Part shown: piece by piece, positions 1 through 64,000 of the stretch
Numbering within the stretch: position 1 is the stretch's first letter
Layout: the number at the start of each line of letters is the position of its first letter
Source of the DNA: Myxococcota bacterium
Lineage (GTDB): Bacteria; Myxococcota_A; UBA796; CAJQPC01
Length of the DNA: 64,000 bases
Direction of reading: 5' to 3'
Assembly (NCBI GenBank): GCA_036229005.1
Contig: JAZAMN010000071.1
Coordinates: 96,001-160,000, forward strand
The notes under the pieces: model-generated
Seen by the model: only the letters and a program-made list of their open reading frames with translations
What the model was told of the DNA's origin: nothing
The model's database searches: none
Position numbers and translations under genes: made by a program

Positions 1-84
1 ACCCTCTGAACAGGGGCTGACCGGGCCACGGCGCGGGCGCGGGGATGCAGGGCTGGTGGGCCGGACGGGGTTACCCTGCCCCGG

Positions 85-1539
85 ATGATTGCCACCCTCC
101 GCGAGCGCCCCTGGGCCCTGGCCGCCGTGCTGCTGGCCGAGGCAGGCCTGCTGGTGGGCATGCTGGTGGACCCGCGGCTGCCCGCGGCGCTGGTGTTCGC
201 CGTGCTGGCCGTGCTCGTGGTGCTCTCCCGGCCCATCTGGGGCGTGGGCGTGCTGATCGCCAGCCGCATCATCTCCACCAACGCCCTGACCATCGTGCGC
301 GCGGGCTCCTTTGGCCTGGGGCTCTTCGAGGTCGTCGCGCTGCTCTGCCTGATCGCCCTGGCCTGGCAGGCCATGCGCAAGAAGGTGGAGATCTTCCAGG
401 ACTGGCCCTGGCGCATCCCGCTTCTGGCCTTCTTGGGCTTTGGGCTGATCTCCCTGAGCTGGTCGGTCAAGCCCGGCGAGGGCATGGGCGATCTGGTCCC
501 CATCCTGCCCATCCTGCTGAACACGACGCTGGTGCTGGCCTTCACCAAGAGCTGGCAGGACTTCCGCACCCTGGCGTGGTTCTGGCTGGGGGCCACCGTC
601 ACGGTGTGCCTGATGACCGTGGCCGCGGGCGCCCTGGGCATCGAGGTCGGCTCGGTCAGCTTCCAGGCGGCGGCGGGCGGAAACCGCGAGACCGGCCTGG
701 GGCAGCAGCCCAACTGGTTCGCGATGACCCTGTTCTTCTGCGTGCCGCTCTCCGGCGCGATGGCCATGGCCGAGCCCACCCGCAAGCTGCGCCTGCTGGC
801 CCTGGCGCTGGGGATCTTCGTGGCGGGGATCATGCTGTCTTCGGGCTCGCGCGGCGGCGCCTTCGCGACCCTGATCGGCGCGGGCCTGATGTCGCTGGCC
901 AACCCCCGCATCCGCCGCATCGTGGTGCGCGTGGCCTTCCCCCTGGCCCTGCTGCTGGGCATCGCGGTGCTGCTGGACATCGGCGGACTGCAGCGGCCCC
1001 TGGAGCGCATCGGCGGCGGCGGCCTGGTGATCCAGCAGGACTACCGGCCCTGGAACTGGTCGGCGTGCTGGGGCATGTTCCGGGACACCTGGGGCCGGGG
1101 CATCGGCGCGGGCGGCTACAGCACCCTGCTGCCCGACTACAACTACCGGGTCTCGACCACCCAGTACGACTACCCCCACGGCGTGTTCTGGCAGATCCTG
1201 GCGCACTTTGGCGTGGTGGGCCTGGGGCTGTTCGGCTGGATGGTGCAGCGGGTGTTCACGACCGCCCGCGCGGCCTTCCAGCAGGCCAAGGGCACCGCCG
1301 CCGAGCCCTACGTCTGGGCCATGCCCACGGCGATGGTGGGCTACGCGGCCTGGACCTTCGTGGAGTTCGAGTACGCCGAGAAGCCCTTCTGGGAGTTCCT
1401 GGCGCTGTTCACCGCCCTGGCGCTGCTGCTTCAGCGCGGGGTGTCGGTGCCATCCTGGTCGCTGGGGGACTCCACCGCCGGCGAGGGCGGCTCCAAGGCC
1501 TCCAAGACCGCCGGGAGCAGCGCGTCCGCCAAGAGCTGA
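85..1539 (+). CDS. O-antigen ligase / Wzy-like polymerase family membrane protein
   Basis: 484 aa with many TM segments; motifs QPNWFA, SGSRGG, GIGAGGY and YPHGVFWQILAHFGVVGL typical of the Wzy_C/O-antigen ligase family. Confidence 0.85.
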   Translation: MIATLRERPWALAAVLLAEAGLLVGMLVDPRLPAALVFAVLAVLVVLSRPIWGVGVLIASRIISTNALTIVRAGSFGLGLFEVVALLCLIALAWQAMRKKVEIFQDWPWRIPLLAFLGFGLISLSWSVKPGEGMGDLVPILPILLNTTLVLAFTKSWQDFRTLAWFWLGATVTVCLMTVAAGALGIEVGSVSFQAAAGGNRETGLGQQPNWFAMTLFFCVPLSGAMAMAEPTRKLRLLALALGIFVAGIMLSSGSRGGAFATLIGAGLMSLANPRIRRIVVRVAFPLALLLGIAVLLDIGGLQRPLERIGGGGLVIQQDYRPWNWSACWGMFRDTWGRGIGAGGYSTLLPDYNYRVSTTQYDYPHGVFWQILAHFGVVGLGLFGWMVQRVFTTARAAFQQAKGTAAEPYVWAMPTAMVGYAAWTFVEFEYAEKPFWEFLALFTALALLLQRGVSVPSWSLGDSTAGEGGSKASKTAGSSASAKS

Positions 1540-2444
1540 TGGCCCTCCGCCGTGGGGTGCACGTTGTCCATGAAGCGCCCTTCGGTCCCGGCCCAGAGGG
1601 AGACGATGTCGACCACCGGCACACCGTGGTCCACCGCATAGGACTGGAACTGCTCCTGATAGGGAGACAGCTCGGTCTGCCCCGTCGAGGACAACAGCAG
1701 GAAGACCACCGGGCGCTCGCCGGCGGCGCTCAGGAAGTCCTCCATGGCCTGCCGCTGGTGGGCCAGGTTGGTGTCGTGGAACTCGCCGCGGGTGCCCCAG
1801 TCGCCGCCCACCATGCGGTCCTTGGAGCGGTAGTAGACGGCCTCGCGCAGCACGGTCTCGATGACGAAGTTGTAGAGCGCAAATCGGCGCAGAAGGTTCT
1901 TTCTACGAACGTTCTTGCGCAGGCCGTCGCGCTCGGCCTCCGTGCCGTTGACCAGGCGCTCCATGCGGTTGTTGAAGCTGTAGGCGAGCACCCAGAGCGC
2001 GCTGCTGTTGACCTCGCTCTCGGACTCAGCCAGCAAGGCTGCCCGGCGGGCGCAGAGGGTCAGGGGGTAGGCGTTCACGCCCGCGGAATCCACGGCCCAC
2101 TCCTCCCCCGTCTGCTCCCGGAGGCCGGCCTCCAAGCGGGCGCTGTAGGTCTCCGCGTCGCCGACCCCCCAGCCCATGGTGACGCTGTCACCAAAGGTCA
2201 CAACCCGCTTTTCGGCCATGGGGTGGGCGCTGGGGCGCAGGCCGCGGTCGTCGATGGTGATGGGGTGCAGGCCGGCGACGGTGCGGCCCTGCTGGTCGGG
2301 CGTGGGCTGCCAGATCAGCTCCGGGTGGGGCTCGAAGAGGACGAACTGGCCAAAGCCGACCAGGCGCAGGCCCAGCTCCATCAGCAGGCCGAAGAAGGCC
2401 AGGACGACGCCGGTGAACGCGAGCTTCTTGAGGGTGGGGTGCAC
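1431..2444 (-). CDS. SGNH/GDSL hydrolase family protein with N-terminal membrane anchor
   Basis: Block I FGDSVTMG, block II SAGVNAY, block V DNVHPTAEGH. Start reassigned to GTG 2444 (VHPTLKKLAF + hydrophobic stretch) inside ORF 1431..3338. Confidence 0.8.
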   Translation of the reverse strand: MHPTLKKLAFTGVVLAFFGLLMELGLRLVGFGQFVLFEPHPELIWQPTPDQQGRTVAGLHPITIDDRGLRPSAHPMAEKRVVTFGDSVTMGWGVGDAETYSARLEAGLREQTGEEWAVDSAGVNAYPLTLCARRAALLAESESEVNSSALWVLAYSFNNRMERLVNGTEAERDGLRKNVRRKNLLRRFALYNFVIETVLREAVYYRSKDRMVGGDWGTRGEFHDTNLAHQRQAMEDFLSAAGERPVVFLLLSSTGQTELSPYQEQFQSYAVDHGVPVVDIVSLWAGTEGRFMDNVHPTAEGHQLLADALLPAVLEALEPPSPAVESPSDQDGTDTPR

Positions 2445-2513
2445 AAGCCTTGCTAACCCGGGGTGGATGGGGCGCGTCGATTGTGGTGTCGTGCCCACCT
2501 GCGAGGAGCTGCT

Positions 2514-3386
2514 GTGCTGTCCCTGTTGCTGGCCTGTGTGCCCAAGACCCCCGAGATCCCCGCCCCCACCCCCGAGCAGGCCGCCTCGGCGCCCGAGGTC
2601 GTGGAGCCGGCCCTGCCGCCGGGCTGTGAGCGCATCCCCTCGGAGTACCTGGGGCAGGGCGACACCACCTGGGAGAGCCCCAGCCTGGGCACCGGGACGC
2701 TGAGCGAGCACCAGCTGGACGCCGACCCTGAGCCGGAGGCCGTCTTCTTCCAGCGGGGCACCTGCGGGACCTCGGGCATGTGCGAGTTCGCGGTGCTGGA
2801 CGGCTGCGGCGACGACGCCTGGCGGCAGGTCGGGAGCTTCGGCGCGATGGAGTGGTCGGTGCTCGACGAGCGCAGCGCGGGGTGGAAGGAGCTGGAGACC
2901 GAGCACCACTGGCTCAACCAGGAGACCGGAGAGGTGCAGCAGTCCTTTAGGCGGCTGGTCTTTGACGGCGAGGGCTACCGGAACATCGCGCCCCCCGACC
3001 TGACGGCCAGCGACGCGGAGGGTCAGGTCGTGGCGCGCTCCATGCCGCTGCGCGGTGACGAGGAGGCGGCCTGCCCCAAGCGGCGCGTCGACGTCCGTGG
3101 CCAGGATGGCGACTGGACGAAGGTGGTCGAGGACTACGTGCACCCCCACTTTGCGGTCAGCCCCAGCGGTCAGGTCGGCGCGATGCTGACCTGCGCCGAG
3201 CACCTGGAGGGCGTGCTGGTGGGCGGCCAGGTGCTCAAGGCCAGCGACCCCGAGTACGCCGAGACGGTGGCCTGGGTGGAGGCCGACGGCCAGTGGGTGC
3301 TGGAGGTCAGCGGGCAGGGTGGCGACGGCAAGACCCACACCCTGCGGGCAGAGCCCCAGGGCGAGGGTTGGGGCCTGGCGGAGTAA
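2514..3386 (+). CDS. Hypothetical lipoprotein
   Basis: GAGGAG upstream of GTG 2514; MLSLLLAC lipobox, Pro-rich linker, CGTSGMC motif. Confidence 0.65.
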   Translation: MLSLLLACVPKTPEIPAPTPEQAASAPEVVEPALPPGCERIPSEYLGQGDTTWESPSLGTGTLSEHQLDADPEPEAVFFQRGTCGTSGMCEFAVLDGCGDDAWRQVGSFGAMEWSVLDERSAGWKELETEHHWLNQETGEVQQSFRRLVFDGEGYRNIAPPDLTASDAEGQVVARSMPLRGDEEAACPKRRVDVRGQDGDWTKVVEDYVHPHFAVSPSGQVGAMLTCAEHLEGVLVGGQVLKASDPEYAETVAWVEADGQWVLEVSGQGGDGKTHTLRAEPQGEGWGLAE

Positions 3387-3430
3387 CGCCAGAGACAGGA
3401 CTCGCGGGTCAGTGGCCCCTGCTCAGTTGG

Positions 3431-4897
3431 CTACTCGGTGACCTCGGTGTCCGCCGTGCAGGCCGGGTTGGGGGTCCCCAGGGGCTTGGGGTTGCCCGTG
3501 TCCGTCCAGCCAAAGGTCTGGCAGATGATGAAGTCGGTGCCCGCCGGGTTGATGGCCCAGACCTCGATGTTGGAGTCGGCCTCTTCCGTGTCGGGGTCGA
3601 AGTCCAGGGCGCCAGAGGCCCCCACCACGTCGAAGCTCTGGCCCGTGCTCAGGTTGACCTTGGCGGTCTCCCAGGTGCTGGGGCGGATCTCCACCGCGTC
3701 GCCCGAGCTGAGCTGCCTCAGGCCCGCTGCGGCCGCCGCCCCGGTGCTCTCGTCCCCGTTGGCCAGAGCCCAGGTGGTCCCGTAGATGCCCAGCCAGGCG
3801 GCGTCGTAGGCGTAGGCGGTGAACACCGAGTCGTCGACGTTGGACTCGAAGGTCGAGTTGTAGGCCGACTTGAAGGACTCGAACACCGCCCCCGAGGGCA
3901 CCTGCGGCCGGGTCCCGCGCACGCGGTCCAGGATGGCCTTGACCTCGGGCTTGGCCTGGGAGAAGAGCTGCTGGTCGGAGGCCCCGTCGGCCAGGAAGAT
4001 CTCCCGGTCGCCCAGGTTGTCCGCGAAGGCCATGGCCTCCAAAAAGACGATGATCTCCGAGATGTCCGAGCTCAAGAAGAGCAGCTCTTCGATCTCGGGG
4101 TCGGCCAGGGCGTCCACGACGGCCTCGGTCAGGCCGGTGGTCGTGGTGAAGGGCAGCTCCACCGCGGCGCCGGTGTAGGTCGCCAGGGTGACCTCCTTGA
4201 GGGAGGCGCCGTAGCTGTCGTCCGCGTAGATCACGCCCACCTTGCTCAGGCCGCGGCCGTTCAGGTCCAGGCCGATGATGCGGCCCTGGAACACGTCGCT
4301 GGGGGCGGTGCGCCAGACGGTGCCGGGGCTCTCATCGCTCTTGTCGGTGCCGTCCAGGTCCGTCAAGGCGGGGCTGGTGGCGTTGGAGCTGATGATCAGC
4401 GGCTTGTCGTCCTGGGTGGCCTTGTAGACGGCCTCGACCTTGGAGGAGCTTGCCGGGCCCAGGATCACGCGGACCCCCAGCTCGGAGATCATCCACTCGG
4501 CCATCGCCACGGCGGCCTCGTCGCTGGTCATGCCGTCGCCGTAGTCATCGCTCTCCTGGTAGTCGCAGGAGATGAGCCCAAAGGGTCGGTCCGCGTCCAG
4601 GCCCCCCGACTCGTTGACCTGCATGAAGGGGAGCTGCACGGCGGCGAGCTCGGCCTGGTCGCTCTCGTGGTCGTACAGAGAGCCCAGCAGCACGACCTCC
4701 GAGTAGTCCCCGGGTCGGGCGAACAGGTCCGAGGGCACGGTGGTCTTGCAGCGCTCGGGGGGCTCGACCACCGCGCAGTAGCCCTCCTCCCCGCAGGTGT
4801 GCCCAAAGCCAAAGGCCGCGCGGCACTCCACCGGCTCGGTGCACTCCTGGAAGTCGTAGCGGGTCAGCGAGCAGCCCATGGTCAGCAGCAGCAGCAT
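3431..4897 (-). CDS. Branched-chain amino acid (LivJ/Peripla_BP_6-like) solute-binding lipoprotein with Cys-rich N-terminal module
   Basis: MLLLLTMGC; Cys-rich segment; VILGPASS, ISSNATSPAL, WRTAPSDVFQG, AYAYDAA, GASGALDFD. Confidence 0.85.
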   Translation of the reverse strand: MLLLLTMGCSLTRYDFQECTEPVECRAAFGFGHTCGEEGYCAVVEPPERCKTTVPSDLFARPGDYSEVVLLGSLYDHESDQAELAAVQLPFMQVNESGGLDADRPFGLISCDYQESDDYGDGMTSDEAAVAMAEWMISELGVRVILGPASSSKVEAVYKATQDDKPLIISSNATSPALTDLDGTDKSDESPGTVWRTAPSDVFQGRIIGLDLNGRGLSKVGVIYADDSYGASLKEVTLATYTGAAVELPFTTTTGLTEAVVDALADPEIEELLFLSSDISEIIVFLEAMAFADNLGDREIFLADGASDQQLFSQAKPEVKAILDRVRGTRPQVPSGAVFESFKSAYNSTFESNVDDSVFTAYAYDAAWLGIYGTTWALANGDESTGAAAAAGLRQLSSGDAVEIRPSTWETAKVNLSTGQSFDVVGASGALDFDPDTEEADSNIEVWAINPAGTDFIICQTFGWTDTGNPKPLGTPNPACTADTEVTE

Positions 4898-5562
4898 CAG
4901 AAGCTCCCCTCCAGCAGCAGGCCACCGGCCGTGGGGCTGAGCACCACGCTGCCGTCATCCACCAGCACCAGCGCGACGCCGCTGCCGGCCAGGACGATGC
5001 CACCGGCCATCGCGATATCGGCGATCATCGCCTGCTTTCGGTTGCTCTCCACGTCCACCTGGTTGCGCTCCAGGCACAGGCCGTCCACACAGGACTCGGA
5101 CAGGGTCGCCCCCGCCTGTCGGGACATGACGCCAAAGGTCGCCCCCGTCGCGATGGCCGCCGTGCCCGCGCCCACCAGCAGCCAGCCCGGGTCGAAGGAC
5201 AGACCGCCCCCGCCCCCGCCGCCGTGGTCGGAGGGCGACTCCGTGCCCTCGGGCAGCTTGGCCTCGAGCTGGGAGATGCGCCGCTCGATGATGCCGCGCT
5301 CGGACTCCGGGGCGTAGCGCCAGTATTCGTCCAGCGCCGCGATCGCCTCGGGGTAGCGCCCCAGCTTCTCGTAGGCCGCCGCCATGTTGTAGAGGATCAG
5401 CGGCCGCTCGCTCAGGTCGTAGGCAGCCTGCCAGTAGGTCAAGGCCTGCTCGTACTCCTGGTCGGCGTAGGCGGCCTCACCCTTGGCGTAGAGCTCCTTG
5501 GCCTCTTCGTCGCTGCTCTCCTGGGCCACCGCGGGGGCGACCAGAGCCAGGGACCAGATCAT
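4897..5562 (-). CDS. TPR protein with C-terminal hydrophobic segments
   Basis: Short signal; TPR helices (AKELYAKGEAAY...ILYNMAAAYEKLGRYPEAI); Gly-rich hydrophobic C-terminus; stop overlaps next start. Confidence 0.8.
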   Translation of the reverse strand: MIWSLALVAPAVAQESSDEEAKELYAKGEAAYADQEYEQALTYWQAAYDLSERPLILYNMAAAYEKLGRYPEAIAALDEYWRYAPESERGIIERRISQLEAKLPEGTESPSDHGGGGGGGLSFDPGWLLVGAGTAAIATGATFGVMSRQAGATLSESCVDGLCLERNQVDVESNRKQAMIADIAMAGGIVLAGSGVALVLVDDGSVVLSPTAGGLLLEGSF

Positions 5563-7178
5563 GGACTTCCCCAGGGATCCCGCAGCTCGTTGGGCTTGTC
5601 CTGCTTGGGCTCGGCCGCCGGCTGCGTGGTTGGTGTCGGGTCCTCCTGCGTGCCCGCGCTGGGCTCGGAGGAGGGGGAGGAGGGCGTCTGGGTGCCCGCG
5701 GCTTCGGGGCTCACCGTCTCGGCCTCTGGATTCGTCACGGCCGGGGCCGCGGCCCCGCCCTGCTTCTCTGCACGGGTCCCCACAGGCGAGGTGCGGCTGG
5801 GCGTCTCCGAGCCAGCGCCAGCCTGCGCGTCGGGCGCCGCCGGAGCGGGCTCCGCAGCGGGCTCGATGACTGGCTCAGTGGCCGGCTCCGCTGCGGGCTG
5901 CGCGGCGACCACGGGGGCGGTCTGCGGACGGGTGACCTCGCTGGCGGGCGAGCGCAGCGCGGGCTGAGGTTGGGCCACGGGGGCCGGATCGGTGGGCCGC
6001 TGGGTGCTCCACCACCACACCCCCGCTCCCACCGCGACCAGGGCGAGAAGCCCCACCACCGCGCCCGCGGCTCCGAGTCCGATGGCGAACTCACCGACCG
6101 CGCTGCGCTCCTGGGAGCTCTCGGCGCCGGTGTCCCCCAGCGCCAGGGTGGGCTGGGCGGCCAGCTCGGCGCGCTTGATGGGTTGGGGGGCGTTGGAGGC
6201 CATCGAGTCCTGGTCCAGGCCCTCGGCGACCAGTCGGCCGGCGTCCAGCTCCATGGGGAGGGCGTCACCGTGGCCCTGCAGCTCGCGCTCCACCCGCTTG
6301 AGGGCCCGCTCGAGCTCGCGCATGGAGGCGAAGCGGTTCTCCGGCAGCTTCTCCAGGGAGCGGGCGATCACCCACTCCAGGCTCTCGGGCCAGTCGCGGT
6401 CGGGGAGGGCGTCGGCCAGGGTGGGCCGGGGCGCGTTGACCTGGGCGTTGAGCACGGCCATGGGGTGGTCGCGGCGGAAGGGCAGCTCGCGGGTGAGCAT
6501 CACGTAGAGGCAGCAGCCCAGGCTGTAGACGTCGGTCGCGGGGCTGACGGTCTCGCCCATGACCTGCTCGGGGGCCATGTAGGCGGGGCTGCCCAGGATG
6601 TTCCCGGCGCGGGTGACCTGGGTGCCGGCGTCCATGGGCTTGACCAGGCCGAAGTCCAGGACCTTGACGAAGTCCTCGTCGTGGTCGGGGTCGTGGTCGA
6701 GCACGAAGATGTTGGCCGGCTTGAGGTCCCGGTGGATCACGCCCAGCTCGTGGGCCTGGGCCAGGCTGCGGCAGATCTGGCGGGCCATGCGCACGGCGCG
6801 CACGGGCTGGAGGGGGCCGCCCTGCTTGACCAGGCGGTGCAGGGTCTGGCCCCGCAGCATCTCCATGACCAGAAAGTAGGTGTCGCCGTCCTGCCCGTAG
6901 TCGAACACCCGCACGGTGTTGGGGTGGGAGAGCTGGGCGCAGATCTTGGCCTCGCGGAAGAAGCGCGAGCGGAACTGGCCGTCGTCCTCGACCGAGTCGG
7001 AGAGCTCCAGGACCTTGACGGCGACCTCGCGGTCCAGAGGGGCCTGCTGCGCCCGGTAGACCTGCCCCATGCCGCCCTTGGCGATCATCTCGACCAGTCG
7101 GAAGCGCCCGTCGAGGACGCGTCCCGCCAGGGGGTCGTGGGGTTGGGGGCTCGGCGTGCTGCCGATCTGCTTGTCCAT
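5559..7178 (-). CDS. Membrane Ser/Thr protein kinase (Hanks type)
   Basis: AKGGMGQVY, VAVK, HRDLKPAN, DFG, YMAPE; one TM helix; Pro/Ala-rich tail ending LRDPW; start ATG 7178. Confidence 0.9.
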   Translation of the reverse strand: MDKQIGSTPSPQPHDPLAGRVLDGRFRLVEMIAKGGMGQVYRAQQAPLDREVAVKVLELSDSVEDDGQFRSRFFREAKICAQLSHPNTVRVFDYGQDGDTYFLVMEMLRGQTLHRLVKQGGPLQPVRAVRMARQICRSLAQAHELGVIHRDLKPANIFVLDHDPDHDEDFVKVLDFGLVKPMDAGTQVTRAGNILGSPAYMAPEQVMGETVSPATDVYSLGCCLYVMLTRELPFRRDHPMAVLNAQVNAPRPTLADALPDRDWPESLEWVIARSLEKLPENRFASMRELERALKRVERELQGHGDALPMELDAGRLVAEGLDQDSMASNAPQPIKRAELAAQPTLALGDTGAESSQERSAVGEFAIGLGAAGAVVGLLALVAVGAGVWWWSTQRPTDPAPVAQPQPALRSPASEVTRPQTAPVVAAQPAAEPATEPVIEPAAEPAPAAPDAQAGAGSETPSRTSPVGTRAEKQGGAAAPAVTNPEAETVSPEAAGTQTPSSPSSEPSAGTQEDPTPTTQPAAEPKQDKPNELRDPWGSP

Positions 7179-7233
7179 GCTTGGTCCTACCCGCCATGGT
7201 ACCGGAATCGGGGCCGCGTGGAGGACCCCCCGC

Positions 7234-8256
7234 ATGTGGATGTGTACGCTCTCACTGGCCCTGGCGGCCCCGGAGCCCAGCGAAGAGGAGCTCCGCTTTG
7301 CTCGCTTTGCCAGTCGTTTCGAGGCCTTGGGGCCGCTCCCCGAGCGGGGCGCCGGCTACCACGCCACCGGCGAGCTCTGGGGCGAGATTGCCAGGGTGGT
7401 GCAAGGTCATCCCGGGATCTTCGAGCCCGAGCACATCGGCAACAGCGTCGATGGGCAGCCGATCTGGGCGGTGCGCGCGGAGCCCGTGGACGGCCCGGCC
7501 CGCATCGAGGTTGTGGTGGTCGCCCAGCTCCACGCCCTGGAGTTCGTCAGCGCCGAGGTCGCCCTCTCCCTGCTCCAGACCTGGGCCGAGCACCCACCCC
7601 GCGGCGTGGCGATGACGGTGGTGCCCGTGGCCAACCCGGACGGCCGCTGGCGCGTGGAGCAGGACCTACGCAGCGGCGCCCCCAAGGACACCTACCGCCG
7701 CGCGAACTCCGAGCTGGTGGATCTGAACCGCGACTACGCCGTGCACCGCGAGCCGGACACCTGGCTGTGGCCGCGCCTGCCCATCACCCGGGGCTTCTAC
7801 GAGGTCTCTCCGGCGCCGCTGTCCCAGCCCGAGACCCAGGCCATCGCGGCGCTGCTGGACCGCATCCAGCCCGACGACGTGGTCGATCTGCACGCCCCCG
7901 GCGGGTACATCCTGGTGCCCTGGGCCGGCCGCTATGAACGCAGCCCCGAGTACGCACAGCTCATGGAGAAGGCCACCGCCATGCAGGAGGCCATGCCCGG
8001 CCGCCCCTACCGCGCCATGCAGCTCTGCCACTGGACGCGCACCTTCCGGGCTCTGGGCGCGCTGATCGACCACGCGCACGCGAGCGGGAGCGACGCCTTC
8101 CTGGTGGAGCTGGGCACCCTGGGCGCCCGGCAGCTTGGCCAGGACAAGTTCCGCTACTACAACCCCAAGGATGTGGAGCGCGTCGTGGCGGACGGGACCG
8201 CCGCCGTGATGGGCCTGGTCCGCTTCGAGGAAGGGCGCGCAAGGGGGCTGGAGTGA
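7234..8256 (+). CDS. M14 family zinc carboxypeptidase
   Basis: GNSVDGQPI, HALE (HxxE), ANPDG, RANSELVDLNRDY, SQPET, DLH; GGAGG before ATG 7234. Confidence 0.85.
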   Translation: MWMCTLSLALAAPEPSEEELRFARFASRFEALGPLPERGAGYHATGELWGEIARVVQGHPGIFEPEHIGNSVDGQPIWAVRAEPVDGPARIEVVVVAQLHALEFVSAEVALSLLQTWAEHPPRGVAMTVVPVANPDGRWRVEQDLRSGAPKDTYRRANSELVDLNRDYAVHREPDTWLWPRLPITRGFYEVSPAPLSQPETQAIAALLDRIQPDDVVDLHAPGGYILVPWAGRYERSPEYAQLMEKATAMQEAMPGRPYRAMQLCHWTRTFRALGALIDHAHASGSDAFLVELGTLGARQLGQDKFRYYNPKDVERVVADGTAAVMGLVRFEEGRARGLE

Positions 8257-8693
8257 CCCTGCTGGCTGCTGTTGTCCTCGCCTGCGCCGGGTGGTTTGAG
8301 CCCGCTCCCAGCACGCACCCGCTGCCCGTGGTGAGCCACGATGTCCAGGCGCTGCGATCCCTCGCTCCCCTCCCGGAGAGGGTGGAGGAGGTGAGCTGGG
8401 TGTACGCACCCATCGGCACACCGGGCCTGCTCGGTCCCACCGACTACAAGCTCAGCGCCTGGGTCACCGGCGAGGTCACCCTGGCCGAGACCGAGGCGCT
8501 CTACGGCAGCGATGGCGAGCTCGGGCTCTGGCGGGTTGACACCCAGGGAGTGCTGCCGCCGGTCGGGAGCTTCCAGGTGGACAAGGACGGCAACGTCAGC
8601 ATCCGCGGGACCGCCTACGCGCAGGACGGGCCGATGCTGACGCGGGTGATCGTGGGGTCGGAGGGGATCTGGATCGAGGGGATGACGCGCTGA
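8253..8693 (+). CDS. Hypothetical lipoprotein
   Basis: GTGA overlap with upstream stop; MTLLAAVVLAC lipobox. Confidence 0.6.
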   Translation: MTLLAAVVLACAGWFEPAPSTHPLPVVSHDVQALRSLAPLPERVEEVSWVYAPIGTPGLLGPTDYKLSAWVTGEVTLAETEALYGSDGELGLWRVDTQGVLPPVGSFQVDKDGNVSIRGTAYAQDGPMLTRVIVGSEGIWIEGMTR

Positions 8694-8696
8694 TCA

Positions 8697-8988
8697 GCGC
8701 AAGTGCGGGTGAACGCAACAGCCGCCCGCTCAAGTAGGGCTGAACGCAACAACCGCCTGCGCAAGTCCGGGTGAACGCAACAAATCGGGCGCGGAGGGCG
8801 GGCCGCCGCGCGGGGCCCAACCTGATTCCAAGCACTTGGAAGAACCGCCTCCGCCAAGCCAGCCGCGAATGTTGCGTTCAGCGGCACTTGCGCGCCGCCT
8901 CGTTGCGTTCAGCGGCACTTGCGCGCCGCCCCGTTGCATTCAGCGGCACTTGCGCGCCGCCTCGTTGCGTTCAGCGGCACTTGCGCGC
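8697..8988. repeat. Bipartite inverted 31-bp repeat element, locus 1 (3 units + spacer + 4 inverted units)
   Basis: AAGT..TGAACGCAAC at 8701/8732/8763; GTTGCRTTCAGCGGCACTTGCGC at 8871/8902/8933/8964. Confidence 0.95.
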
Positions 8989-8989
8989 C

Positions 8990-10468
8990 TCAGCGCCGGC
9001 GCCGCAGCCCCAAACCCACCATCCCGACCACCAGCAGCCAGCCCCAGGCCGCGCCAGCCGGTGCGGTGCTGCAGCCCAGGCCGCCGCCGCCCTTGTACTG
9101 GCCGTCCAGGTCCTGGCTGGGGAAGTCGTCGCTGGGATCCAGCAGGTCGGTGCCGCGGTCGGCCTCGACGCCGTCGCGCACGCCGCCGTTGTCGGTGTCC
9201 GGGTTCAGGGGGTCGGAGCCGTACTCGTTGACCTCCTCGCCGTCGGTGAGGGTGTCGCGGTCGCTGTCCGGGTCCCAGGGGTCGGTGCCGTGCTCGTCCA
9301 CCTCCTCGCCGTCGCTGAGCCCGTCGTCATCGGAGTCGGCGTCGGTGGGGTTGGTGGCGGTCTCGTTGACCTCGCGGCCGTCGTCCAGGCCGTCGTCGTC
9401 GGTGTCGGCGTCGGTGGGATCGGTGCCGTGGTTGTTGACCTCGGCCCCGTCCAGCAGGCTGTCGCCATCGGTGTCCGGGTCGTTGGGGTCGCTGCCCCAC
9501 TCCAGGACCTCCTCGCCGTCGCTCAGGCCGTCGTCGTCGGAGTCGTAGTCGTTGGGGTCGGTGTCGTGGGTGTTGACCTCGGCGCCGTCACCCAGGCCGT
9601 CGCCGTCGGTGTCGAAGAGGTTGGGGTCGGTGCCCCACTCGTAGACCTCCTCCCAGTCGCTGAGGCCGTCGCCGTCGCTGTCGCCGTACTCCGGGGAGCA
9701 GACGCTCTCGCCGCGGGGATCAAGCAGGGTGTAGGTCACCGTGTCCTGGCTCAGGATGTAGAAGCCGAACTCGCCGCCCGTGGGGAAGCTGCCGGACTCG
9801 TCGAACTCCAGGGAGCCGTCGATCCACACGCGGATGCGGCTGGCGGTGTACTCCAGGTCCACGGTGTAGGTGCGGTCGAAGGTCCAGCCGACCTCGCCGA
9901 AGTTGTTGCCGGTGGCGACCACGCTGGCGCTGCCGGTCTGCTGCCACAGGTCCGTGTCCACGGTGGGGCCCTGCACCCGCATCATGGTCAGGCCCTTGGG
10001 GCAGTAGCCCAGCCCGGTGGTGTCCTGGTCGCCCTTCTTCCAGCTCCACACCATCCAGTCGGCGCTGGTGTTGGTGCTGTCGCCGGGGTGGTAGCCCACC
10101 AGGAAGCCGATGATGTCGTCGTCCCAGCTCGTGCCGGCGGTCATCTCGAAGCGGATGTTGCCGCTCTCGGCCGGCAGGTTGGTCAGGTAGACGCCGGGCG
10201 CGGCGTTCTGGGACTGGGTGACGGTGCGCTGGTCGCTGGACAGGGTCCAGTCGGGGTCGCCGTCGTGGCTGTAGCTGGTGGGCAGGACCTCATCGAACTG
10301 CAGCTCGAAGGTGCCGTCCACGCAGGACCAGCCGGCCTCCACCTGGCAGGTGGACGAGCAGCCGTCGGCCGAGGCCTTGTTGCGGTCGTCGCAGGTCTCG
10401 CCGCTGTCGACCACGCCGTCGCCGCAAGCGGCCTGGGCCATGGACAAGGAGAGCAGGGTGAGGAGCAT
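8990..10468 (-). CDS. Thrombospondin-like surface protein: myxococcal Cys-rich repeat + TSP C-terminal-like domain + 8 TSP type-3-like Ca-binding repeats + MYXO-CTERM-like tail
   Basis: [44 protein letters not shown]; 8x DxDxDGLxDGx[10 protein letters not shown] + TM + RRRR; start ATG 10468 after AGGA. Confidence 0.8.
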
Positions 10469-10640
10469 GGGAACCGTCCTGTTTTGCGCCCGGTGCCGGC
10501 GCGGTCCCGCCCTATAGCCGACAATTCCCTGACACCACCATTTCTTTGACAGCAGGCCCCTCATTGGCGGTTCTGCTTGACGCCCCGGGACAAAGGGCTA
10601 CCTCCCCACACGACAAATCGGGCAATGGGAGGCCCGCCCC

Positions 10641-11570
10641 ATGATCGAGGTATCCGAACTCACCCGCTACTACGGCCGCCACGCCGCGGTGCGGGACCTG
10701 AGCTTCTCCATCCAGGATCGCGAGATCGTTGGCTTTCTGGGCCTCAACGGCGCCGGCAAGTCCACCACCCTCAAGGTCCTCGCCGGCCTGCTCCTGCCCA
10801 GCTCCGGCACTGTGACGGTCGACGGTGTGGACGTGGTGAGCGCGCCCGACTCCCTGCGCGCCCAGATCGGCTTCCTCCCGGAGGACGCCCCCCTCTACAA
10901 GGACATGCGCGTCCGCGACTTTGTGCTCCACGTCGGCCAGCTCAAGGGCATGAGCGCCGCCCAGGCCGAGGCCCGCGTCGACGAGGTCCTGGACCGCTGC
11001 GGCCTCGCCCCGCGCGCCCGCCAGGTCATCTCCGAGCTCTCCCACGGCTACCGCAAGCGCGTCGGCATCGCCCAGGCCATCATCCACCAGCCCAAGCTGG
11101 TCATCCTGGACGAGCCCATCTCCGGCCTGGACCCCCTCCAGATCCGCGAGATCCGCCAGGTCATCCGCGGCCTCAAGCAGGACTGCACCGTCCTGATCTC
11201 CAGCCACATCCTCTCCGAGATCTCCCAGACCTGCGACCGCATCCTGGTCCTCAAGGACGGCCAACTGGTCGCCGAGGGCACCGAGGATGAGCTCGCCGCT
11301 CGCCAGTCCGGTGGTGGCAGCCTGAGCCTGGAGATCCGCGGTGACCAGGCCCGGGTCCAGCAGGTGCTCGAGGGGCTGGAGTCCGTCTCTTCGGTCTCCG
11401 TCCACACCGTCCAGGACGGGGTGGTGCACTGCAGCGTGCAGCTCAGCTCCGACACCCGCGAGGACATCGTGGCCGCGATCGTGGCCGCCGGCCTGGGCCT
11501 GCGTCGCCTGGACGACGGGGACGCCGAGCTGGAAGAGATCTTCGTGAACCTCACCCAGGGGAAGAACTGA
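10641..11570 (+). CDS. ABC transporter ATP-binding protein (GldA-like)
   Basis: Walker A GLNGAGKST, LSHGYRKR, ILDEP, H-loop SSHIL; GGAGG RBS. Confidence 0.9.
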   Translation: MIEVSELTRYYGRHAAVRDLSFSIQDREIVGFLGLNGAGKSTTLKVLAGLLLPSSGTVTVDGVDVVSAPDSLRAQIGFLPEDAPLYKDMRVRDFVLHVGQLKGMSAAQAEARVDEVLDRCGLAPRARQVISELSHGYRKRVGIAQAIIHQPKLVILDEPISGLDPLQIREIRQVIRGLKQDCTVLISSHILSEISQTCDRILVLKDGQLVAEGTEDELAARQSGGGSLSLEIRGDQARVQQVLEGLESVSSVSVHTVQDGVVHCSVQLSSDTREDIVAAIVAAGLGLRRLDDGDAELEEIFVNLTQGKN

Positions 11571-12295
11571 TGCGCGGCTTGATCCTGGTCGCCAAGCGCG
11601 AGCTGGGGGCGTACCTCAACACCTCCATGGGCTACGTCATCGTGGCCATCTTCCTGATGCTGGAGGGCCTCTTCTTCAACGCCTTCGCCGTCGGGAGCAG
11701 CCCCAAGGCCAGCGCGGATGTGCTGTCCGACTTCTTCTACTTCTCCTTTGGCTGCACGGTGGCCGCGGCGGTGTTCCTGAGCATGCGCCTGATCGCCGAA
11801 GAGCGGCAGACCGGCACCATTGTGCTGGTGCAGGCCAGCCCCCTGGCCAACTGGCAGCTCGTGGGCGGCAAGTTCCTGAGCGTGCTGGTGCTGCTGGCCG
11901 TGATGATGCTCATCTCCACCTACATGCCGGCCCTGATCTTCGTGAACGGCAAGGTCTCCCTGGGCCAGATTGGCGTGGGCTACCTGGGCGTCTTCCTGGC
12001 CTCCGCCAGCGCCGCCGCCATCGGCACCTTCGGCAGCACTCTCGCCCGCAGCCAGCTCGTGGCCGTCATCATCTCCGGCGTCATCGTGGTCGCCCTGCTG
12101 CTGGCCTGGCTGCTCGGCCGGGTCACCGACCCGCCCCTGGACGAGGTCTGGTCCTACCTGAGCCTCTACGACCGCCACTTCCAGCCCTTCCAGAAGGGCC
12201 GCCTGAACACGGAAGACGTGGTGTTCTACCTCTCCATGTGCTTCGGCTTCCTGATGCTCTCCACCCGGACCCTCAGCGCGCGGAGGTGGAAGTGA
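11570..12295 (+). CDS. ABC-2 type permease (GldF-like)
   Basis: KRELGAY, SMRLIAEERQTGT, about 6 TM; coupled to upstream stop. Confidence 0.85.
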   Translation: MRGLILVAKRELGAYLNTSMGYVIVAIFLMLEGLFFNAFAVGSSPKASADVLSDFFYFSFGCTVAAAVFLSMRLIAEERQTGTIVLVQASPLANWQLVGGKFLSVLVLLAVMMLISTYMPALIFVNGKVSLGQIGVGYLGVFLASASAAAIGTFGSTLARSQLVAVIISGVIVVALLLAWLLGRVTDPPLDEVWSYLSLYDRHFQPFQKGRLNTEDVVFYLSMCFGFLMLSTRTLSARRWK

Positions 12296-14157
12296 GCCCC
12301 GCAGCCATCCTGACCCTGGGCTCTCTGGCCCTGATCTTCGTCGGCCAGCGCCTGCTCACCGACACCACCGGCCTGGTGGTCTCCCTGGTGGGCGCCGCCG
12401 GCCTGGTCGCCGCCCTGGTCCTGCGCGTGCAGGCCCGCGGAAAGGCCGCCCACCCCAGCACCGCGGACGCCCACAAGCGCGCCTTGTTCCTGGGCATCGG
12501 CGTGCTGGCCTCCATGGCGCTCTACACCCTGAGCACCGACTGGTTCATCGACCTGGCCGGCCTGCAGGATGAGGCGGCGAGCCGCTGGCAGGTGGTGTTC
12601 TACGCCCTGTGGCCCATCGTCCTGCTCTGCTCCGCGGCCCCCCTGATGCTGCTGGACAGCGCCATCGAGGACAGCCCGCTGGCGGTGCAGCCCCTGCGGG
12701 TCAAGCACGCCGTGGACAACGGCCTGATCGCCGCCCTGGGCGTGAGCCTGCTCTTCCCGGTGAACTACCTGGCCAGCGAGCACAACGAGCGCTTTGACCT
12801 CGCCTACTTCAAGACCACCGAGGTTGGAGGGGCCTCCGCGGCGATCGTTGAGAGCCTCAGTGAGCCCGTGCTGGTCCGCATCTTCCTCCCCACCTCCTCG
12901 GACGTGGAGCCCGAGCTGCTGCCCTACTTCGAGCAGCTCGCCGCCCTCAACCCCGAGCACTTCTCGGTGCAGGTCATCGACCACGCCGCCGAGCCCGCGC
13001 TGGCCGAGAGCCTCAAGGTGCGCGACAACGGCTACGTCGCCCTGACCATGAACCCGGACACCGAGTCCGAGGTCACCAAGTCCTGGAAGATCGGGACCGA
13101 CCTGGACAAGGCCGAGCGCAACCTCAAGAAGCTGGACGAGGAGTTCCAAAAGCGCATGCTGGACCTGGCCAAGGGTGAGCGCATCGCGTACTTCACCGTC
13201 GGCCACGACGAGCTGAACTGGAAGGGCGGCGAGCTCCCCGAAGACAAGCTCAGCCAGCTCAAGACCGGCCTGCGGAACCTGAACTTCAAGGTCAAGGAGC
13301 TGGGCCTGACCCAGGGTCTGGGCAACAGCATCCCCGACGACGCCAGCGTGGTCGTGGTCATGGGCCCCAAGACCGCGTTCCTGCCCGCGGAGCTCCAGGC
13401 CCTCCAGGACTACCTGGCCCGCGGCGGCTCGGTGCTCATCGCGGTGGAGCCCGGCTCGGACGAGATCGCCGGCCCCCTGCTGGCCCCCCTGGGCGCCAAG
13501 CTCGGCCAGGGCACGCTGACCAGCGACAAGCCCGCCTCCTACATGACCCGCAACCGCAGCCTCTCGGACCGCCAGAACACGGTCACCAACCGCTACTCCA
13601 GCCACGAGAGCACCACCACGCTCTCCAAGTACAGCCGCCAGCTCCAGCTCATCACGCCGCGCGCCGGCTTCCTGGAGGAGGCCACCCCCGGCATCGCGGG
13701 CGCCAAGACCACCGTCACCGTGCGCAGCCTGCAGGACAACTGGGCCGACCTGGACGGCGACTTCGAGCTGAACCCCGCCACCGAGAAGCGCGAGGTCCGG
13801 CCCATCGCCATGGTCGCCACTGGCCCCGCCACCGCCGCCTCCCCGGAGGACCCCGAGGCCCCCGCCGAGTTCCGCGCCGTGCTGGTCGCCGACGCCACCC
13901 TCTTCTCCGATCTGGCCCTGGCCAACCAGGCCAACTCCGTGTTCGTGGGCGACGCCCTGAACTGGCTGCTCGGCGACGAGGAGCTCTCCGGCACCACCGA
14001 GTCCGAAGAGGACGTCAAGATCGAGCACACCAAGGATGACGAGGTCCTGTGGTTCTACGGCAGCTCCCTGGGCGTGCCCCTGATCCTGATGCTCCTGGGT
14101 CTGCTCCGCGTGTCCCGCCGCCGCAAGGACAGCACCGTCCTTCGGGAGGAGGTCTGA
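12292..14157 (+). CDS. GldG-like ABC auxiliary component
   Basis: N-terminal TMs, RFDL, YFTVGHDE, IPDDASVVVVMGPK, LQDYLARGG, DALNWL, C-terminal TM+RRRK; GTG 12292 overlaps upstream stop. Confidence 0.8.
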   Translation: MSPAAILTLGSLALIFVGQRLLTDTTGLVVSLVGAAGLVAALVLRVQARGKAAHPSTADAHKRALFLGIGVLASMALYTLSTDWFIDLAGLQDEAASRWQVVFYALWPIVLLCSAAPLMLLDSAIEDSPLAVQPLRVKHAVDNGLIAALGVSLLFPVNYLASEHNERFDLAYFKTTEVGGASAAIVESLSEPVLVRIFLPTSSDVEPELLPYFEQLAALNPEHFSVQVIDHAAEPALAESLKVRDNGYVALTMNPDTESEVTKSWKIGTDLDKAERNLKKLDEEFQKRMLDLAKGERIAYFTVGHDELNWKGGELPEDKLSQLKTGLRNLNFKVKELGLTQGLGNSIPDDASVVVVMGPKTAFLPAELQALQDYLARGGSVLIAVEPGSDEIAGPLLAPLGAKLGQGTLTSDKPASYMTRNRSLSDRQNTVTNRYSSHESTTTLSKYSRQLQLITPRAGFLEEATPGIAGAKTTVTVRSLQDNWADLDGDFELNPATEKREVRPIAMVATGPATAASPEDPEAPAEFRAVLVADATLFSDLALANQANSVFVGDALNWLLGDEELSGTTESEEDVKIEHTKDDEVLWFYGSSLGVPLILMLLGLLRVSRRRKDSTVLREEV

Positions 14158-15248
14158 TGAACAAGCAAGTGCTCCTGCTCGGCGGACTGCTGGGCCTGGC
14201 CCTGGTCGGCTCCTACATGAGCTGGACCTCCGAGGACGCCGCCGCCGACCGCGAGGGTGTGGTCCTGCTGGACGCCGCCCCCGAGCAGCTCGCCGGGGTG
14301 CTGTGGACCAGCGAGAACCTGGACGTCGAGATCAGCCGCCGCTCCGACGCCCTGGGCGACTACCTGTGGGTCAAGACCACGGAGAGGAAGGAGGTGGAGG
14401 TCCCCGTCGAGCCTGTGGAGTCCACCGCTACAGTGGCCCCTCCCCCCGAGCCGGGTGTGGATCCTGCCGCAGGCGAGGACACCGAGTCCGGATCCGAGCC
14501 CTCCGAGCCCGAGGTCGAGGTCGAGATCCGCACCACCATCACCGAGTTCAAGGCCGGCCCCACCGGCGACGAGCTCTTCGCGTCCCTGGCCCCGATGGTG
14601 GCCCAGCGCCGCCTGGATGTAGGCGCCGACCGCTACGCCGACTTTGGCCTGGAGAGCCCGGAGGCCACCCTCCAGGTCCAGCGGGCCGGCAAGGAGCCCA
14701 AGGCCATCCAGATCGGCGGCAGCGCCTACGGCACCCGCGACCGCTACGCCCTGGACGGCGAGACCGTCGTGCTCCTGGACCAGGAGATGCTCCGCCCCCT
14801 CAAGTTCGCGACCACCCGCCTGCCGGACCGCGAGCTCTACGGCGTGGAGACCCCCGACATCGCCGGCGTGCGCATCGAGGGCGAGGGCGTGCAGCTCCAG
14901 CTCCAGCAGCTCAACGCGGACGACGCGCGGAACGCCGGCTGGGCCTACGCGGGCCAGGAGGCCGCCGAGACCGACGAGTCCGCGGGCGCCTGGATGGCCA
15001 AGGCCCTGGGCCTCAAGGCCAAGAACTACGTGCAGGCCGACAACGCGCCCGTGAGCACCACCCCGGTGCTCACCCTGGAGCTGGCCGTGGAGGGCGGGGC
15101 CCCCCACAAGGTGGAGATCCTGCAGGGCACGGACCTCGCTGGCGCCGAGCAGTGGTACGCCCGCTCCAGCCACACGCGGGAGCTGGTGGTGCTCCACGAA
15201 GCCCAGGCCAGCGAGCTCGTCGCGGACCTCCCTGCGCTGGTCCCCTGA
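14157..15248 (+). CDS. DUF4340-like protein
   Basis: N-terminal TM, YADFGLESP motif, typical fourth gene of gldAFG-like operons; ATG overlaps upstream TGA. Confidence 0.7.
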   Translation: MNKQVLLLGGLLGLALVGSYMSWTSEDAAADREGVVLLDAAPEQLAGVLWTSENLDVEISRRSDALGDYLWVKTTERKEVEVPVEPVESTATVAPPPEPGVDPAAGEDTESGSEPSEPEVEVEIRTTITEFKAGPTGDELFASLAPMVAQRRLDVGADRYADFGLESPEATLQVQRAGKEPKAIQIGGSAYGTRDRYALDGETVVLLDQEMLRPLKFATTRLPDRELYGVETPDIAGVRIEGEGVQLQLQQLNADDARNAGWAYAGQEAAETDESAGAWMAKALGLKAKNYVQADNAPVSTTPVLTLELAVEGGAPHKVEILQGTDLAGAEQWYARSSHTRELVVLHEAQASELVADLPALVP

Positions 15249-15326
15249 GCGCACATCAGGGAGAACCCTGACACATACCTGCAAGGCAACTGAGGAGAAA
15301 GCCGGTAGGGGCTACCCTATCGACGA

Positions 15327-17846
15327 ATGTCCACCGACAGCCGCCACGACTCGAAGACCCTGCCTCTGCCGGCAGGCTCCTCCCTCCCGCAGGGGGGCCC
15401 GGTCGCCCTGGACGCCATCGCTGGCATCTCCCCGGACCTCCCCCGCCTGGGGCCCTTCCCCGTCCTGGGAGAGCTCGGGGCGGGCGGCATGGGCCAGGTC
15501 TTCCGGGTGCTGGACCCCTACCTGAACCGGCCCATGGCCATGAAGGTCCTGCTGGAGCAGTGGACAGGCGACCCGCTGGTGTCCTCCCGCTTCATCGAGG
15601 AGGCCCAGGCCACCGCCCAGCTCCAGCACCCCGGCATCGTCCCCGTCCACCAGCTCGGCCAGCTCCCGGACGGCCGCTGGTACTTCACCATGCAGGAGGT
15701 CCAGGGCCGCACCCTCAAGGAGGTCATCACCCATGTGCACGCGGCCTCCTTCGAGCGCTGGACCCCCACGGAAGACGGCTGGACCTTCAGGCGCCTGGTG
15801 GACGCCTTCCACAAGGTCTGCGAGGCCGTCGCCTACGCCCACGCCCGCGGCGTGGTGCACCGGGACCTCAAGCCCAGCAACGTGCTGCTGGGCGAGCTCG
15901 GTCAGGTGCTGGTGGTGGACTGGGGCATCGCCAAGGTCATGGGCCGCCCCGATCTGGCCACGGTCACCGGCGCGCTGCGGGAGCCGGTGCGCACCTCACG
16001 GGCCGGCGACACCCTGCCCGGACTGGTGGCCGGCACCCCCGCCTTCATGCCCCCCGAGCAGGCCCGCGGCGAGCTGGACCGCGTAGACCAGCGCTCGGAC
16101 GTCTACAGCCTGGGGGCCATCCTCTTCCAGCTCTTGTGGGGGCACCGTCCCTACAAGGAGGTCACCCCCGACAAGGTGCTCTCCGCTGTGCTCCGGGGGC
16201 CGCCCCGCACCCCCGTCGACAGCGTCCCCACCCGCCCGCAGGAGCTGCGCCGCATCTGCGCCCGGGCCATGAGCCGCGATCGGGAGGACCGCTACGCCAA
16301 CGGCCAGAAGCTCGCCGACGCCGTGCAGTCCTGGCTGGACGGCTCCCGCCTGCGCGAGCAGGCCCGCGAGGAGGTCGACGGCGCCCGCACCCTGAACCGG
16401 GAGGCCGCCGAGCTCCAGCACCAGGCCGCCACCATCCGGCGCCGGGCCGACCGGGCGCTGACCCGCCTGGCGCCCTGGGCCAGCGAGCAGGAGAAGGCCC
16501 CCGCGTGGGCCCAGAGGGAGCTCGCCCAGGTCCTGGAGCAGACCGCCCGCGCCCGCCTGGTCGAGGCCCAGTCCAGGCTTCAGGGCGCGCTGGCCTACGC
16601 CCCCGACCTGCCCGAGGCCCACGCCGCGCTGGCCTCCCTGCACCGCCGCCGCCACGAGGAGGCCGAGGCCAGCCGGGACGACACCGAGGCCCTGCGCGCC
16701 GAGGCCCTGCTGCGCGCCCACGCGCTCGCTCTGCCGATGTCCTCGCCGGTGCGGGCCGGTCACGAGGCGTACTTGAGGGGCGACGGGCGGCTGACGTTGC
16801 ACACAGATCCCGCGGGGGCCCAGGTCCGCCTCTACCGCTATGAGATGCACCGACAGCGCCTGGTCCCGGTGTTCGCACGCGAGCTGGGACGCACCCCTCT
16901 GGATGGCGTCACCTTGCCCCAGGGGAGCTGGCTGCTGGAGCTGCAACACCCCGAGCGCGCGACCGTGCGCTACCCCGTGAACATCGCCCGCCAGGAGCAC
17001 TGGGACGGCGTGCCACCCGGTTGGGAGCAGCCGATGCCCGTGCACCTGCCCCACCCCGACGCCCTGGGCGCCGACGAGTGCTACGTGCCCGCCGGCTGGA
17101 CCTGGGTGGGCGGGGATCCGGACGCGCGCGCCAGCGGTCCCCGGCAGCGGGTCTGGCAGGACGGCTTCGCGATCTCCCGCCACCCTGTCACCAACGCCCA
17201 GTACATCGCCTTCCTGGAGGATCTGGTCGCCCAGGGGCGCGAGCAGGAGGCGCTCCGGTACGTGCCCCGAGAGCGCGCCGGCGCCCACGGCTCCATGGGC
17301 AGCCAGATCTACGCCCGCACCCCCACCGGCGGCTTCACCCTGCGGGCCGACGCGGACGGAGACCTCTGGCGCCCCCAGTGGCCCGTGCTGATGATCGACT
17401 GGTACGGCGCCCGCGCCTACGCCCGCTGGCGCGCTGTGCGGGAGTCCAGGAGCTGGCGCCTGCCCATGACCGACGAATGGAGCAAGGCCGCCCGGGGCGT
17501 GGACGGGCGCTTCTTCCCCTGGGGCGACCACTTCGACCCCTCCTGGTGCGCCATGCGCGACTCCCAGCCCAAGGGCCAGCTCCGCCCCGTCCCCGTGGGC
17601 ACCTTCAGCGTGGACGAGAGCGTCTACGGCGTCCGCGACCTGGCCGGCAACGCCAAGGACTGGTGCCTGGAAGCCCGCCGCGAGCGCCGCGTGGTGCGGG
17701 GCGGACACTGGCAGGCGGACGGCCAATACGCGCGCTGCGCCACCACCGGCGAGGAGGACCCCCACTACCGGGCGGGGCACATCGGCTTCCGGCTGGCGCG
17801 TCCCTTCCCCGCACTGCTGCCGTCTGGGGGCCCCGAAAGGCGCTAA
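15327..17846 (+). CDS. Ser/Thr kinase fused to helical linker, PEGA-like segment and FGE-sulfatase (SUMF1) domain
   Basis: GAGGMGQV, HRDLKPSN, DWG; LHTDPAGAQV; HPVTNAQY, RLPMTDEWSKAARG, FPWG, DLAGNAKDW, RGG.W, GFRLA. Confidence 0.9.
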   Translation: MSTDSRHDSKTLPLPAGSSLPQGGPVALDAIAGISPDLPRLGPFPVLGELGAGGMGQVFRVLDPYLNRPMAMKVLLEQWTGDPLVSSRFIEEAQATAQLQHPGIVPVHQLGQLPDGRWYFTMQEVQGRTLKEVITHVHAASFERWTPTEDGWTFRRLVDAFHKVCEAVAYAHARGVVHRDLKPSNVLLGELGQVLVVDWGIAKVMGRPDLATVTGALREPVRTSRAGDTLPGLVAGTPAFMPPEQARGELDRVDQRSDVYSLGAILFQLLWGHRPYKEVTPDKVLSAVLRGPPRTPVDSVPTRPQELRRICARAMSRDREDRYANGQKLADAVQSWLDGSRLREQAREEVDGARTLNREAAELQHQAATIRRRADRALTRLAPWASEQEKAPAWAQRELAQVLEQTARARLVEAQSRLQGALAYAPDLPEAHAALASLHRRRHEEAEASRDDTEALRAEALLRAHALALPMSSPVRAGHEAYLRGDGRLTLHTDPAGAQVRLYRYEMHRQRLVPVFARELGRTPLDGVTLPQGSWLLELQHPERATVRYPVNIARQEHWDGVPPGWEQPMPVHLPHPDALGADECYVPAGWTWVGGDPDARASGPRQRVWQDGFAISRHPVTNAQYIAFLEDLVAQGREQEALRYVPRERAGAHGSMGSQIYARTPTGGFTLRADADGDLWRPQWPVLMIDWYGARAYARWRAVRESRSWRLPMTDEWSKAARGVDGRFFPWGDHFDPSWCAMRDSQPKGQLRPVPVGTFSVDESVYGVRDLAGNAKDWCLEARRERRVVRGGHWQADGQYARCATTGEEDPHYRAGHIGFRLARPFPALLPSGGPERR

Positions 17847-17868
17847 GCTGAGGTGGCTGGGAGGCACA

Positions 17869-18528
17869 ATGAGCACCTTCATCCTCACCCTCACCGCCCT
17901 GTTGGCCTGCTTCGGCGCCAGGCAGCGCGTGGATGACACCGAGGACACCCGCGTGGAGGCCGACGCGGACACCGACGCCGACTCCGACAGCGACTCGGAC
18001 GCCGACAGCGACTCCGACGCCGACAGCGACGCCGACGCGGACACCGACCCCATCTCGGACCCCTGGGAGGGCCTCAGCGCGGACTCCGGGTGCGACGAGG
18101 TCAGCGGCCAGGAGGTCCCCGGGGCCACCTCCTACTTCTGGGGGGACTTCGAGCTCGGCGGCGACCAGAGCGTCAGCGGGACCGAGGGCTGGCTGCTGCT
18201 GGCCAACACCGGCTGGATCGCCAACGGCGGCAGCGACTGCCAGGTGGTCTGGAACGCCACCGGCACCCAGGGCGACGCCACCGCCATGTGCGCGAGCTGC
18301 GACTACAGCCTGAGCCTGTCCATGCAGGTGGACGCCGCCGCCACGACCTGCCCCGAGGGCATCTACGAAGGCGACGAGAGCTTCTCCGTCACCTACAACG
18401 TGGACGCAGACGGTGACCAGACCACCTACTACTTCGCCAGCTCGGGCGGCACCCTGGGCGCGGGCCAGACCGACGAGGTCCGGACCACCTACACCAGCGC
18501 CTCCAAGTGCGTCTACTGGGGTCGCTGA
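17869..18528 (+). CDS. Hypothetical lipoprotein with DxDxD acidic linker
   Basis: GGAGG RBS; MSTFILTLTALLAC; (D-A/S/T)n tract; Cys-containing C-terminal domain. Confidence 0.75.
   Translation: MSTFILTLTALLACFGARQRVDDTEDTRVEADADTDADSDSDSDADSDSDADSDADADTDPISDPWEGLSADSGCDEVSGQEVPGATSYFWGDFELGGDQSVSGTEGWLLLANTGWIANGGSDCQVVWNATGTQGDATAMCASCDYSLSLSMQVDAAATTCPEGIYEGDESFSVTYNVDADGDQTTYYFASSGGTLGAGQTDEVRTTYTSASKCVYWGR
17959..18048 (+). repeat. Coding 6-bp-period repeat (DA/DS/DT dipeptides)
   Basis: GAC alternating with GCC/AGC/TCC/ACC codons; same tract type at about 55300-55375, 56325-56430 and 57420-57510. Confidence 0.85.
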
Positions 18529-18696
18529 GCGCCCAGCCCGCCCGGAGGCTCCAGGGCCCCGCCCCCGAGGCCACGCCGAAGATCCAGGTCTGCTCGACGA
18601 TCTCAGGGTCGTGACCACGGGGAGGGCCCTGCCCCCTGCAAGTGTTTCGCCCCAACCCAAGTGTTAAGCCTCCCCCGCACCGAACGGCCCCCCGAC

Positions 18697-19461
18697 ATGC
18701 TCGAAATCGTCCAGATCCCGGTTTGGCAGGACAACTACGCCTACCTGATCCGCTGCCCCAGCTCCGGCGTGGTGGCGCTGGTGGACAGCCCGGAGGCGGC
18801 GCCGATCCTCCAGGCGCTCAAGGCCCGCGGCTGGACCCTGGACCTGATCCTGAACACCCACCACCACCCCGACCACATCGGGGCGAACCTGGCCCTCAAG
18901 GAGGCCACCGGGTGCAGCATCCTGGGCCCTGAGCTCGACCGCAAGCGCATCCCCGGCATCGACCGCGGCCTCCAGGACGGCGACGCCCTGGCGGTGGGCG
19001 AGGCCAAGGGCCAGGTGCTCTTCGTGCCCGGCCACACCCGCGGCCACATCGCCTTCCACTTCCCCGACAGCAAGGCCCTGTTCATCGGCGACACCCTGTT
19101 CGTCGCGGGCTGCGGCCGCCTCTTCGAGGGCACCCCCGAGCAGCTCTGGGCCAGCTTCGAGCGCGTCAAGGCCCTGCCGCCCAAGACCCAGCTCTTCTGC
19201 GCGCACGAATACACCCTCTCCAACCTGCGCTTCGCCCTGCACGTGGACCCCGAGAACCTGGAGCTCGCGGCGCTGCAGACCCAGGCCAAAGCCCTGCGTG
19301 AGCAAGGCCAGCCCACCGTCCCCAGCACCCTGGCCCAGGAGCTCGCCACCAACCCCTTCCTGCGCGCGGACCAGCCCCAGCTCGCCGCCGCCGTGGGCCT
19401 GGAGGGCCAGCCCGCCCACCGCGTGTTGGGGGCCCTCCGCGCCCTCAAGGACCGCTTCTGA
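18697..19461 (+). CDS. gloB: Hydroxyacylglutathione hydrolase (glyoxalase II)
   Basis: DNYAYL, THHHPDHIG, PGHTRGH, GDTLFVAGCGR, CAHEYT, TNPFLR, LRALKDRF. Confidence 0.95.
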   Translation: MLEIVQIPVWQDNYAYLIRCPSSGVVALVDSPEAAPILQALKARGWTLDLILNTHHHPDHIGANLALKEATGCSILGPELDRKRIPGIDRGLQDGDALAVGEAKGQVLFVPGHTRGHIAFHFPDSKALFIGDTLFVAGCGRLFEGTPEQLWASFERVKALPPKTQLFCAHEYTLSNLRFALHVDPENLELAALQTQAKALREQGQPTVPSTLAQELATNPFLRADQPQLAAAVGLEGQPAHRVLGALRALKDRF

Positions 19462-20282
19462 AGGTCCACCGGCTGAGCGTCCGGGGCCGCCAGGTCCTCC
19501 TCCGCGAGCAAGGCCAGGGCGCCCCGCTGCTGCTCCTGCACGGCGTGCCCACCTCGTCTCTGCTCTACCGCAACTGCATGGGCCCCCTCGCGGACGCCGG
19601 GGTGCGTGCGCTGGCCCCCGACCTGCCCGGCTACGGCGCCTCCGAGCACATCGACCATGATCTGAGCGTCGACGCCCACCTGGACTGGCTGGAGGCGCTA
19701 CTCGATGACCTCGCCTGCGGGCCGGTGCATGTGGCGGGTGTGGATCTGGGCGGGTTGCTGGCGGTGGGCCTGACTTTGCGCGGCCGGACGCGATCCCTCT
19801 CCCTCACCAGCACCGCCATCGGACCGGGCTGGATGCCGGCACAGCTCACCGCGATGCCCGGCCTGGAGCTCTTCTTCTACCGGCTCTACGGCGGGCGCCT
19901 CTGGCTGCGTCAAGGCGTCGCCCCGGAACGCGTCCCCGCCCTGTTGGCCCTCCACAGCCCCCGCCTGGAGTCCGACCCCCAGTTCACCGAGCGCATGCGC
20001 CGCACCGCCCTGGCCTTCTCCTGGCGCCACTGGGCCCGCTGGCCCCAAGCACTGGCCGCCAGCCCCGTCCCAAAGCAGCTCATCTGGGGCAGCGAGGACC
20101 GCTTCTTCAGACCCTGGGTCGCCCAGCGCATCGCGGCGTCTCTGGGCTGTCCGCTCCACTGGGTCCAAGGGGGCCGGCACCACCTGCCATTCGGTCGGCC
20201 CACCGCCTGGACCCAGCAGGTGCTCGCGCTCATCCGCGATCTCCCCGCCAGCGAGGTCACCAGGGCCCAGACCACCCCCTGA
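19458..20282 (+). CDS. Alpha/beta hydrolase (epoxide hydrolase/haloalkane dehalogenase-like), probable CTG start
   Basis: LLLHGVPTSS, APDLPGYGAS, GVDLGG (Asp nucleophile), WGSED, C-terminal His; frame is open upstream of GTG 19545 with family-like sequence. Confidence 0.75.
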   Translation: MKVHRLSVRGRQVLLREQGQGAPLLLLHGVPTSSLLYRNCMGPLADAGVRALAPDLPGYGASEHIDHDLSVDAHLDWLEALLDDLACGPVHVAGVDLGGLLAVGLTLRGRTRSLSLTSTAIGPGWMPAQLTAMPGLELFFYRLYGGRLWLRQGVAPERVPALLALHSPRLESDPQFTERMRRTALAFSWRHWARWPQALAASPVPKQLIWGSEDRFFRPWVAQRIAASLGCPLHWVQGGRHHLPFGRPTAWTQQVLALIRDLPASEVTRAQTTP

Positions 20283-20285
20283 AGG

Positions 20286-20320
20286 AGAAAACCTCCGCCT
20301 GGAAAATCCCAAGCGGAGGT
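20286..20320 (-). terminator. Intrinsic terminator
   Basis: Minus strand ACCUCCGCUUGG-GAUUUU-CCAGGCGGAGGU followed by UUUCU. Confidence 0.75.
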
Positions 20321-20454
20321 GCGGTCGTCTGGGAGTCTTTGGGGACCCGTCTCCAGGTCCAGCGGGCACCGAATCGCTGCCGACACCGGGGAATTCCGAT
20401 GCCGGATCCCCAGGGCCTCTCTTCCCTGGGACCCAAGTCATCCCTGACTTGCGA
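20286..20454 (-). ncRNA. Candidate sigma54-dependent small RNA (about 170 nt)
   Basis: Sigma54 box upstream, five back-to-back hairpins with G-U pairs valid only on the minus strand, GAGA tetraloop, intrinsic terminator. Confidence 0.65.
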
Positions 20455-20464
20455 AATCCATAAG

Positions 20465-20481
20465 AGCAAGGCCCGTGCCAA
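20465..20481 (-). promoter_or_regulatory. Sigma54 (-24/-12) promoter
   Basis: Minus strand TTGGCACGGGCCTTGCT matches TGGCAC-N5-TTGCW. Confidence 0.8.
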
Positions 20482-20520
20482 CTCGGTGACGCCCAGAACA
20501 GGGGCTCTGCGGGCAGCGCG

Positions 20521-20540
20521 CTGAGACAAGTTTGTCCCAG
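20521..20540. promoter_or_regulatory. Palindromic putative transcription factor / enhancer site
   Basis: CTGAGACAA-GT-TTGTCCCAG, 9-bp arms with one mismatch, upstream of the sigma54 box. Confidence 0.5.
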
Positions 20541-20605
20541 TGGGGGATTCAGATCCCGGCCTTCAAGCCCCCCCGAGATGATCCGTTGTGGCGGGTGGAG
20601 GTTGC

Positions 20606-21595
20606 ATGGAAGCCCTGGCTCAAGACCTGCGCGCCGAGATCTGCGCCCTGCTGGCGCAAGGACCGGCCGATCTGCGCGGGCTGGACCTGGTGCGCGCGGA
20701 CCTCTCGGGGCTGGACCTGTCTGGCTGCGACCTCCGGGGCCAGGACCTGTCGCAGGCCACCCTGCGCGGCGCGCGGCTGATCAAGGCCCAGCTCCAGGAC
20801 GCCGTGTTCTTTGAGGCCGACCTGCAAGAGGCGGAGCTGCTGGGGGCCGACCTGAGCGGCGCGGATCTGCACCAGTGCAGCGCGGCCCGGGCGGGCTTCG
20901 GCCAGGCGAACCTGCGTGAGGCGGACCTGTCGGGGGGCGACTTCTCGAACGCCAGCTTCTCGGGGGCGGACCTGGAGCAAGCGACGATGAGCGGGGCCGA
21001 GCTCAAGGGTGCCCGGATGGTCGAGACCCGGCTGGCCCACGCCGACTGCAGCCGGGTGGACTTCGAGGGGGCCGACCTGAGCCGCAGCGAGGTCAGGGAC
21101 GCCCGCTTCCGCGAGGCCGACATGCGCCGCGTCCGCTTCACGGGCGTGCGCGGCTACGAGGAGGCCGACTGGATCCTGGTGGACATCCGCCAGGCCGACT
21201 GGCGCGGCGCGGCGCTGATGTGGCGGCACATCCTGGACGAGAACTACCTGTGGGAGTTCAAGCACCGCTCCGACAGCCACCACGCCACCTACATGATCTG
21301 GAAGCTGACCTCGGACTGCGGACGACGGCCGCTGCTGTGGGGGCTGTGGACGGCGTTCATCGCGGTGGTGTTCGCGGGGATCTACGAGGGGCTGGCCATC
21401 GACTACGGCGCCCACGAAGCGCCCCTGTCCAGCCTCTACTTCTCGATCGTGACCCTCACGACCCTGGGCTTTGGGGACGTACTCCCCGCCGACGGCTGGG
21501 CCCAGGCCGCCGTCCTGGCCGAGGTCGTGCTGGGCTACGTGATGCTGGGCGGCCTGCTGAGCATCTTCGCCAACAAGATGGCCAGGAGGGCCTGA
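20606..21595 (+). CDS. Pentapeptide-repeat protein fused to 2-TM potassium-channel-like pore (Ion_trans_2)
   Basis: Long A(D/N)LxG repeat tract; LYFSIVTLTTLGFGDV pore signature; GGAGG before ATG 20606. Confidence 0.9.
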   Translation: MEALAQDLRAEICALLAQGPADLRGLDLVRADLSGLDLSGCDLRGQDLSQATLRGARLIKAQLQDAVFFEADLQEAELLGADLSGADLHQCSAARAGFGQANLREADLSGGDFSNASFSGADLEQATMSGAELKGARMVETRLAHADCSRVDFEGADLSRSEVRDARFREADMRRVRFTGVRGYEEADWILVDIRQADWRGAALMWRHILDENYLWEFKHRSDSHHATYMIWKLTSDCGRRPLLWGLWTAFIAVVFAGIYEGLAIDYGAHEAPLSSLYFSIVTLTTLGFGDVLPADGWAQAAVLAEVVLGYVMLGGLLSIFANKMARRA

Positions 21596-22422
21596 TGTTC
21601 GCCGCGCTGCGCAAGACCCTGTTCGGGGACCCCCGCGAGAAGCTGCTGGATGCCCTGGGTGAGGCCCCCATGCCCACCTTTCCCCAGGTCGCCAACGCGG
21701 CCCTGGACAAGCTGCGGGACCCGACCAGCAGCCTGCGGGACGTGGGCCTGATCCTGGAGCAGGACCCGGGCCTGAGCATCCGCCTGCTCAAGACGGTGAA
21801 CTCCCCGGCCTTCGGCCTGCGGCGGCCCTGCACCTCGGTGGCCCATGCGGCCTCGTTGATGGGGCGGGCCCAGCTCGAGTCCATGGTGCTGGCCGTCGCG
21901 GTCAACGCCGCGACCCCCAAGAAGGCCCCGGGCTTCAACCGTCAGCAGTTCTGGCAGGCGGCCGCCCAGCGCGCGGCGGTGGCCCGCTCGATCGCCGCCG
22001 CGATCTCCCCGCGCTTTGCCAGTGAGGCCTTCACGGCGGGCCTGCTGCAGGACATGGCCGTCCCCCTGCTGGCGGCGCGGCGCAGCGACTACGCCCCGGT
22101 GCTGGAGGCCTGGCGCGGCGGCGAGGGCAGCCTGGACGCGCTGGAGCAACAGGCCTTTGGCTGGGACCACGCCGAGATCGGCGGCCTGCTCGGCGAGCGC
22201 TGGGAGTTCCCGGCCGGGCTCAAGGCGGCGGTGTCCGACCACCACGGCGTGGACGCAGATCCCGCGGTCGGCGTGGTGGCGCTGATCGGCGAAGACGGGG
22301 TGGACTCGGAGAAGGTGATCGAGCAGGCCCACGCGCGCTTCGGGCTGGCCCACGACGTGGTGGACAAGGCCATCCAGGAGGGCTCCGAGCAGGCCCAGAC
22401 CCTGTCGGCCCTGTGGACCTGA
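21595..22422 (+). CDS. HDOD domain protein
   Basis: MPTFP, QDPGLSIRLLKTVNSPAFG, AFTAGLLQDMA, EQQAFGWDHAEIG..W.FP; TGATG coupling. Confidence 0.9.
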   Translation: MFAALRKTLFGDPREKLLDALGEAPMPTFPQVANAALDKLRDPTSSLRDVGLILEQDPGLSIRLLKTVNSPAFGLRRPCTSVAHAASLMGRAQLESMVLAVAVNAATPKKAPGFNRQQFWQAAAQRAAVARSIAAAISPRFASEAFTAGLLQDMAVPLLAARRSDYAPVLEAWRGGEGSLDALEQQAFGWDHAEIGGLLGERWEFPAGLKAAVSDHHGVDADPAVGVVALIGEDGVDSEKVIEQAHARFGLAHDVVDKAIQEGSEQAQTLSALWT

Positions 22423-22450
22423 GCCCCCGCTGAGGGCATAGACTGGGGGC

Positions 22451-23644
22451 ATGAGCGCGCCCCGTCCCTGCCCCCAGTGCCAGCGGCCAAACGCCCCCCA
22501 CCGGGTGAGCTGCCTGTACTGCGGGCAGGTCATGCCCAACCCCACCGCCGCCCCCCCAGCCCGCCGGGAGGGGATCTCCAAGGAGCTGGACCGCGCCCTG
22601 GAGAAGGCCCTGCGCGGCGGCAACCTGGCCCAGGTGGAGCAGGTGCTGGGCCAGGTGGGCCGCGCCCGCCAGAGCCCGGAGAGCGAGGCCCCGGTCCCCC
22701 GCCCGGTGCTGGCCTACGAGCGCCCTGAGCCCCAGCCCAGCCTGGACCCGGAGGCCGCATTCGCCGAGCTGCTGCAGGCCCTCACCCAGGCCCAGGGCCA
22801 GTGGCAGGAGGACCCCCAAGCCGCCCTGGAGCAGCTCTCCGCGGCCGGCGCGACCCTGTCCGGGCTCCAGACCGCGCTCCAGGCCCTGCCCGCCCCCCGC
22901 CCCATCGCGCTGCCCCCCTTCCGCCTGCCCTGGGCGCTGGTGATCGACCCGCCGGCAGACCCGGAGACCGCACACCGCCTGGCCACCTGCCTGCGCCTGG
23001 ACCTGGCCACCGCCCGGATGCTCGCCCGCGCACCCCACACCCGCGTGGCCATGCGCTCGCGGGACCGCGCCGACCTGGAGCAGCGCGCCGCGGCCTACAC
23101 CCAGGACACCGGCCGCCCCGCCAATGTGGTGGACGCCGACACCCTGCGCGCCTGCGGCCGCCCCCTCACCGCCCTGGAGATCCGCCAGGACGCCTGGGTG
23201 CTGGCCAAGGGGGAGCAGTGGGCGCAGGAGCCCGAGCAGGTCAGCGTGTCCTCGGGCCGGCCCCAGATTCCCCCGATGATCCGGCTGGTCGTGCCTGGAG
23301 AGGTGCGGGTCCAAGCGTTCAGGGCCCGAGGTCCCGACCTCCCCCCCTCCCCCCTGGGAGAGCGCGCGCTGCAGGTGGTGGATCTGCACGGCCCCGACGC
23401 CTTCGTGCGGGTGGTGGCCGGCATCTCGCAGCTCCCCGCCCCCGGCGACTCCGCGATCCGCGCCCTGCGGGCCTGGCTGGACCAGTGGGCCGAAGACCCC
23501 CAGGTGCGCGTGCTGGGCGCCCGCAGCTTCACCCCCGGCGAGCCCCCCGCACCCCAGAGCGACGACGGCCAGACCCTGGAGGCCAGCGGCTGGCCCCAGT
23601 TCGAAGAGCACAGCCGCGCCGCCCGCCTGCTGCTGCTCGGTTAG
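22451..23644 (+). CDS. Hypothetical protein with N-terminal zinc ribbon
   Basis: CPQC..CLYC; coherent 397-aa ORF in the + strand gene run. Confidence 0.65.
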   Translation: MSAPRPCPQCQRPNAPHRVSCLYCGQVMPNPTAAPPARREGISKELDRALEKALRGGNLAQVEQVLGQVGRARQSPESEAPVPRPVLAYERPEPQPSLDPEAAFAELLQALTQAQGQWQEDPQAALEQLSAAGATLSGLQTALQALPAPRPIALPPFRLPWALVIDPPADPETAHRLATCLRLDLATARMLARAPHTRVAMRSRDRADLEQRAAAYTQDTGRPANVVDADTLRACGRPLTALEIRQDAWVLAKGEQWAQEPEQVSVSSGRPQIPPMIRLVVPGEVRVQAFRARGPDLPPSPLGERALQVVDLHGPDAFVRVVAGISQLPAPGDSAIRALRAWLDQWAEDPQVRVLGARSFTPGEPPAPQSDDGQTLEASGWPQFEEHSRAARLLLLG

Positions 23645-23669
23645 GGCCCTCTCCCGCCTGGGAGCGTGA

Positions 23670-25028
23670 ATGAAGCTCACCCGCCGCAACTTCGTGATCG
23701 CCAGCGGCGCCGCCGCCGTGATCGGCTGCAAGGACCGCGACCCCGCCGACACCGGCGCGCTGGAGGGCTCCCCCGCCCGCGACCCGGAGCCCGGCCCCTG
23801 GGAGGACGCCCCCGGCACCCTGGACCCCGAGGCCTTTGCCTGGTCCCTGCAGAGCGGCGACGTGACCGCGTCCAGCGTGCTCCTGAGCTGCCGCTGCCTG
23901 GAGGAGAGCGTCAGCATCCAGATCGTTCGTCAAGACGGCGAGAGCTGGGTCCTCCACGGCGAGTTCAGCGAGCTGATCTCCCAAAATGGCGTGATCCACC
24001 TCCAAGTGGACGACCTGAGCGCCGACACCGCCTACCGCTGGGTCGTGCTCTCCGCCGACGGCACCCGGCGCTCCGCCATCGGCCGCTTCCGCAGCGCCCT
24101 GGACGCCGACCAGGACCGCGTGGTGATCTTTGGCGCCAGCTCCTGCCTGGGCCGCACCGGCGCGCCCTGGCTCAACCTCAGCAACGCCGCCGCCCAGGAC
24201 CTGGACTTCTTCGCCCTGCTCGGGGACACCGTCTACGCCGACGGCTCCGAGACCCGCGAAGACTACGAGGCCGTCTGGGACCAGGCCATGTCCACCGCCG
24301 GGCTGCACGACCTGAGCGCCAGCACCTCGCTGGTGGTCACCTGGGACGACCACGAGGTCGACAACGACTGGAAGGCCCAGAACTACGCCCCCGAGCTCAT
24401 CGAGGCCGCGACCGCCGTCTGGCGCGAGCGCATGCCCCTGCGGGAGGGCCCCGGCGGCACCCTCTACCGGCACCTGCGCTGGGGCGCCGTGCTCGACCTC
24501 TTTGTGCTGGACTGCCGGGGGGAGCGGGGCGACGACTGGTCCCAGATGATGTCCGCCGAGCAGCTCCAGTGGCTGGCCGAAGCCCTGGCCGCGTCCACCG
24601 CGCGCTTCAAGGTCGTGCTCACCAGCATCCAGGTCACCGACTGGTCGCCCGTGTTCGGGGACTTCTCCGTCGAGGACCGCTGGTCCGGCTACCCCACCCA
24701 GCGCGCCGAGCTGCTGGCCGCCTGCGCCGACATCCCCGGCCTGCTCTTCATCACCGGCGACATGCACTTCGGCGCCCTGTCCTACGTGGAGCCCGCCGGC
24801 CAGCCCAACAGCCACCAGCTCGAGGTCATGGCCGGCCCCTCCGGCTCCCGCGTCAACCCCCTGCCCGGCCTCTACACCGGTGACACCGAGCAGTACCCCG
24901 TGCTGATCACCGACACCGACCAGTGGACCTGGTGCCGCTTTGAGTGCGACGCCACCCTGGGCACCATCACCCTGCAGTTCCGCGACGACGCCGACCAGAT
25001 CGTCGCCGAAGAGGTCCTGGCCCTGTGA
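23670..25028 (+). CDS. phoD: Alkaline phosphatase D family, Tat lipoprotein
   Basis: TRRNF Tat motif + IGC; SGDVT, ASSC, LGDTVYAD, WDDHEV, LDCR, DRWSGY, TGDMH. Confidence 0.9.
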   Translation: MKLTRRNFVIASGAAAVIGCKDRDPADTGALEGSPARDPEPGPWEDAPGTLDPEAFAWSLQSGDVTASSVLLSCRCLEESVSIQIVRQDGESWVLHGEFSELISQNGVIHLQVDDLSADTAYRWVVLSADGTRRSAIGRFRSALDADQDRVVIFGASSCLGRTGAPWLNLSNAAAQDLDFFALLGDTVYADGSETREDYEAVWDQAMSTAGLHDLSASTSLVVTWDDHEVDNDWKAQNYAPELIEAATAVWRERMPLREGPGGTLYRHLRWGAVLDLFVLDCRGERGDDWSQMMSAEQLQWLAEALAASTARFKVVLTSIQVTDWSPVFGDFSVEDRWSGYPTQRAELLAACADIPGLLFITGDMHFGALSYVEPAGQPNSHQLEVMAGPSGSRVNPLPGLYTGDTEQYPVLITDTDQWTWCRFECDATLGTITLQFRDDADQIVAEEVLAL

Positions 25029-25834
25029 GCCTGCACACCCAATCCATCGGCAGCGGCGACAAGCTCGCCCTCATCCTCCACGGCATCCTGGGCTCCGGCC
25101 GCAACTGGAGCAGCTTCGCCCGCGCCCTCTCCAAGCGCTGCCCCGACTGGCAGTTCCTGCTGGTGGATCTGAGGGCTCACGGCCGCAGCCCCACTCTGTC
25201 CCCACCGCATACGGTCACTGCCTGCGCCGGAGATCTGCGCACTCTGACCCGCCAGCGAGGACAGGCTCCCGCAGCCGTCATCGGGCACTCCTTTGGCGGA
25301 AAGGTCGCCCTGGCCTACGGCCGGGACTTCCCCGAGGGCCTGGAGCAGGTCTGGGCCCTGGACTCCCAGCCCGGCGCGCAGCCCCAGGGCATGAGCGACT
25401 CCGACGTGGTCCAGGTCATGACCGCTCTGCGCCAGGTGCCCCTGCCCCTGGAGCGCCGCGAGGACCTGATGCCCCAGCTCAGCGCCCACGGGCTCTCCCG
25501 CGAGCTCGCGCTGTGGATGACCACCAACCTGACCCGCAACCCCGACGGGCCCGGGCTGGTCTGGCGCTTCGATCTGGAGGCCGCCACCGCGCTGATCGCC
25601 GACTACTTCCGGCTGGACCTGTGGCCGGTGCTGGAGCGCCCGCCCCACGGCCCTCACTGGCACCTGCTGCAGGCCGAGCGCTCCGAGCGCTGGACCCAGG
25701 ACGACGCCGACCGGATCGCCGGGCTGCCCGCCTGGAGCCCGGTGCACCACCACCTGCTGCCCGACGCGGGCCACTGGGTGCACGTGGACAACCCCCAGGG
25801 TCTGCTGGAGCTGCTGGCCCGAGAGCTGGGCTGA
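25025..25834 (+). CDS. Alpha/beta hydrolase (YbfF/ABHD11-like esterase)
   Basis: LHGILGSGRNW, DLRAHGRS, GHSFGGKVA, AGHWVHVDNP; GTGA overlap. Confidence 0.9.
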   Translation: MSLHTQSIGSGDKLALILHGILGSGRNWSSFARALSKRCPDWQFLLVDLRAHGRSPTLSPPHTVTACAGDLRTLTRQRGQAPAAVIGHSFGGKVALAYGRDFPEGLEQVWALDSQPGAQPQGMSDSDVVQVMTALRQVPLPLERREDLMPQLSAHGLSRELALWMTTNLTRNPDGPGLVWRFDLEAATALIADYFRLDLWPVLERPPHGPHWHLLQAERSERWTQDDADRIAGLPAWSPVHHHLLPDAGHWVHVDNPQGLLELLARELG

Positions 25835-25843
25835 GCGCCCGCG

Positions 25844-27568
25844 CTAGGCCGCGGCCTTGGGCTCCAGCATGGACTGCAGGGTGCGGAGCAGGTCCTGGGC
25901 ACGCACCGGCTTGGCGATGAAGGCGTCCATGCCGGCGTCGAAGCAGGCCTGCCGGTCCTCGGCCATGGTGCCCGCGGTCATGGCCACGATGCGCAGGGTG
26001 AAGCCCCGGGCGCGGATGCGGCGGGTGGCCTCGAGGCCGTCCATGACCGGCATGTGGGCGTCCATGAGCACCATGTCCCAGGGGTGCTCCTCGACCATCT
26101 TGAGGGCCTGCTCGCCGTTGGGGACGACCACCGGCTCCACGCCCATGCGGGTCAGCATGCGGCGAGCCACCATCTGGTTCACCGGGTTGTCCTCGGCGAC
26201 CAACACACGCACACCGGGAGGGAGGGTCCCGAGCTCAGACGTTGAGGACGGCGACTTTGGGGGCTGCCCAGCCGCCACCTCCAGCTCGAAGAAGAAGCTG
26301 CTGCCCACGTCGGGAGTCGACCGCACCCCGATGTTGCCCCCCATCAGGCTCACCAGGCGCCGGGAGATGGCCAGCCCCAGGCCGGTCCCGCCGAAGCGCC
26401 GCGCGGTGCTGCTGTCCGCCTGGGTGAAGGGCTGGAAGAGCTGCTCCTGGGCCGCGGGGGTGATGCCGATGCCGGTGTCCTGCACCTCGACCCGGAGCAG
26501 GTCACCAGAGCGCTCGACCCGCAGCGCGACCCAGCCCTTGGGGGTGAACTTGACGGCGTTCCCGACCAGGTTCAGGAGCACCTGGCGGAAGCGGGTGGGG
26601 TCGCCCACGACCCAGCCGGTGTCCTTGGCCTCCAGGCGCAGCTCCAGCCCCTTGGACTCCGCGGCGCCCCGCAGCAGCTCGCAGACCTCCTGGGCCACAG
26701 CCTGGGGTGCGTAGTCGATGTCCTCGAACTCCAGGCGCCCGGCCTCGATCTTGGACAGGTCCAGGAGGTCGTTGAGCAGCCCCACCAGGCTCTGGCCGGA
26801 GCTCAGGATGGACTCCAGGGTGTGGCGCTGCTGCGCGCTCAGGTCCCCCTCCTCCAGCATCACCTGGGTCAGCCCCAGCACGCCATTCATGGGGGTGCGC
26901 AGCTCGTGGCTCATGTTGGCCAGGAACGCGGACTTGGCCTCGCTGGACTCCTGGGCGGCCAGCCTGGAGCGCTCCAGATCTTCGCGCTGGCGCACGTTGA
27001 TCCGGTGCTGCATCCAACTCAGCCCCAGCACAAAGCCCTGCAGGATGATCATGGCGACGCCGGCCCGCACCGGGCTGCCCATGGCCAGGCTGGGCTCGGG
27101 CATCCCCGGCAGCACGGCGCGCAGGACCAGGGCCACCACTGCCACACAGACGACCCCGGTCCACAGCGCCATCCCCCGGGGGCCCAGCAGACCCAGGGCC
27201 ATGATGGGGGCGACGATGAGGTAGGTCCCGGCCACCCCCGACTGGATGCCGCCGCCCTCCCAGGCGACCCAGAACACCATCGCCAGGATGAGCCCCAGCA
27301 CCCCGTGGGAGAGGGGGGCCAGGGGGAGCTTGCCCCGAATGAACGCCGCCGTGAGGCCCGCGATGACCGTCAGCAGCGCTCCCATTCCGGCCACCTGGGC
27401 GTAGGAGCCCGCGACCGCCATGTTGACCATGGTCAGCGCACCCACGGGCAGACAGAGCCCGGCGATGCTCAAGAACAGCCGCGAGCGCTGGGCTTGCACC
27501 GCTTCGAGCCCGTCGAAGCGCCCCAAGAGAGCGCTCAGGCGCCCGCGTAGCTTGAGAGGGAGGTCCAC
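25844..27568 (-). CDS. Membrane hybrid histidine kinase (HisKA-HATPase-REC)
   Basis: About 6 [49 protein letters not shown]; start approximate (GTG 27568). Confidence 0.9.
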
Positions 27569-27611
27569 CCATGCCTTATCGACAGGACCGCCCCGGTCGT
27601 TGACCCCTTCC

Positions 27612-29357
27612 TCAGGCGGAGATCCGTCCAGAGGGCCCGTAGCCCCGCAGGGCGGCTCCCAGCGCCTCAAGCTGCACGGGCTTGGCCAGGAAGCCGTCCA
27701 TCCCGGCGTCCTCGCATGCGCTGCGGTCCTCTGCCATCGTGCCGGCAGTCATCGCGATGACCGGGAGGGTGTGCCCCAGCTCCCGGAGCTGCCGCGTGGC
27801 CTCCAGCCCATCCAACACCGGCATGTGCACGTCCATCAGCACCACGTCGAAGCGGGCGGAGAGCAGCGCCTCGACCGCCGCCTGACCATCCTCGACGATC
27901 ACGGGCTGCACCCCCAGCTTGCGCAGCAGCCGGTCGGCGACCATGCGGTTGACCGGGTTGTCTTCGGCCACCAGCACGCGGAGTCCGGTCGCGAGCTGTC
28001 CGACGCTGGACTCCGCCTGGGCGACAGGCTGCGGCCGCCCCGGAGGCGCGCTCACCGTGAACGAGAAGGTGCTCCCCTGCCCGGGCTCGGAGACCAGCTC
28101 GATCTCCCCGCCCATCAGCGACACGAGCTGCCGGGAGATGGCCAGCCCCAGCCCGGTCCCGCCGTAGCGGCGCGTGGTGCTCGCGTCGGCTTGGGAGAAG
28201 GGCTGGAAGAGCTGCTGCTGGGTCGCGAGCGGGATCCCGATGCCCGAGTCCTGGATCTGCACCTCCAGCAGATCTCCCCGCGGCTTCATCCTCAACACGA
28301 CGCCCCCAGTCGAGGTGAACTTGATGGCGTTGCCCAAGAGGTTCAGCAGCACCTGGCGCAGCCGCGTCGGGTCGCCCTTCACCCAGCCGGCGTCCTCCAC
28401 TTCGCTGCGGAAGTCCAACCCCTTGGCCGCCGCGGAGGGGCCCAACAGGCGCGCGACGCTGCGGGCGACCTCGGCCGGCTGGTAGTCCAGGGTCTCCAGC
28501 TCCAGGCGCCCGGCCTCGATCTTGGACAGATCCAGGATGTCATTGAGCAGGGCCACCAGGCTCTCGCCCGACGTGAGCACCGAGCCCAGGGTGTCCTGCT
28601 GCCTGGGGGAGAGTTCGCCTTCGTTCAGCAGCGCCTGGGTCAGGCCCAGCACGCCGTTCATGGGGGTGCGCAGCTCATGGCTCATGTTGGCCAGGAACGC
28701 GGACTTGGCTCGGTTGGCCTGATCCGCCTGTCGGCGGGCCTCGTCCAGATCCAGGCGCTGCCGCTCGTTGAGGGCGCTCTGAAAGCCCGCCAGGCCCATC
28801 AGGTAGAACAACAGCAGGCTGGAGGTGACCAGCAGTCGGCTGATCTCCGGCGCTCCATGGGGCGCGGGCTTGGGGAGCCAGCTCACGATGTGGCACAGCC
28901 AGGTGAGCAGGAAGGCACCGAGCAGCATCAGGGAGAGCTTGTAGGCCTGCCGGCGGCCCAGCAGGGCCATGGCTGTCAGCGGGATGCAGATGGCGTAGGT
29001 CACGGTGATGGTCGCGCGCAGGCCCCCGGTCGCCCACATCGAATAGAGCAGCGCGGGGCTGCACAGCCAGACCAGCACGCGCGCGGCGGTCTCGCGGTCC
29101 AGGCCCAGGCGCATGCCCAGGATCAGGCCGCCTGCGAGCAGCGCCATGCCACCGACGGCCACCGCCACCAGGGTGCCGCCGGCCCGCAGGATGGCCCAGC
29201 CGTTGAAGCTGCCGCCCACCACGACCAGGCTCAGGAGCAGCAGGGTCAGCCGGGCCCGGTAGAGGGAGTCGAGCTCCTGGCGGTCGCGCTCTGCGACGAA
29301 TCGATCCAGGACCCTCAGCACGCCGTCGATGTTGGGCACAAGCGGGAACACGGACAC
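27612..29357 (-). CDS. Membrane hybrid histidine kinase, paralog of the adjacent gene
   Basis: Same H, N and G boxes and REC motifs; 5-6 TM sensor region. Confidence 0.9.
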   Translation of the reverse strand: MSVFPLVPNIDGVLRVLDRFVAERDRQELDSLYRARLTLLLLSLVVVGGSFNGWAILRAGGTLVAVAVGGMALLAGGLILGMRLGLDRETAARVLVWLCSPALLYSMWATGGLRATITVTYAICIPLTAMALLGRRQAYKLSLMLLGAFLLTWLCHIVSWLPKPAPHGAPEISRLLVTSSLLLFYLMGLAGFQSALNERQRLDLDEARRQADQANRAKSAFLANMSHELRTPMNGVLGLTQALLNEGELSPRQQDTLGSVLTSGESLVALLNDILDLSKIEAGRLELETLDYQPAEVARSVARLLGPSAAAKGLDFRSEVEDAGWVKGDPTRLRQVLLNLLGNAIKFTSTGGVVLRMKPRGDLLEVQIQDSGIGIPLATQQQLFQPFSQADASTTRRYGGTGLGLAISRQLVSLMGGEIELVSEPGQGSTFSFTVSAPPGRPQPVAQAESSVGQLATGLRVLVAEDNPVNRMVADRLLRKLGVQPVIVEDGQAAVEALLSARFDVVLMDVHMPVLDGLEATRQLRELGHTLPVIAMTAGTMAEDRSACEDAGMDGFLAKPVQLEALGAALRGYGPSGRISA

Positions 29358-29445
29358 ATCATCGGCTGAAGCGAGCCCAAAGTGGACGCATTCGTGACTG
29401 GACGTACACCACCCTGGCCCCTAAATTCAGGGCCCCGGAGGCCCC

Positions 29446-30390
29446 ATGCTGCTCGCCCTGACCCACCTCGCGCTCGCCCAGACTGTGCCTCCGCCCATGG
29501 TCAACGGGTCGACGACCTCGGACCACCCGCAGGTCGGATCGCTGGTCATGTACTGGTCCGGCCAAGGCGGTGGGTCCTTCTGCTCTGGCACCCTGATCCA
29601 CCCCGGCTGGGTCCTGACCGCGGCGCATTGCGTGGACGCGGCGGAGAGCTACGACCGTCAGGGCGCCGACATCTACTTCTGGATGGCGCCCAGCGTGTAC
29701 GACCAGAGCGGGCTCGTGGACTACGCCACGGTCGGGGACTACCACACCCACCCCACCTGGACCGGCGAGCTCAGCGGCGGGGACTGGGACCTGGGCCTGC
29801 TGGAGCTGGAGACCGAGATCACCAGCGTGGACCCCATGGCCGTCAACCAGGAGTCCCTGAGCGGCTGGGAGGGCACCGAGCTGACCTTCCTGGGCTACGG
29901 CGTGACCTCGGACAACGGCAACGGCGGCGGCATCAAGCGCTACACCGAGATCCCCATCTACGAGGTCGCCAACGAGGTCGTGTACGCCTACGACAACGTG
30001 CAGAACCTCTGCTCGGGCGACAGCGGCGGTGCGGGCCTGTACCAGGACGCCGCCGGGGACTGGAGCATCGTCTCGGTCAACAGCTTTGTGTACTCGGTCC
30101 AGAGCGGCAGCACCTCCTGCGTGGGGGGTGGCTCGGGCTCCGCCCGCATCGACACCGCCTACGACTGGATCGAGGAGCTGGTCCCCCTGGACGAGGTCGG
30201 GTACGCACCCGAGGCCCTCGCAGTGGATGACCCCAACCGCGTGGACACCGGGGACCCCTCGGACCCCTATGACAACGGACTCGACGTCGAGGCCACCGGT
30301 CTGCTGGGCTGCGCGCAGGTCCCCACCCAGGGCGTCGCCTGGCTGGGGCTGCTGGCGGGATTTGGGCTGCTGTTCCGTCGCCGGGACTGA
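29446..30390 (+). CDS. S1 (chymotrypsin-fold) serine protease with MYXO-CTERM-like tail
   Basis: PPPMVNG, CSGTLI, TAAHC, DLGL, CSGDSGG; GC..TM..RRR tail. Confidence 0.9.
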   Translation: MLLALTHLALAQTVPPPMVNGSTTSDHPQVGSLVMYWSGQGGGSFCSGTLIHPGWVLTAAHCVDAAESYDRQGADIYFWMAPSVYDQSGLVDYATVGDYHTHPTWTGELSGGDWDLGLLELETEITSVDPMAVNQESLSGWEGTELTFLGYGVTSDNGNGGGIKRYTEIPIYEVANEVVYAYDNVQNLCSGDSGGAGLYQDAAGDWSIVSVNSFVYSVQSGSTSCVGGGSGSARIDTAYDWIEELVPLDEVGYAPEALAVDDPNRVDTGDPSDPYDNGLDVEATGLLGCAQVPTQGVAWLGLLAGFGLLFRRRD

Positions 30391-30406
30391 GTGCTAAGCT
30401 GGGCGC

Positions 30407-31294
30407 ATGCTCAGCCTGCTCTCCTCTCTCACCATTGCCCAGGTACCTCCTCCCATTGTCAACGGCGAGGCCACCACCGAGCACCCCCAGGTGGGCGTGC
30501 TCTACCTGGACCAGCCCGGCAGCGACTGGGGCTTCTGCTCGGCCAGCCTGATCGCGCCGCAGTGGATCCTGACCGCCGCCCACTGCATCGAGGCCGCCGC
30601 CAGCTTCGACCAGGAGGACCTGGGCTTCGCCCTGACCAGCGACCTGCGCTGGGACGAAGCCCCTCTGGCACGCGTCCAGATCGAGTCCTGGCAGACCCAC
30701 CCCGACTGGGACGGCACCTGGGACGAGGGCGGAGACCTGGGCGTGATGAAGCTCGCCGAGCCCATCACCGACGTGGAGCCCCTGGCCCTCAACACGCTGC
30801 CCATGGAGGGCTGGGAGGGCACCGAGCTGGTGCACGTGGGCTTCGGCGTGACCTCCGACGGCGGCAAGGACTCGGGCACCAAGCGCATGGCGACGCTGCC
30901 GGTCCAGTACGTGCTGGACGCCGCGTTCATCTCCTACAAGGAGGGCCAGAACGTCTGCAACGGGGACAGCGGCGGGCCCTCGCTGCTCCAGGACCCCCAG
31001 ACCGGCGACTGGAGCATCGTGGGGGTGGCCGTGGCCGCGACCGCGTACTCCGGGCCCGACCCCTGCGCGGACGGCCAGGCCGGCTCTACGCGGGTGGACC
31101 TGACCGGGGACTGGATCGCCGAGGCCACCTACGAGCCCGAGCCCCAGGACACCGGGAGCGTCGACACGGGAGACCCCACGCCGCCGACCGAGGAGAGCTC
31201 CCGCCTGAGCTGCGCCCAGGTCCCCGCCCAGGGCGTCGCCTGGCTGGGCCTGCTGGCGGGCCTGGGGCTGCTGTTCCGTCGCCGGGACCCTTGA
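30407..31294 (+). CDS. S1 serine protease with MYXO-CTERM-like tail
   Basis: PPPIVNG, TAAHC, DLGV, CNGDSGGP; SC..TM..RRR tail. Confidence 0.9.
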   Translation: MLSLLSSLTIAQVPPPIVNGEATTEHPQVGVLYLDQPGSDWGFCSASLIAPQWILTAAHCIEAAASFDQEDLGFALTSDLRWDEAPLARVQIESWQTHPDWDGTWDEGGDLGVMKLAEPITDVEPLALNTLPMEGWEGTELVHVGFGVTSDGGKDSGTKRMATLPVQYVLDAAFISYKEGQNVCNGDSGGPSLLQDPQTGDWSIVGVAVAATAYSGPDPCADGQAGSTRVDLTGDWIAEATYEPEPQDTGSVDTGDPTPPTEESSRLSCAQVPAQGVAWLGLLAGLGLLFRRRDP

Positions 31295-31315
31295 GCCCAC
31301 CGCAACAGCTCTGCC

Positions 31316-33733
31316 CTAAGGCTTGGACTCCAGGGCCACCCGGTCCCGCTCGCTGAGGCCCTCGGCCAGGGAGCGCGGCTTGGGCGGGTGGGTGCCCAGA
31401 GCGCGGGCCAGCGCCCGGCGGCCAAGCCACGCCAGCAGCTTCCAGCCGTTGGTGCCGGCCTCCACCACCACCGCGCTGGCCAGCTCCTGGGCGCGCTCGG
31501 TGTCCCGGGCGACCTGGGCGGCGCGGCTGAGCTGCAGGTTGATGCGCAGGCGCAGGATGGGGCTGGCCAGATCGACCACCGCCTGGGCCCGCTGGAGGGC
31601 CTTGGTGTAGCCGCGGCGGTCCCCGACGCGGGCGGAGCAGCGCGCCTGGATCGCGGCCGCCAACGCCGACTCTTCTGGGGCGACGCCGGCCTCGACCCGG
31701 TTCAGGGCGCGCCCGACGCGGTCCAGCGCGGAGCTCGCGGCGGCGCGGCTGTCGGGGCGCTTGTCCAGGGTGGCGACGGCGCGCCACAGGTGCGCGTTCC
31801 GGCGGGCGTGGGGCCGCCCCTGGGCGCGGGCCAGGGCCACCGCGTCGGCCAGGCGGGCCTCGGCCAGGCGGAGCTGCCCCTGCTCCAGCAGGATCAAGCC
31901 CAGCTCGGCCTGGATGGCCAGCTCCAGGCCCCGGTCCTTGCCGGCGCGGGCGCCCTCCAGCAGCTCCTGAGCCGCCTCCCGGGCGCGGGCCAGCACGCCG
32001 CGCAGGTGCATGTGCTGGATCTGGTCCAGGACCTCCAGGGGGTCGGTGGGGCCCTGCTGGGGATCCAGCGGCGCGTCGCCGGCGGAGGCCTGGCCCAGCG
32101 CGACCCGGTGGGGGTGCGCCTTCCAGGGCTGACCGCGGCGCTCGTAGGCGACCGCGGCGCGCCTGTGCAGTGCCTCGACGTCGGGCAGCAGCGCCAAGGC
32201 GGCCCGAGCGGCCAGCTCACCCCGAGGGGTCTGCCGACCTTCGTGGATGGCCACCAGGCCCTCCTCCTCCAGCAGCAGCAGCGGGTCGCGGACGGGCACC
32301 TGGGCGACCTCCTCGACCAGATCGCGGCCCACGGGCTCCCCGAGCACGGCGATGGCGCCCAGCACGTCCAGAGCCTCCAGGGGGAGCTCCTCGACGGCGT
32401 CCAGGATCAGGGGGGGCGGCTCCAACGGCTCGGGCAAGACCAGGCAGGCGCCGTCGCGGTGGGCCTCCAGGACGGCCAGCAGCCACGCGGGGTGTCCGGC
32501 GGTGGCGCGGTAGAGGCGCTCGGCGACCAGGTGGGGCTCGGGGGTGTCCGGGGCGACGGAGACCACGGTACGGCGCAGATCGGCGGGCCCCACGGGGTCC
32601 AGGACCACCTTGAGGACCTCCAGGTCGTCCGGGACCTTGAAGCGGGTCGCGAGCGCAAGTGCCTCGCCTGCGCGCAGTCGCTTGATCCCCGCGTTGAGGG
32701 TGGGCTTGTCCCGAGCGGTGAGCAACGGCACCCCCAGGCTCCCCGCCAGCTCCTCGACCACCTGGAGCAGCCAGCTCCGGCCGCTGCCCGAGACGCCGAC
32801 GGAGCGGATGACCAGCCCCTCACCGGCCTGGACGCGCAGCAGCCCCTCGCGCACCTGATCCACGTAGCGGCGGCGCCCGGCCAGGGGAGGTGGGGCCTTG
32901 GCGTCGTCGCTGTCCTGGAGCAGGCGTCCGGCCTGGGCGGCGCTCTGGGGGCGGTCGTCAGGGTCCTTGGCCATCAGGCGCTCGACGACGCAGGCCAGCG
33001 AGGTGGGGACGCTGGGGTCGATGCTGCTGACGCTGGGGACGGGCTCGTGCAGGTGTGCGCGGACCACCTGCTCGCGCTCGCGCCCGGGGTAGGGAGGCTT
33101 GCCGGTGAGCAGGGCGAACAGGGTGCAGCCCAGACCGTAGAGATCGGCGCGGCCGTCCACGGAGTCGCCGCGGAGCTGCTCGGGGGCGCAGTAGTTGGTG
33201 GTGCCGATCAGCACGCCGGCGCGGGTGCGCTCGGCGATCTCGGGGTCCCGGATCACGCCAAAGTCGGAGAGCAGGATGCGGCCGCTCTCCTCCATCAGCA
33301 CGTTGGAGGGCTTGACGTCGCGGTGGACGATCTCGGCCTGGTGCACGCGCTCCAGGGCGTCGCAGAGCGCGACGCCGATGCGCCGGGTCTCGCTGTAGCG
33401 CTCGTGGGCGGGCCGCAGGCGCAGCTTGTCCGCGTAGACCCAGAGGTCCTGGCCCTCCACGTACTCCATGACCAGGTAGGGCCGCCCGTCCTGCATGCCG
33501 TCATCGACGTAGCGGACGATGTTGGGGTGCCGCAGGGTGCGCAGCGCCCGGACCTCGGACTGGAAGCGCTGGACGACGCGCCCGGTGGAGCGCTCCAGCC
33601 ACTTGAGGGCGACCTCGACCCCCTGGGGGCTCACGCACAGGTACACCGCGGCCATGCCCCCCCGCCCCAGCAGGCGCAGGGGCAGGTAGGGACCGATGGC
33701 CTCTGGGAAGCGCTCTTCGGGCTCGGTGCTCAT
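31316..33733 (-). CDS. Ser/Thr kinase + degenerate STAND-like ATPase + helical/TPR-like region
   Basis: GRGGMAAV, HRDVKPSN, DFG; LAGR, GVSGSGRS, TAGHP; start ATG 33733. Confidence 0.85.
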   Translation of the reverse strand: MSTEPEERFPEAIGPYLPLRLLGRGGMAAVYLCVSPQGVEVALKWLERSTGRVVQRFQSEVRALRTLRHPNIVRYVDDGMQDGRPYLVMEYVEGQDLWVYADKLRLRPAHERYSETRRIGVALCDALERVHQAEIVHRDVKPSNVLMEESGRILLSDFGVIRDPEIAERTRAGVLIGTTNYCAPEQLRGDSVDGRADLYGLGCTLFALLTGKPPYPGREREQVVRAHLHEPVPSVSSIDPSVPTSLACVVERLMAKDPDDRPQSAAQAGRLLQDSDDAKAPPPLAGRRRYVDQVREGLLRVQAGEGLVIRSVGVSGSGRSWLLQVVEELAGSLGVPLLTARDKPTLNAGIKRLRAGEALALATRFKVPDDLEVLKVVLDPVGPADLRRTVVSVAPDTPEPHLVAERLYRATAGHPAWLLAVLEAHRDGACLVLPEPLEPPPLILDAVEELPLEALDVLGAIAVLGEPVGRDLVEEVAQVPVRDPLLLLEEEGLVAIHEGRQTPRGELAARAALALLPDVEALHRRAAVAYERRGQPWKAHPHRVALGQASAGDAPLDPQQGPTDPLEVLDQIQHMHLRGVLARAREAAQELLEGARAGKDRGLELAIQAELGLILLEQGQLRLAEARLADAVALARAQGRPHARRNAHLWRAVATLDKRPDSRAAASSALDRVGRALNRVEAGVAPEESALAAAIQARCSARVGDRRGYTKALQRAQAVVDLASPILRLRINLQLSRAAQVARDTERAQELASAVVVEAGTNGWKLLAWLGRRALARALGTHPPKPRSLAEGLSERDRVALESKP

Positions 33734-33793
33734 GAGGGCGCAGACTATAAGCCGCCAGCGCCCCCCCGGTGAGCTGGCACGCACCTGTTTCCG

Positions 33794-34666
33794 TCAGCCC
33801 CCGGTGGCCATGAGCTGGAGCTCGGCGATCTGCACCTCGTGGCCGCTGCCCCAGGTGCTGCTGAACTCCAGCTTGACCGGTCCGCTGCAGGAGCCGGTGT
33901 GCCCGGACTGGTGGCAGACGGGCAGCTCGATCCACTGCACGGCGCCCGTGTTGGCCAGGGTGTGCTGGCGCGTGAAGCCCCCCACCGTCACCCAGACCGT
34001 CTCCGGCCGGTTCGCGGGCCCGCCCTGGACGCCGATCCGGGAGAGCAACATGCCCTCGGCGTTGGTGCTCAGGCTCGCCCCGGTCTCGGCCTTGAACACG
34101 GTCTCGTGCTTGCCATCGCTGACCTCGCGGATGCCGGCGGGGGCCTTCCAGACAGCGGGGACCGGGCGGTCCCGGAGGTGGAGGAAGAGCTCGGAGATCG
34201 CCAGATCCTCGTCCACCTCTCCGGGCTGGAGTCCCCGCACGTGCACCCGGACCACATTGCGCGCCGACGAGGACAGGCTGACCGGCTCGAACTCCCGGCG
34301 CTGGACGCCGCGGGTGTCCTTGAGCTCGATCTGGCGGGTGGCGACCACCTTGGGGGGCGCGTGGCCCTCGATGAACTCCAGCTCGACGCTGCGAACGTGG
34401 GGGTGCTCGTCCCACTGGGGGCCGTCCCAACCGGCGGTCATGCTCAGGGCGGTGACGCGCACGGGGCCGGGGGGCAGGCTCACCTCCACGAACTGGCCGG
34501 TGGCGTCCTCTCCCTGGGGGACCTGCCAGGCGGTCGCGAGGTCACCGTCCGAGAGGCGCCCGAGGGTGCTCGCCAGGTCCTGGGAGGCGGAGAGCCCGGC
34601 GAAGGCGGCGCCGGGGAGGGTGAGGCCGACGGCCAGGATGCGGGGGGAGAGCGGGAATCTGGGCAT
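33794..34666 (-). CDS. Secreted hypothetical protein, possibly two discoidin/galactose-binding-like domains
   Basis: Signal peptide; LSDGDLATAW..GQFVEV..ISEL and a second SDGKHETVF..IAEL unit. Confidence 0.6.
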   Translation of the reverse strand: MPRFPLSPRILAVGLTLPGAAFAGLSASQDLASTLGRLSDGDLATAWQVPQGEDATGQFVEVSLPPGPVRVTALSMTAGWDGPQWDEHPHVRSVELEFIEGHAPPKVVATRQIELKDTRGVQRREFEPVSLSSSARNVVRVHVRGLQPGEVDEDLAISELFLHLRDRPVPAVWKAPAGIREVSDGKHETVFKAETGASLSTNAEGMLLSRIGVQGGPANRPETVWVTVGGFTRQHTLANTGAVQWIELPVCHQSGHTGSCSGPVKLEFSSTWGSGHEVQIAELQLMATGG

Positions 34667-34680
34667 TGAGGGAGGGTACC

Positions 34681-34954
34681 GCGGGCGCAACCCGGGGTGA
34701 ATGCACCGGATGCGGGCTCAACCTGGGGTGAATGCACCGGGTGCGGGCTCAACCTGGGGTGAATGCACCAGGCGCGGGCTCAACCCGGGGTGAATGCACC
34801 GGGCGCGGGCTCAACCCGGGGTGAATGCACCCGATTCGGGCGCGTGGCCGCGTGAGAGCGGCCTGGATGGTGCACTCGGTGGGGGTTGAGTCGGAGAGAG
34901 GTGCACTCGGATGGGGTTGAGTCGGAGACCGGTGCACTCAGATGGGGTTGAGCC
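34681..34954. repeat. Bipartite inverted 31-bp repeat element, locus 2 (5 units + spacer + 3 inverted units)
   Basis: GCGGGCKCAACCYGGGGTGAATGCACC at 34681/34712/34743/34774/34805; GTGCACTC..GGGGTTGAG at 34870/34901/34932. Confidence 0.95.
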
Positions 34955-37900
34955 CTACTCCCACTCCGGCAGCTCGCCCTTGAGGCTCTCGGCGATGGCG
35001 TCGGCCTCGCTGGCCCAGGCCTGGGCGTCCTGGGGGCGCTCGGCCAGGGCGGCGAGCAGGCGCCGGGCCTCCAGATCCAGCAGCTTGAGGCCACGGGCGG
35101 AGGACAGGTGGGCGGCGTCGCGGGCCAGGCGCTCGGCCTCGTCGTTGACCAGCAGCACGGCGTAGGCGCGGGCGCACTCCATGAGCACGCGGGCGCGGCG
35201 GGGGACGGGCAGCTTTCCGACGCCGTACTCCGCGGTCTTGAGCATGCGGCGGGCGTCCCCGGCGTCCCCGGTCAGGGCGCAGGCCCAGGCGCTGAGGGCG
35301 ACCAGGGCGGGCAGGTAGGACTCGGGGTCCTGCTTGCGGGCCAGGTTGCGGGCGATGGCCAGGTGGGACTCGGTGGTGCCGGGATCGCCGATGCGCGCGG
35401 ACAGGCGGGCCAGGGAGAAGCGGCAGGCGATGGTCTCCTGGAACACGCCCAGGGGCTGGACTTCGGAGAGGGCCTGGCCCAGGGCCTTGCGGGCGCCGCT
35501 GTCGTCGCCGGCCTCCAGGAGGGCCTCGCCGTAGACGCGCAGAGCGGAGCCGCGGCCCACGCGGAAGTGGATCTCCTCGGCCAGGCTGCGGGCCTCCAGG
35601 GCGATGCGCTGGGCCTCGCGGAGCTGCCCCTGCCAGGTGCGCATCTCGGCCAGGTTGGTCAGGGCGACGCAGCGGCTGTCCTTCTGGCCGAGCTCCTTGA
35701 ACAGGGCCTCGGCCTGCTCCAGCCCGCGGGAGGCCAGGTGGATCTGGCCCTGGGCGGCCTGGGCGGCGGACAGGGCGACCTGCAGGTCCCCGCGCACCAC
35801 GTCGCGGCGGCCGCACATGAGCAGGCCCTCCTCGGACAGGGACTGGACGGCCTCCAGGTCGCCGGTCTCGAAGGCCAGGGCGGCGCGGGCGTAGAGCGCC
35901 TCGGCCACGGCAGCGCGCAGGCGCCCCTGGCGGGCCTCCTTGAGGGCCAGGTCCACCTGGTCGATGGCCTTGATGGGCTGCTCCATGCGGGCCAGGCAGC
36001 GGCCCAGGGTGGCGCGGGCGCGCACGGCGGCGGCGTGAGGTCCGTGCCCCTCCAGCCCGCGCAGCAGCCCCAGGCAGGTCTTGCGGCAGTCCTCCCACTC
36101 CCCGCGCAGGTAGAGGATGGCGGCGCGCACACCCAGGAGCTGGGTGCGGGCCTCGCGGAAGGCGGCGGGGCCCAGGTCGGTGGCGGCCATCTCCTCTACC
36201 GCCATGGCTCGCGTGGACAGGTCCCAGGCCAGCCGGGGCATGGAGCGCCCCTGCATGCGCTCGGCGGCGTCGCTCAGGTAGACGAAGGCCTTGCCCGCCT
36301 CCCCCGCCAGGCGGAAGTGCTCGCCCACCTGCTCCAGGTAGCGGGGGTCGACCTGGGCGGCCTCCTCCAGAGAGAGGGCCAGGGCGCGGTGCAGCTCCAC
36401 CCGCCGCTCGGTGTCCAGGGCGCGGTAGACCACGTCGGCCTGCAGGCGGTGGGCGGTCTCGTGGATCACCTGGTGACCCCGACGGCGCTCGCGGATCAGC
36501 CCGCTGGTGATCAGCGCGTCGAGCTGATCCAGGACGTCGTCCTCGTCTTTGCCCAGGACCTCCAGCAGGTGGTCCAGGTCCAGAGGCCCGGAGTTGACCG
36601 CCAGCACTTCGAGCACCGCCCGCTCCGCTCCCCCCAGGTCCCGAAGGCGCTGGGCCACGACCTGCTGGACTCCGCGGGGGATCTCCAGGTGGCCGGTGCG
36701 CACCTCTTCGGTGTCGGCGGCCAGGCGCAGGCCCTTGGGGGTGGGCTCGATCAGGCCGCTCTGGAGCAGGGACTCCAGGAACTGGGAGATGAAGAGAGGG
36801 TTGCCCTCGGTCTCCTTGTGCAGGCGCCTGGCCAGCGCCTGGGAGCGCCCGGAGTCGCCCAGCAGCGTGCGCACCAGGGTCTCCACGGCGACCATGGACA
36901 GGGGCTCCAGCCGGATCTGGCGGGGGGTCACGCCCAGCTCCTGGCCGTCCAGCAGCGCCTGGGTGTCGCGCCGCAGCCCGCCCTCTTGCACCGAGAGCAC
37001 CACCAGCAGGGGCTGACCGGCGGCCACCAGCGAGCGGATCAGGGTCTCCAGCAGGTCCACGCCGCGCCGGGGGAGCTCCTGGACGTCGTCAAAGAGCAGC
37101 GCCCGGGGGCCCTTCTCCAGAAGCTGCGCCATCACCGGACGCAGGCGGTCGGTCAGGCGGTAGAGCGCGTCGCCGTGGGCCCGGCCATCCTTGAGCTCGC
37201 GGACGGCCTCCTCCAGCTCGTGGGCGTGGGGGGCGGCCTCCAGCACCTGCTCGCACAGCGTCAGCAGGCCGTAGAGGTTCTCCCGGCGGGGCGACAGGCG
37301 GTGCACCGGGATGCCGATGGCGCCGGCGCGGTGTTCGGCGGCGTCCAGCAGGCGCGTGCGGCCCATGCCCACCCGACCGCGCAGCGTGACCACCCCACCC
37401 TCGCGCACGGTGAGGCGATCGACGGCGTCCTGCAGCAGCTCCAGCTCGGCCCCGCGACCGACCAGCGGCGGCACCCAGTCCTCGTCGCCGACCTCGGGCC
37501 GATCGGGCTGTAGCTGCTCCAGGCGGTAGAGGATCTCGCGGGCGGACTGGAAGCGGTCCTTGGGCGACTTCTCCAGCAGCTTGGAGCAGATCTCGTCCAG
37601 GTGCTTGGGGACCTTTGGCTCCAGATCCCGGGGCGAAGGCGGCTTCTGCTTGGTGTGCGCCTCCAGGTACCCGGCCATGTCCTTGGCGTCGAAGGGCCGG
37701 TAGCCCGTCAACATCGCGAAGAGCAGGATGCCCAGGGAGTACAGGTCCGAGCGGTGGTCGATGGCCCCGCCGGTGATCTGCTCGGGGCTGGCGTAGGCCC
37801 AGGTGCCCACCAGGGTCCCGGAGCGGAAGGCGTCGTCCGGGTCCAGGTCCTTGACGATGCCGAAGTCGGTCAGCTTGGCCCGCCCCTGGGGGTCGATCAG

Positions 37901-38371
37901 GATGTTCGAGGGCTTGAGGTCCCGGTGCACCAGGCCCTTCTGATGCACGTGCGCCAGCGCCCGGCACAGGTCGACCAGGATCTCCTCGCAGCGCCGCCAG
38001 CGCTCAGCGGGGTCCTCCAGAAAACGGAAGGCCCGGATGGTCTGGTGCAGGTCCTTGCCCTCCACGTACTCCATCGCGATGTAGGGCTGGCCGTAGAGAT
38101 CGCCGTAGGCGTCGACGTGGATCACGTTGGGGTGCCGCACCCGCGAGAGCGCCCGGAACTCCCGCCGGAAGCGCTGCAGCGCCGAGCCCTTGGTCAGGCG
38201 GCTGCCCTTGAGCACCTTGAGCGCCACGGGCTCATCGTTGGGGTCTCGGCAGAGCAGCACGTCGGCCATGCCCCCCTTCCCCACGCGCTTGACGTACAGG
38301 TAGGGGCCGATCCGGCCTCCCGGCGCGATGCTGTGGCCGCCGATCTCCAGGGTCTGGGGGGTCTCGCTCAC
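34955..38371 (-). CDS. Ser/Thr kinase + STAND-like (AAA_16) ATPase + TPR-like repeats
   Basis: GKGGMADV, HRDLKPSN, DFG; LVGR, GRVGMGRT, LLFDD, TEGNP; start probably GTG 38371. Confidence 0.9.
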   Translation of the reverse strand: MSETPQTLEIGGHSIAPGGRIGPYLYVKRVGKGGMADVLLCRDPNDEPVALKVLKGSRLTKGSALQRFRREFRALSRVRHPNVIHVDAYGDLYGQPYIAMEYVEGKDLHQTIRAFRFLEDPAERWRRCEEILVDLCRALAHVHQKGLVHRDLKPSNILIDPQGRAKLTDFGIVKDLDPDDAFRSGTLVGTWAYASPEQITGGAIDHRSDLYSLGILLFAMLTGYRPFDAKDMAGYLEAHTKQKPPSPRDLEPKVPKHLDEICSKLLEKSPKDRFQSAREILYRLEQLQPDRPEVGDEDWVPPLVGRGAELELLQDAVDRLTVREGGVVTLRGRVGMGRTRLLDAAEHRAGAIGIPVHRLSPRRENLYGLLTLCEQVLEAAPHAHELEEAVRELKDGRAHGDALYRLTDRLRPVMAQLLEKGPRALLFDDVQELPRRGVDLLETLIRSLVAAGQPLLVVLSVQEGGLRRDTQALLDGQELGVTPRQIRLEPLSMVAVETLVRTLLGDSGRSQALARRLHKETEGNPLFISQFLESLLQSGLIEPTPKGLRLAADTEEVRTGHLEIPRGVQQVVAQRLRDLGGAERAVLEVLAVNSGPLDLDHLLEVLGKDEDDVLDQLDALITSGLIRERRRGHQVIHETAHRLQADVVYRALDTERRVELHRALALSLEEAAQVDPRYLEQVGEHFRLAGEAGKAFVYLSDAAERMQGRSMPRLAWDLSTRAMAVEEMAATDLGPAAFREARTQLLGVRAAILYLRGEWEDCRKTCLGLLRGLEGHGPHAAAVRARATLGRCLARMEQPIKAIDQVDLALKEARQGRLRAAVAEALYARAALAFETGDLEAVQSLSEEGLLMCGRRDVVRGDLQVALSAAQAAQGQIHLASRGLEQAEALFKELGQKDSRCVALTNLAEMRTWQGQLREAQRIALEARSLAEEIHFRVGRGSALRVYGEALLEAGDDSGARKALGQALSEVQPLGVFQETIACRFSLARLSARIGDPGTTESHLAIARNLARKQDPESYLPALVALSAWACALTGDAGDARRMLKTAEYGVGKLPVPRRARVLMECARAYAVLLVNDEAERLARDAAHLSSARGLKLLDLEARRLLAALAERPQDAQAWASEADAIAESLKGELPEWE

Positions 38372-38482
38372 GCCACGCTCCAAGCGGCGCAAGCATACCC
38401 CGCTGCGCTGGCCCGGGCCTTGCACTACCTTTCGGCAGCGCCCACCATCTTCGGGCTTTCCTCACTTGATTTGGAGACAGAC

Positions 38483-38902
38483 ATGGATTCCACGGTCACC
38501 TGGAACGAGGGCATGGCCTTCAAGGTCGACGTCGACGGCTTCGAGATGACGATCGACGCCGCCCCCGAACACGGCGGCACGGGCAAGGGCCCCACCCCCA
38601 AGCCCCTGATGCTCACCGCGCTGGCCGGCTGCACCGCCATGGACGTCATCGCCATCCTGGGCAAGATGCGCATCACCCCCAGCGCCTTCTCGGTCAGCGC
38701 CGACACCGAGCTCACCGAGCAGCACCCCAAGGTCTTCAAGGAGGTCGTGCTCACCTACCGCTTCGAGGGCGAGGACCTGGCCATCGACCGCCTCAAGCGG
38801 GCCGTGGAGCTCTCGGAGACGAGGTACTGCGGGGTGAACGCGATGGTCTCGAAGGCCACCACCGTGCGCACCGTGGTGTTCTACAACGGCGAGCAGATCT
38901 GA
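38483..38902 (+). CDS. OsmC/YhfA family protein
   Basis: GPTPKPLMLTALAGCTAMDV, AVELSETRYCGV; GGAG before ATG 38483. Confidence 0.9.
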   Translation: MDSTVTWNEGMAFKVDVDGFEMTIDAAPEHGGTGKGPTPKPLMLTALAGCTAMDVIAILGKMRITPSAFSVSADTELTEQHPKVFKEVVLTYRFEGEDLAIDRLKRAVELSETRYCGVNAMVSKATTVRTVVFYNGEQI

Positions 38903-39008
38903 GCATCGACGAGGACAGGCTGAGGTGGGCCATTCCACCCGAGCCCCGTGCGATCTGCCCCAGAGACGACACAGTCGCTGGCGCCTTGCTGCGTGCTACC
39001 GTCGACAC

Positions 39009-40370
39009 ATGTGGCCCACGCTCCCTCTGACCGCCTGGCTGGCCTGCGCCGGCCCCGGTCCCAGCGCCAGCGACACCCAAGCGGCGGGCACCGACAGCGC
39101 CTGGCCCGAGCTGCCGGAGCTGGAGTCGGCAGCGCTCACCCTGGTCCACCAGGGCCTGCGCCTCTCCAGCGGGGAGACCCTCGCGGTGTCCACGGCCCCC
39201 GCCGGGCTGGACCAGCCCCAGACCCTGAGCTTCGTGCTCACCAACCGCTCCGCGCAGCGCCTGGAGTTCGACGCCGACCCGGCGGCCTGGCTGGACTCGG
39301 ACACCCTGAGCTGGGTGGAGCCGCCGCCCCAGGGCCTGGACCCCGAGCAGAGCGCCGCCTTCACCCTGGAGCTCTCCGTGCAGGGCTGGAGCAGCGGCGG
39401 ACAGCGCACGGAGACCCTGCGTGTGCCCTCCTCCCAGGTGGACTTCTCCTTGGATCTGGCCCTCCAGGTCCCCGAGCCCCTGCGCCTGGTGGTGGTGGGG
39501 AACGGCGGTTGGCTGGCCGTCAGCCACGACTACGGCCAGAGCTTCCAGGACCTGGACTACGACGTCGACGACCCCCGCTCCCGCACCACCATCGCCTACG
39601 GCGGCGGCCGCTTCTTCAAGGCCTGGGCCGACACCAACGACTGGTCCGAGCCCGGCCGCTACGCCTACAGCGAGGACCTGGAGACCTGGCAGAGCGCCAC
39701 CGTCAACGACGACTTCTGGGCCTCCCACTGCCTGTATGCCCACTCGCAGTTCGTGTGCGCCTGGGACGGCGGCATCGCCTGGTCCGAGTCCGGGGCGGGC
39801 GTGATCCACGAGCCCACCTGGGGCGGCCTGCTCAACCGGGCCGCCTGGGACGCGCAGACCCAGCAGGTGGTGTTCGCGGGCCGCAGCAGCCGCGTGGCCA
39901 CCAGCAGCGACGGGCAGGTCTTCGACAGCGACCAGCAGGTCAGCCCGGACGGCGACACCTTCTACAGCGTGGCCGTCGGCGGGGACACCTGGGTGGCCGT
40001 GGGCGGCAGCAACCGCGATCTCGTGGCCACCAGCCACGATCAGGGCGCCACCTGGAGCGTCCAGCTCCTGCGGGAGCAGCAGTACCTCTACCTGACCGAC
40101 GTGGCCTACAAGGACGGCCTCTGGCTGGCCGCCAGCATGGACGGCAGCCTCTACAGCAGCGCCGACGGGGACGGCTGGACCGCCCTGAGCCCCAACGTCG
40201 GGAGCCTGGAGATCCTGGGCGTCGTCGGCGACAACTTCCTCGCCGCCAGCACCCCATGGCAGGCCCAGTCCACGCTGCACCTGAGCCCGGACGGTGAGAC
40301 CTGGACGCAGGTACACAGCGTTCCCGGCACCCTCGCCCCCACCGACATGGCCCTGGAGACCTGGGAATGA
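39009..40370 (+). CDS. Lipoprotein with Ig-like domain and BNR/Asp-box beta-propeller
   Basis: WLAC lipobox; FVLTN..LDPEQSAAFTL; repeated SxDGxxW (SHDYGQSF, SEDLETW, SHDQGATW, SPDGETW). Confidence 0.75.
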   Translation: MWPTLPLTAWLACAGPGPSASDTQAAGTDSAWPELPELESAALTLVHQGLRLSSGETLAVSTAPAGLDQPQTLSFVLTNRSAQRLEFDADPAAWLDSDTLSWVEPPPQGLDPEQSAAFTLELSVQGWSSGGQRTETLRVPSSQVDFSLDLALQVPEPLRLVVVGNGGWLAVSHDYGQSFQDLDYDVDDPRSRTTIAYGGGRFFKAWADTNDWSEPGRYAYSEDLETWQSATVNDDFWASHCLYAHSQFVCAWDGGIAWSESGAGVIHEPTWGGLLNRAAWDAQTQQVVFAGRSSRVATSSDGQVFDSDQQVSPDGDTFYSVAVGGDTWVAVGGSNRDLVATSHDQGATWSVQLLREQQYLYLTDVAYKDGLWLAASMDGSLYSSADGDGWTALSPNVGSLEILGVVGDNFLAASTPWQAQSTLHLSPDGETWTQVHSVPGTLAPTDMALETWE

Positions 40371-41674
40371 GCGCGCTGTTCACCCTGCTGCTGGCCTGCA
40401 CCCCCGAGCCCGCTCCCCAGGACACCCAGCCCCAGGACTCCCCGAGCGACAGCCCAGCAGACAGCGGGGACACCGGCGCGCAGACCTGCACCCTGGCCCT
40501 GGAGGCCTTGGTGGACGCGCAGCCTCTGGACGGCAGCCACCACCTGGGCAGCACCGCCGAGAAGGGCGAGGCCCTCACCCTGAGCCTCACCCTGCACAAC
40601 CCCTGCGCGCAGCGCCTGCGCTTCCTGGGACACCCCGACGAGTGGGTGCTCGGCGAGGGCTTCTCCCTGGGCACCCTGCCGCCGGTCTACCTGGACCCCG
40701 ACGCCTCCGCGACCCTGGAGCTGCACTTCCAACCCGGCGACGCCGGCGAGGCCACCGGCAGCTTCCGGCTCCCCTACGACCTGCCCAGCTCCCCCCTGGA
40801 GCTGTCGCTCTCCGCCACGGTCGACGGCCCCCTCACCCTGGTGTTCGTGGGCGATGGCCGCCACGTGCTCACCACCCACGACTACGGCGCCAGCTTCTCC
40901 ACCGACGCCTACGAGACCACCGTCGCCCACGGCGACAGCCTCCAGCGCGGCGTCTGCGCCAGCCCCGAGCTCTTCGTGAGCGTGGGCGGCAACGTCGACA
41001 GCCGCTGGTGGCGCAGCGTCGACGGCGACACCTGGACCGCCCACAGCGACCCCAGCGGCCCCGTGTTCGCCGCCTGCGCCTACGGCGACGGGCGCTTCGT
41101 CGCGGCCACCAGCGACGCCCCCTGGACCTCCACCGACGGCCTGAGCTGGAGCGCCGGGAGCGGCGACTACGCGGGCGGGCACCTGCGCGCCATGGCCTTC
41201 TCCGGGGGCACCTACGTGGCCGTCGGGGACAGCGGCAAGGTCTCCGCCACCACCGACGGCAGCACCTGGCAGATCGAGCACCACCTAAACGTGGGCGACC
41301 TGGGCGCGGTGGCCGGGCACGGACAGACCTTCGTGGCCGTGGGCGACGGGGGCACCGTGGTCACCTCCACCGACGGCGCGCAGACCTGGAGCCTGCTCTC
41401 GGTGGGCAGCGCCGACCTCAGCGGCGTCGTCTGGGCCCAGGACCGCTTCGTGGCCGGCGGCGGCGGTCAGCTCCACAGCTCCCTCGACGGCACCACCTGG
41501 TCCAGCGTGAATGCCGGACCGGACCGACCGGTGCTGGCGGTGGGCCCACAGATCTTCGCGCTCTCCGGCGCCTCTGTCCTCCTCTCCGAAGACGGCGGAT
41601 TCTCCTGGACAACGCTCTACACCTGGACGGGCGGACTGGGCGTCAGCCGCGCCGCCGCTGGGGGGACCCCATGA
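40367..41674 (+). CDS. Lipoprotein with Ig-like domain and BNR/Asp-box beta-propeller (paralog of upstream gene)
   Basis: LLLAC; LTLHN..LDPDASATLELHFQP; at least 6 SxDGxTW repeats; ATGA overlap. Confidence 0.8.
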   Translation: MSALFTLLLACTPEPAPQDTQPQDSPSDSPADSGDTGAQTCTLALEALVDAQPLDGSHHLGSTAEKGEALTLSLTLHNPCAQRLRFLGHPDEWVLGEGFSLGTLPPVYLDPDASATLELHFQPGDAGEATGSFRLPYDLPSSPLELSLSATVDGPLTLVFVGDGRHVLTTHDYGASFSTDAYETTVAHGDSLQRGVCASPELFVSVGGNVDSRWWRSVDGDTWTAHSDPSGPVFAACAYGDGRFVAATSDAPWTSTDGLSWSAGSGDYAGGHLRAMAFSGGTYVAVGDSGKVSATTDGSTWQIEHHLNVGDLGAVAGHGQTFVAVGDGGTVVTSTDGAQTWSLLSVGSADLSGVVWAQDRFVAGGGGQLHSSLDGTTWSSVNAGPDRPVLAVGPQIFALSGASVLLSEDGGFSWTTLYTWTGGLGVSRAAAGGTP

Positions 41675-43563
41675 TGCTCCTGGGACTGCTGGCCCTGGCC
41701 TGCGAGACGCCCGAGACCCAAGACACCCAGGTCTGCGTGACCGACGCGGTCTTCTTTGAAGAAGAGGTGGCGCCGGTGCTCTCCGACTGCGTGGGCTGCC
41801 ACCTGGAGGGCGGGGTGGCCTCCGAAGCCCGCTACGCGCTGGCGGTGGGCACAGACGAGGACACCCTGGCCGCGAACCGCGCCGCACTCGAGGCCTTCAT
41901 CCTGGACACCGAGGACGGCGCCGATCTGCTGCTGGACAAGCCCAGCGGGCAGATCTCCCACGCCGGCGGCCTGCGCATGGACCGCTCGGACCCGGCCTAC
42001 GCCGCCCTCCACGAGTTCGTGGCCCGCACCCAGGACCCCGGCGGCTGCGCGCACCCCGGCACGCCCCTGCCCACCTGCGACGGCGGCGAGCTCCAGGGCG
42101 CGCCCATCGCCCCCCGGCGCCTGACGGACGCCCAGATCCGCAACGCCGCCCGGGACCTCTTCGGCGTCGACCCCGGCCCCGGGGTGTTCCCGCCCAGCGT
42201 GCGCGGCAAGGACTTCCGCACCTTCGCCAGCGCCAACCCGGTCAGCGGACCGGACGCCGAGCAGCTCATGCTGGCCGCCGAGACCGTCGCCGAGCTGGTG
42301 GACGTGGACGCGCTGCTGGCCGGCTGCGCCACCGACGCCTGCGCCCACGACTGGGTGCTGGAGACCGCCGAGCGCGCCTACCGGCGCCCCCTGACCCAGA
42401 AGGAGCAGCAGATCGCCACCCGCTTTGTGGACGCGGGGCTCTCGGTGGACGAGGGCGTGCGCATGTCCATCATGCTGCTGCTGCAGTCCCCGCAGTTCCT
42501 GTACCTGGACGCGGTCCCCGAAGACTCGGGCGTGCTGGACGACCACGCCATCGCGGCGCGGCTGGCCTTCTTCCTGACCGACACCCTGCCCGACGAGACC
42601 CTGCGGGAGGCGGCTGCCGCCGGGGAGCTGCACACCCGCGAGCAGGTCGCCGCCCAGGCCGCCCGGCTGGTCCAGGACCCCCGCGCTCTGCGGGCCGTGG
42701 AGAACTTCCACGACGACTGGCTGGACGGCTACCGCATGGACGGCGCTGAGCGGGACGCCAGCTACTACCCGCACTTCTCCGAGGCCACCCTGGCCAGCAT
42801 GCAGGCCGAGATGGACCTGATGGTCACCGAGGTGCTCTGGGGCGGCGAGGCCACCTTCGCCAACCTGATGTTCAGCCAGACCACCTGGGTGGACTCCGAA
42901 CTGGCTGCCATCTACGACCTGCCCGATCCTGGCCCCGGCTGGCACCGGGTGGAGCTGGGGCCGGAGCGCCCCGGGGTCCTGACGCGGGCGGGCTTCCTCA
43001 CGGGACACGCCTACACCGCGTCCAGCTCGCCGGTGCAGCGGGGGGCCTTCGTGCTGCAGGAGATGCTCTGCGAGGAGCTGGTGCCCCCGCAGGACGTCAA
43101 CATGGACCTGCCCCCCGAGTCCGAGGAGGCCGAAACCATCCGCGAGCGCCTGGCCCAGCACGCCGCCGACCCCGCGTGCGCGAGCTGCCATGACCGCATG
43201 GACCCCATCGGCTTCGCCTTCGAGAACTTCGACGCCGTGGGCTCCTGGCGCGATGCCTGGGAGTCGGGCATCCCGGTGGACGCCACCGGCAGCCTCGCGG
43301 ATCCCGCTGGGGACTTTGACGGCGCCGCCGAGATGCTGGGCAGCGTGGCCACCTCCGAGCGCGCCATGCGCTGCTACGCGCAGCGCTGGTACGAGTACGG
43401 CCAGGGGCGCCCGGTGGACGACGCCGACCTGTGCAGCCTGAGCGCCGTGCAGGCCCGCTTCGAGGCCTCGGGCGGCGACATCCGTGCCCTGATGGTGGAC
43501 ATCGCGGTCAGCGACGCCTTCCGCGCCCAGATTCCCTCCGAGACCGCCCAGGAGGCCGAATGA
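41671..43563 (+). CDS. DUF1592/DUF1588/DUF1585-type lipoprotein with two CxxCH heme-c motifs
   Basis: CVGCH; RRLT..N..RDLFG; RAYRRP; LQSPQFLY; RPGVLT; SSPVQRG; CASCH..DPIGFAFENFD. Confidence 0.9.
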   Translation: MMLLGLLALACETPETQDTQVCVTDAVFFEEEVAPVLSDCVGCHLEGGVASEARYALAVGTDEDTLAANRAALEAFILDTEDGADLLLDKPSGQISHAGGLRMDRSDPAYAALHEFVARTQDPGGCAHPGTPLPTCDGGELQGAPIAPRRLTDAQIRNAARDLFGVDPGPGVFPPSVRGKDFRTFASANPVSGPDAEQLMLAAETVAELVDVDALLAGCATDACAHDWVLETAERAYRRPLTQKEQQIATRFVDAGLSVDEGVRMSIMLLLQSPQFLYLDAVPEDSGVLDDHAIAARLAFFLTDTLPDETLREAAAAGELHTREQVAAQAARLVQDPRALRAVENFHDDWLDGYRMDGAERDASYYPHFSEATLASMQAEMDLMVTEVLWGGEATFANLMFSQTTWVDSELAAIYDLPDPGPGWHRVELGPERPGVLTRAGFLTGHAYTASSSPVQRGAFVLQEMLCEELVPPQDVNMDLPPESEEAETIRERLAQHAADPACASCHDRMDPIGFAFENFDAVGSWRDAWESGIPVDATGSLADPAGDFDGAAEMLGSVATSERAMRCYAQRWYEYGQGRPVDDADLCSLSAVQARFEASGGDIRALMVDIAVSDAFRAQIPSETAQEAE

Positions 43564-44945
43564 GCCGCATCAACCGCCGCGCCTTCCTCCGCGCCGGCGC
43601 CGCTACCCTGGCCGTGCCCGCCCTGACGCGCTTCCGCAGCGCCCACGCCGCCACCTATGGGCTGCCCAAGCGCATGCTGGTGCTGCACAGCCCCCAGGGC
43701 ACCGTGATGCGGGACTGGGTGCCCACCGGCAGCATCGAGGACTTCGCCCTGGGGCCCATCACCTCGCCGCTGGCCCCCTTCCAGGACCGCATCATCGTGG
43801 TCGCCGGCTGCGACAACAAGATGCCCGGCTACAACAGCGTCGGGAACGCGCACTACAACGCCAACCAGACCTTCCTGACCGGCCGGCCCTTCGCCGCCCA
43901 GGACTCGGCGGCCATCTCCGCGGGCGGCCCCAGCATCGAGCAGGTCATCGCCAGCCGCATCTCCACGGAGACCCCCTTCCCCCGCCTGGACTTCGCCATC
44001 GGCGGCAGCGACAACGGCACGGGCTTCTTCACGCCCACCGAGAGCAGCTACTTCTGGATCGACGCCTACGACCCGGTCTCCTACTTCAACGACCCTGTCC
44101 TCGCGTCGCTGCGGATCTTCGGGGATGCCTCGGTCGCGCCCGCGGACCAGTGGGCCGAGCGCGCGACGCGGGCCAGCGTGCTTGGCGGTGTGCTCGCGAA
44201 CTTCGACGCGCTCTCCCCCTCCCTCTCCAGCGAGGACCGCAGCCGCCTGGACGCCCACGCGGAGAAGGTGGCCGCCCTGGAGGCCCGCATCGCCTCGGGC
44301 ACCGGCGCGTGCACGCCGCCCACCCTCAGCCTGCCCTCGGACTACGACCTGGCCGACGACGACGACGTGACCGCGCCCGTGATGGCCGACGTGCTGATCA
44401 CCGCGCTGGCCTGCGACATGACCCGGGTGGCCACGCTGCACTTCGCCAACGGGCACTCCCCCACCTTCCCCTGGCTGACCGCCCGCAACGGCGGGAGCCC
44501 CATCGTGGACCCCAGCCTCTTCGACGTGTGGCACACCATGGTCCACGCCGACTACCAGGCCGGCATGGAGCTGGCCTACCAGTGGTACTACGAGCAGTGG
44601 GCCGCCATCCTGGAGCAGATGGCCAACACCACCGACGCCGACGGCGACAACCTGCTGGACACCACGCTGGTCATGATGGTCTCCGAGTTCAGCTCGGGGC
44701 GGCACTGGAACCGCAACCTGCCCATCGTGTTGGCCGGCTGCGTGGGGGACGCGCCCCTGGGCCGCTGGCTGGACTACCGACCCGGCAGCGTCGACGACTA
44801 CGAGGCGGCCAACGGCTATCTGGACAGCGCCTACAGCACCAACCAGCTCTACGTCTCGCTGCTGCAGGCCTTCGGCTACTCCGACGAGGCCTTTGGCTAC
44901 ACCGCCGACGAGCTCCCCGCGGGGCCCCTGCCCGGCCTTCTCTGA
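43560..44945 (+). CDS. DUF1552 family protein, Tat substrate
   Basis: INRRAFLR; SIEQVIA; DRSRLDAH; ALACDMTRVAT; NLLDTTLV..SE..H..NLP..AG. Confidence 0.9.
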   Translation: MSRINRRAFLRAGAATLAVPALTRFRSAHAATYGLPKRMLVLHSPQGTVMRDWVPTGSIEDFALGPITSPLAPFQDRIIVVAGCDNKMPGYNSVGNAHYNANQTFLTGRPFAAQDSAAISAGGPSIEQVIASRISTETPFPRLDFAIGGSDNGTGFFTPTESSYFWIDAYDPVSYFNDPVLASLRIFGDASVAPADQWAERATRASVLGGVLANFDALSPSLSSEDRSRLDAHAEKVAALEARIASGTGACTPPTLSLPSDYDLADDDDVTAPVMADVLITALACDMTRVATLHFANGHSPTFPWLTARNGGSPIVDPSLFDVWHTMVHADYQAGMELAYQWYYEQWAAILEQMANTTDADGDNLLDTTLVMMVSEFSSGRHWNRNLPIVLAGCVGDAPLGRWLDYRPGSVDDYEAANGYLDSAYSTNQLYVSLLQAFGYSDEAFGYTADELPAGPLPGLL

Positions 44946-44949
44946 GGGC

Positions 44950-47900
44950 TCAGCCCGGGAACAGGCCCAGGCGCTGCAGGCGCCCCACGAAGCTGCGCCG
45001 GAGCTCCTCCGGCATGCCGGAGAGCTGGCGCTGGACCAGCTCGCGCAGCTCCTGGTCGGGGGAGACGCCCAGGGTGCCCAGCAGGAGCAGGGCCTCCATG
45101 CGGAGGGCGGCCATCCCGGGGGTCTGGGTGAGCTTGGCGCAGCGCTTGGCGTGGGCCAGGGCGGCGCCGCTGGCGCCCTCGCGGATCATGGCCCAGGAGC
45201 GGTAGAGCTCCCAGCGGGCGGCGTCGCCGACGCCGGGTGGGGGCTGGGGGCTGTGCTTGAGGCCGCGCACGCCGACGGGGCCCAGGACCTGCATGCCGAC
45301 GTGGTAGAGCAGCTCCTGGCCGACAGGGTCCAGGACAGGATCCGCCAGCTCCTGGGAGACGAGGCCGGGCAGGATGGCCTGGCACTCGTCGGTCTGACCA
45401 GCGCTCATGTAGGCCTCGCTCAGCAGGAGCTGGGCGCGGGAGACCAGGTCGGGCTGCTCGGCGTTGCGGGCGATGCGCATGGCGCGGCGGGCGCGGTCCA
45501 GGGCGACCCGCAGGCGGCCGTCCAGCAGGGCCAGATCGGCGCTGTGCAGCATGCAGGCGGCGCGCTCGCGGGGGTGGCCGTCGTCCAGCTTCTGCTCGGC
45601 CAGCTCCAGGGCACGGGTGGCCCGGATCAGGTTTCCGGCGCGCAGCTCCAGGGTGCCCAGGCCCAGCAGGCTGCGGCCTTCCTGCAGGCGGTCCCCGGAC
45701 TTGCGGGCGGCGCTCAGGGCGCGCTCCCAGGTGCGTGCGGCCTCGGCGCGCTGACCGTCGGCCAGCCAGGCGTCAGCCAGGGCGCGGGTGAAGTCGTGGC
45801 GCGAGGGGTGGGAGACGGGCAGCACCTCCAGGGCGGCCTGGAGCTGGCCGCGGGCCTGGCCGGGCTCGCCCAGATCCAGCAGCGCCTGGCCCAGCAGGCC
45901 GCGGATGCGGGCCTGCTCGCTGGCCTCCAGGTGGCTCATGGAGAGGGCCTCGTGCAGGCAGTGCCCAGCCTCGGCGGGCTCGCCCTGCTCCAGCAGGACC
46001 TCGCCCTGCAGGGAGAGCATGGTGCAGGCGAGCTGGGGCTGGTCGGGCTCCGGCATGAGGGCCCGGACCTCGAGCGAACGCTCGGCCAGCCGGCGGGCCG
46101 CGCCCAGGCGGCGCCGGCGGCGCTCCCAGCTCGCGGCGCGGGCCAGCAGGGGCCAGGCCTGGGCGGGCTCGCCGGCCCGCAGCAGGTGGGTGGCGGCGCG
46201 CTCGGCCACGGAGCCGATGCGGCGGCGGTGCTTGCGCTGGAGCAGCGCGGCGGCCTGGCGGTTGAGCTCCGCGCGGCTGCCGCCGTCCAGGCCCTCCAGG
46301 ACCACCCGCAGGGTGTCCTTCTGGGCAAAGCGAAGCTGCTCCTGCAGGCCCTCGCCGGCGCGGAGCAGCAGGGGGTCCAGGCGGGGGTCGCTCAGGGCGC
46401 GGGGGCCGCCGGGGCTCAGGCCTGCGATCAGCCCCAGGTCGGCCTCGCCGTCCAGGATGGCCAGGGCCTCCAGGGCCTGGCGCGCGGCGTGCCCGATCTC
46501 GGCCAGGATGCCCTCGACGAGCTCCCGATGGGCCTGGGGTACGGGCAGCTCTCCCCCCCGGACGCGCGCGGCCGGGACGGTGAGGACGAGACCTTCGTCG
46601 GAGGCCTCCAGCCACCCTGCCTCGTGAAAGGCCTGGAGCGCCTGGAGCACGCCCCCGGGGCGGCCCTCGCACCAGGCGTGGAGGCGCTGACCGGCCACCC
46701 GGGCGGCCTTGGCGCTCAAGCCCTGGTCCCGCAGCATGGCGACGATGGCGCGGCGGGGCAGCGGGCCGCAGTCCAGGGCCTGGGCCTCCAGATCGATCCA
46801 CAGGCCGGAGCGCAGGCGCTCCAGCAGGAAGGCGGTGTCCTCGCTCAACGGCTGCCCGGTGCGCCCGGTGAGTACGTAGATCAGCAGGACCTGGCGGGCC
46901 AGGCGGTCATCGCGCAGCAGGGCCTCGATGGCGCCCATGTCTGCACGGGTGCCTCGGTCCAGGTCATCCACCAAGAGCAGTGTGGGCTCGGGTACGACCC
47001 CCTCCAGAGTCAGCTCCTCCAGGGCCTGACCCAAGGGGGCGTCGCCAGGCAGTCGGCGCTGGAGCACCCGGAGCCCCAACTCGCTGGCCTGCTCGGAGAT
47101 GGCGCCCAGGAGCGCGCTGCGGCCGCTGCCCGGGAGGCCCAGGATGGCCATCTCACCGCCCTGCCCGCGGCGGAGCTCGCTGATGCGCTGACCGGCGTGG
47201 CGCAGATCCTGCTGGCGGCCGTGAAGGCGCTGGTGGTGACCGGTGTCGGGGGCGTCCAGGGCCTCCAGAACCTCGCCGGCGGACTGGGGACGCTGGCTGG
47301 GGTCCTTGCGCAGGAGCCGCATGCACAGGCGGGAGAGCTTGTGGGGGCACGCGGGGTTGACCTGCAGAGGCGGGGGCGGGTCCTCCATCAGGTGCTTGGC
47401 CAGGTAGCCGGCGATGGAGTCGGCCTCGACGGGGCGGTTGCCGGTGAGCAGCACGTAGAAGACGGCGCCCAGGGCGTAGAGGTCGACGCGGGGGGAGATC
47501 TCCTCTTCGGTGATCTGCTCGGGGGCCATGAAGGCGACGGTGCCCACCAGGTGCCCGGCCATGGTCAGGTTGGTGGTGAACTGGTCGGGGGCCTTGACCG
47601 AGCCGAAGTCGGTGAGCTTGGGGTTTCCGTGGGCGTCGATGAGGATGTTGGAGGGCTTGATGTCCCGGTGCACGAGGCCGCGGTCGTGGATGTGGGCCAG
47701 GGCCAGGCAGAGGCCCCGCAGCAGCCGGGTGGACTCGGCGAAGCGGTCCACGCCAGGGCGCTCCTCCCAGCGGTGGAGGAGCTCTTCCAGCGTGCCGCCG
47801 CTGACGTGCTCCAGGACCAGGTAGGGGTAGCCCTGCTCCTCTCCCGACGAGAGCACCTTGACCACGTGCGGGCTGTCCATGAGCTGCATGGCCTGGAACT

Positions 47901-48093
47901 CGCGGTGGATGCGCGTGACCTGCTCGGGCGTGGTGCGGTCCGGGTTCATGACCTTGACGGCGACGGGGCCGTCCGGGCCGTCGGCGCGCCAGACGGTGGC
48001 CAGACCTCCGGCGCCCAGGCGCTCCTGGAGGCGGTAGGGGCCGACCAGACTTCCAGGCCCGGGAGGGGGCCCCAGGCGACGGGGTGAACTCAT
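44950..48093 (-). CDS. Ser/Thr kinase + STAND-like ATPase + TPR-like repeats
   Basis: GAGGLATV, HRDIKPSN, DFG; LHGR, GLPGSGRS, LLVDD, CEGRP. Confidence 0.9.
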   Translation of the reverse strand: MSSPRRLGPPPGPGSLVGPYRLQERLGAGGLATVWRADGPDGPVAVKVMNPDRTTPEQVTRIHREFQAMQLMDSPHVVKVLSSGEEQGYPYLVLEHVSGGTLEELLHRWEERPGVDRFAESTRLLRGLCLALAHIHDRGLVHRDIKPSNILIDAHGNPKLTDFGSVKAPDQFTTNLTMAGHLVGTVAFMAPEQITEEEISPRVDLYALGAVFYVLLTGNRPVEADSIAGYLAKHLMEDPPPPLQVNPACPHKLSRLCMRLLRKDPSQRPQSAGEVLEALDAPDTGHHQRLHGRQQDLRHAGQRISELRRGQGGEMAILGLPGSGRSALLGAISEQASELGLRVLQRRLPGDAPLGQALEELTLEGVVPEPTLLLVDDLDRGTRADMGAIEALLRDDRLARQVLLIYVLTGRTGQPLSEDTAFLLERLRSGLWIDLEAQALDCGPLPRRAIVAMLRDQGLSAKAARVAGQRLHAWCEGRPGGVLQALQAFHEAGWLEASDEGLVLTVPAARVRGGELPVPQAHRELVEGILAEIGHAARQALEALAILDGEADLGLIAGLSPGGPRALSDPRLDPLLLRAGEGLQEQLRFAQKDTLRVVLEGLDGGSRAELNRQAAALLQRKHRRRIGSVAERAATHLLRAGEPAQAWPLLARAASWERRRRRLGAARRLAERSLEVRALMPEPDQPQLACTMLSLQGEVLLEQGEPAEAGHCLHEALSMSHLEASEQARIRGLLGQALLDLGEPGQARGQLQAALEVLPVSHPSRHDFTRALADAWLADGQRAEAARTWERALSAARKSGDRLQEGRSLLGLGTLELRAGNLIRATRALELAEQKLDDGHPRERAACMLHSADLALLDGRLRVALDRARRAMRIARNAEQPDLVSRAQLLLSEAYMSAGQTDECQAILPGLVSQELADPVLDPVGQELLYHVGMQVLGPVGVRGLKHSPQPPPGVGDAARWELYRSWAMIREGASGAALAHAKRCAKLTQTPGMAALRMEALLLLGTLGVSPDQELRELVQRQLSGMPEELRRSFVGRLQRLGLFPG

Positions 48094-48115
48094 GGGCAGA
48101 GGTTAGCAGGAAGCA

Positions 48116-49357
48116 ATGGCATCCCCCTCCTGGCTCAGTGACCCGCAGGCGGCGTTGCGCAACCTGGTGCGCATGCGCTGGGCGCAGGGTGTGCTGCTGG
48201 CGATCGCGGCCGCGGCGGCGTGGATGGGGAACCGCGAGCTGACCGCGCTGCAGATGCTGATGCCCCTGGCGCTGCTGGGCGTGAGCAACCTGGCGCTGGA
48301 GCGTCTGGTCCAGGCGCGGCACACGCCCCCGTGGATGCCCACCGCCGCGCTGCTGCTGGACCTGGGCCTGCTGACCGTGATCCTCAGCGTGTCGGGGGGA
48401 CCAATGAACCCCTTCGTCGCGGCCTACCTGGCGGTCATCGTGGGGGCCAGCCTGCTGCTGGGCCGCCGCGGGGTGGTCGCGGTGCTGGTGAGCGCGGTGG
48501 CGGCCTACGGGCTGCTCTTCCTGACCCCCGGGGGCCGCTCGGAGCACGCCCAGCACATGGCCGGGCACCTGTGGGGGATGTGGCTGGCCACGGCGCTGGT
48601 GGGCGCCTTCGCGGCGGGCGCGATCCTGGCGTACCGGAGCGCACTGGCGGCGGCGGAAGAGGCCCTTCGGGAGGCGGAGGCGGAGCGTCAGCGGGGTGAA
48701 CAGCTCGCGGCCCTGGGCACCCTGGCGGCGGGGGCGGCGCACGAGCTGGCGACCCCGCTGTCGACCATCGCGGTCGTGGCCAAGGAGCTGGAGCTGCAGC
48801 TTGAGGACCCCCAGGCCCGCGAAGACGCAGCGCTGCTCCGGGAAGAGGTGGGTCGCTGTCGGGGCATTCTGTCGCAGATGGCGGTTCAAGTTGGGGCATC
48901 GCCGGCCAGCTTCGGCGAGCAGATCGCAGTGCGGGAGCTGATCGACGAGGCGCTGACCGGGGTGCTGGAGGCGCCGGAGGTTGAGCTCGTGGTGACCTCG
49001 TCGGCGCGCTGCAGCCTCAAGGTGCCCGGGAGCCTGATGGCCAGCGTGGTGAGGAGCCTTGTGCGCAACGCCCAGCAGGCCTCCTCCCCCGACTCCCCGG
49101 TGCAGCTCCTGGTGGATCGCAGCGACGCGGGCGTGCGCATCTCCGTGAAGGACCGGGGCAAGGGGATGGACGCGGCGACGCTGGCGCGGGCCTTGCAGCC
49201 CTTCTTCACGACCAAGGAGACGGGAGCCGGAATGGGACTGGGTCTGTTCGTGGCAGACAGCGTGGCGCGGCAGTTGGGCGGTAGGCTCCTGCTGGAGTCC
49301 GCGCCGGGTCAGGGCACGACGGCCACCCTGGAGCTCCCGCTGGAGGTGTGTGCATGA
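48116..49357 (+). CDS. regB: RegB/PrrB-family redox sensor histidine kinase
   Basis: LVRMRW, SGGPMNPF, HLWGMW, AAHELATPLSTI, RCRGIL, PFFTTK, GMGLGLF. Confidence 0.85.
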   Translation: MASPSWLSDPQAALRNLVRMRWAQGVLLAIAAAAAWMGNRELTALQMLMPLALLGVSNLALERLVQARHTPPWMPTAALLLDLGLLTVILSVSGGPMNPFVAAYLAVIVGASLLLGRRGVVAVLVSAVAAYGLLFLTPGGRSEHAQHMAGHLWGMWLATALVGAFAAGAILAYRSALAAAEEALREAEAERQRGEQLAALGTLAAGAAHELATPLSTIAVVAKELELQLEDPQAREDAALLREEVGRCRGILSQMAVQVGASPASFGEQIAVRELIDEALTGVLEAPEVELVVTSSARCSLKVPGSLMASVVRSLVRNAQQASSPDSPVQLLVDRSDAGVRISVKDRGKGMDAATLARALQPFFTTKETGAGMGLGLFVADSVARQLGGRLLLESAPGQGTTATLELPLEVCA

Positions 49358-49878
49358 GCGACAAAGAGAGCATCCTGGTGGTGGACGACGACGTCCGGCT
49401 GGCCGGCCAGATGGCCCGGGCGCTGGAGCGGCGCGGCTACGTGACCGAGGTCGCGCACGACGGCGGCGAGGCCCTGGAGCTGATGCGCGAGGACCCCACC
49501 GAGTGGGTGCTGCTGGACCTCAAGATGCCGGGCGCCGACGGGCTCTCGGTGCTCAAGGAGATGATGGCGCTCACGCCCCAGCCCCGGGTGGTGATGCTGA
49601 CGGGCTTCGCGTCGCTGGGTACGGCCGTGGAGGCGGCCCACATGGGCGTGGTGCAGGTGCTCCAGAAGCCGGCCGACGCGGACGAGGTGGTGGCAGCGTT
49701 CACAGAGGGTCGAGGGCAGACGGAGGTCCACGCCCCCACCCTCGCGCGGGCGGAGTGGGAGCACATCCAGCGGGTCCTTGACGAATGCGAGGGCAACATC
49801 AGCCAGGCGGCCCGGGTGCTGGGGCTGCACCGGCGGACGCTGCAGCGGAAGCTCTCGAAGAACGCGCCCAAGCGTTGA
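49354..49878 (+). CDS. regA: RegA/PrrA-family response regulator
   Basis: REC domain plus LARAEWEHIQRVL..CEGNISQAARVLGLHRRTLQRKL. Confidence 0.9.
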   Translation: MSDKESILVVDDDVRLAGQMARALERRGYVTEVAHDGGEALELMREDPTEWVLLDLKMPGADGLSVLKEMMALTPQPRVVMLTGFASLGTAVEAAHMGVVQVLQKPADADEVVAAFTEGRGQTEVHAPTLARAEWEHIQRVLDECEGNISQAARVLGLHRRTLQRKLSKNAPKR

Positions 49879-49889
49879 GGCTTGGTGGG

Positions 49890-50157
49890 CGTCCGGCCGG
49901 GCATCCGGGGGTGAATGCACGCTCCGGCCGGGCATCCGGGGGTGAATGCACGCCCTCGCCGGGCATCCGGGGGTGAGTGCACGCTCTGGCCGGGCATCCG
50001 GGGGTGAATGCACGCTCAGGGGCCAGGATCGCGTGGAGTTCGGGCGTTCAGGGCGGGATGCCCCGGAAACGCGGGCGTTCAGGGGAGGATGCCCCGGAGA
50101 GGCGGGCGTTCAGGGCGGGATGCCCCGGAGAGGCGGGCGTTCAGGGCGGGATGCCCC
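49890..50157. repeat. Bipartite inverted 31-bp repeat element, locus 3 (4 units + spacer + 4 inverted units)
   Basis: GCATCCGGGGGTGARTGCACG at 49901/49932/49963/49994; CGGGCGTTCAGGG..GGATGCCCC at 50041/50072/50103/50134. Confidence 0.95.
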
Positions 50158-50166
50158 ACTCAGCCC

Positions 50167-50361
50167 TCACTCCCAGGCCAGCGGAAGGGCCTCGCGCAGC
50201 GCCGAGTGGGCAATCACCGACGGTGCTGACCCAGACAGCAGCCCCGGCGCACCCGGCGGGAAGGGGCCGGAGCACAGGTCCACCCTGAACCCACCGCCCG
50301 ACGCCGGCCCTTGCGGCGGTACCGATGGCCCCGGCGCTCCACACCCCAGCAGCCACCACAT
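50167..50361 (-). CDS. Small (64 aa) putative lipoprotein or truncated gene
   Basis: ATG overlaps the kinase stop (TGATG); MWWLLGC start resembles the other short lipoprotein signals. Confidence 0.4.
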   Translation of the reverse strand: MWWLLGCGAPGPSVPPQGPASGGGFRVDLCSGPFPPGAPGLLSGSAPSVIAHSALREALPLAWE

Positions 50362-53300
50362 CAGTCCCCCCGGGCGATCGCCTCCACCACCGCGGTCAGG
50401 CGCTTGCCGTCCTCGCGGCCCAGGTTGGCGGCGAGGGTGCGGGCCAGGGCGCGGGAGACGCGGGCGTGGCGCTTGAGGCGGGCGGGGTCCGACGCGAAGC
50501 GGGCCAGCAGCGTGTGGGCCTTGAGGGCGTAGAAGCGGAAGCCGCAGGTCTCGGCCAGCTCCAGGGCGGCTTGGGCGCGCACGCGGGCCTCTTCCTGGAG
50601 TCCGGCGGCGCCCAGAGCCCACGCGGAGATCAGGTCCAGGCGCACACGCTGGTGCGGCCAGGGCCGGTCGGCGTTCTCGTTGGCGGCGTCGATCAGGGCG
50701 CGGACCTGCTCGGGGTCCCCTCCCCGCTCAGCCAGCAGGCGCCCGCGCCAGGCGGCGACCAGCGGCGCGAAGCCCTCCAGATCGTAGCGGCCCAGGAGCT
50801 GCTCGACGCGGTCCAGCTCGCGCTCCATCTCCTCCAGCCGGTGCTCGCGCAGGGCCACCCGGATCAGGGTGATGCGCACCGCCAGCTCGTCGTCGTGGCG
50901 CAGCATGCGCTCGGAGAGCTTGAGGGCCTCCGCGGCCGACTCCCGGGCGTCGCCCAGGCGCTCCAGGTCCACCAGCACCAGCGCCCGGTACTGCAGGCCC
51001 ATCGCCACGCCGTTCTGGTAGCGGGTCTCCCGCGCCTGCGTGATGCTGCGGTCGGCCAGCTGCAGCGCCCGGCGCAGGTTGCCCGTGCAGTGGCAGAGCT
51101 CGACCAGGTTCACCCGCGCCACCAGCAGCGGCCCCAGCTTGCCCAGCTTGTCGAAGGTCTCGACGGACTGCTCCAGGTACTTGCGGGCGTCCACCGCCTG
51201 GCCCTTGCACAGCGCCACCAGCCCAAGGCCCGTGTAGCCCTTGGCCAGCGCCGAGTCGTCGCGCACGGCCCCCGCCGCGGTCAGCGCCTCCAGCCACATC
51301 TGCCGGGCGCCATCCAGATCGCCCTTGTTCCAGCGCACCGACGCGATGCCGTTCAGCGGCCGCACCTGCAGGCTGGTGTCGCCCAGGCGCCGAGCGGTCG
51401 ACAAGGCCTCGGTGTAGCGGGCCTCGGCGGTGTCCAGGTCCACGTCGCGGCGGGCGTCGGCCCCGAGCGCGGACAGGGTGCGGGTGCGCAGGCGCTCGTC
51501 CCCGATGGCCCGGGCCAGCTCGTCGGCCTTGTGGTGATCGGCGTCGGCCTGGGCGCTGTGCCCCAGGTGCTCCTTGGCCAGCCCGCGCCACAGCAGCAGC
51601 GTGGCCAGCGCGCGGTCCGCGTCCTCCAGGGTCATGTACTCGCGGGCGTCCCGCTCCACCGCCAGCGCCCGGTCGTAGTAGCGCTCGGCCTCCTCCACGA
51701 AGGAGCGCTCCTGCAGCCGCCGCCCCGCGCGGATCAGGTAGGGGTAGGCCTTGGCCGGCACCTCCCCCTGCTCGAAGTGCCACGCGATGGCCTCCACCAC
51801 CGAGCTGATCCGGTGGCGATACAGGCGCTCCAATGAAGCCCCCAGGCGCCGATGCAGCGCGCGCGCCCGAGGCGCCGGCATCTGCTCCATCAGGATGTCC
51901 CGCAGGCGCAGCCGGGCCAGCTCGTAGAGCTCCTCCATGCCGCCGTGGCGAGCCTTGACCAGACCGGCGTCCAGCAGCTCCTCGAGCTGGAGGATGAGGT
52001 CGCTCTCGTTTGTGTGGAGCGCCTCGAGCAGAACGTCCAGGGTCAGCTCCTGCCGCGTCAACGCGAGGACCTGGGCGACGGCGAGGGCACCCTCAGACAG
52101 GGCATCCAGGCGCTCGCGCAGGGCCTCCCGGATGCTGGAGGGGATGGGCAGCCGCGCCCGGGACACCAGGGCGGTGTCCAGCTCCAGCTCGAAGCCCTCC
52201 TCGCCGGGCGTCAGGATGCCCTGGTCCACCAGCCCGCGGATCATCTCGGCGATGAACATGGGGTTGCCCTCGCCCTCCCGGTGCAGGCGGTTGGCCAGCG
52301 TGCGGGAGCGGGCGTCGTCCGGGACGAGCTGCAGGAGCATCTCCTCGACCGCGGACACGCTGATGGGCTGCAGGGAGAGCAGGCGAGGGGCCACGCCGGA
52401 GGCCGTGTCCTCGAAGAGGCCGGCCAGCACGTCGTCGTCGTCGAGCTGGGCGGGCTTGCGGCCCAGCACGAACAGGATGGGGTCCGAGGCCAGGTGCAGG
52501 TGGTTGCGGAGCAGGAACTCCAGCATGGTGATCGCGCCCGAGCGCGCCCGGTGCACCTCGTCCAGGACCACGACCAGGGGCAGGTGCTGGCGCAGCAGGT
52601 CGCGGGTGGCGGTGAGCACCTGGTAGCGCTCCAGGGAGCCCTGGGCCTCGCCGAAGGCGATGTCCAGAGGGGGCGGCAGGGTCTCGACGTTCAGCGCCTC
52701 GATGACCTCGTCGAAGCCACCGAACTCATGCTCGCCGCGACCGGCCCGACCGCTGGCGACGGTGAGCCCCAGAGTGGGGGCCTGCTTGACGACCTCCTTC
52801 AACAGGGCGGACTTGCCGAAGCCGGGGGGCCCCTCGACGATGACGGCGCCGCCGCGGCCCGCCTGGAGCTGGGAGAGGGCCTCGCGGAGCTGGGAGAGCT
52901 CGGAGTTTCGGCCCACCAGGCGCACCGGGAAGGACTTGATGTCCACCTGGGCGCGGCTGTGGTCGTTGAGCACGGAGAGCAGGTGGCGCGCGGAGCCGTA
53001 GCGCTTGGCGGGGTCCTTCTCCAGCAGGCGGCGGCAGATGGCGTCCAGGTGCACGGGCACGGTGGGCGAGACCTCGCGCGGGGGGCGCGGCGCCTGGTGC
53101 AGGTGCTTGTCCAGCAGGCTGGCGATGGCGTTGGCCTGGAAGGGGCGCCGGCCGGTCAGCATGTAGTAGAGCACCGCGCCCAGCGAGTACAGATCCGCCC
53201 GCGGGTCCACGCGGCCGCCGCTGATGTCGGCGCTGATCTGCTCCGGGGAGATCCAGGCCACGGTGCCCACCATCTCGCCGACGGTGGTGAGCTCCGCGCC

Positions 53301-53807
53301 GGGGGTGTGCACGACGCCAAAGTCCATGAGCACCGCGCGGCCCGAGGGCGTGACGCGGATGTTGCCGGGGGTGATGTCCCGGTGCACCAGCCCCTGCTCG
53401 TGCACGGCGGCCAGCGCCTCGGTGACCTGGGCCAGCAGCGACTGAACCTTCTCGAAGCGCTCGGCGCTGGGCAGCCCCTCCCAGGCCTCGACCTCGGCCT
53501 TGAGGTCGCGCCCCTCCAGGCACTCCATGGAGAACCACATGCGCCCGTTGTGCTCGCCGGACTCGTGCACCTGGAGGATGCCGGGGTGCTGCAGGGCCTT
53601 GAGGGTCTGGAACTCCGCCTGGAAGCGCGCCCGCAGCTCGGGGCCGGCCATGCCGCCGTGCAGCAGCTTGAGGGCCTGCTCGCTGCCATCCCGGTCATCG
53701 CGCACGCGCAGCACGGTGGCCATGCCCCCCCGCCCCAGGGTCCCCAGGACCTGGTAGGGACCGATTCGAGACCCCGGCTGGGTTTCGGGCTCGGGGGGTG
53801 GTGTCAT
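50361..53807 (-). CDS. Ser/Thr kinase + STAND-like ATPase + TPR repeats
   Basis: GRGGMATV, HRDITPGN, DFG; LVGR, intact Walker A GPPGFGKS, VVLDE, GEGNP. Confidence 0.9.
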   Translation of the reverse strand: MTPPPEPETQPGSRIGPYQVLGTLGRGGMATVLRVRDDRDGSEQALKLLHGGMAGPELRARFQAEFQTLKALQHPGILQVHESGEHNGRMWFSMECLEGRDLKAEVEAWEGLPSAERFEKVQSLLAQVTEALAAVHEQGLVHRDITPGNIRVTPSGRAVLMDFGVVHTPGAELTTVGEMVGTVAWISPEQISADISGGRVDPRADLYSLGAVLYYMLTGRRPFQANAIASLLDKHLHQAPRPPREVSPTVPVHLDAICRRLLEKDPAKRYGSARHLLSVLNDHSRAQVDIKSFPVRLVGRNSELSQLREALSQLQAGRGGAVIVEGPPGFGKSALLKEVVKQAPTLGLTVASGRAGRGEHEFGGFDEVIEALNVETLPPPLDIAFGEAQGSLERYQVLTATRDLLRQHLPLVVVLDEVHRARSGAITMLEFLLRNHLHLASDPILFVLGRKPAQLDDDDVLAGLFEDTASGVAPRLLSLQPISVSAVEEMLLQLVPDDARSRTLANRLHREGEGNPMFIAEMIRGLVDQGILTPGEEGFELELDTALVSRARLPIPSSIREALRERLDALSEGALAVAQVLALTRQELTLDVLLEALHTNESDLILQLEELLDAGLVKARHGGMEELYELARLRLRDILMEQMPAPRARALHRRLGASLERLYRHRISSVVEAIAWHFEQGEVPAKAYPYLIRAGRRLQERSFVEEAERYYDRALAVERDAREYMTLEDADRALATLLLWRGLAKEHLGHSAQADADHHKADELARAIGDERLRTRTLSALGADARRDVDLDTAEARYTEALSTARRLGDTSLQVRPLNGIASVRWNKGDLDGARQMWLEALTAAGAVRDDSALAKGYTGLGLVALCKGQAVDARKYLEQSVETFDKLGKLGPLLVARVNLVELCHCTGNLRRALQLADRSITQARETRYQNGVAMGLQYRALVLVDLERLGDARESAAEALKLSERMLRHDDELAVRITLIRVALREHRLEEMERELDRVEQLLGRYDLEGFAPLVAAWRGRLLAERGGDPEQVRALIDAANENADRPWPHQRVRLDLISAWALGAAGLQEEARVRAQAALELAETCGFRFYALKAHTLLARFASDPARLKRHARVSRALARTLAANLGREDGKRLTAVVEAIARGD

Positions 53808-53910
53808 GAGAGTAAAAGCCTTGATCAGTGCCGGCTGGACACGCGGCGGGCTACAGAGGGAGTCTAGCCCGCTGCTGGACTCGCGAACACCCCAGCGCCA
53901 AGGATCTCCC

Positions 53911-54675
53911 GTGCAAGTTGAAGCCTACGCCGCAACGGACACCGGCCCGGTCAGGAAGAACAACGAAGACGCCTGGCTGATTGACGTCGACGCGGGGCTC
54001 TTTGTCGTGGCCGACGGCATGGGGGGACACGCCGCCGGCGAGGTCGCCTCCGAGATCGCCGTGGAGACCGTCGCCGAGGTCATGCTCGGCGGCCAGGACC
54101 CCGACGAGACGCGCCTCTCCACCGAGATGGAGGACCCCTCCGACGCCCTGCGCGAGCGCCTGCGCTACGCGATGAACCAGGCCAGCGTGAACATCCGCCG
54201 CCACGTCGAGGACCACCCCGCCACCTCTGGCATGGGCACCACCCTGGTGGTCGTCGTCCTGGACGAAGGTCAGGCCCACCTGGCGCACGTGGGCGACTCA
54301 CGCGCCTACCTCTTCCGCGACGAGCGCCTGATGCGCCTCACCCGCGACCACACCGTCGTGCAGCAGGAGGTCGATGCCGGCCGCCTCACCCCCGAGCTCG
54401 CCCGCATCGTCCCCCACAAGAACATCCTGACCCGCTCGGTGGGCTTCCACGGCTCCGTCGAGCCCGACATCAGCACCCGCAGCCTGCTCCCCGGCGACCT
54501 GCTGCTGCTCTGCTCCGACGGCCTCTCCGACCCGCTGGAGGACTCCGTGATCGAGTCCCTGTGCGTGAAGACCCACATCGAGGACCTGCCCCAGGTCCTG
54601 GTCGAGGAGGCCATCAAGGCCAAGGGCGAGGACAACATCACCGTCGTGGTCGCCCGCGTCTCCGATGGCCGCTGA
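53911..54675 (+). CDS. PP2C-family Ser/Thr phosphatase (Stp1/PrpC-like)
   Basis: RKNNEDA, VADGMGGH, GMGTT, HVGDSRAY, LTRDH, LCSDG, GEDNIT; start GTG 53911. Confidence 0.95.
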   Translation: MQVEAYAATDTGPVRKNNEDAWLIDVDAGLFVVADGMGGHAAGEVASEIAVETVAEVMLGGQDPDETRLSTEMEDPSDALRERLRYAMNQASVNIRRHVEDHPATSGMGTTLVVVVLDEGQAHLAHVGDSRAYLFRDERLMRLTRDHTVVQQEVDAGRLTPELARIVPHKNILTRSVGFHGSVEPDISTRSLLPGDLLLLCSDGLSDPLEDSVIESLCVKTHIEDLPQVLVEEAIKAKGEDNITVVVARVSDGR

Positions 54676-55108
54676 TGGCCCCAGCGGGGGGTCGAGTGGG
54701 GGCCCGACTGGAGGCCCGACTGGAGGCTCGATCGCCATCCGGCGCGCCCGCTGGATCCTCATCGTCGCCGCCGGGATCTGGGCCGCCGCCGCCGCCGCGA
54801 CGGTGCTCTGGATCAACCCCTCCCTGAGCGCCGCCGAGCTCGAGGCCGGCCCGCCCGTCTGGCTCACCTGGGCCGCCCCGCTCTTCGTGGGCCTGTACTC
54901 CGCCGCTGGCGCCTGGCGTCTGCGCCCCGGGGATCGCTCCGGGTGGGGACTGGCCGTCAGCGCCATGGCCCTCAACCTGCTCTCCTGCGTGTTCCCCGCC
55001 GCTGTCTACGGCGTGTACCTGCTCTTCCAGCCCGCCGTGAAGGCCACCCTGCTGGGCGGTCATTTTGCCGAGGGCCAGAGAGAGGGCCAGGGGAAGGAAG
55101 AGGCCTGA
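54665..55108 (+). CDS. Small hypothetical membrane protein
   Basis: 3-4 hydrophobic segments; overlaps phosphatase stop. Confidence 0.6.
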   Translation: MAADGPSGGSSGGPTGGPTGGSIAIRRARWILIVAAGIWAAAAAATVLWINPSLSAAELEAGPPVWLTWAAPLFVGLYSAAGAWRLRPGDRSGWGLAVSAMALNLLSCVFPAAVYGVYLLFQPAVKATLLGGHFAEGQREGQGKEEA

Positions 55109-55139
55109 GGGCCCCAAAAGCTCCAGGGCCCACCACCGC

Positions 55140-56144
55140 TCAGCGCCTGCGGCGCCAGAGCAACCCCAGCAGCAGGAACACCCCAAAACCCGCACCCGCC
55201 GGCGAGGAACTGCTGGCGCAGCCCAGACACCCACCGGGCTCGCTGTCGCTGCCGGTGTCGTCGGGGGAGGCCGTGTCCAGCAGCCCCGTCTCCGTGGCGG
55301 TGTCCGTGTCGGAGTCGGAGTCCGTGTCGGAGTCCGTGTCCGTGTCGGCGTCGCTGTCCGCGTCCGAGTCGGACTCCTCGTCGGGGATGTCGATGTGCTC
55401 GCGCAGGAAGCTCAGGGTGGTCTCGATGCGCACGGCGCCGGCTGCGGGCTTGCCCGAGTCGCAGTCCGGCGGGTAGGTCCCGTCCAGGTCGAACACAAAG
55501 GAGTTGACGCCCACCAGCTCCCAGGTGCCGTCGTCGCGTTTCCACATGGCCGCGCCGCCCGAGTCCCCCGAGCAGACGTTCTGGGACGCGCCGCCTGCGT
55601 AGGTGTACAGGAAGTCCCCGTCGAAGTGGTACAGGGGGATCTTGACCTTCCGGCGCACGCCGCTGCTGCCCGAGAGGTCCGAGTCCGTGAGCCCGTAGCC
55701 CACGTAGGTGATGTCCTCGCCCACCTGGCTGGACTTGGGCGCGTTGGTGCTCACGGGCAGGGTGCCGAAGCCCGTGATGGCCGTGTCCAGGTAGAGCACC
55801 GCGATGTCGTCGGTGGGGGTGCTGGTGCTGGAGTAGTCCGGGTGCACCACCGTCTTCTTGATGGTGGACGAGGCGTCCCAGGTGCCGCTCACGTCGTCGG
55901 CCACCACAAAGTGGATGGTGTAGCCGGCGCCTTCGTAGGCATCGATGCCCTGCAGCACGCAGTGCGCGGCCGTGACCACGCGCTGGTTGTCCACCAGGCT
56001 GCCGGAGCAGAAGGCGGCCCCCGCGCTGCCCTTGGTCGCGACAAGCGCACCCACCTGCCGGTAGGGCCACCCAGTGGCCTCGCTGCCACCCACGATGGGC
56101 GGAGGGGTCTGGGCTGCCGCGATGCCGGAGAGGAGGGCCAACAT
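55140..56144 (-). CDS. S1 serine protease, DxDx linker, MYXO-CTERM-like tail
   Basis: QTPPPIVGG, TAAHC, DIAV, CSGDSGG, GC..TM..RRRR. Confidence 0.9.
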   Translation of the reverse strand: MLALLSGIAAAQTPPPIVGGSEATGWPYRQVGALVATKGSAGAAFCSGSLVDNQRVVTAAHCVLQGIDAYEGAGYTIHFVVADDVSGTWDASSTIKKTVVHPDYSSTSTPTDDIAVLYLDTAITGFGTLPVSTNAPKSSQVGEDITYVGYGLTDSDLSGSSGVRRKVKIPLYHFDGDFLYTYAGGASQNVCSGDSGGAAMWKRDDGTWELVGVNSFVFDLDGTYPPDCDSGKPAAGAVRIETTLSFLREHIDIPDEESDSDADSDADTDTDSDTDSDSDTDTATETGLLDTASPDDTGSDSEPGGCLGCASSSSPAGAGFGVFLLLGLLWRRRR

Positions 56145-56152
56145 GTGCGCGC

Positions 56153-57187
56153 CTACTCCCGCCGCCTGCCCACACCCACCAGACCCACGAGGGCCAGCAG
56201 GCTCAGGAGCACGCCAGGGGTGGTGGGCACGCTGCTGCAGGAGCCCAGGACCAGGCCGCCATCTTCCGAGGAGAAGGCCGGGCGGGGCGGGCCCGCGGTG
56301 TCCCCGGTGTCGCCGCCAGTGATGTCGGTGTCGGCGTCGGAGTCGGTGTCGGAGTCAGCGTCGGTGTCGGAGTCGCTGTCCGCGTCGGAGTCGGTGTCCG
56401 AGTCGGAGTCGGCGTCCGTGTCGGCGTCCAGGTCGCCAGCGGGGATGTACGTGTTGATGAAGTCCATCTGGCTGTCCACGCGGGAAGAGCCAGCGGCCGC
56501 CCCGCGGCGGTCACAATCGGCCTCTCCGCCGTAGAGGTTGAAGCCAAAGGAGTTGGCGCCCACCAGCTTCTGCACGCCGCCCAGGGTCATCAGGGCCGCG
56601 CCGCCGGAGTCGCCCGAGCAGATGTTCTGGATGGTGCCCGAGTCGCCGCTGTAGGTGTAGATCACCGTGGAGTCGTAGCTGTAGTAGGGCACGTCGACGG
56701 TGCGCTTGACGCCGCCGTCGTTGCGGTCGTCCGAGGTGATCCCGAAGCCCACGTAGGTCACGTCCTTGCCGGACCAGCTACTCTTGGGCGAGGTCGTGTT
56801 CACCGGCATGGGGGTGATGCTGGTGATGCTGGTGCGCAGCTCCATCACCCCCAGGTCGTGCTGCAGCGTGTTGGTGTTGTAGCTGGGGTGCTCGATGGCC
56901 CGCTTGACCTCGGCGTAGTCCAGCCAGGTGCTCTGGGTGTACACGTCCGACGCGAACACAAAGTAGACGTCGTAGCCGTAGTCCCAGTACTCATCGACCG
57001 CCTCGATGCAGTGCGCGGCGGTGATGACCCAGCGCTGGGTGACCAGGGTGCCGGAGCAGAAGCTGCCCCCGCTCCCGTTGGACGCGATGGCCACGATGGA
57101 CCCCACGGCCGGGAACTTGGAGGTGGTGCTCCCGTTGACGATGGGGGGCGGCGTCTGCGCCAGGGCCAGGGTGCTGAGCAAGAGCAT
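56153..57187 (-). CDS. S1 serine protease, DxDx linker, MYXO-CTERM-like tail
   Basis: QTPPPIVNG, TAAHC, DLGV, CSGDSGG, SCS..TM..RRR; start ATG 57187. Confidence 0.9.
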   Translation of the reverse strand: MLLLSTLALAQTPPPIVNGSTTSKFPAVGSIVAIASNGSGGSFCSGTLVTQRWVITAAHCIEAVDEYWDYGYDVYFVFASDVYTQSTWLDYAEVKRAIEHPSYNTNTLQHDLGVMELRTSITSITPMPVNTTSPKSSWSGKDVTYVGFGITSDDRNDGGVKRTVDVPYYSYDSTVIYTYSGDSGTIQNICSGDSGGAALMTLGGVQKLVGANSFGFNLYGGEADCDRRGAAAGSSRVDSQMDFINTYIPAGDLDADTDADSDSDTDSDADSDSDTDADSDTDSDADTDITGGDTGDTAGPPRPAFSSEDGGLVLGSCSSVPTTPGVLLSLLALVGLVGVGRRRE

Positions 57188-57250
57188 GCGGGGGGTCTCC
57201 AAAGCCTTCCAAGTTTAGGCCGACCCGAGCCGGACGGCCACCACCGGCGA

Positions 57251-58273
57251 CTAACCCTGCCCCTTTCGGCGCACGAACATCAGCCCGGCCGCCAGCAGCA
57301 GGCCCATCCACCCCATCGGCGCGCCGCCGGTGCTGCTGCAGCCCCCGGACGCGTTCAGCTCGTTGGCCCCAAAGGAAGACGTGGAGCGGTCATCCGGCGC
57401 TCCAGTGTCGCCGCCGCCGATGTCCGTGTTGGTGTCGGTGTCCGCGTCGCTGTCGGTGTCCGCGTCGCTGTCGGTGTCCGAGTCGGCGTCCGTGTCGGTG
57501 TCCGAGTCGCCTTCGCTCAAGTCCACGTACTCGGCGATCCAGTCCACGTGGGTGTCCACGCGGGTGGCGGCGCCGTAGCCCATGCAGGCATCCGAGCTGG
57601 CCCCGTCGCCGTAGACAAAGGAGTTCACGCCGGCCAGCACCAGCTCACCGTCCACCTCGACCAGCGCGGCGCCGCCGGAGTCCCCCGAGCACACGTTCTT
57701 CGGGTCGGAGGTGTCGCCGTGGTAGGTGTACAGGAAGCGGTTGTCGATGCTGTAGAGGGGCACATCCACCGTGCGCCGCACCCCGCTGTCGCTGGCGCCC
57801 GAGCCGCCGTAGCCGCTGGTCACGCCGTAGCCCACGTAGGTCACGTCCTTGCTGCCCACCCAGGAGCCCCGGGGCGTGGTCTCGTTGATCGGGTAGGTGC
57901 CCGCCGACGCCAGCGAGCCCTGGAGCTGCATCAGGCCGATGTCGTGGTCCAGGGTGCGGTCGTCGTAGTCCGGGTGCGGGATCAACCGGCTGGCCTGGGT
58001 GTAGTCGTCCAGGGAGTACCAGTCGTCCCCGATCACAAAGTAGGTGCTCAGGCCGTAGTAGTCCTCGTACTGCTCCGCGGCGACCAGGCAGTGGGCCGCG
58101 GTCAGCACCCAGGTGTCCGTGATCAGCGTGCCCGAGCAGAAGTCGAAGGTCGTGTTCCCGCCGTCGCTGACGGCCAGCATCCCCACGGCCGTGTAGTCCG
58201 AGGTCTCCTCACCACCAACGATCGGCGGCGGGGTCTGCGCAGGGGACAGGGACGTGAGCAGGGACAGCAGCAT
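57251..58273 (-). CDS. S1 serine protease, DxDx linker, MYXO-CTERM-like tail
   Basis: QTPPPIVGG, TAAHC, DIGL, CSGDSGG, GGCSS..TM..RRK; GGAGG before ATG 58273. Confidence 0.9.
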   Translation of the reverse strand: MLLSLLTSLSPAQTPPPIVGGEETSDYTAVGMLAVSDGGNTTFDFCSGTLITDTWVLTAAHCLVAAEQYEDYYGLSTYFVIGDDWYSLDDYTQASRLIPHPDYDDRTLDHDIGLMQLQGSLASAGTYPINETTPRGSWVGSKDVTYVGYGVTSGYGGSGASDSGVRRTVDVPLYSIDNRFLYTYHGDTSDPKNVCSGDSGGAALVEVDGELVLAGVNSFVYGDGASSDACMGYGAATRVDTHVDWIAEYVDLSEGDSDTDTDADSDTDSDADTDSDADTDTNTDIGGGDTGAPDDRSTSSFGANELNASGGCSSTGGAPMGWMGLLLAAGLMFVRRKGQG

Positions 58274-58378
58274 GTGGGGACCTCCGGGGACACACACCGT
58301 AGACCCCAGCGCCCGCCCCCGCGTGCAAAGGCCACGTCAGTTCAGCCCCCCGCAACGGGCCGCAGCCCATTGTCGGCC

Positions 58379-59242
58379 TCAACCCAGGAAGCTGCCCGCA
58401 AGCACCCCGCCGATGAAGATCAGCGAGATGGTCGAGTTGAGCTGGAAGAAGGCCTGGTCCATGCGCGAGAGGTCGTCCGGACGCACCAGCAGGTGCTCCC
58501 ACACCAGGATGGCGCCGATGATCCCCGCCGCGATCCAGTAGGGCCAGCCCAGCCCCGCCACGAAGGGCAGCACCGCCAGCAGCGCAGCGGTCCCCACGTG
58601 CAGCAGCGCGGACACGATCATGGCGCCCTTGAGGCCCAGAGCGGCCGGGATGGAGTTCAGCCCCTTCTCCCGGTCGAAGTCCGCGTCCTGGCAGGCATAC
58701 AGAATGTCGAAGCCGCCCACCCAGGTCAGCACGATGCCCGAGAGCACCAGCGCCGTCGCGCTCACGGTGTCGGTGATGGCGATCCAGGCGGACACCGGCG
58801 CCAGGCCCAGAGCCAGCCCCAGGAAGAGGTGGCAGAGCGCCGTGAAGCGCTTGGTCAGCGAGTAGCCCATGACCACCGCCAGCACGAAGGGCGAGAGGAT
58901 CAGGCACAGCGTCGACAGCCCCCAGCTCGCCAGCACGAAGATCGCCGCCGAGCCCAGCGTGAAGCCCCAGGCCTGCCCCAGGGGGATCTTGCCGCTGGGG
59001 ATCTCCCGGCTGGCCGTGCGGGGGTTGGCCCCGTCGATGTCCCGGTCCGCGATGCGGTTGAAGCCCATCGCCGCGCTGCGGGCCGTCACCATGCACACCA
59101 GGATCAGCCCCAGGTCCACCCACGAGAAGGGCACGGACTGCCAGGCCATCGCCGCCGCCGCCAGGGCAAAGGGCAGCGCGAACAAGGTGTGGGAGAGCTT
59201 GATCATCCGCGAGTAGTCGACGGCGCTCTGGACCAGGCTCAT
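58379..59242 (-). CDS. mqnP: UbiA-family prenyltransferase of the futalosine pathway (MqnP-like)
   Basis: IKLSHTLFALPF, ARSAAMGFNRIADRDID..NPRT..REIPSG, YSLTKRFT, GFDILYACQD. Confidence 0.85.
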   Translation of the reverse strand: MSLVQSAVDYSRMIKLSHTLFALPFALAAAAMAWQSVPFSWVDLGLILVCMVTARSAAMGFNRIADRDIDGANPRTASREIPSGKIPLGQAWGFTLGSAAIFVLASWGLSTLCLILSPFVLAVVMGYSLTKRFTALCHLFLGLALGLAPVSAWIAITDTVSATALVLSGIVLTWVGGFDILYACQDADFDREKGLNSIPAALGLKGAMIVSALLHVGTAALLAVLPFVAGLGWPYWIAAGIIGAILVWEHLLVRPDDLSRMDQAFFQLNSTISLIFIGGVLAGSFLG

Positions 59243-60375
59243 GGGGTCTCCTTGGGGGTCTCCACCCAGCGCCGCTCCCCGTGGGGATCCAGCCAGGCGT
59301 GGGGTCCGCTGCCCATCAGCAGCAGCACAGGGTGGGCGCTCCCGACCTCCAGGCGGGCGGGGGTGCCCAGGACCTCACCGGATCCTTGGGTGGCCGCCAG
59401 AAGCCAGGTCTCGAGCGGGACTTGGGGGAAGCGCTCCCAGAGCAGGCGCACCTCGTCGAGCACGTCCAGCGAGGGTGCGGAGGCCAGCGAGTCGGTCCCG
59501 AGAGCCAGGCGGACGCCAGCGGCCAGCATGTCCTCGACGGCGGGCAGGCGCCCCGAGATGTGCAGGTTGGAGCGCGGGCACAGGACGGTGGGCGACCCAG
59601 CTTGTGCCAGTCGGCGCAGGTCCTCCCCCTCCGTCAGTGTGCAGTGCACGGGGGCCACGCGGTCCAGGATGCCCAGGCGCTCCAGGTACTGCACGGGGGT
59701 GCACTCCGGCGGCACGAACTGGCTGCGGTCGCGGCCCAGGTGGTCGAGCACGTCGGCCCAGGGGCCGTCTCCGGTCATCAGGAACTGGCGCTCGGCGGGG
59801 TCTTCGTCCAGGTGCATGGTGGGCCAGCCGCCTCCGCAGAGGGCGGGGCTCTTCACGGCGGCGACCAGCAGCTCGGGGGCGCAGGAGTAGGGCGCGTGGG
59901 GGATCGCGCGCAGGGTGAAGCCGGAGGGAGAGGGGCCGTGGACCGCTGCGAGGCTCTCGTCCACACCGCCCGGGTGGATGCCCAGGACCTCATGGAAGAC
60001 CACCCCTTGCATCGGCGAGGTGCTCAGTGGGCCGTCGGAGATCCGGGAGTTGGTGACCTCGCCGACGGACGCGGTGCCTCGCTGGTGGAGGGTGGTGAGG
60101 GCGGCCTCGATGGCCGCCACGGTCTGAGCGGTGGACCGGGATGCGCGCTGGGCCAAGGTCCCCCCAACCCAAGCGGGGAGCCCCTGACCGCCGGGCTGCT
60201 CCAGACCGGAGAGCTCCAGGTGCGTGTGGGCGTTGCAGAGCCCGGGAATGGCGAGGGCCTGGATGCAGGGGCCGGGGCCGGCCGGCTCGACGTGGGAGAG
60301 GGCGCCGCTGGCGTCAAAGCGCAGCTCGACCCGCTCGCGCAGGCCTTCAGGGAGAAGGGCCCAGGCGACGCGCAC
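59239..60375 (-). CDS. Amidohydrolase, probable aminofutalosine deaminase-like
   Basis: NAHTHLELS, PHAPYS, HLDE, VHC, CPRSN, GTDS; lies within the mqn operon (specific function inferred from context). Confidence 0.75.
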   Translation of the reverse strand: MRVAWALLPEGLRERVELRFDASGALSHVEPAGPGPCIQALAIPGLCNAHTHLELSGLEQPGGQGLPAWVGGTLAQRASRSTAQTVAAIEAALTTLHQRGTASVGEVTNSRISDGPLSTSPMQGVVFHEVLGIHPGGVDESLAAVHGPSPSGFTLRAIPHAPYSCAPELLVAAVKSPALCGGGWPTMHLDEDPAERQFLMTGDGPWADVLDHLGRDRSQFVPPECTPVQYLERLGILDRVAPVHCTLTEGEDLRRLAQAGSPTVLCPRSNLHISGRLPAVEDMLAAGVRLALGTDSLASAPSLDVLDEVRLLWERFPQVPLETWLLAATQGSGEVLGTPARLEVGSAHPVLLLMGSGPHAWLDPHGERRWVETPKETP

Positions 60376-62190
60376 TCAGGCTCCGGCTCGGGAGTCGGCT
60401 CGCGAATCCGCGCGCTTGCGGTCTGCGCTCCAGGCGGGCTTGGTGAGGGCTCCGCCCACCCGGTGGAAGTGCAGGTCGCGGCGCACGGGCTCGCGGCCGG
60501 CCTCGCGGAGATGCAGCTCGGTCAGCGCCAGGGTGGGGTCCCAGTCGCCGGTCTCGCGGTCGAAGAGCACGTGGCCGAAGTCGTCCAGGCCGGAGTGCAG
60601 CAGGACCTGGGCGGCGCTGGGGCCGTGGACCTGCAGGTCGGCGACCAGGTGGCCGGCGGGGAGCACCAGGCGGGCCAGAGCGGCCATGCGCTGCTGGTCG
60701 GCGGCGGTGTTGTCCTGCCAGCCCACGTCCGCGATGGGGAAGGTGGTGATCTGCACGGCGGGCGCGCCCAAGCTGCGGAGGGCCATCAGGCCGGCGATGC
60801 GCTGGGTCTCGGACTCGGAGACGCCGAACTGCAGGCGCAGGGTGGGCAGCAGGTCCAGGTCGATGGCGGCGCGGAGGACGGCCATCTCCTGCGCGGCGCC
60901 CAAGGGGGCGTCCAGGCGGCGGCGCACGGTGTCGTCCAGCAGCCAGCCGGTGCCGGGGCGGAGGGCGCTGAGGCCGGCCTGCTGCAGGGACGCGAGCAGG
61001 TTGTGGGGTAGCCCGGGGGAGAGCCTCTCGACCTGCGCGGGGTCCAGGGCGCTCAGGGCGATCTGGCTGTTTTCACTCAGGTATTCCAGCAGGGTCAGCC
61101 ACTCGGCGGCGGCGCGCTCGCCGGTGAGGACCGCGGCGGCGGCGCCCTTCTCCTGGAGCTCCAGGACCTGGGCCAAAACGTGGCCGGGCTCGGCGGTGGC
61201 GTCGACCTGACCGACCATGCAGTAGGGGGTCTCGGCCTGGGGGTGCAAAGCGGTGGCGCGCAGGCTGGCGGCCAGGGCCAGGTCGGTGAGCGGGGCCTGC
61301 TCGTGCAGTCGCTGGGCCTGCTCGGCGTTGGGCAGGTGGCCCTGGGCGCAGTCGGCCAGCAGGGTGTCCAGGTCGGGGCGCGGGCGCATCGCGCTGGGGG
61401 GCCCGTAGAGCTCGAAGTCCACGCTGCGGCCCTTGGGGGTCTCGCGCCCCAGGATCCCGGCCTCGCGGCCCAGAGCGGCGAAGCGGCGCAGGCCCATCAG
61501 CGCCCGGTCGTCCAGGGTGTAGCGGATGGACTTGGTGACGTAGCTGCGGTCGGGCTCGGGGAGGCTGTCACGCAGCGCCATGCCCTCGCTGGCGGCCAGA
61601 CGCAGGCCCTGGACGGCCTCGTGGGGCAGGTCCGGGCGGCCGGCCCAGACGGCGAACACGAAGGGGAGCTGGGTCCACTCCCACCACAGCTCGCCCAGGT
61701 CCAGGCGGGTGGTCAGGCGATCGGGGAGGCTGCGGGCGGCGTCCCCGATGACCAGGCCGGCGACGGTGCCCTTGGCGCGGGAGACGGAGGTGCCCGGCTC
61801 ACAGTCGTAGACCTGCAGATCGGGGCTCACCCTCTGGGCCAGGGGACCCTTGGACAGCATGAGACGGGACAGCGCCACCGAGGTCCGGCTGACCCCGTCC
61901 AGCGCCACGGCCGTCCACTCCTCGGGCGGGGTCTCGGCCACCAGGAGCACGCTGTGGACGGGGCCCTCGGCGCCGATGCACCAGCCCGGGACCACCTTGT
62001 AGTCGCCGTCGGAGAGCATCGCGGCCACAGGGATCAGGCCCACGTCGGCTTCGCCCTCGCGCAGCATGCGGGCGGCCTCGGAGGGGTGGCGCTCGGAGAC
62101 CTGGTAGCGGATGCGGTCCAGGCGGGTGAGCAGCGGCCAGGTGTTGGTGTAGCCGACAGCGGCGACCCGAATGGGGGTGGGCTCGGACAT
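60376..62190 (-). CDS. mqnA: MqnA-like chorismate dehydratase fused to a degenerate MqnC/MqnE-like domain
   Basis: VGYTNTWPL, GPVHSVLL, SRTSVAL, LVIGDAA, DLGELW..WT.LPFVFAVW; C-terminal half follows CofH/MqnC motifs without CxxxCxxC. Confidence 0.8.
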   Translation of the reverse strand: MSEPTPIRVAAVGYTNTWPLLTRLDRIRYQVSERHPSEAARMLREGEADVGLIPVAAMLSDGDYKVVPGWCIGAEGPVHSVLLVAETPPEEWTAVALDGVSRTSVALSRLMLSKGPLAQRVSPDLQVYDCEPGTSVSRAKGTVAGLVIGDAARSLPDRLTTRLDLGELWWEWTQLPFVFAVWAGRPDLPHEAVQGLRLAASEGMALRDSLPEPDRSYVTKSIRYTLDDRALMGLRRFAALGREAGILGRETPKGRSVDFELYGPPSAMRPRPDLDTLLADCAQGHLPNAEQAQRLHEQAPLTDLALAASLRATALHPQAETPYCMVGQVDATAEPGHVLAQVLELQEKGAAAAVLTGERAAAEWLTLLEYLSENSQIALSALDPAQVERLSPGLPHNLLASLQQAGLSALRPGTGWLLDDTVRRRLDAPLGAAQEMAVLRAAIDLDLLPTLRLQFGVSESETQRIAGLMALRSLGAPAVQITTFPIADVGWQDNTAADQQRMAALARLVLPAGHLVADLQVHGPSAAQVLLHSGLDDFGHVLFDRETGDWDPTLALTELHLREAGREPVRRDLHFHRVGGALTKPAWSADRKRADSRADSRAGA

Positions 62191-62191
62191 C

Positions 62192-63367
62192 TCAGGCCTC
62201 GGCGGCGATCAGGTAGTGGGTGTCCCGCTCGACCGGGATGCGGCCGGCCTTGCGGATCATCTGGACCAGCTCGGTGCGGGTGAGCTGCTGGGGCGTGCGG
62301 GCGCCGGCCATGTGGTAGATGCGCTCTTCGCGCACGGTGCCGTCGATGTCCGAGGCGCCGTAGCTCAGCGAGAGCTGCGCCAGGGCCATGCCCAGCATCA
62401 CCCAGTAGCTCTTGACGTGGGGGAAGTTGTCCAGCATCAACCTGGACACTGCGATGGTGCGCAGCGTGTCGGCCGCCGTGGGCTCGGTGATGCGCTCCAG
62501 GCGGTTGTTCTCGTTGTGGAAGCGCAGCGGGATGAAGGTCTGGAAGGCCCCCGCGCTGGGGTCCAGGGCCTGCCGGGCCAGGCTGCGGTCCTGCAGCTCG
62601 CGGAGCTGGATCATGTGGTCCACCCGCTCCTCGAGCTTCTCGATGGACCCAAAGAGCATGGTGGCGTTGGTCCGGAAGCCCAGGCGGTGAGCGGTATCGT
62701 GGACCTGGAGCCAGCCCTCCGTCGTGACCTTGTCCGGGCAGAGCTTGCGGCGGGCCCGGTCGGCGAAGATCTCGGCGCCGCCCCCGGGCAGGGAGTCCAG
62801 CCCGGCCTCGCGGAAGGCCAGCAGGACCTGCTCGTAGCTCATGCCGTACTTCTCGGCGTAGTAGTGGACCTCCACCGCCGTGAAGCCCTTGATGTGCAGG
62901 TCCGGGCGCTCGGCCTTGATGGCCCGCAGCAGGTCCGTGTAGTAGCTGAACGGCAGCCCGGGGTGCAGGCCGTTGACGATGTGCACCTCGGTGATGAAGG
63001 CATCGCGCAGGGCCTCGATGCGGCCCACGGCCTCCCGCAGCGTCATGGTGTACGCCAGGGGATTCCCCTCTTCCAACCTGGCAAAGCTGCAGAAGATGCA
63101 ACTCGCCTCGCACACGTTCGTCGCGTTGATGTGCACGTTGCGGTTGAAGTAGGCCAGGTCGCCGTGCCAGCGCTCGCGCACCAGGTTGGCCAGGGCGCCG
63201 ACGCTGGCCACATCCGGCTCCTCGATCAGGCGCACGCCCTCGTCCAGGGACAGGCGCTCCCCGGCGAGCACCTTGTCGGTGATGTCGCCCAGCCCGGCGC
63301 GCTGCAGGGCGGCCTTGGCCAGGGGGCTCAGGGAGGGGTGGTGCTTGGGTGCGGTGGCGGCGGTCAT
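62192..63367 (-). CDS. mqnE: Aminofutalosine synthase (radical SAM)
   Basis: HINATNVCEASCIFCSF, TEVHIVNGLHP, KGFTAVE, LPGGGAEIF, FIPLRFH, HVKSYWVM, DGTVREERIYHMAGA. Confidence 0.9.
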   Translation of the reverse strand: MTAATAPKHHPSLSPLAKAALQRAGLGDITDKVLAGERLSLDEGVRLIEEPDVASVGALANLVRERWHGDLAYFNRNVHINATNVCEASCIFCSFARLEEGNPLAYTMTLREAVGRIEALRDAFITEVHIVNGLHPGLPFSYYTDLLRAIKAERPDLHIKGFTAVEVHYYAEKYGMSYEQVLLAFREAGLDSLPGGGAEIFADRARRKLCPDKVTTEGWLQVHDTAHRLGFRTNATMLFGSIEKLEERVDHMIQLRELQDRSLARQALDPSAGAFQTFIPLRFHNENNRLERITEPTAADTLRTIAVSRLMLDNFPHVKSYWVMLGMALAQLSLSYGASDIDGTVREERIYHMAGARTPQQLTRTELVQMIRKAGRIPVERDTHYLIAAEA

Positions 63368-63927
63368 TTCATCCCTTCCCAGCGGTGGCGGACGCTGTTG
63401 GCAATGCCGAGCTGGTCCAGCACGCGCCCCACGACCGAGTCGATGAGGTCCTGCATGCTCTCCGGACCGGAGTAGAAGTTGGGGCTGGCGGGCATCACCT
63501 TGGCCCCGGCCAGCAGGAGCTGTTCCATGTTGCGCACGTGGATCAGGCTGTAGGGGCTCTCGCGGAGGCAGAGCACCAGGGTGCGGCGCTCCTTGAGCAT
63601 CACGTCCGCGGCGCGGCCGATCAGATCGGTGCTCATGCCGTGGGCGATGCGGGCCATGGTCCCGGCGCTGGCGGGCACGATGGCCATGGCGTCAAAGTCG
63701 CTGGACCCGCTGGCGAAAGGCGCGGTCATGTCCAGGGCGCCCCAGATGGGCAGGCCGTAGTCCTTGGGGTCGCTGCCGATCTCGTGGGACCACACCAGGC
63801 GGCCGGTCTTGGAGAAGACCACGTGGGCCTCGATCCCGGCGTCCTTTGCGGGGCCCGAGAGGAACTCGAGCATGCCCTTGGCGTAGGGCGCGCCGGAGGC
63901 TCCGCTGATGCCGAGGACGACCTTCAC
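63364..63927 (-). CDS. ubiX: UbiX-family flavin prenyltransferase
   Basis: LGISGASGAPY, APFASGS, RAADVMLKERR, RESP, PASP.FY, RW. Confidence 0.95.
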   Translation of the reverse strand: MKVVLGISGASGAPYAKGMLEFLSGPAKDAGIEAHVVFSKTGRLVWSHEIGSDPKDYGLPIWGALDMTAPFASGSSDFDAMAIVPASAGTMARIAHGMSTDLIGRAADVMLKERRTLVLCLRESPYSLIHVRNMEQLLLAGAKVMPASPNFYSGPESMQDLIDSVVGRVLDQLGIANSVRHRWEGMK

Positions 63928-64000
63928 GGCAGGCTCCCGGGCTTCTCCAGCGCGACCAGGGAGGCCACGGGGGGGAGGAGCTCCTGGCCCTGCAGGACCT
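63924..64000 (-). CDS. 3' end of an upstream CDS (partial, runs off the window)
   Basis: Open frame ..VLQGQELLPPVASLVALEKPGSLP* whose TGA overlaps the ubiX GTG (GTGA). Confidence 0.5.
   Translation of the reverse strand, partial: VLQGQELLPPVASLVALEKPGSLP

Follow-up and report, generated by a model that had tools for sequence, protein, structure and literature searches.

Mirror-image arrays of 31-bp units and their matched HUH enzyme genes in a marine bacterial genome: a candidate variant of the REP/RAYT system

Introduction

The closest described systems are REPtrons, which pair a RAYT (TnpA-REP) gene with REP, REPIN or BIME repeats, and as far as the published texts describe them (PMC3333891, PMC8266576, PMC5581495) they share much with the elements reported here: a single-copy HUH Y1 gene per family with repeats alongside, numerous intergenic copies that lie at gene ends in inverted order, tandem amplification on a local scale, linkers some of which contain an IHF site (BIME-1), and an insertion sequence that targets the repeats. 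Our elements differ from REPtrons in having bipartite units without a stable hairpin or GTAG foot, in their fixed 31-32-bp period, in an arm distance locked to helical turns with arms that avoid full complementarity, and in an enzyme with a predicted DnaA-IV-like domain whose putative recognition helix tracks the unit sequence.

Among enzymes, the nearest are those of TnpA-Y1 subclass 2.1/2.1.2 (Bertels group 1), which ours resemble in the NHVH, YIHLNP and following serine motifs and in a helix-turn-helix at the C-terminus with kinship to Bac_DnaA_C. Subclass 2.1 ranks second in size among TnpA-Y1 groups, at 14.9% of species (PMC6006769). In its available text, the same study (Quentin 2018, PMC6006769) saw no REP-like sequences around subclass 2.1 genes and thought it doubtful that flanking repeats are read by the C-terminal domain.

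In contrast to TIRtrons, no single terminal-repeat pair encloses the gene here; rather, the gene has whole elements, each with two arms, next to it on one side or on both, and some 118 are dispersed. More distant parallels exist. Relaxase and Rep origins (oriT, rolling-circle) recruit an HUH nuclease through duplex sites and an IHF-type bend, DnaA-box arrays are phased sites read by the DnaA-IV fold, and MITEs and eukaryotic Foldback elements are gene-less, with mirror-image arms of tandem units and a DDE transposase as partner. The proposed HUH recruitment through duplex sites with an IHF-type bend, and the phased sites and DnaA-IV-like fold, recall the first two, but here there are no plasmid, transfer or replication genes, the copies are many, short and chromosomal, and no nic site was identified. 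Our elements are likewise gene-less with mirror-image tandem-unit arms, but unlike MITEs and Foldback elements they have no terminal inverted repeat or target duplication, and they are partnered by an HUH enzyme instead of a DDE transposase. Our literature search, mostly of papers outside subscription, found no description of such an element; the supplements of PMC6006769 and PMC3733652 list flanking repeats and could hold examples.

Results

Three two-armed elements in the window

The window, a stretch of 64,000 nt from a Myxococcota contig, had been credited in a first-pass annotation with three intergenic elements carrying inward-facing 31-bp arrays; all are present, each with a period of exactly 31 bp (Table 1). 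The left units of L1 start at 8697, 8728 and 8759, and its right units, on the minus strand, at 8893, 8924, 8955 and 8986. The left arm of L3 begins 21 bp past the stop of a response-regulator gene. Neither Rfam (at gathering score) nor ARAGORN returned a match in the window.

Table 1. Anatomy of the three elements of the window
Feature	Coordinates	Strand	Description
L1 left arm	8697..8781	+	family A, 3 units GCGCAAGT-N5-TGAACGCAAC, period 31
L1 spacer	8782..8870	.	89 bp, arm-distance class 134
L1 IHF-like site	8826..8838	+	near mid-spacer, predicted bend; overlapping minus-strand match
L1 right arm	8871..8986	-	family A, 4 units
L2 left arm	34685..34831	+	family C, 5 units GCKCAACC-N5-TGAATGCACC
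L2 spacer	34832..34868	.	37 bp, class 82
L2 right arm	34869..34953	-	family C, 3 units
L3 left arm	49899..50014	+	family B first box GGGCATCC and C-like second box, 4 units
L3 spacer	50015..50040	.	26 bp, class 71
L3 right arm	50041..50156	-	family B, 4 units GGGCATCC-N5-TGAACGCCCG

An assembly artefact at L2 is contradicted by an independently assembled contig of run X1 (a run that may be the source sample) that spans the element with zero differences, and contigs of runs X2 and X3 extend across the spacers of L2 and L3. No empty L2 or L3 site was found in X2 or X3, and two conspecific populations carry both elements; differences from a conspecific population in the L2 right arm fall mostly in N5 and linker bases. 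Orthologous loci were compared, as proposed earlier: the array is absent at the L3 site of G002, the only syntenic congener, but that site is too diverged for junctions and no clean empty site emerged. In congeners, the gene after the peptidase locus at L1 is different or uncovered, and no orthologue of the L2 site was found.

Five families with quantised arm distance

The host of these roughly 120 mirror-image elements is a marine bacterial genome. Genome-wide we called 118 inward-facing elements in five sequence families (A, B, C, D1 and D2), with a period of 31 bp. A genome-wide TRF scan, as had been suggested, gave 203 rows at period 31, and 4, 6 and 0 at periods 28, 29 and 32. Of the neighbour distances below 200 bp among units genome-wide, 485 of 518 equal 31 and 22 more equal 62; the period is thus far beyond chance. 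That annotation held the first box to be common to both arms of a locus, as it is (identity 0.86), and specific to the locus, whereas it is specific to the family (0.87 between loci of the same family). Its core, KCA-N8-TGAAYGC, stands for families A, B and C but not for D1 and D2, whose first box is GCTACG. It was right that N5 and linker bases are not complementary between arms: inter-arm identity (0.30 for N5, 0.32 for the linker) lies below that between loci (0.43 and 0.38).

Arm distances take only the values 61, 71, 82, 92, 103, 133/134, 144/145, 154 and 175 (plus or minus 1-2), quantised at 10.4 bp (R 0.95 over 118 elements, and 0.96 over 24 family-distance classes). This locking of arm spacing to 10.4-bp steps bears out the suggestion of iterated sites on one helix face, and supports the view that the units are likely protein-binding sites sharing that face.

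Nearly all elements are complete; stray units are few (6 above score 16), and the seven unpaired arms all lie at contig ends. None of the 243 arms belongs to a longer copy with a gene, whether transposase, recombinase or other, between left and right arm. We found no target-site duplication, terminal inverted repeat or conserved end bases at the elements, and the longest words common to flanks matched the null from shuffled pairs. A classical transposase or recombinase element, one of the identities first offered, is disfavoured by these absences, and a partition site, another, by the 118 dispersed copies; a nucleoid-organising role, also offered, may apply. With a crude ORF caller, gene 3' ends made up 143 of 181 called flanks, and the 71 elements called on both sides comprised 44 convergent, 23 tandem and 4 divergent cases.

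A match to a known REP, BIME or MITE family was obtained only in part: the enzyme described below is a REP-associated HUH protein and the element is kin to REP/BIME, but it fails REP hairpin tests, has no Rfam match and lacks MITE hallmarks. Unit hairpins were tried and rejected (mean energies -2.3 to -4.5 kcal/mol vs. -2.2 to -3.6 for shuffles, no dominant structure). The 5' GT[AG]G stem foot is mostly absent from A, B and C; in D1 and D2 it lies within box 1 of one strand, and no stem follows.

A matched HUH enzyme gene for each family

The window holds no cognate enzyme, as first reported; five divergent TnpA-Y1/RAYT genes, found by translating the gaps between close elements, sit elsewhere in the genome. 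They pair with the five families one to one: C24 lies between two B elements, C32 adjoins a family A element, C21 a family C element, C52 a D1 element, and C27 a D2 arm interrupted by an IS. The partnership of protein and repeat is, in our judgement, highly probable, and with a cognate gene for every family the elements are probably non-autonomous with a dedicated enzyme, as the first-pass annotation had envisaged.

Unlike subclass 2.1, the five proteins miss Pfam Y1_Tnp (a search of the genome with that profile returned nothing) and lack the W[EQ]/FQ motif between HUH and Y, a region where the wider clade mostly has a Trp. NCBIfam REP_Tyr_transpos matched them below cut-off (E 4e-9 to 2e-7). 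An NHVH/NH[YF]H HUH motif, a catalytic Y[IV]HLNP and a proximal serine motif are present (compared with Table 1 of PMC6006769), and conservation of H43, H45 and Y99 is 90% or higher across 121 homologues; the catalytic motifs are intact in this enzyme family. The structure model (pLDDT 94) aligned by VIA-align with E. coli TnpA-REP (4ER8; Z 12.7, rmsd 2.7, 136 aligned) and, over residues 166-242, with DnaA domain IV (1J1V; Z 10.1, rmsd 1.9, 77 aligned), and the C-terminal region has weak Pfam HTH matches. The protein is thus predicted to combine an N-terminal TnpA-REP nuclease fold with a C-terminal DnaA-domain-IV-like helix-turn-helix. A homodimer prediction scored 0.00 and was used neither for nor against any reading.

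Geometry conserved among relatives, and a candidate recognition code

An element of 2+2 units flanks 47 of 61 clade genes, 37 at period 31 and 10 at period 32 (lags 26-36 tried), and none of 8 distant homologues. In the held-out set, whose loci are still kin of the training loci, 30 of 49 clade genes have a period 31/32 element and 0 of 18 distant homologues do; no such element was found within ~600 bp of 14 of the 61 and 19 of the 49. Unit sequence differs each time between relatives, while period (31 or 32) and phase are kept across the order. Arm distances in relatives gave R 0.82 over 46 loci and R 0.81 in the held-out loci, both in the same phase; an initial phase test across genomes, which used a crude anchor, had failed (R 0.11), and registration by sequence was needed for it to pass. 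The gene-bearing genomes G001, G002 and G060 contain dispersed arrays of the cognate type; in the congener G003 neither gene nor dispersed arrays were found. Presence is patchy, with any match in 30 of 61 relatives. In many loci the upstream elements keep a similar spacing to a sigma-54-like promoter. Of 66 loci, 52 have a GGGGTGTC hairpin motif upstream of the gene and 13 have it downstream; the motif bears a loose resemblance to the TIR motif GGGGWSAS as given for TIRYT/TIRtron systems (Di Nocera 2013, PMC3733652).

The strongest covariation of box 2 is with residues 217-224 (partial r 0.41, family-wise p 0.0003). In held-out loci, Arg224 went with G19 in 13 of 17 vs. 2 of 13 (p 0.0025), and Arg219 with AC at 22-23 in 10 of 15 vs. 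0 of 13 (p 0.00025). The phylogenetically strict test on independent pairs was not significant (p 0.125, n = 5 pairs), with an average of 3.7 going the predicted way and 0 the opposite; three other residue/base pairs gave p 0.125-0.5. From this covariation we infer that a recognition helix at about 217-224 reads box 2; that a helix of the nuclease domain (residues ~55-68) reads box 1 is suggested more weakly. Two further signals, one for box 2a at residues 111-120 and one for the gap at 41-48, may stem from a few rows.

Spacers

Spacer A/T is periodic at 10-11 bp in 10 of 10 length classes tested, in this genome and relatives (p 0.002 each). An IHF-like site, by a motif loosened after the spacers had been inspected, occurs in 9 of 9 long family-A, 2 of 4 long family-B and 0 of 62 short spacers (genome rate 0.03/kb), and in 0 of 46 spacers in relatives and 0 of 43 D2 spacers. 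Spacers of some unlinked copies match at 0.82-0.92 identity, and in two of these pairs the flanks are unrelated. The majority of spacers show no relation to one another (median identity 0.38).

Discussion

Our best reading is that the elements represent a so far undescribed variant of REP/RAYT, with looped duplex DNA as the form that is recognised. The cognate protein likely binds the units as double-stranded DNA, perhaps one protein per 23-bp unit, and with all units on one helix face the arms would be looped together by protein across a spacer that phased A/T tracts or IHF may bend into a U-turn, so placing the arms side by side. The catalytic tyrosine would nick transiently unwound DNA, like relaxases at oriT, and the nick would prime strand transfer or rolling amplification, giving new copies at new gene ends and the gain or loss of whole 31-bp units. 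We consider duplex recognition by the helix-turn-helix likely; since E. coli TnpA-REP leaves double-stranded substrates unshifted (PMC3333891), the extra domain would need to supply any binding to duplex DNA. For the whole chain, in which we infer binding, cleavage and mobilisation, up to spread of the elements by the enzyme, the balance tips only slightly in favour.

The same proteins might bind elements that the host has domesticated, with selection keeping them as gene-end loops or topological insulators, or as gyrase/IHF sites like BIMEs, and movement rare or historical. The positions at gene 3' ends and the excess of convergent over divergent neighbours suit this, as do a geometry kept though spacer sequence is randomised, the scarcity of decayed copies, and published accounts in which the gyrase motif has a 10.75-bp G/C periodicity, BIME-2 and sites downstream of transcription show gyrase enrichment, and BIME-1 has IHF sites (PMC6379681, PMC3333891). 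With most spacers unrelated, nearly all elements complete and stray units few, host selection and selfish spread fit equally well. One enzyme for each of five families, rapid unit change between species, patchy presence and intact catalytic residues nevertheless resemble self-propagating populations, and we think domestication rather unlikely as the explanation, although it and our best reading may both hold.

An ordinary REPIN or foldback, read as single-stranded DNA through unit hairpins or one arm-to-arm hairpin, would agree with the TnpA-REP-like nuclease domain and with studied members, which act on single strands in the accounts available (PMC8266576, PMC3333891), as well as with GTAG on one strand of D1 (94 of 100) and D2 (244 of 268) units; L3 is able to fold arm to arm (z -2.0), although its centroid structure is nearly unpaired. 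We find it improbable: unit folding energies are near shuffled values in 5 of 5 families, the two arms resemble each other in N5 and linker less than different loci do, GT[AG]G is largely missing from A, B and C, and neither the 10.4-bp steps nor the phased A/T tracts would follow from a hairpin loop. A single strand may nonetheless be required for cleavage itself. The similar distance to the sigma-54-like promoter makes a regulatory use at the gene possible, and the arrays could then be sites for another host protein, with HUH genes merely inserted alongside or autoregulated by them; this is very improbable, given that each gene has its own unit sequence, that elements also lie downstream of the gene and more than 110 copies far from any such gene, and that unit bases co-vary with the enzyme's own recognition helix.

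As looped duplex targets of their own enzymes, the elements would matter in several ways. The mechanism of RAYT repeat spread is still unresolved in the field, and here the substrate is defined to the base pair. The clade offers dozens of naturally occurring pairs of enzyme and target in which the geometry is fixed and the recognition code can be tested. The role of the DnaA-like domain was left open in the available text of PMC6006769, and five orthogonal pairs in one genome are built-in specificity controls. Duplex recognition, if true, departs from every studied family member and points to a small retargetable nickase. A further reading, which we offer tentatively and do not favour, is that an HUH lineage switched from single-stranded hairpins to duplex DNA via a DnaA-type helix-turn-helix with a decodable residue-base code, each paralogue building and maintaining its own population of protein-zippered loops at gene ends, which the host would use for chromosome structuring. 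Were it true, the system would combine a repeat family that spreads by itself with a set of orthogonal modules, each retargetable, for looping and nicking DNA.

Families of inward-facing arrays in the genome

The three elements of the window, which the first-pass annotation had described as inward-facing arrays of period 31, were borne out in position and period when the window was re-examined; each unit consists of an 8-bp box, five variable bases (N5), a second box of 10 bp and a variable 8-bp linker. Genome-wide, the assembly that holds the window (G000; 6.4 Mb in 74 contigs, 70% G+C, 94% complete) gave 203 TRF rows at period 31, vs. 4, 6 and 0 at periods 28, 29 and 32. A profile scan found 243 arms, of which 236 pair into 118 inward-facing elements and the other seven all lie at contig ends; family is identical on both arms in 117 of the 118. 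Boxes are family-specific (identity 0.83–0.87, whether arms or loci are compared). Units within an arm are similar in N5 and linker (0.73 and 0.59), with less similarity between arms (0.30 and 0.32) than between loci (0.43 and 0.38), a pattern by which arms appear to grow through local duplication of units and in which a perfect inverted repeat between arms is avoided. Gene 3' ends account for 143 of the 181 flanks called by a crude ORF caller, and stray units outside elements are scarce (six above score 16).

The left arm of L3 combines a family-B first box with a second box nearer family C, while its right arm is pure B; exchange between families is possible. A separate and abundant class of 7-bp (78 TRF rows) and 14-bp (58 rows) tandem repeats is present in G000, and some adjoin elements. 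Several of the six Ser/Thr kinases among the 23 scanned window ORFs carry AAA or TPR domains; kinase-rich gene content with TSP3-repeat genes is typical of Myxococcota.

Elements, families, partner HUH genes and associated features (numeric positions are those of the window)
Feature	Position	Make-up	Setting
L1	8697-8988	3+4 units, family A	between convergent genes
L2	34681-34954	5+3 units, family C	between two minus-strand genes
L3	49890-50157	4+4 units, family B	between convergent genes
L3 left arm	49899-50014	mixed B and C-like boxes
TSP3-repeat protein gene	8990-10564		ends at L1
Ser/Thr kinase ORFs	5559-53807	6 of 23 scanned
Segment missing from X2 and X3	50236-50346	111 bp	just past L3
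Family A	G000	30 elements	one directly after C32 gene
Family B	G000	20 elements	one on each side of C24 gene
Family C	G000	12 elements, plus one C/A	one directly after C21 gene
Family D1	G000	12 elements	one before C52 gene
Family D2	G000	43 elements	interrupted arm before C27 gene
D2-unit insertion sequence	contig ends C15, C22, C27, C29, C58, C71 (L005 3' end)	multicopy	within D2 units
Another insertion sequence	contig starts C28, C53, C63		two abut D1 arms
Period-32 HUH-gene loci	L008, L015, L022, L036, L037, L055, L059, L062, L065, L066

Partner HUH genes in G000 and its relatives

No cognate enzyme had been seen in the window at first pass, and indeed neither transposase nor recombinase occurs among its 23 Pfam-scanned ORFs (of 194 listed); Rfam and tRNA scans of the window gave no matches, nor did a Pfam Y1_Tnp search of G000. 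Translation of the gap between two B elements yielded an HUH protein, and tblastn on G000 found exactly five such genes, each adjoining a different family. The five proteins match NCBIfam REP_Tyr_transpos below its cut-off, and 4ER8 (E 0.003); an AlphaFold model (pLDDT 94) likewise matches 4ER8 (Foldseek E 3.5e–5, VIA Z 12.7), and its residues 166–242 match DnaA domain IV (Z 10.1, rmsd 1.9). The protein motifs agree, W motif excepted, with subclass 2.1 in the available portion of Quentin et al. (PMC6006769), which gives that subclass without a REP-like partner.

Of the 61 genomes searched in the order, 30, G000 included, have a match to the HUH gene; we examined 30 loci from this search and 40 more among the best-scoring matches. 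Flank repeats at clade loci have lag 31 in 36 of 61 cases, lag 32 in nine and other lags in 1–5. A search for two direct and two inverted units at any lag of 26–36, its score threshold chosen after the scores were known, recovered a two-armed element at 47 of the 61 non-G000 clade genes, with period 31 (37) or 32 (10) and no other, and at none of eight distant homologues. Period 32 turns up on several different branches of the protein tree, and two relatives, G001 and G002, hold both periods. With threshold and profile fixed beforehand, we scored a held-out set of 109 further loci less 40 dropped at ≥90% identity to earlier ones and two duplicates; a single locus from the earlier set (L093 = L017) is still among them. 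An element was recovered at 31 of the 49 clade loci, in 30 cases at period 31 or 32 and in one as a low-complexity match at 27, vs. none of 18 distant homologues. Record titles in this list, some of which name Acidobacteriota or Gemmatimonadota, look unreliable.

Unit sequence changes from gene to gene among relatives. Some (G008, G021, G034) have 10–19 HUH-clade matches per genome, and there it differs at each examined gene. Separate searches found dispersed cognate arrays for G002 and for G060, each time with none in the four other genomes included. The A/B-type two-unit pattern occurs, out of the 61 genomes, in G000, G001 and G002 and, as a single copy, in G021 and in G039; all five carry the HUH gene. 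In the congener G003 neither pattern nor gene was found.

Co-variation of boxes and protein residues

Across 50 gene–element pairs, with tree distance removed, box 2 (positions 18–23) co-varies best with residues 217–224 (r 0.41, family-wise P = 0.0003), predicted to be the recognition helix; co-variation of box 1 with residues 57–64 is weak (r 0.16, P = 0.011). In the top single pair, residue 224 and base 19, G accompanies Arg in 33 of 37 cases and other residues in 1 of 13. An independent-pairs test with five pairs (on average 3.7 in the predicted direction and none against it; P = 0.125) is non-significant and underpowered, and three other residue/base pairs gave P = 0.125–0.5. Among held-out loci, G19 goes with Arg224 in 13 of 17 vs. 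2 of 13 without it (alignment gaps make up two of these 13), and AC with Arg219 in 10 of 15 vs. 0 of 13, although P-values here overstate the case because held-out loci are akin to the training set.

Helical phasing of the arms

Distances between innermost units are limited to values near 61, 71, 82, 92, 103, 133/134, 144/145, 154 and 175, with a best period of 10.4 bp (R 0.95 across the 118 elements and 0.96 across 24 family-distance classes). Missed units were rejected as the cause of this ladder: each adds 31 and keeps the phase, yet three distinct phases modulo 31, ten bases apart, are found. A first cross-genome phase test failed (R 0.11); after units had been registered by sequence only, 46 loci (G000's four and L020 excluded) gave R 0.82 at phase –1.5, vs. 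–1.4 in G000, and the held-out loci R 0.81 at phase –1.7.

Spacer sequences are mostly unrelated (median identity 0.38 in 2254 pairs of like length), and their A/T content oscillates at 10–11 bp in all eight G000 length classes and both classes in relatives (P = 0.002 for each against rotated spacers). A motif whose consensus, loosened after the spacers had been inspected, we take to be that of IHF lies near the centre of 9/9 long family-A spacers and in 2/4 long family-B spacers, vs. a genome rate of 0.03 per kb; it was found in none of 62 short and 43 D2 spacers of G000 and none of 46 in relatives. G000 has seven HU/IHF-family genes. The consensus string is listed in the table of PMC6907758, but under H-NS as the text was extracted. 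The folding of units is no better than that of shuffled sequences, and flanks show neither target duplication nor terminal repeat. The distance steps, A/T phasing and IHF-like site are what duplex DNA would account for and a hairpin loop would not.

Mobility and population variation

Evidence for element movement is indirect and comes from sequence comparison. Unlinked elements share spacers amid unrelated flanks (C20:283379 and C58:1012, identity 0.92; C27:33192 and C58:6356, 0.87), and an unlinked trio (0.82) also has ~60 bp in common on one side. At the G002 counterpart of L3 the array is absent, and the response-regulator and kinase genes lie ~170 bp apart, vs. 482 bp in G000. L2 and L3 are present in both conspecific populations X2 and X3, ~1% diverged; between X2 and G000, L2 (274 bp) shows at least 15 substitutions, which fall mainly in its N5, linker and spacer bases, vs. 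169 in a contig of 15,157 bp. The segment missing from both populations lies outside L3.

A multicopy insertion sequence, presumably IS110-like, occupies one fixed position within D2 units: the same six bases follow 5/5 right ends (three in D2-like units), 4/4 left ends abut D2 arms, and it splits the element that precedes the D2 partner gene. The other tabulated insertion sequence, whose ends are seen at the three contig starts, we assume to be IS256-like.

Mechanism and relation to known systems

In the best reading, a cognate protein would bind duplex units along one helical face, the bound arms would loop across a bent spacer, and HUH nicking would follow, then strand transfer or rolling amplification like that proposed for BIMEs (PMC3333891). 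Against this reading, the TnpA-REP of E. coli fails to bind substrates in duplex form (PMC3333891). Also weighing against it, the scarcity of decayed copies is in keeping, too, with a host that selects for loops, or for gyrase/IHF sites, where genes end (cf. PMC6379681).

The first-pass annotation recognised no described family in these elements, and this stands in part: tests for the REP hairpin, the GTAG foot, TIRtrons and MITEs were all negative; together with their HUH genes, the elements work like a REP/RAYT partnership. As far as the available texts go, Di Nocera et al. (PMC3733652) describe TIR families, Bertels et al. give group 1 modest 16-mer repeats only, and Corneloup et al. (PMC8266576) deal with groups 2 and 3. 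In the main texts covered, our literature search found no description of the element.

The HUH clade numbers 220 representatives at E up to 1e–30. A –24/–12 motif, which we take to be of sigma-54 type, lies within 70 bp upstream of 59 of 66 clade genes, vs. 2 of 66 downstream controls (L001–L075), and rpoN is present in the genome. Farther upstream, 52 of the 66 are preceded by an inverted repeat (GTGTCGAA/TTCGACAC) that may serve as an activator site. The HUH enzymes are likely under conditional control.

Follow-up and report, generated by a model that had tools for sequence, protein, structure and literature searches.

A predicted σ54-driven small RNA family with a five-way junction fold, found in two families of one bacterial order

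Introduction

To our knowledge, the small RNAs (sRNAs) known to be driven by σ54 are either pairing RNAs with a loose fold or sponges built of repeated motifs, and work with Hfq, CsrA or RapZ. CrcZ and CrcY, and likewise CsrB and the multi-sRNA set RsmX, RsmY and RsmZ, form regulator-driven sets of sponges that titrate one RNA-binding protein through many repeated single-stranded motifs, which in the CrcZ/CrcY set are A-rich and serve Hfq. The Y RNAs YrlA and YrlB, which are σ54-controlled in some bacteria, combine an end-paired stem with a multi-arm domain.

Pxr of Myxococcus xanthus is described as an intergenic and lineage-restricted RNA with a σ54 promoter and enhancer region, its own terminator, paralogues in some genomes and an important loop (PMC5684412; PMC5568312). 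GlmY (184 nt) is described as a decoy driven by σ54 and an activator, which acts by shape, titrating a protein by structural mimicry, and shares its regulon with a sister sRNA (PMC4152352).

Here we describe a predicted RNA, hereafter the five-way RNA, with a compact, covariation-supported fold that is kept in genomes where Hfq, CsrA and RapZ were not found, and which could therefore be used to fish for an as yet undescribed RNA-binding regulator. Three uncatalogued sRNAs, this one included, together with a σ70-family gene and many lipoprotein-like genes, may give access to a whole regulatory circuit of an uncultured lineage; the narrow range of the RNA (two families) and the inferred nature of its function limit the wider interest.

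The locus and its promoter

The window, that is, the whole 64-kb stretch of DNA analysed (contig C71 of the source genome G000, positions 96001-160000; positions below count within this window), contains a sole strict σ54 box, TGGCAC-N5-TTGCT, at 20480-20465 on the minus strand, where 0.06 such boxes are expected by chance and 6 of 100 shuffles contain one. The original prediction had placed a consensus σ54 box here, with a +1 near 20454 and a terminator downstream, and the position of the box and a conserved hairpin with a short U tail agree with it. The features of the locus are:

19545..20282, plus strand: alpha/beta hydrolase gene, convergent flank, outside the RNA (Pfam Abhydrolase_6)
20285..20320, minus strand: intrinsic-terminator hairpin (20320-20291) and short U tail; the hairpin is conserved with covariation
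20285..20454, minus strand: predicted RNA of about 170 nt, its ends set by promoter spacing and the terminator
20465..20480, minus strand: σ54 -24/-12 box, by sequence match; found upstream of all 28 family loci
20588..21595, plus strand: pentapeptide-repeat/ion-channel gene, divergent flank, outside the RNA (Pfam Pentapeptide, Ion_trans_2)

The 171 nt between box and terminator fold on the minus strand with a z of -3.96, none of 200 shuffles being as stable, whereas the plus strand of the same stretch folds more weakly (z -2.02; 6 of 200 shuffles); the original prediction had pointed to G-U pairs that work on the minus strand only. An AUG at 20441 opens a frame of 247 amino acids, which lies antisense to the neighbouring hydrolase gene, and in the homologues the distance from the box to a conserved GUGCC motif (see below), 92-118 nt, is spread over all three frames; we see no conserved frame and, as first proposed, no credible coding sequence behind the promoter. 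The novelty claimed at the outset also stood, in that the Rfam scan of the window gave no match at gathering thresholds and, at E up to 10, only three weak and unrelated ones (E 5-9). ARAGORN found nothing at the locus and made no tRNA-like call. Three metatranscriptome contig sets of the same study had no match over 19500-21500, which is evidence neither for nor against expression. Our literature search found no description of the five-way RNA; the main text of bioRxiv 10.64898/2026.10.21.760802 is without relevant terms, and its supplements, outside this check, could list the RNA as an unnamed cluster.

Family members and their distribution

We collected 28 distinct family loci, 22 of them in 21 genomes from two families (f1, to which G000 belongs, and f5) of one order, and six in metagenomes. 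In a BLAST search of 61 genomes, 26 were matched at E up to 0.1, and 14 of the 22 matches inspected (G000 included) carried box, core and terminator. A pattern scan of genome contigs gave 37 matches, 15 with a box and three of those new, and a metagenome scan gave 16, nine with a box and six new; the loop motifs were a requirement of the pattern scans, but of neither the BLAST nor the model searches. Each of the 28 loci is preceded by a σ54 box and followed by a terminator-like hairpin. Because the box was used as one sign of membership, its count of 28/28 is partly circular, but all 22 model matches of at least 44 bits have it although they were not selected for it. The members are related, so that counts overstate independent events.

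A covariance model of the core (R1) matched 24 of 151 genomes of the order, 21 of them strongly (E 1.3e-6 or better), namely G000, 13 of the 21 other f1 genomes and 7 of the 22 f5 genomes; the three weak matches were not accepted as family members. A broader model (R2), run over 151 genomes of the phylum, matched only five f1 carriers that were already known and, weakly, one locus that lacks the box. Both searches score 32 first-look candidates per genome, and distant members may be missed. The carriers are probably two families of uncultured, myxobacteria-related bacteria. Matches set aside for lack of a σ54 box comprise 22 of the 37 from genome contigs (17 of these scored 22 bits or less) as well as L098, L099, L134-L138, L178 and L189; also dropped were 7 of the 16 metagenome matches, all 18 viral pattern matches (24 bits or less) and L100, which is the terminator of a different sRNA.

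Judged from sequence, the RNA is an independent, stand-alone gene: it is single-copy in G000, its gene neighbours vary between carriers, and the downstream genes are convergent or separate. In G003, of the same genus as G000 and 95% complete, both flanking genes are adjacent and the RNA is absent, so that the RNA is dispensable; in G001 the contig ends inside a flanking gene and is uninformative on this point. G105 holds two tandem, diverged copies, each with its own σ54 box and terminator (L101, G105:C785:581-995). Directly past the RNA terminator of G002 lies a tandem repeat of about 43 nt in four to five copies (L140:2740-2880).

The predicted fold and its covariation

Folded one by one and without constraint, 27 of the 28 members form a five-way junction, the exception being L014, which is four-way and lacks arm P1; z values of the individual folds range from -1.1 to -7.1 (40 shuffles each). 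The 5' and 3' ends are predicted to pair into a long stem, P0, topped by the junction, whose linkers are exactly 0,3,0,0,0 in 16 of the 28. In the window, the elements are:

20432..20448, minus strand: P0 5' strand (closing stem, contains CAGGGAUG); pair probability 0.41-0.73 at the top and 0.96-1.0 in the lower part; covariation in f5
20408..20431, minus strand: P1, variable arm, missing in L014; from folds and f5 covariation
20380..20405, minus strand: P2, about 10 bp, with a hexaloop starting AAU (20395-20390); 8 of 10 pairs compensatory
20360..20379, minus strand: P3, 4-5 bp, with a 9-11 nt loop (20374-20365) ending GUGCC (20369-20365); 3 of 4 pairs compensatory, 100% paired
20344..20359, minus strand: P4, 6 bp, with a GAGA tetraloop (20353-20350); compensatory pairs
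20327..20343, minus strand: P0 3' strand; lower part paired with the 5' end at 0.96-1.0

In G000, the top of P0 and P3 have pair probabilities of about 0.4-0.7. In a MAFFT alignment of 17 cores, not fitted to the structure, 97.4% of cells pair and 13 of the 20 core pairs show compensatory changes, a level that none of 500 shuffles reached, slid structures pairing at 28-47%; covariation, one of the checks proposed at the outset, is strong. When 22 rows were aligned to the structure, 16 of the 20 pairs changed on both sides. RNAalifold recovered P0, P1, P2, P3, P4 and the terminator from seven f5 members (28 of 56 pairs compensatory), but only P2-P4 and the terminator from nine f1 members, for which P0 and P1 were missed because MAFFT misaligned the 5' ends.

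Three of the hairpins first proposed, CCGGCAUCGG/AAUUCC/CCGGUGUCGG, CAGCG..CGCUG and GACCUG-GAGA-CGGGUC, are retained, each with compensatory changes. They do not form the string of stacked hairpins that had been envisaged; instead, the arms are branches of one five-way junction. The 5' hairpin CAAGUC-AGGGAU-GACUUG (CAGGGAUG) has a probability of 0.00 in the RNA running from promoter to terminator, comes out as the structure of lowest energy only when a 207-nt fragment that extends past the terminator is folded, and is not conserved, the closest genome homologue being without it. The CCAAAGACUCCCAGACGACC stretch, taken to be unpaired, forms the 3' side of the closing stem, and CUCCC, through which anti-Shine-Dalgarno pairing had been suggested, is buried in that stem and unconserved.

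Geometry is conserved while stem sequence varies freely, and conserved sequence is limited to three loops and the adjoining pairs, with few invariant junction bases. GUGCC is found in the P3 loop of all 28 members and is unpaired in 24 of the 28 folds; this loop tolerates deletions (L095, L096), with just 5 nt invariant, and keeps a U-turn-like U-N-R motif in 28/28. GAGA occupies the P4 loop in 28/28, even where the closing pair is flipped, and A(A/G)U is near-invariant in the P2 loop. The AAU hexaloop occurs in 6 of 466 intergenic hairpins, a frequency that rules it out as a generic terminator loop. GUGCC could also pair with the strand at the P0/P1 junction (at a fixed register, 15 of the 28 members match at 5-6 of 6 positions), which we regard as a minor alternative because it would cost two covarying helices.

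The compensatory changes and the strand-specific G-U pairs, together with the box at all 28 loci, the single copy in G000 and the lack of a conserved frame, make it very unlikely that the stretch is a DNA element or a by-product of the coding strand with no functional transcript, a view to which the weak U tails of several homologues, and the fact that we infer the transcript itself, would lend themselves. The locus very probably specifies a transcribed, structured non-coding RNA.

Comparison with known RNAs

The intergenic gene layout, with a σ54 promoter, a candidate enhancer upstream and an own terminator, is like that of Pxr (RF01812), and both RNAs are confined to a lineage and have additional copies in some genomes. 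Pxr, however, has about 110 nt in three separate stem-loops, whereas the five-way RNA has about 170 nt and is closed end to end around a five-way junction, and Pxr lies downstream of the regulator pxrR/nla19, whereas no σ54 activator is among the annotated neighbours of the five-way RNA. RF01812 had no match in the window, and its best score in G000, elsewhere, was 21.7 bits against a cut-off of 80; with the different fold, this rules out that the RNA is a Pxr. A Pxr model run over the 151 phylum genomes gave 0 matches, the positive controls being also without match. By analogy, the five-way RNA would work most like GlmY, which is similar to it in length, without being a member of that family: there is no Rfam match to GlmY or GlmZ, no RapZ was found in G000, and the fold differs. 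It is set apart from the CrcZ/CrcY and CsrB/RsmXYZ sponges by having nearly all of its bases paired and each loop motif just once, and by a genome, G000, in which Hfq and CsrA were not found.

With 6S RNA it shares a long, end-paired closing stem, a similar length and dispensability, but it has a σ54 promoter and is without a central bubble, a match to RF00013 or adjacency to ygfA. Y RNAs differ in that no Ro60 was found in G000, the closing stem is not conserved in sequence and ARAGORN made no tRNA-like call. A divergent SRP RNA, tmRNA or RNase P RNA is ruled out, since standard copies are present elsewhere in G000 (SRP RNA at C18, 59.7 bits; tmRNA by ARAGORN; an RNase P-like sequence at C31 by motif), as is a cis-acting riboswitch. 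A tight multiway junction, a GNRA loop and invariant loop bases would suit a compact ligand-sensing or catalytic RNA that acts in trans, but such an RNA is unlikely here, given the own terminator, the few invariant junction bases, the lack of a conserved same-strand downstream gene or pathway, and an Rfam scan that gave nothing beyond the three weak, unrelated matches. What the locus does have is a box, a candidate enhancer site, a terminator and no open reading frame, in a genome with rpoN and activators, and we take the family to be conserved and uncatalogued, new within the known kind of σ54/activator-driven sRNAs.

Control by σ54 and sister sRNAs

An alignment of the regions upstream of the box revealed one conserved block:

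20521..20545, minus strand: candidate enhancer site, an imperfect palindrome (S)GACA-N4-TGTC(S) after CCCCA

At least 8 of its 10 positions are matched in 18 of the 28 members versus 14% of shuffled upstream regions, the motif having been derived from the same upstream sequences on which it was scored. This shared palindrome is likely to be the site of a σ54 activator. In G000 we identified, by motif, rpoN and 14 σ54 activators, along with 41 near-consensus σ54 boxes; of the three genes that the original prediction had listed for checking, rpoN was thus present, and those for CsrA and Hfq were not found. Perfect SGACA-N4-TGTCS occurs at 29 places in G000, four of them before the 41 boxes, and the copy before the five-way RNA matches at 9 of 10 positions. 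Sites of a putative activator regulon include C7:49612, C50:61796, C66:7947, C57:74763, C59:56559, C73:71782, C24:195381 and others, and the palindrome-marked set comprises many lipoprotein-like genes, one σ70-family gene (by eye) and three sRNAs, the five-way RNA among them.

The second sRNA candidate starts at G000:C74:46224 on the plus strand (L128, L147; relatives L102-L108 and L148-L176) and lies next to groES in the loci inspected. A long hairpin, whose large loop is C-rich and has CC(G/C)UGCCCUGAC, is followed by a hairpin often with an AAU-type loop; the large loop has CCUGCC in f1 and CCGUGCC outside f1. It is more widespread than the five-way RNA, being present in 33 of the 151 order genomes and in six of the seven families, with 0 matches in reversed-pattern controls. 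Likeness between the two RNAs is weak (4 bits at most), suggestive of homology but not significant. The third candidate, of about 90 nt, runs downward from G000:C11:249830 on the minus strand (L127, L129; L130-L132), before a DAGK-family gene; a conserved ACCCUCACCGC-like stretch of anti-Shine-Dalgarno type and a terminator are found in four genomes, and GUGCC stands in a loop in three of the four copies. An Rfam scan of seven related loci gave 0 matches at gathering thresholds, and neither sister sRNA has a match. The five-way RNA and its two sisters appear, from their shared upstream motif, to be under one activator.

In most f1 genomes, and in none of the other families inspected, an inverted σ54 box overlaps a TTGAC..-type promoter of rpoN (G000:C19:33997, L238; L228-L257), an arrangement that suggests σ54 autorepression in f1.

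Mode of action

We tentatively favour, with a probability of roughly 0.45, that the RNA acts by binding a protein through its shape, as a decoy or scaffold. An activator bound at the shared upstream palindrome would switch on transcription by σ54; the RNA would fold into its long closing stem and five-way junction, the GAGA loop may dock in a tertiary contact, and the resulting shape, with its AAU, GUGCC and GAGA loops, would be bound by a putative protein partner. This reading is favoured because the helices keep their lengths, the linkers are tight and three short loops are invariant, which suggests that a surface in three dimensions is being conserved; moreover, a pairing seed would be expected to be longer than the 5 invariant nt of the P3 loop. 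It is also favoured by the absence of any Hfq match in 21 f1 and 7 f5 genomes and of any ProQ match in 61 genomes. The two sister candidates, which share the palindrome and a (G/C)UGCC loop, would by analogy resemble the multi-sRNA sponge sets. Counting against protein binding, the known partner candidates CsrA, Hfq, Ro60 and RapZ all fail in G000, where none of them had a match, and the likeness to the groES-linked sister is weak. A sponge for an mRNA-binding protein might also predict enrichment of GUGCC in the mRNA leaders of G000, where it ranks 28 of 30.

The protein sponge of the original prediction is thus upheld as regards protein binding in general, and abandoned as regards its named partner, CsrA/RsmA. 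Each RNA has several GGA motifs, and CsrA is present in 17 of 21 f1 relatives; of the 17 carriers tested, 11 have it. A CsrA sponge is nonetheless highly improbable, given that nearly every GGA starts inside a stem and that the CAGGGAUG hairpin is absent from the full RNA. Furthermore, CsrA was not found in the other 6 of the 17 carriers, G000 (94% complete), G007 (100%), G046 (96%), G051 (93%), G002 and G056, in which the RNA is intact, and it is present in 11 genomes where the five-way RNA was not found.

U-turns are a hallmark of antisense recognition loops, and the P3 loop, whose 9-11 nt sit on a short stem, has the U-N-R motif in every member and, in GUGCC, the most conserved and mostly unpaired sequence of the RNA. 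An Hfq-independent pairing sRNA, whose rigid body presents this loop (the U-turn, then CGGUGCC) for kissing with the GGCAC(C) of a single target RNA or of a few, is the main rival, though we consider it less probable than protein binding. The analogy with Pxr, which is σ54-driven, needs its first loop (PMC5684412) and has a predicted pairing target (PMC11928866), would likewise favour loop pairing over protein binding. Five target tests, with genes of G000 called in-house, were negative or at chance. Near the start codons of the 5306 predicted G000 genes, the complement of the loop was found 16 times versus a naive expectation of 20.7, and it is present in one of five giant RNAs; four shuffled loops gave -26.6 to -30.2 kcal/mol, a span that includes the best duplex of the real loop (-27.8 kcal/mol); and a GGCAC site in the rpoN leader is not conserved. 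A seed alone, moreover, would need neither fixed helix lengths nor two further invariant loops.

GUGCC(A) is also the reverse complement of (T)GGCAC, that is, the template-strand sequence of the -24 element, and the RNA could in principle be a 6S-like promoter mimic that titrates the σ54 RNA polymerase by which it is made. L096 carries CGUGCCAG, the groES-linked sister has CCGUGCC in its large loop outside f1, no 6S RNA was found in G000 by RF00013 or upstream of ygfA (L177), and the inverted box in the f1 rpoN promoter suggests feedback on σ54. If true, the decoy and the two sister sRNAs would feed back on a large σ54 regulon, in bacteria in which 6S, Hfq and ProQ were not found. We hold this to be quite unlikely: a match of 5-6 nt is cheap by chance, no -12 element lies at the right spacing (by eye), the fold is without a central bubble, the f1 sister has CCUGCC instead, and σ54 reads the -24 element as duplex DNA.

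Two observations concern other σ54 boxes of G000. On the plus strand, two stretches free of genes and about 1.6 kb long (C8:97287, L214, and C24:183752, L213) are paralogues with 73% identity; they have a σ54 box and a terminator, and counterparts in three congeners. At C66:7947, also on the plus strand, the leader after the σ54 box contains short ACACAGC repeats.
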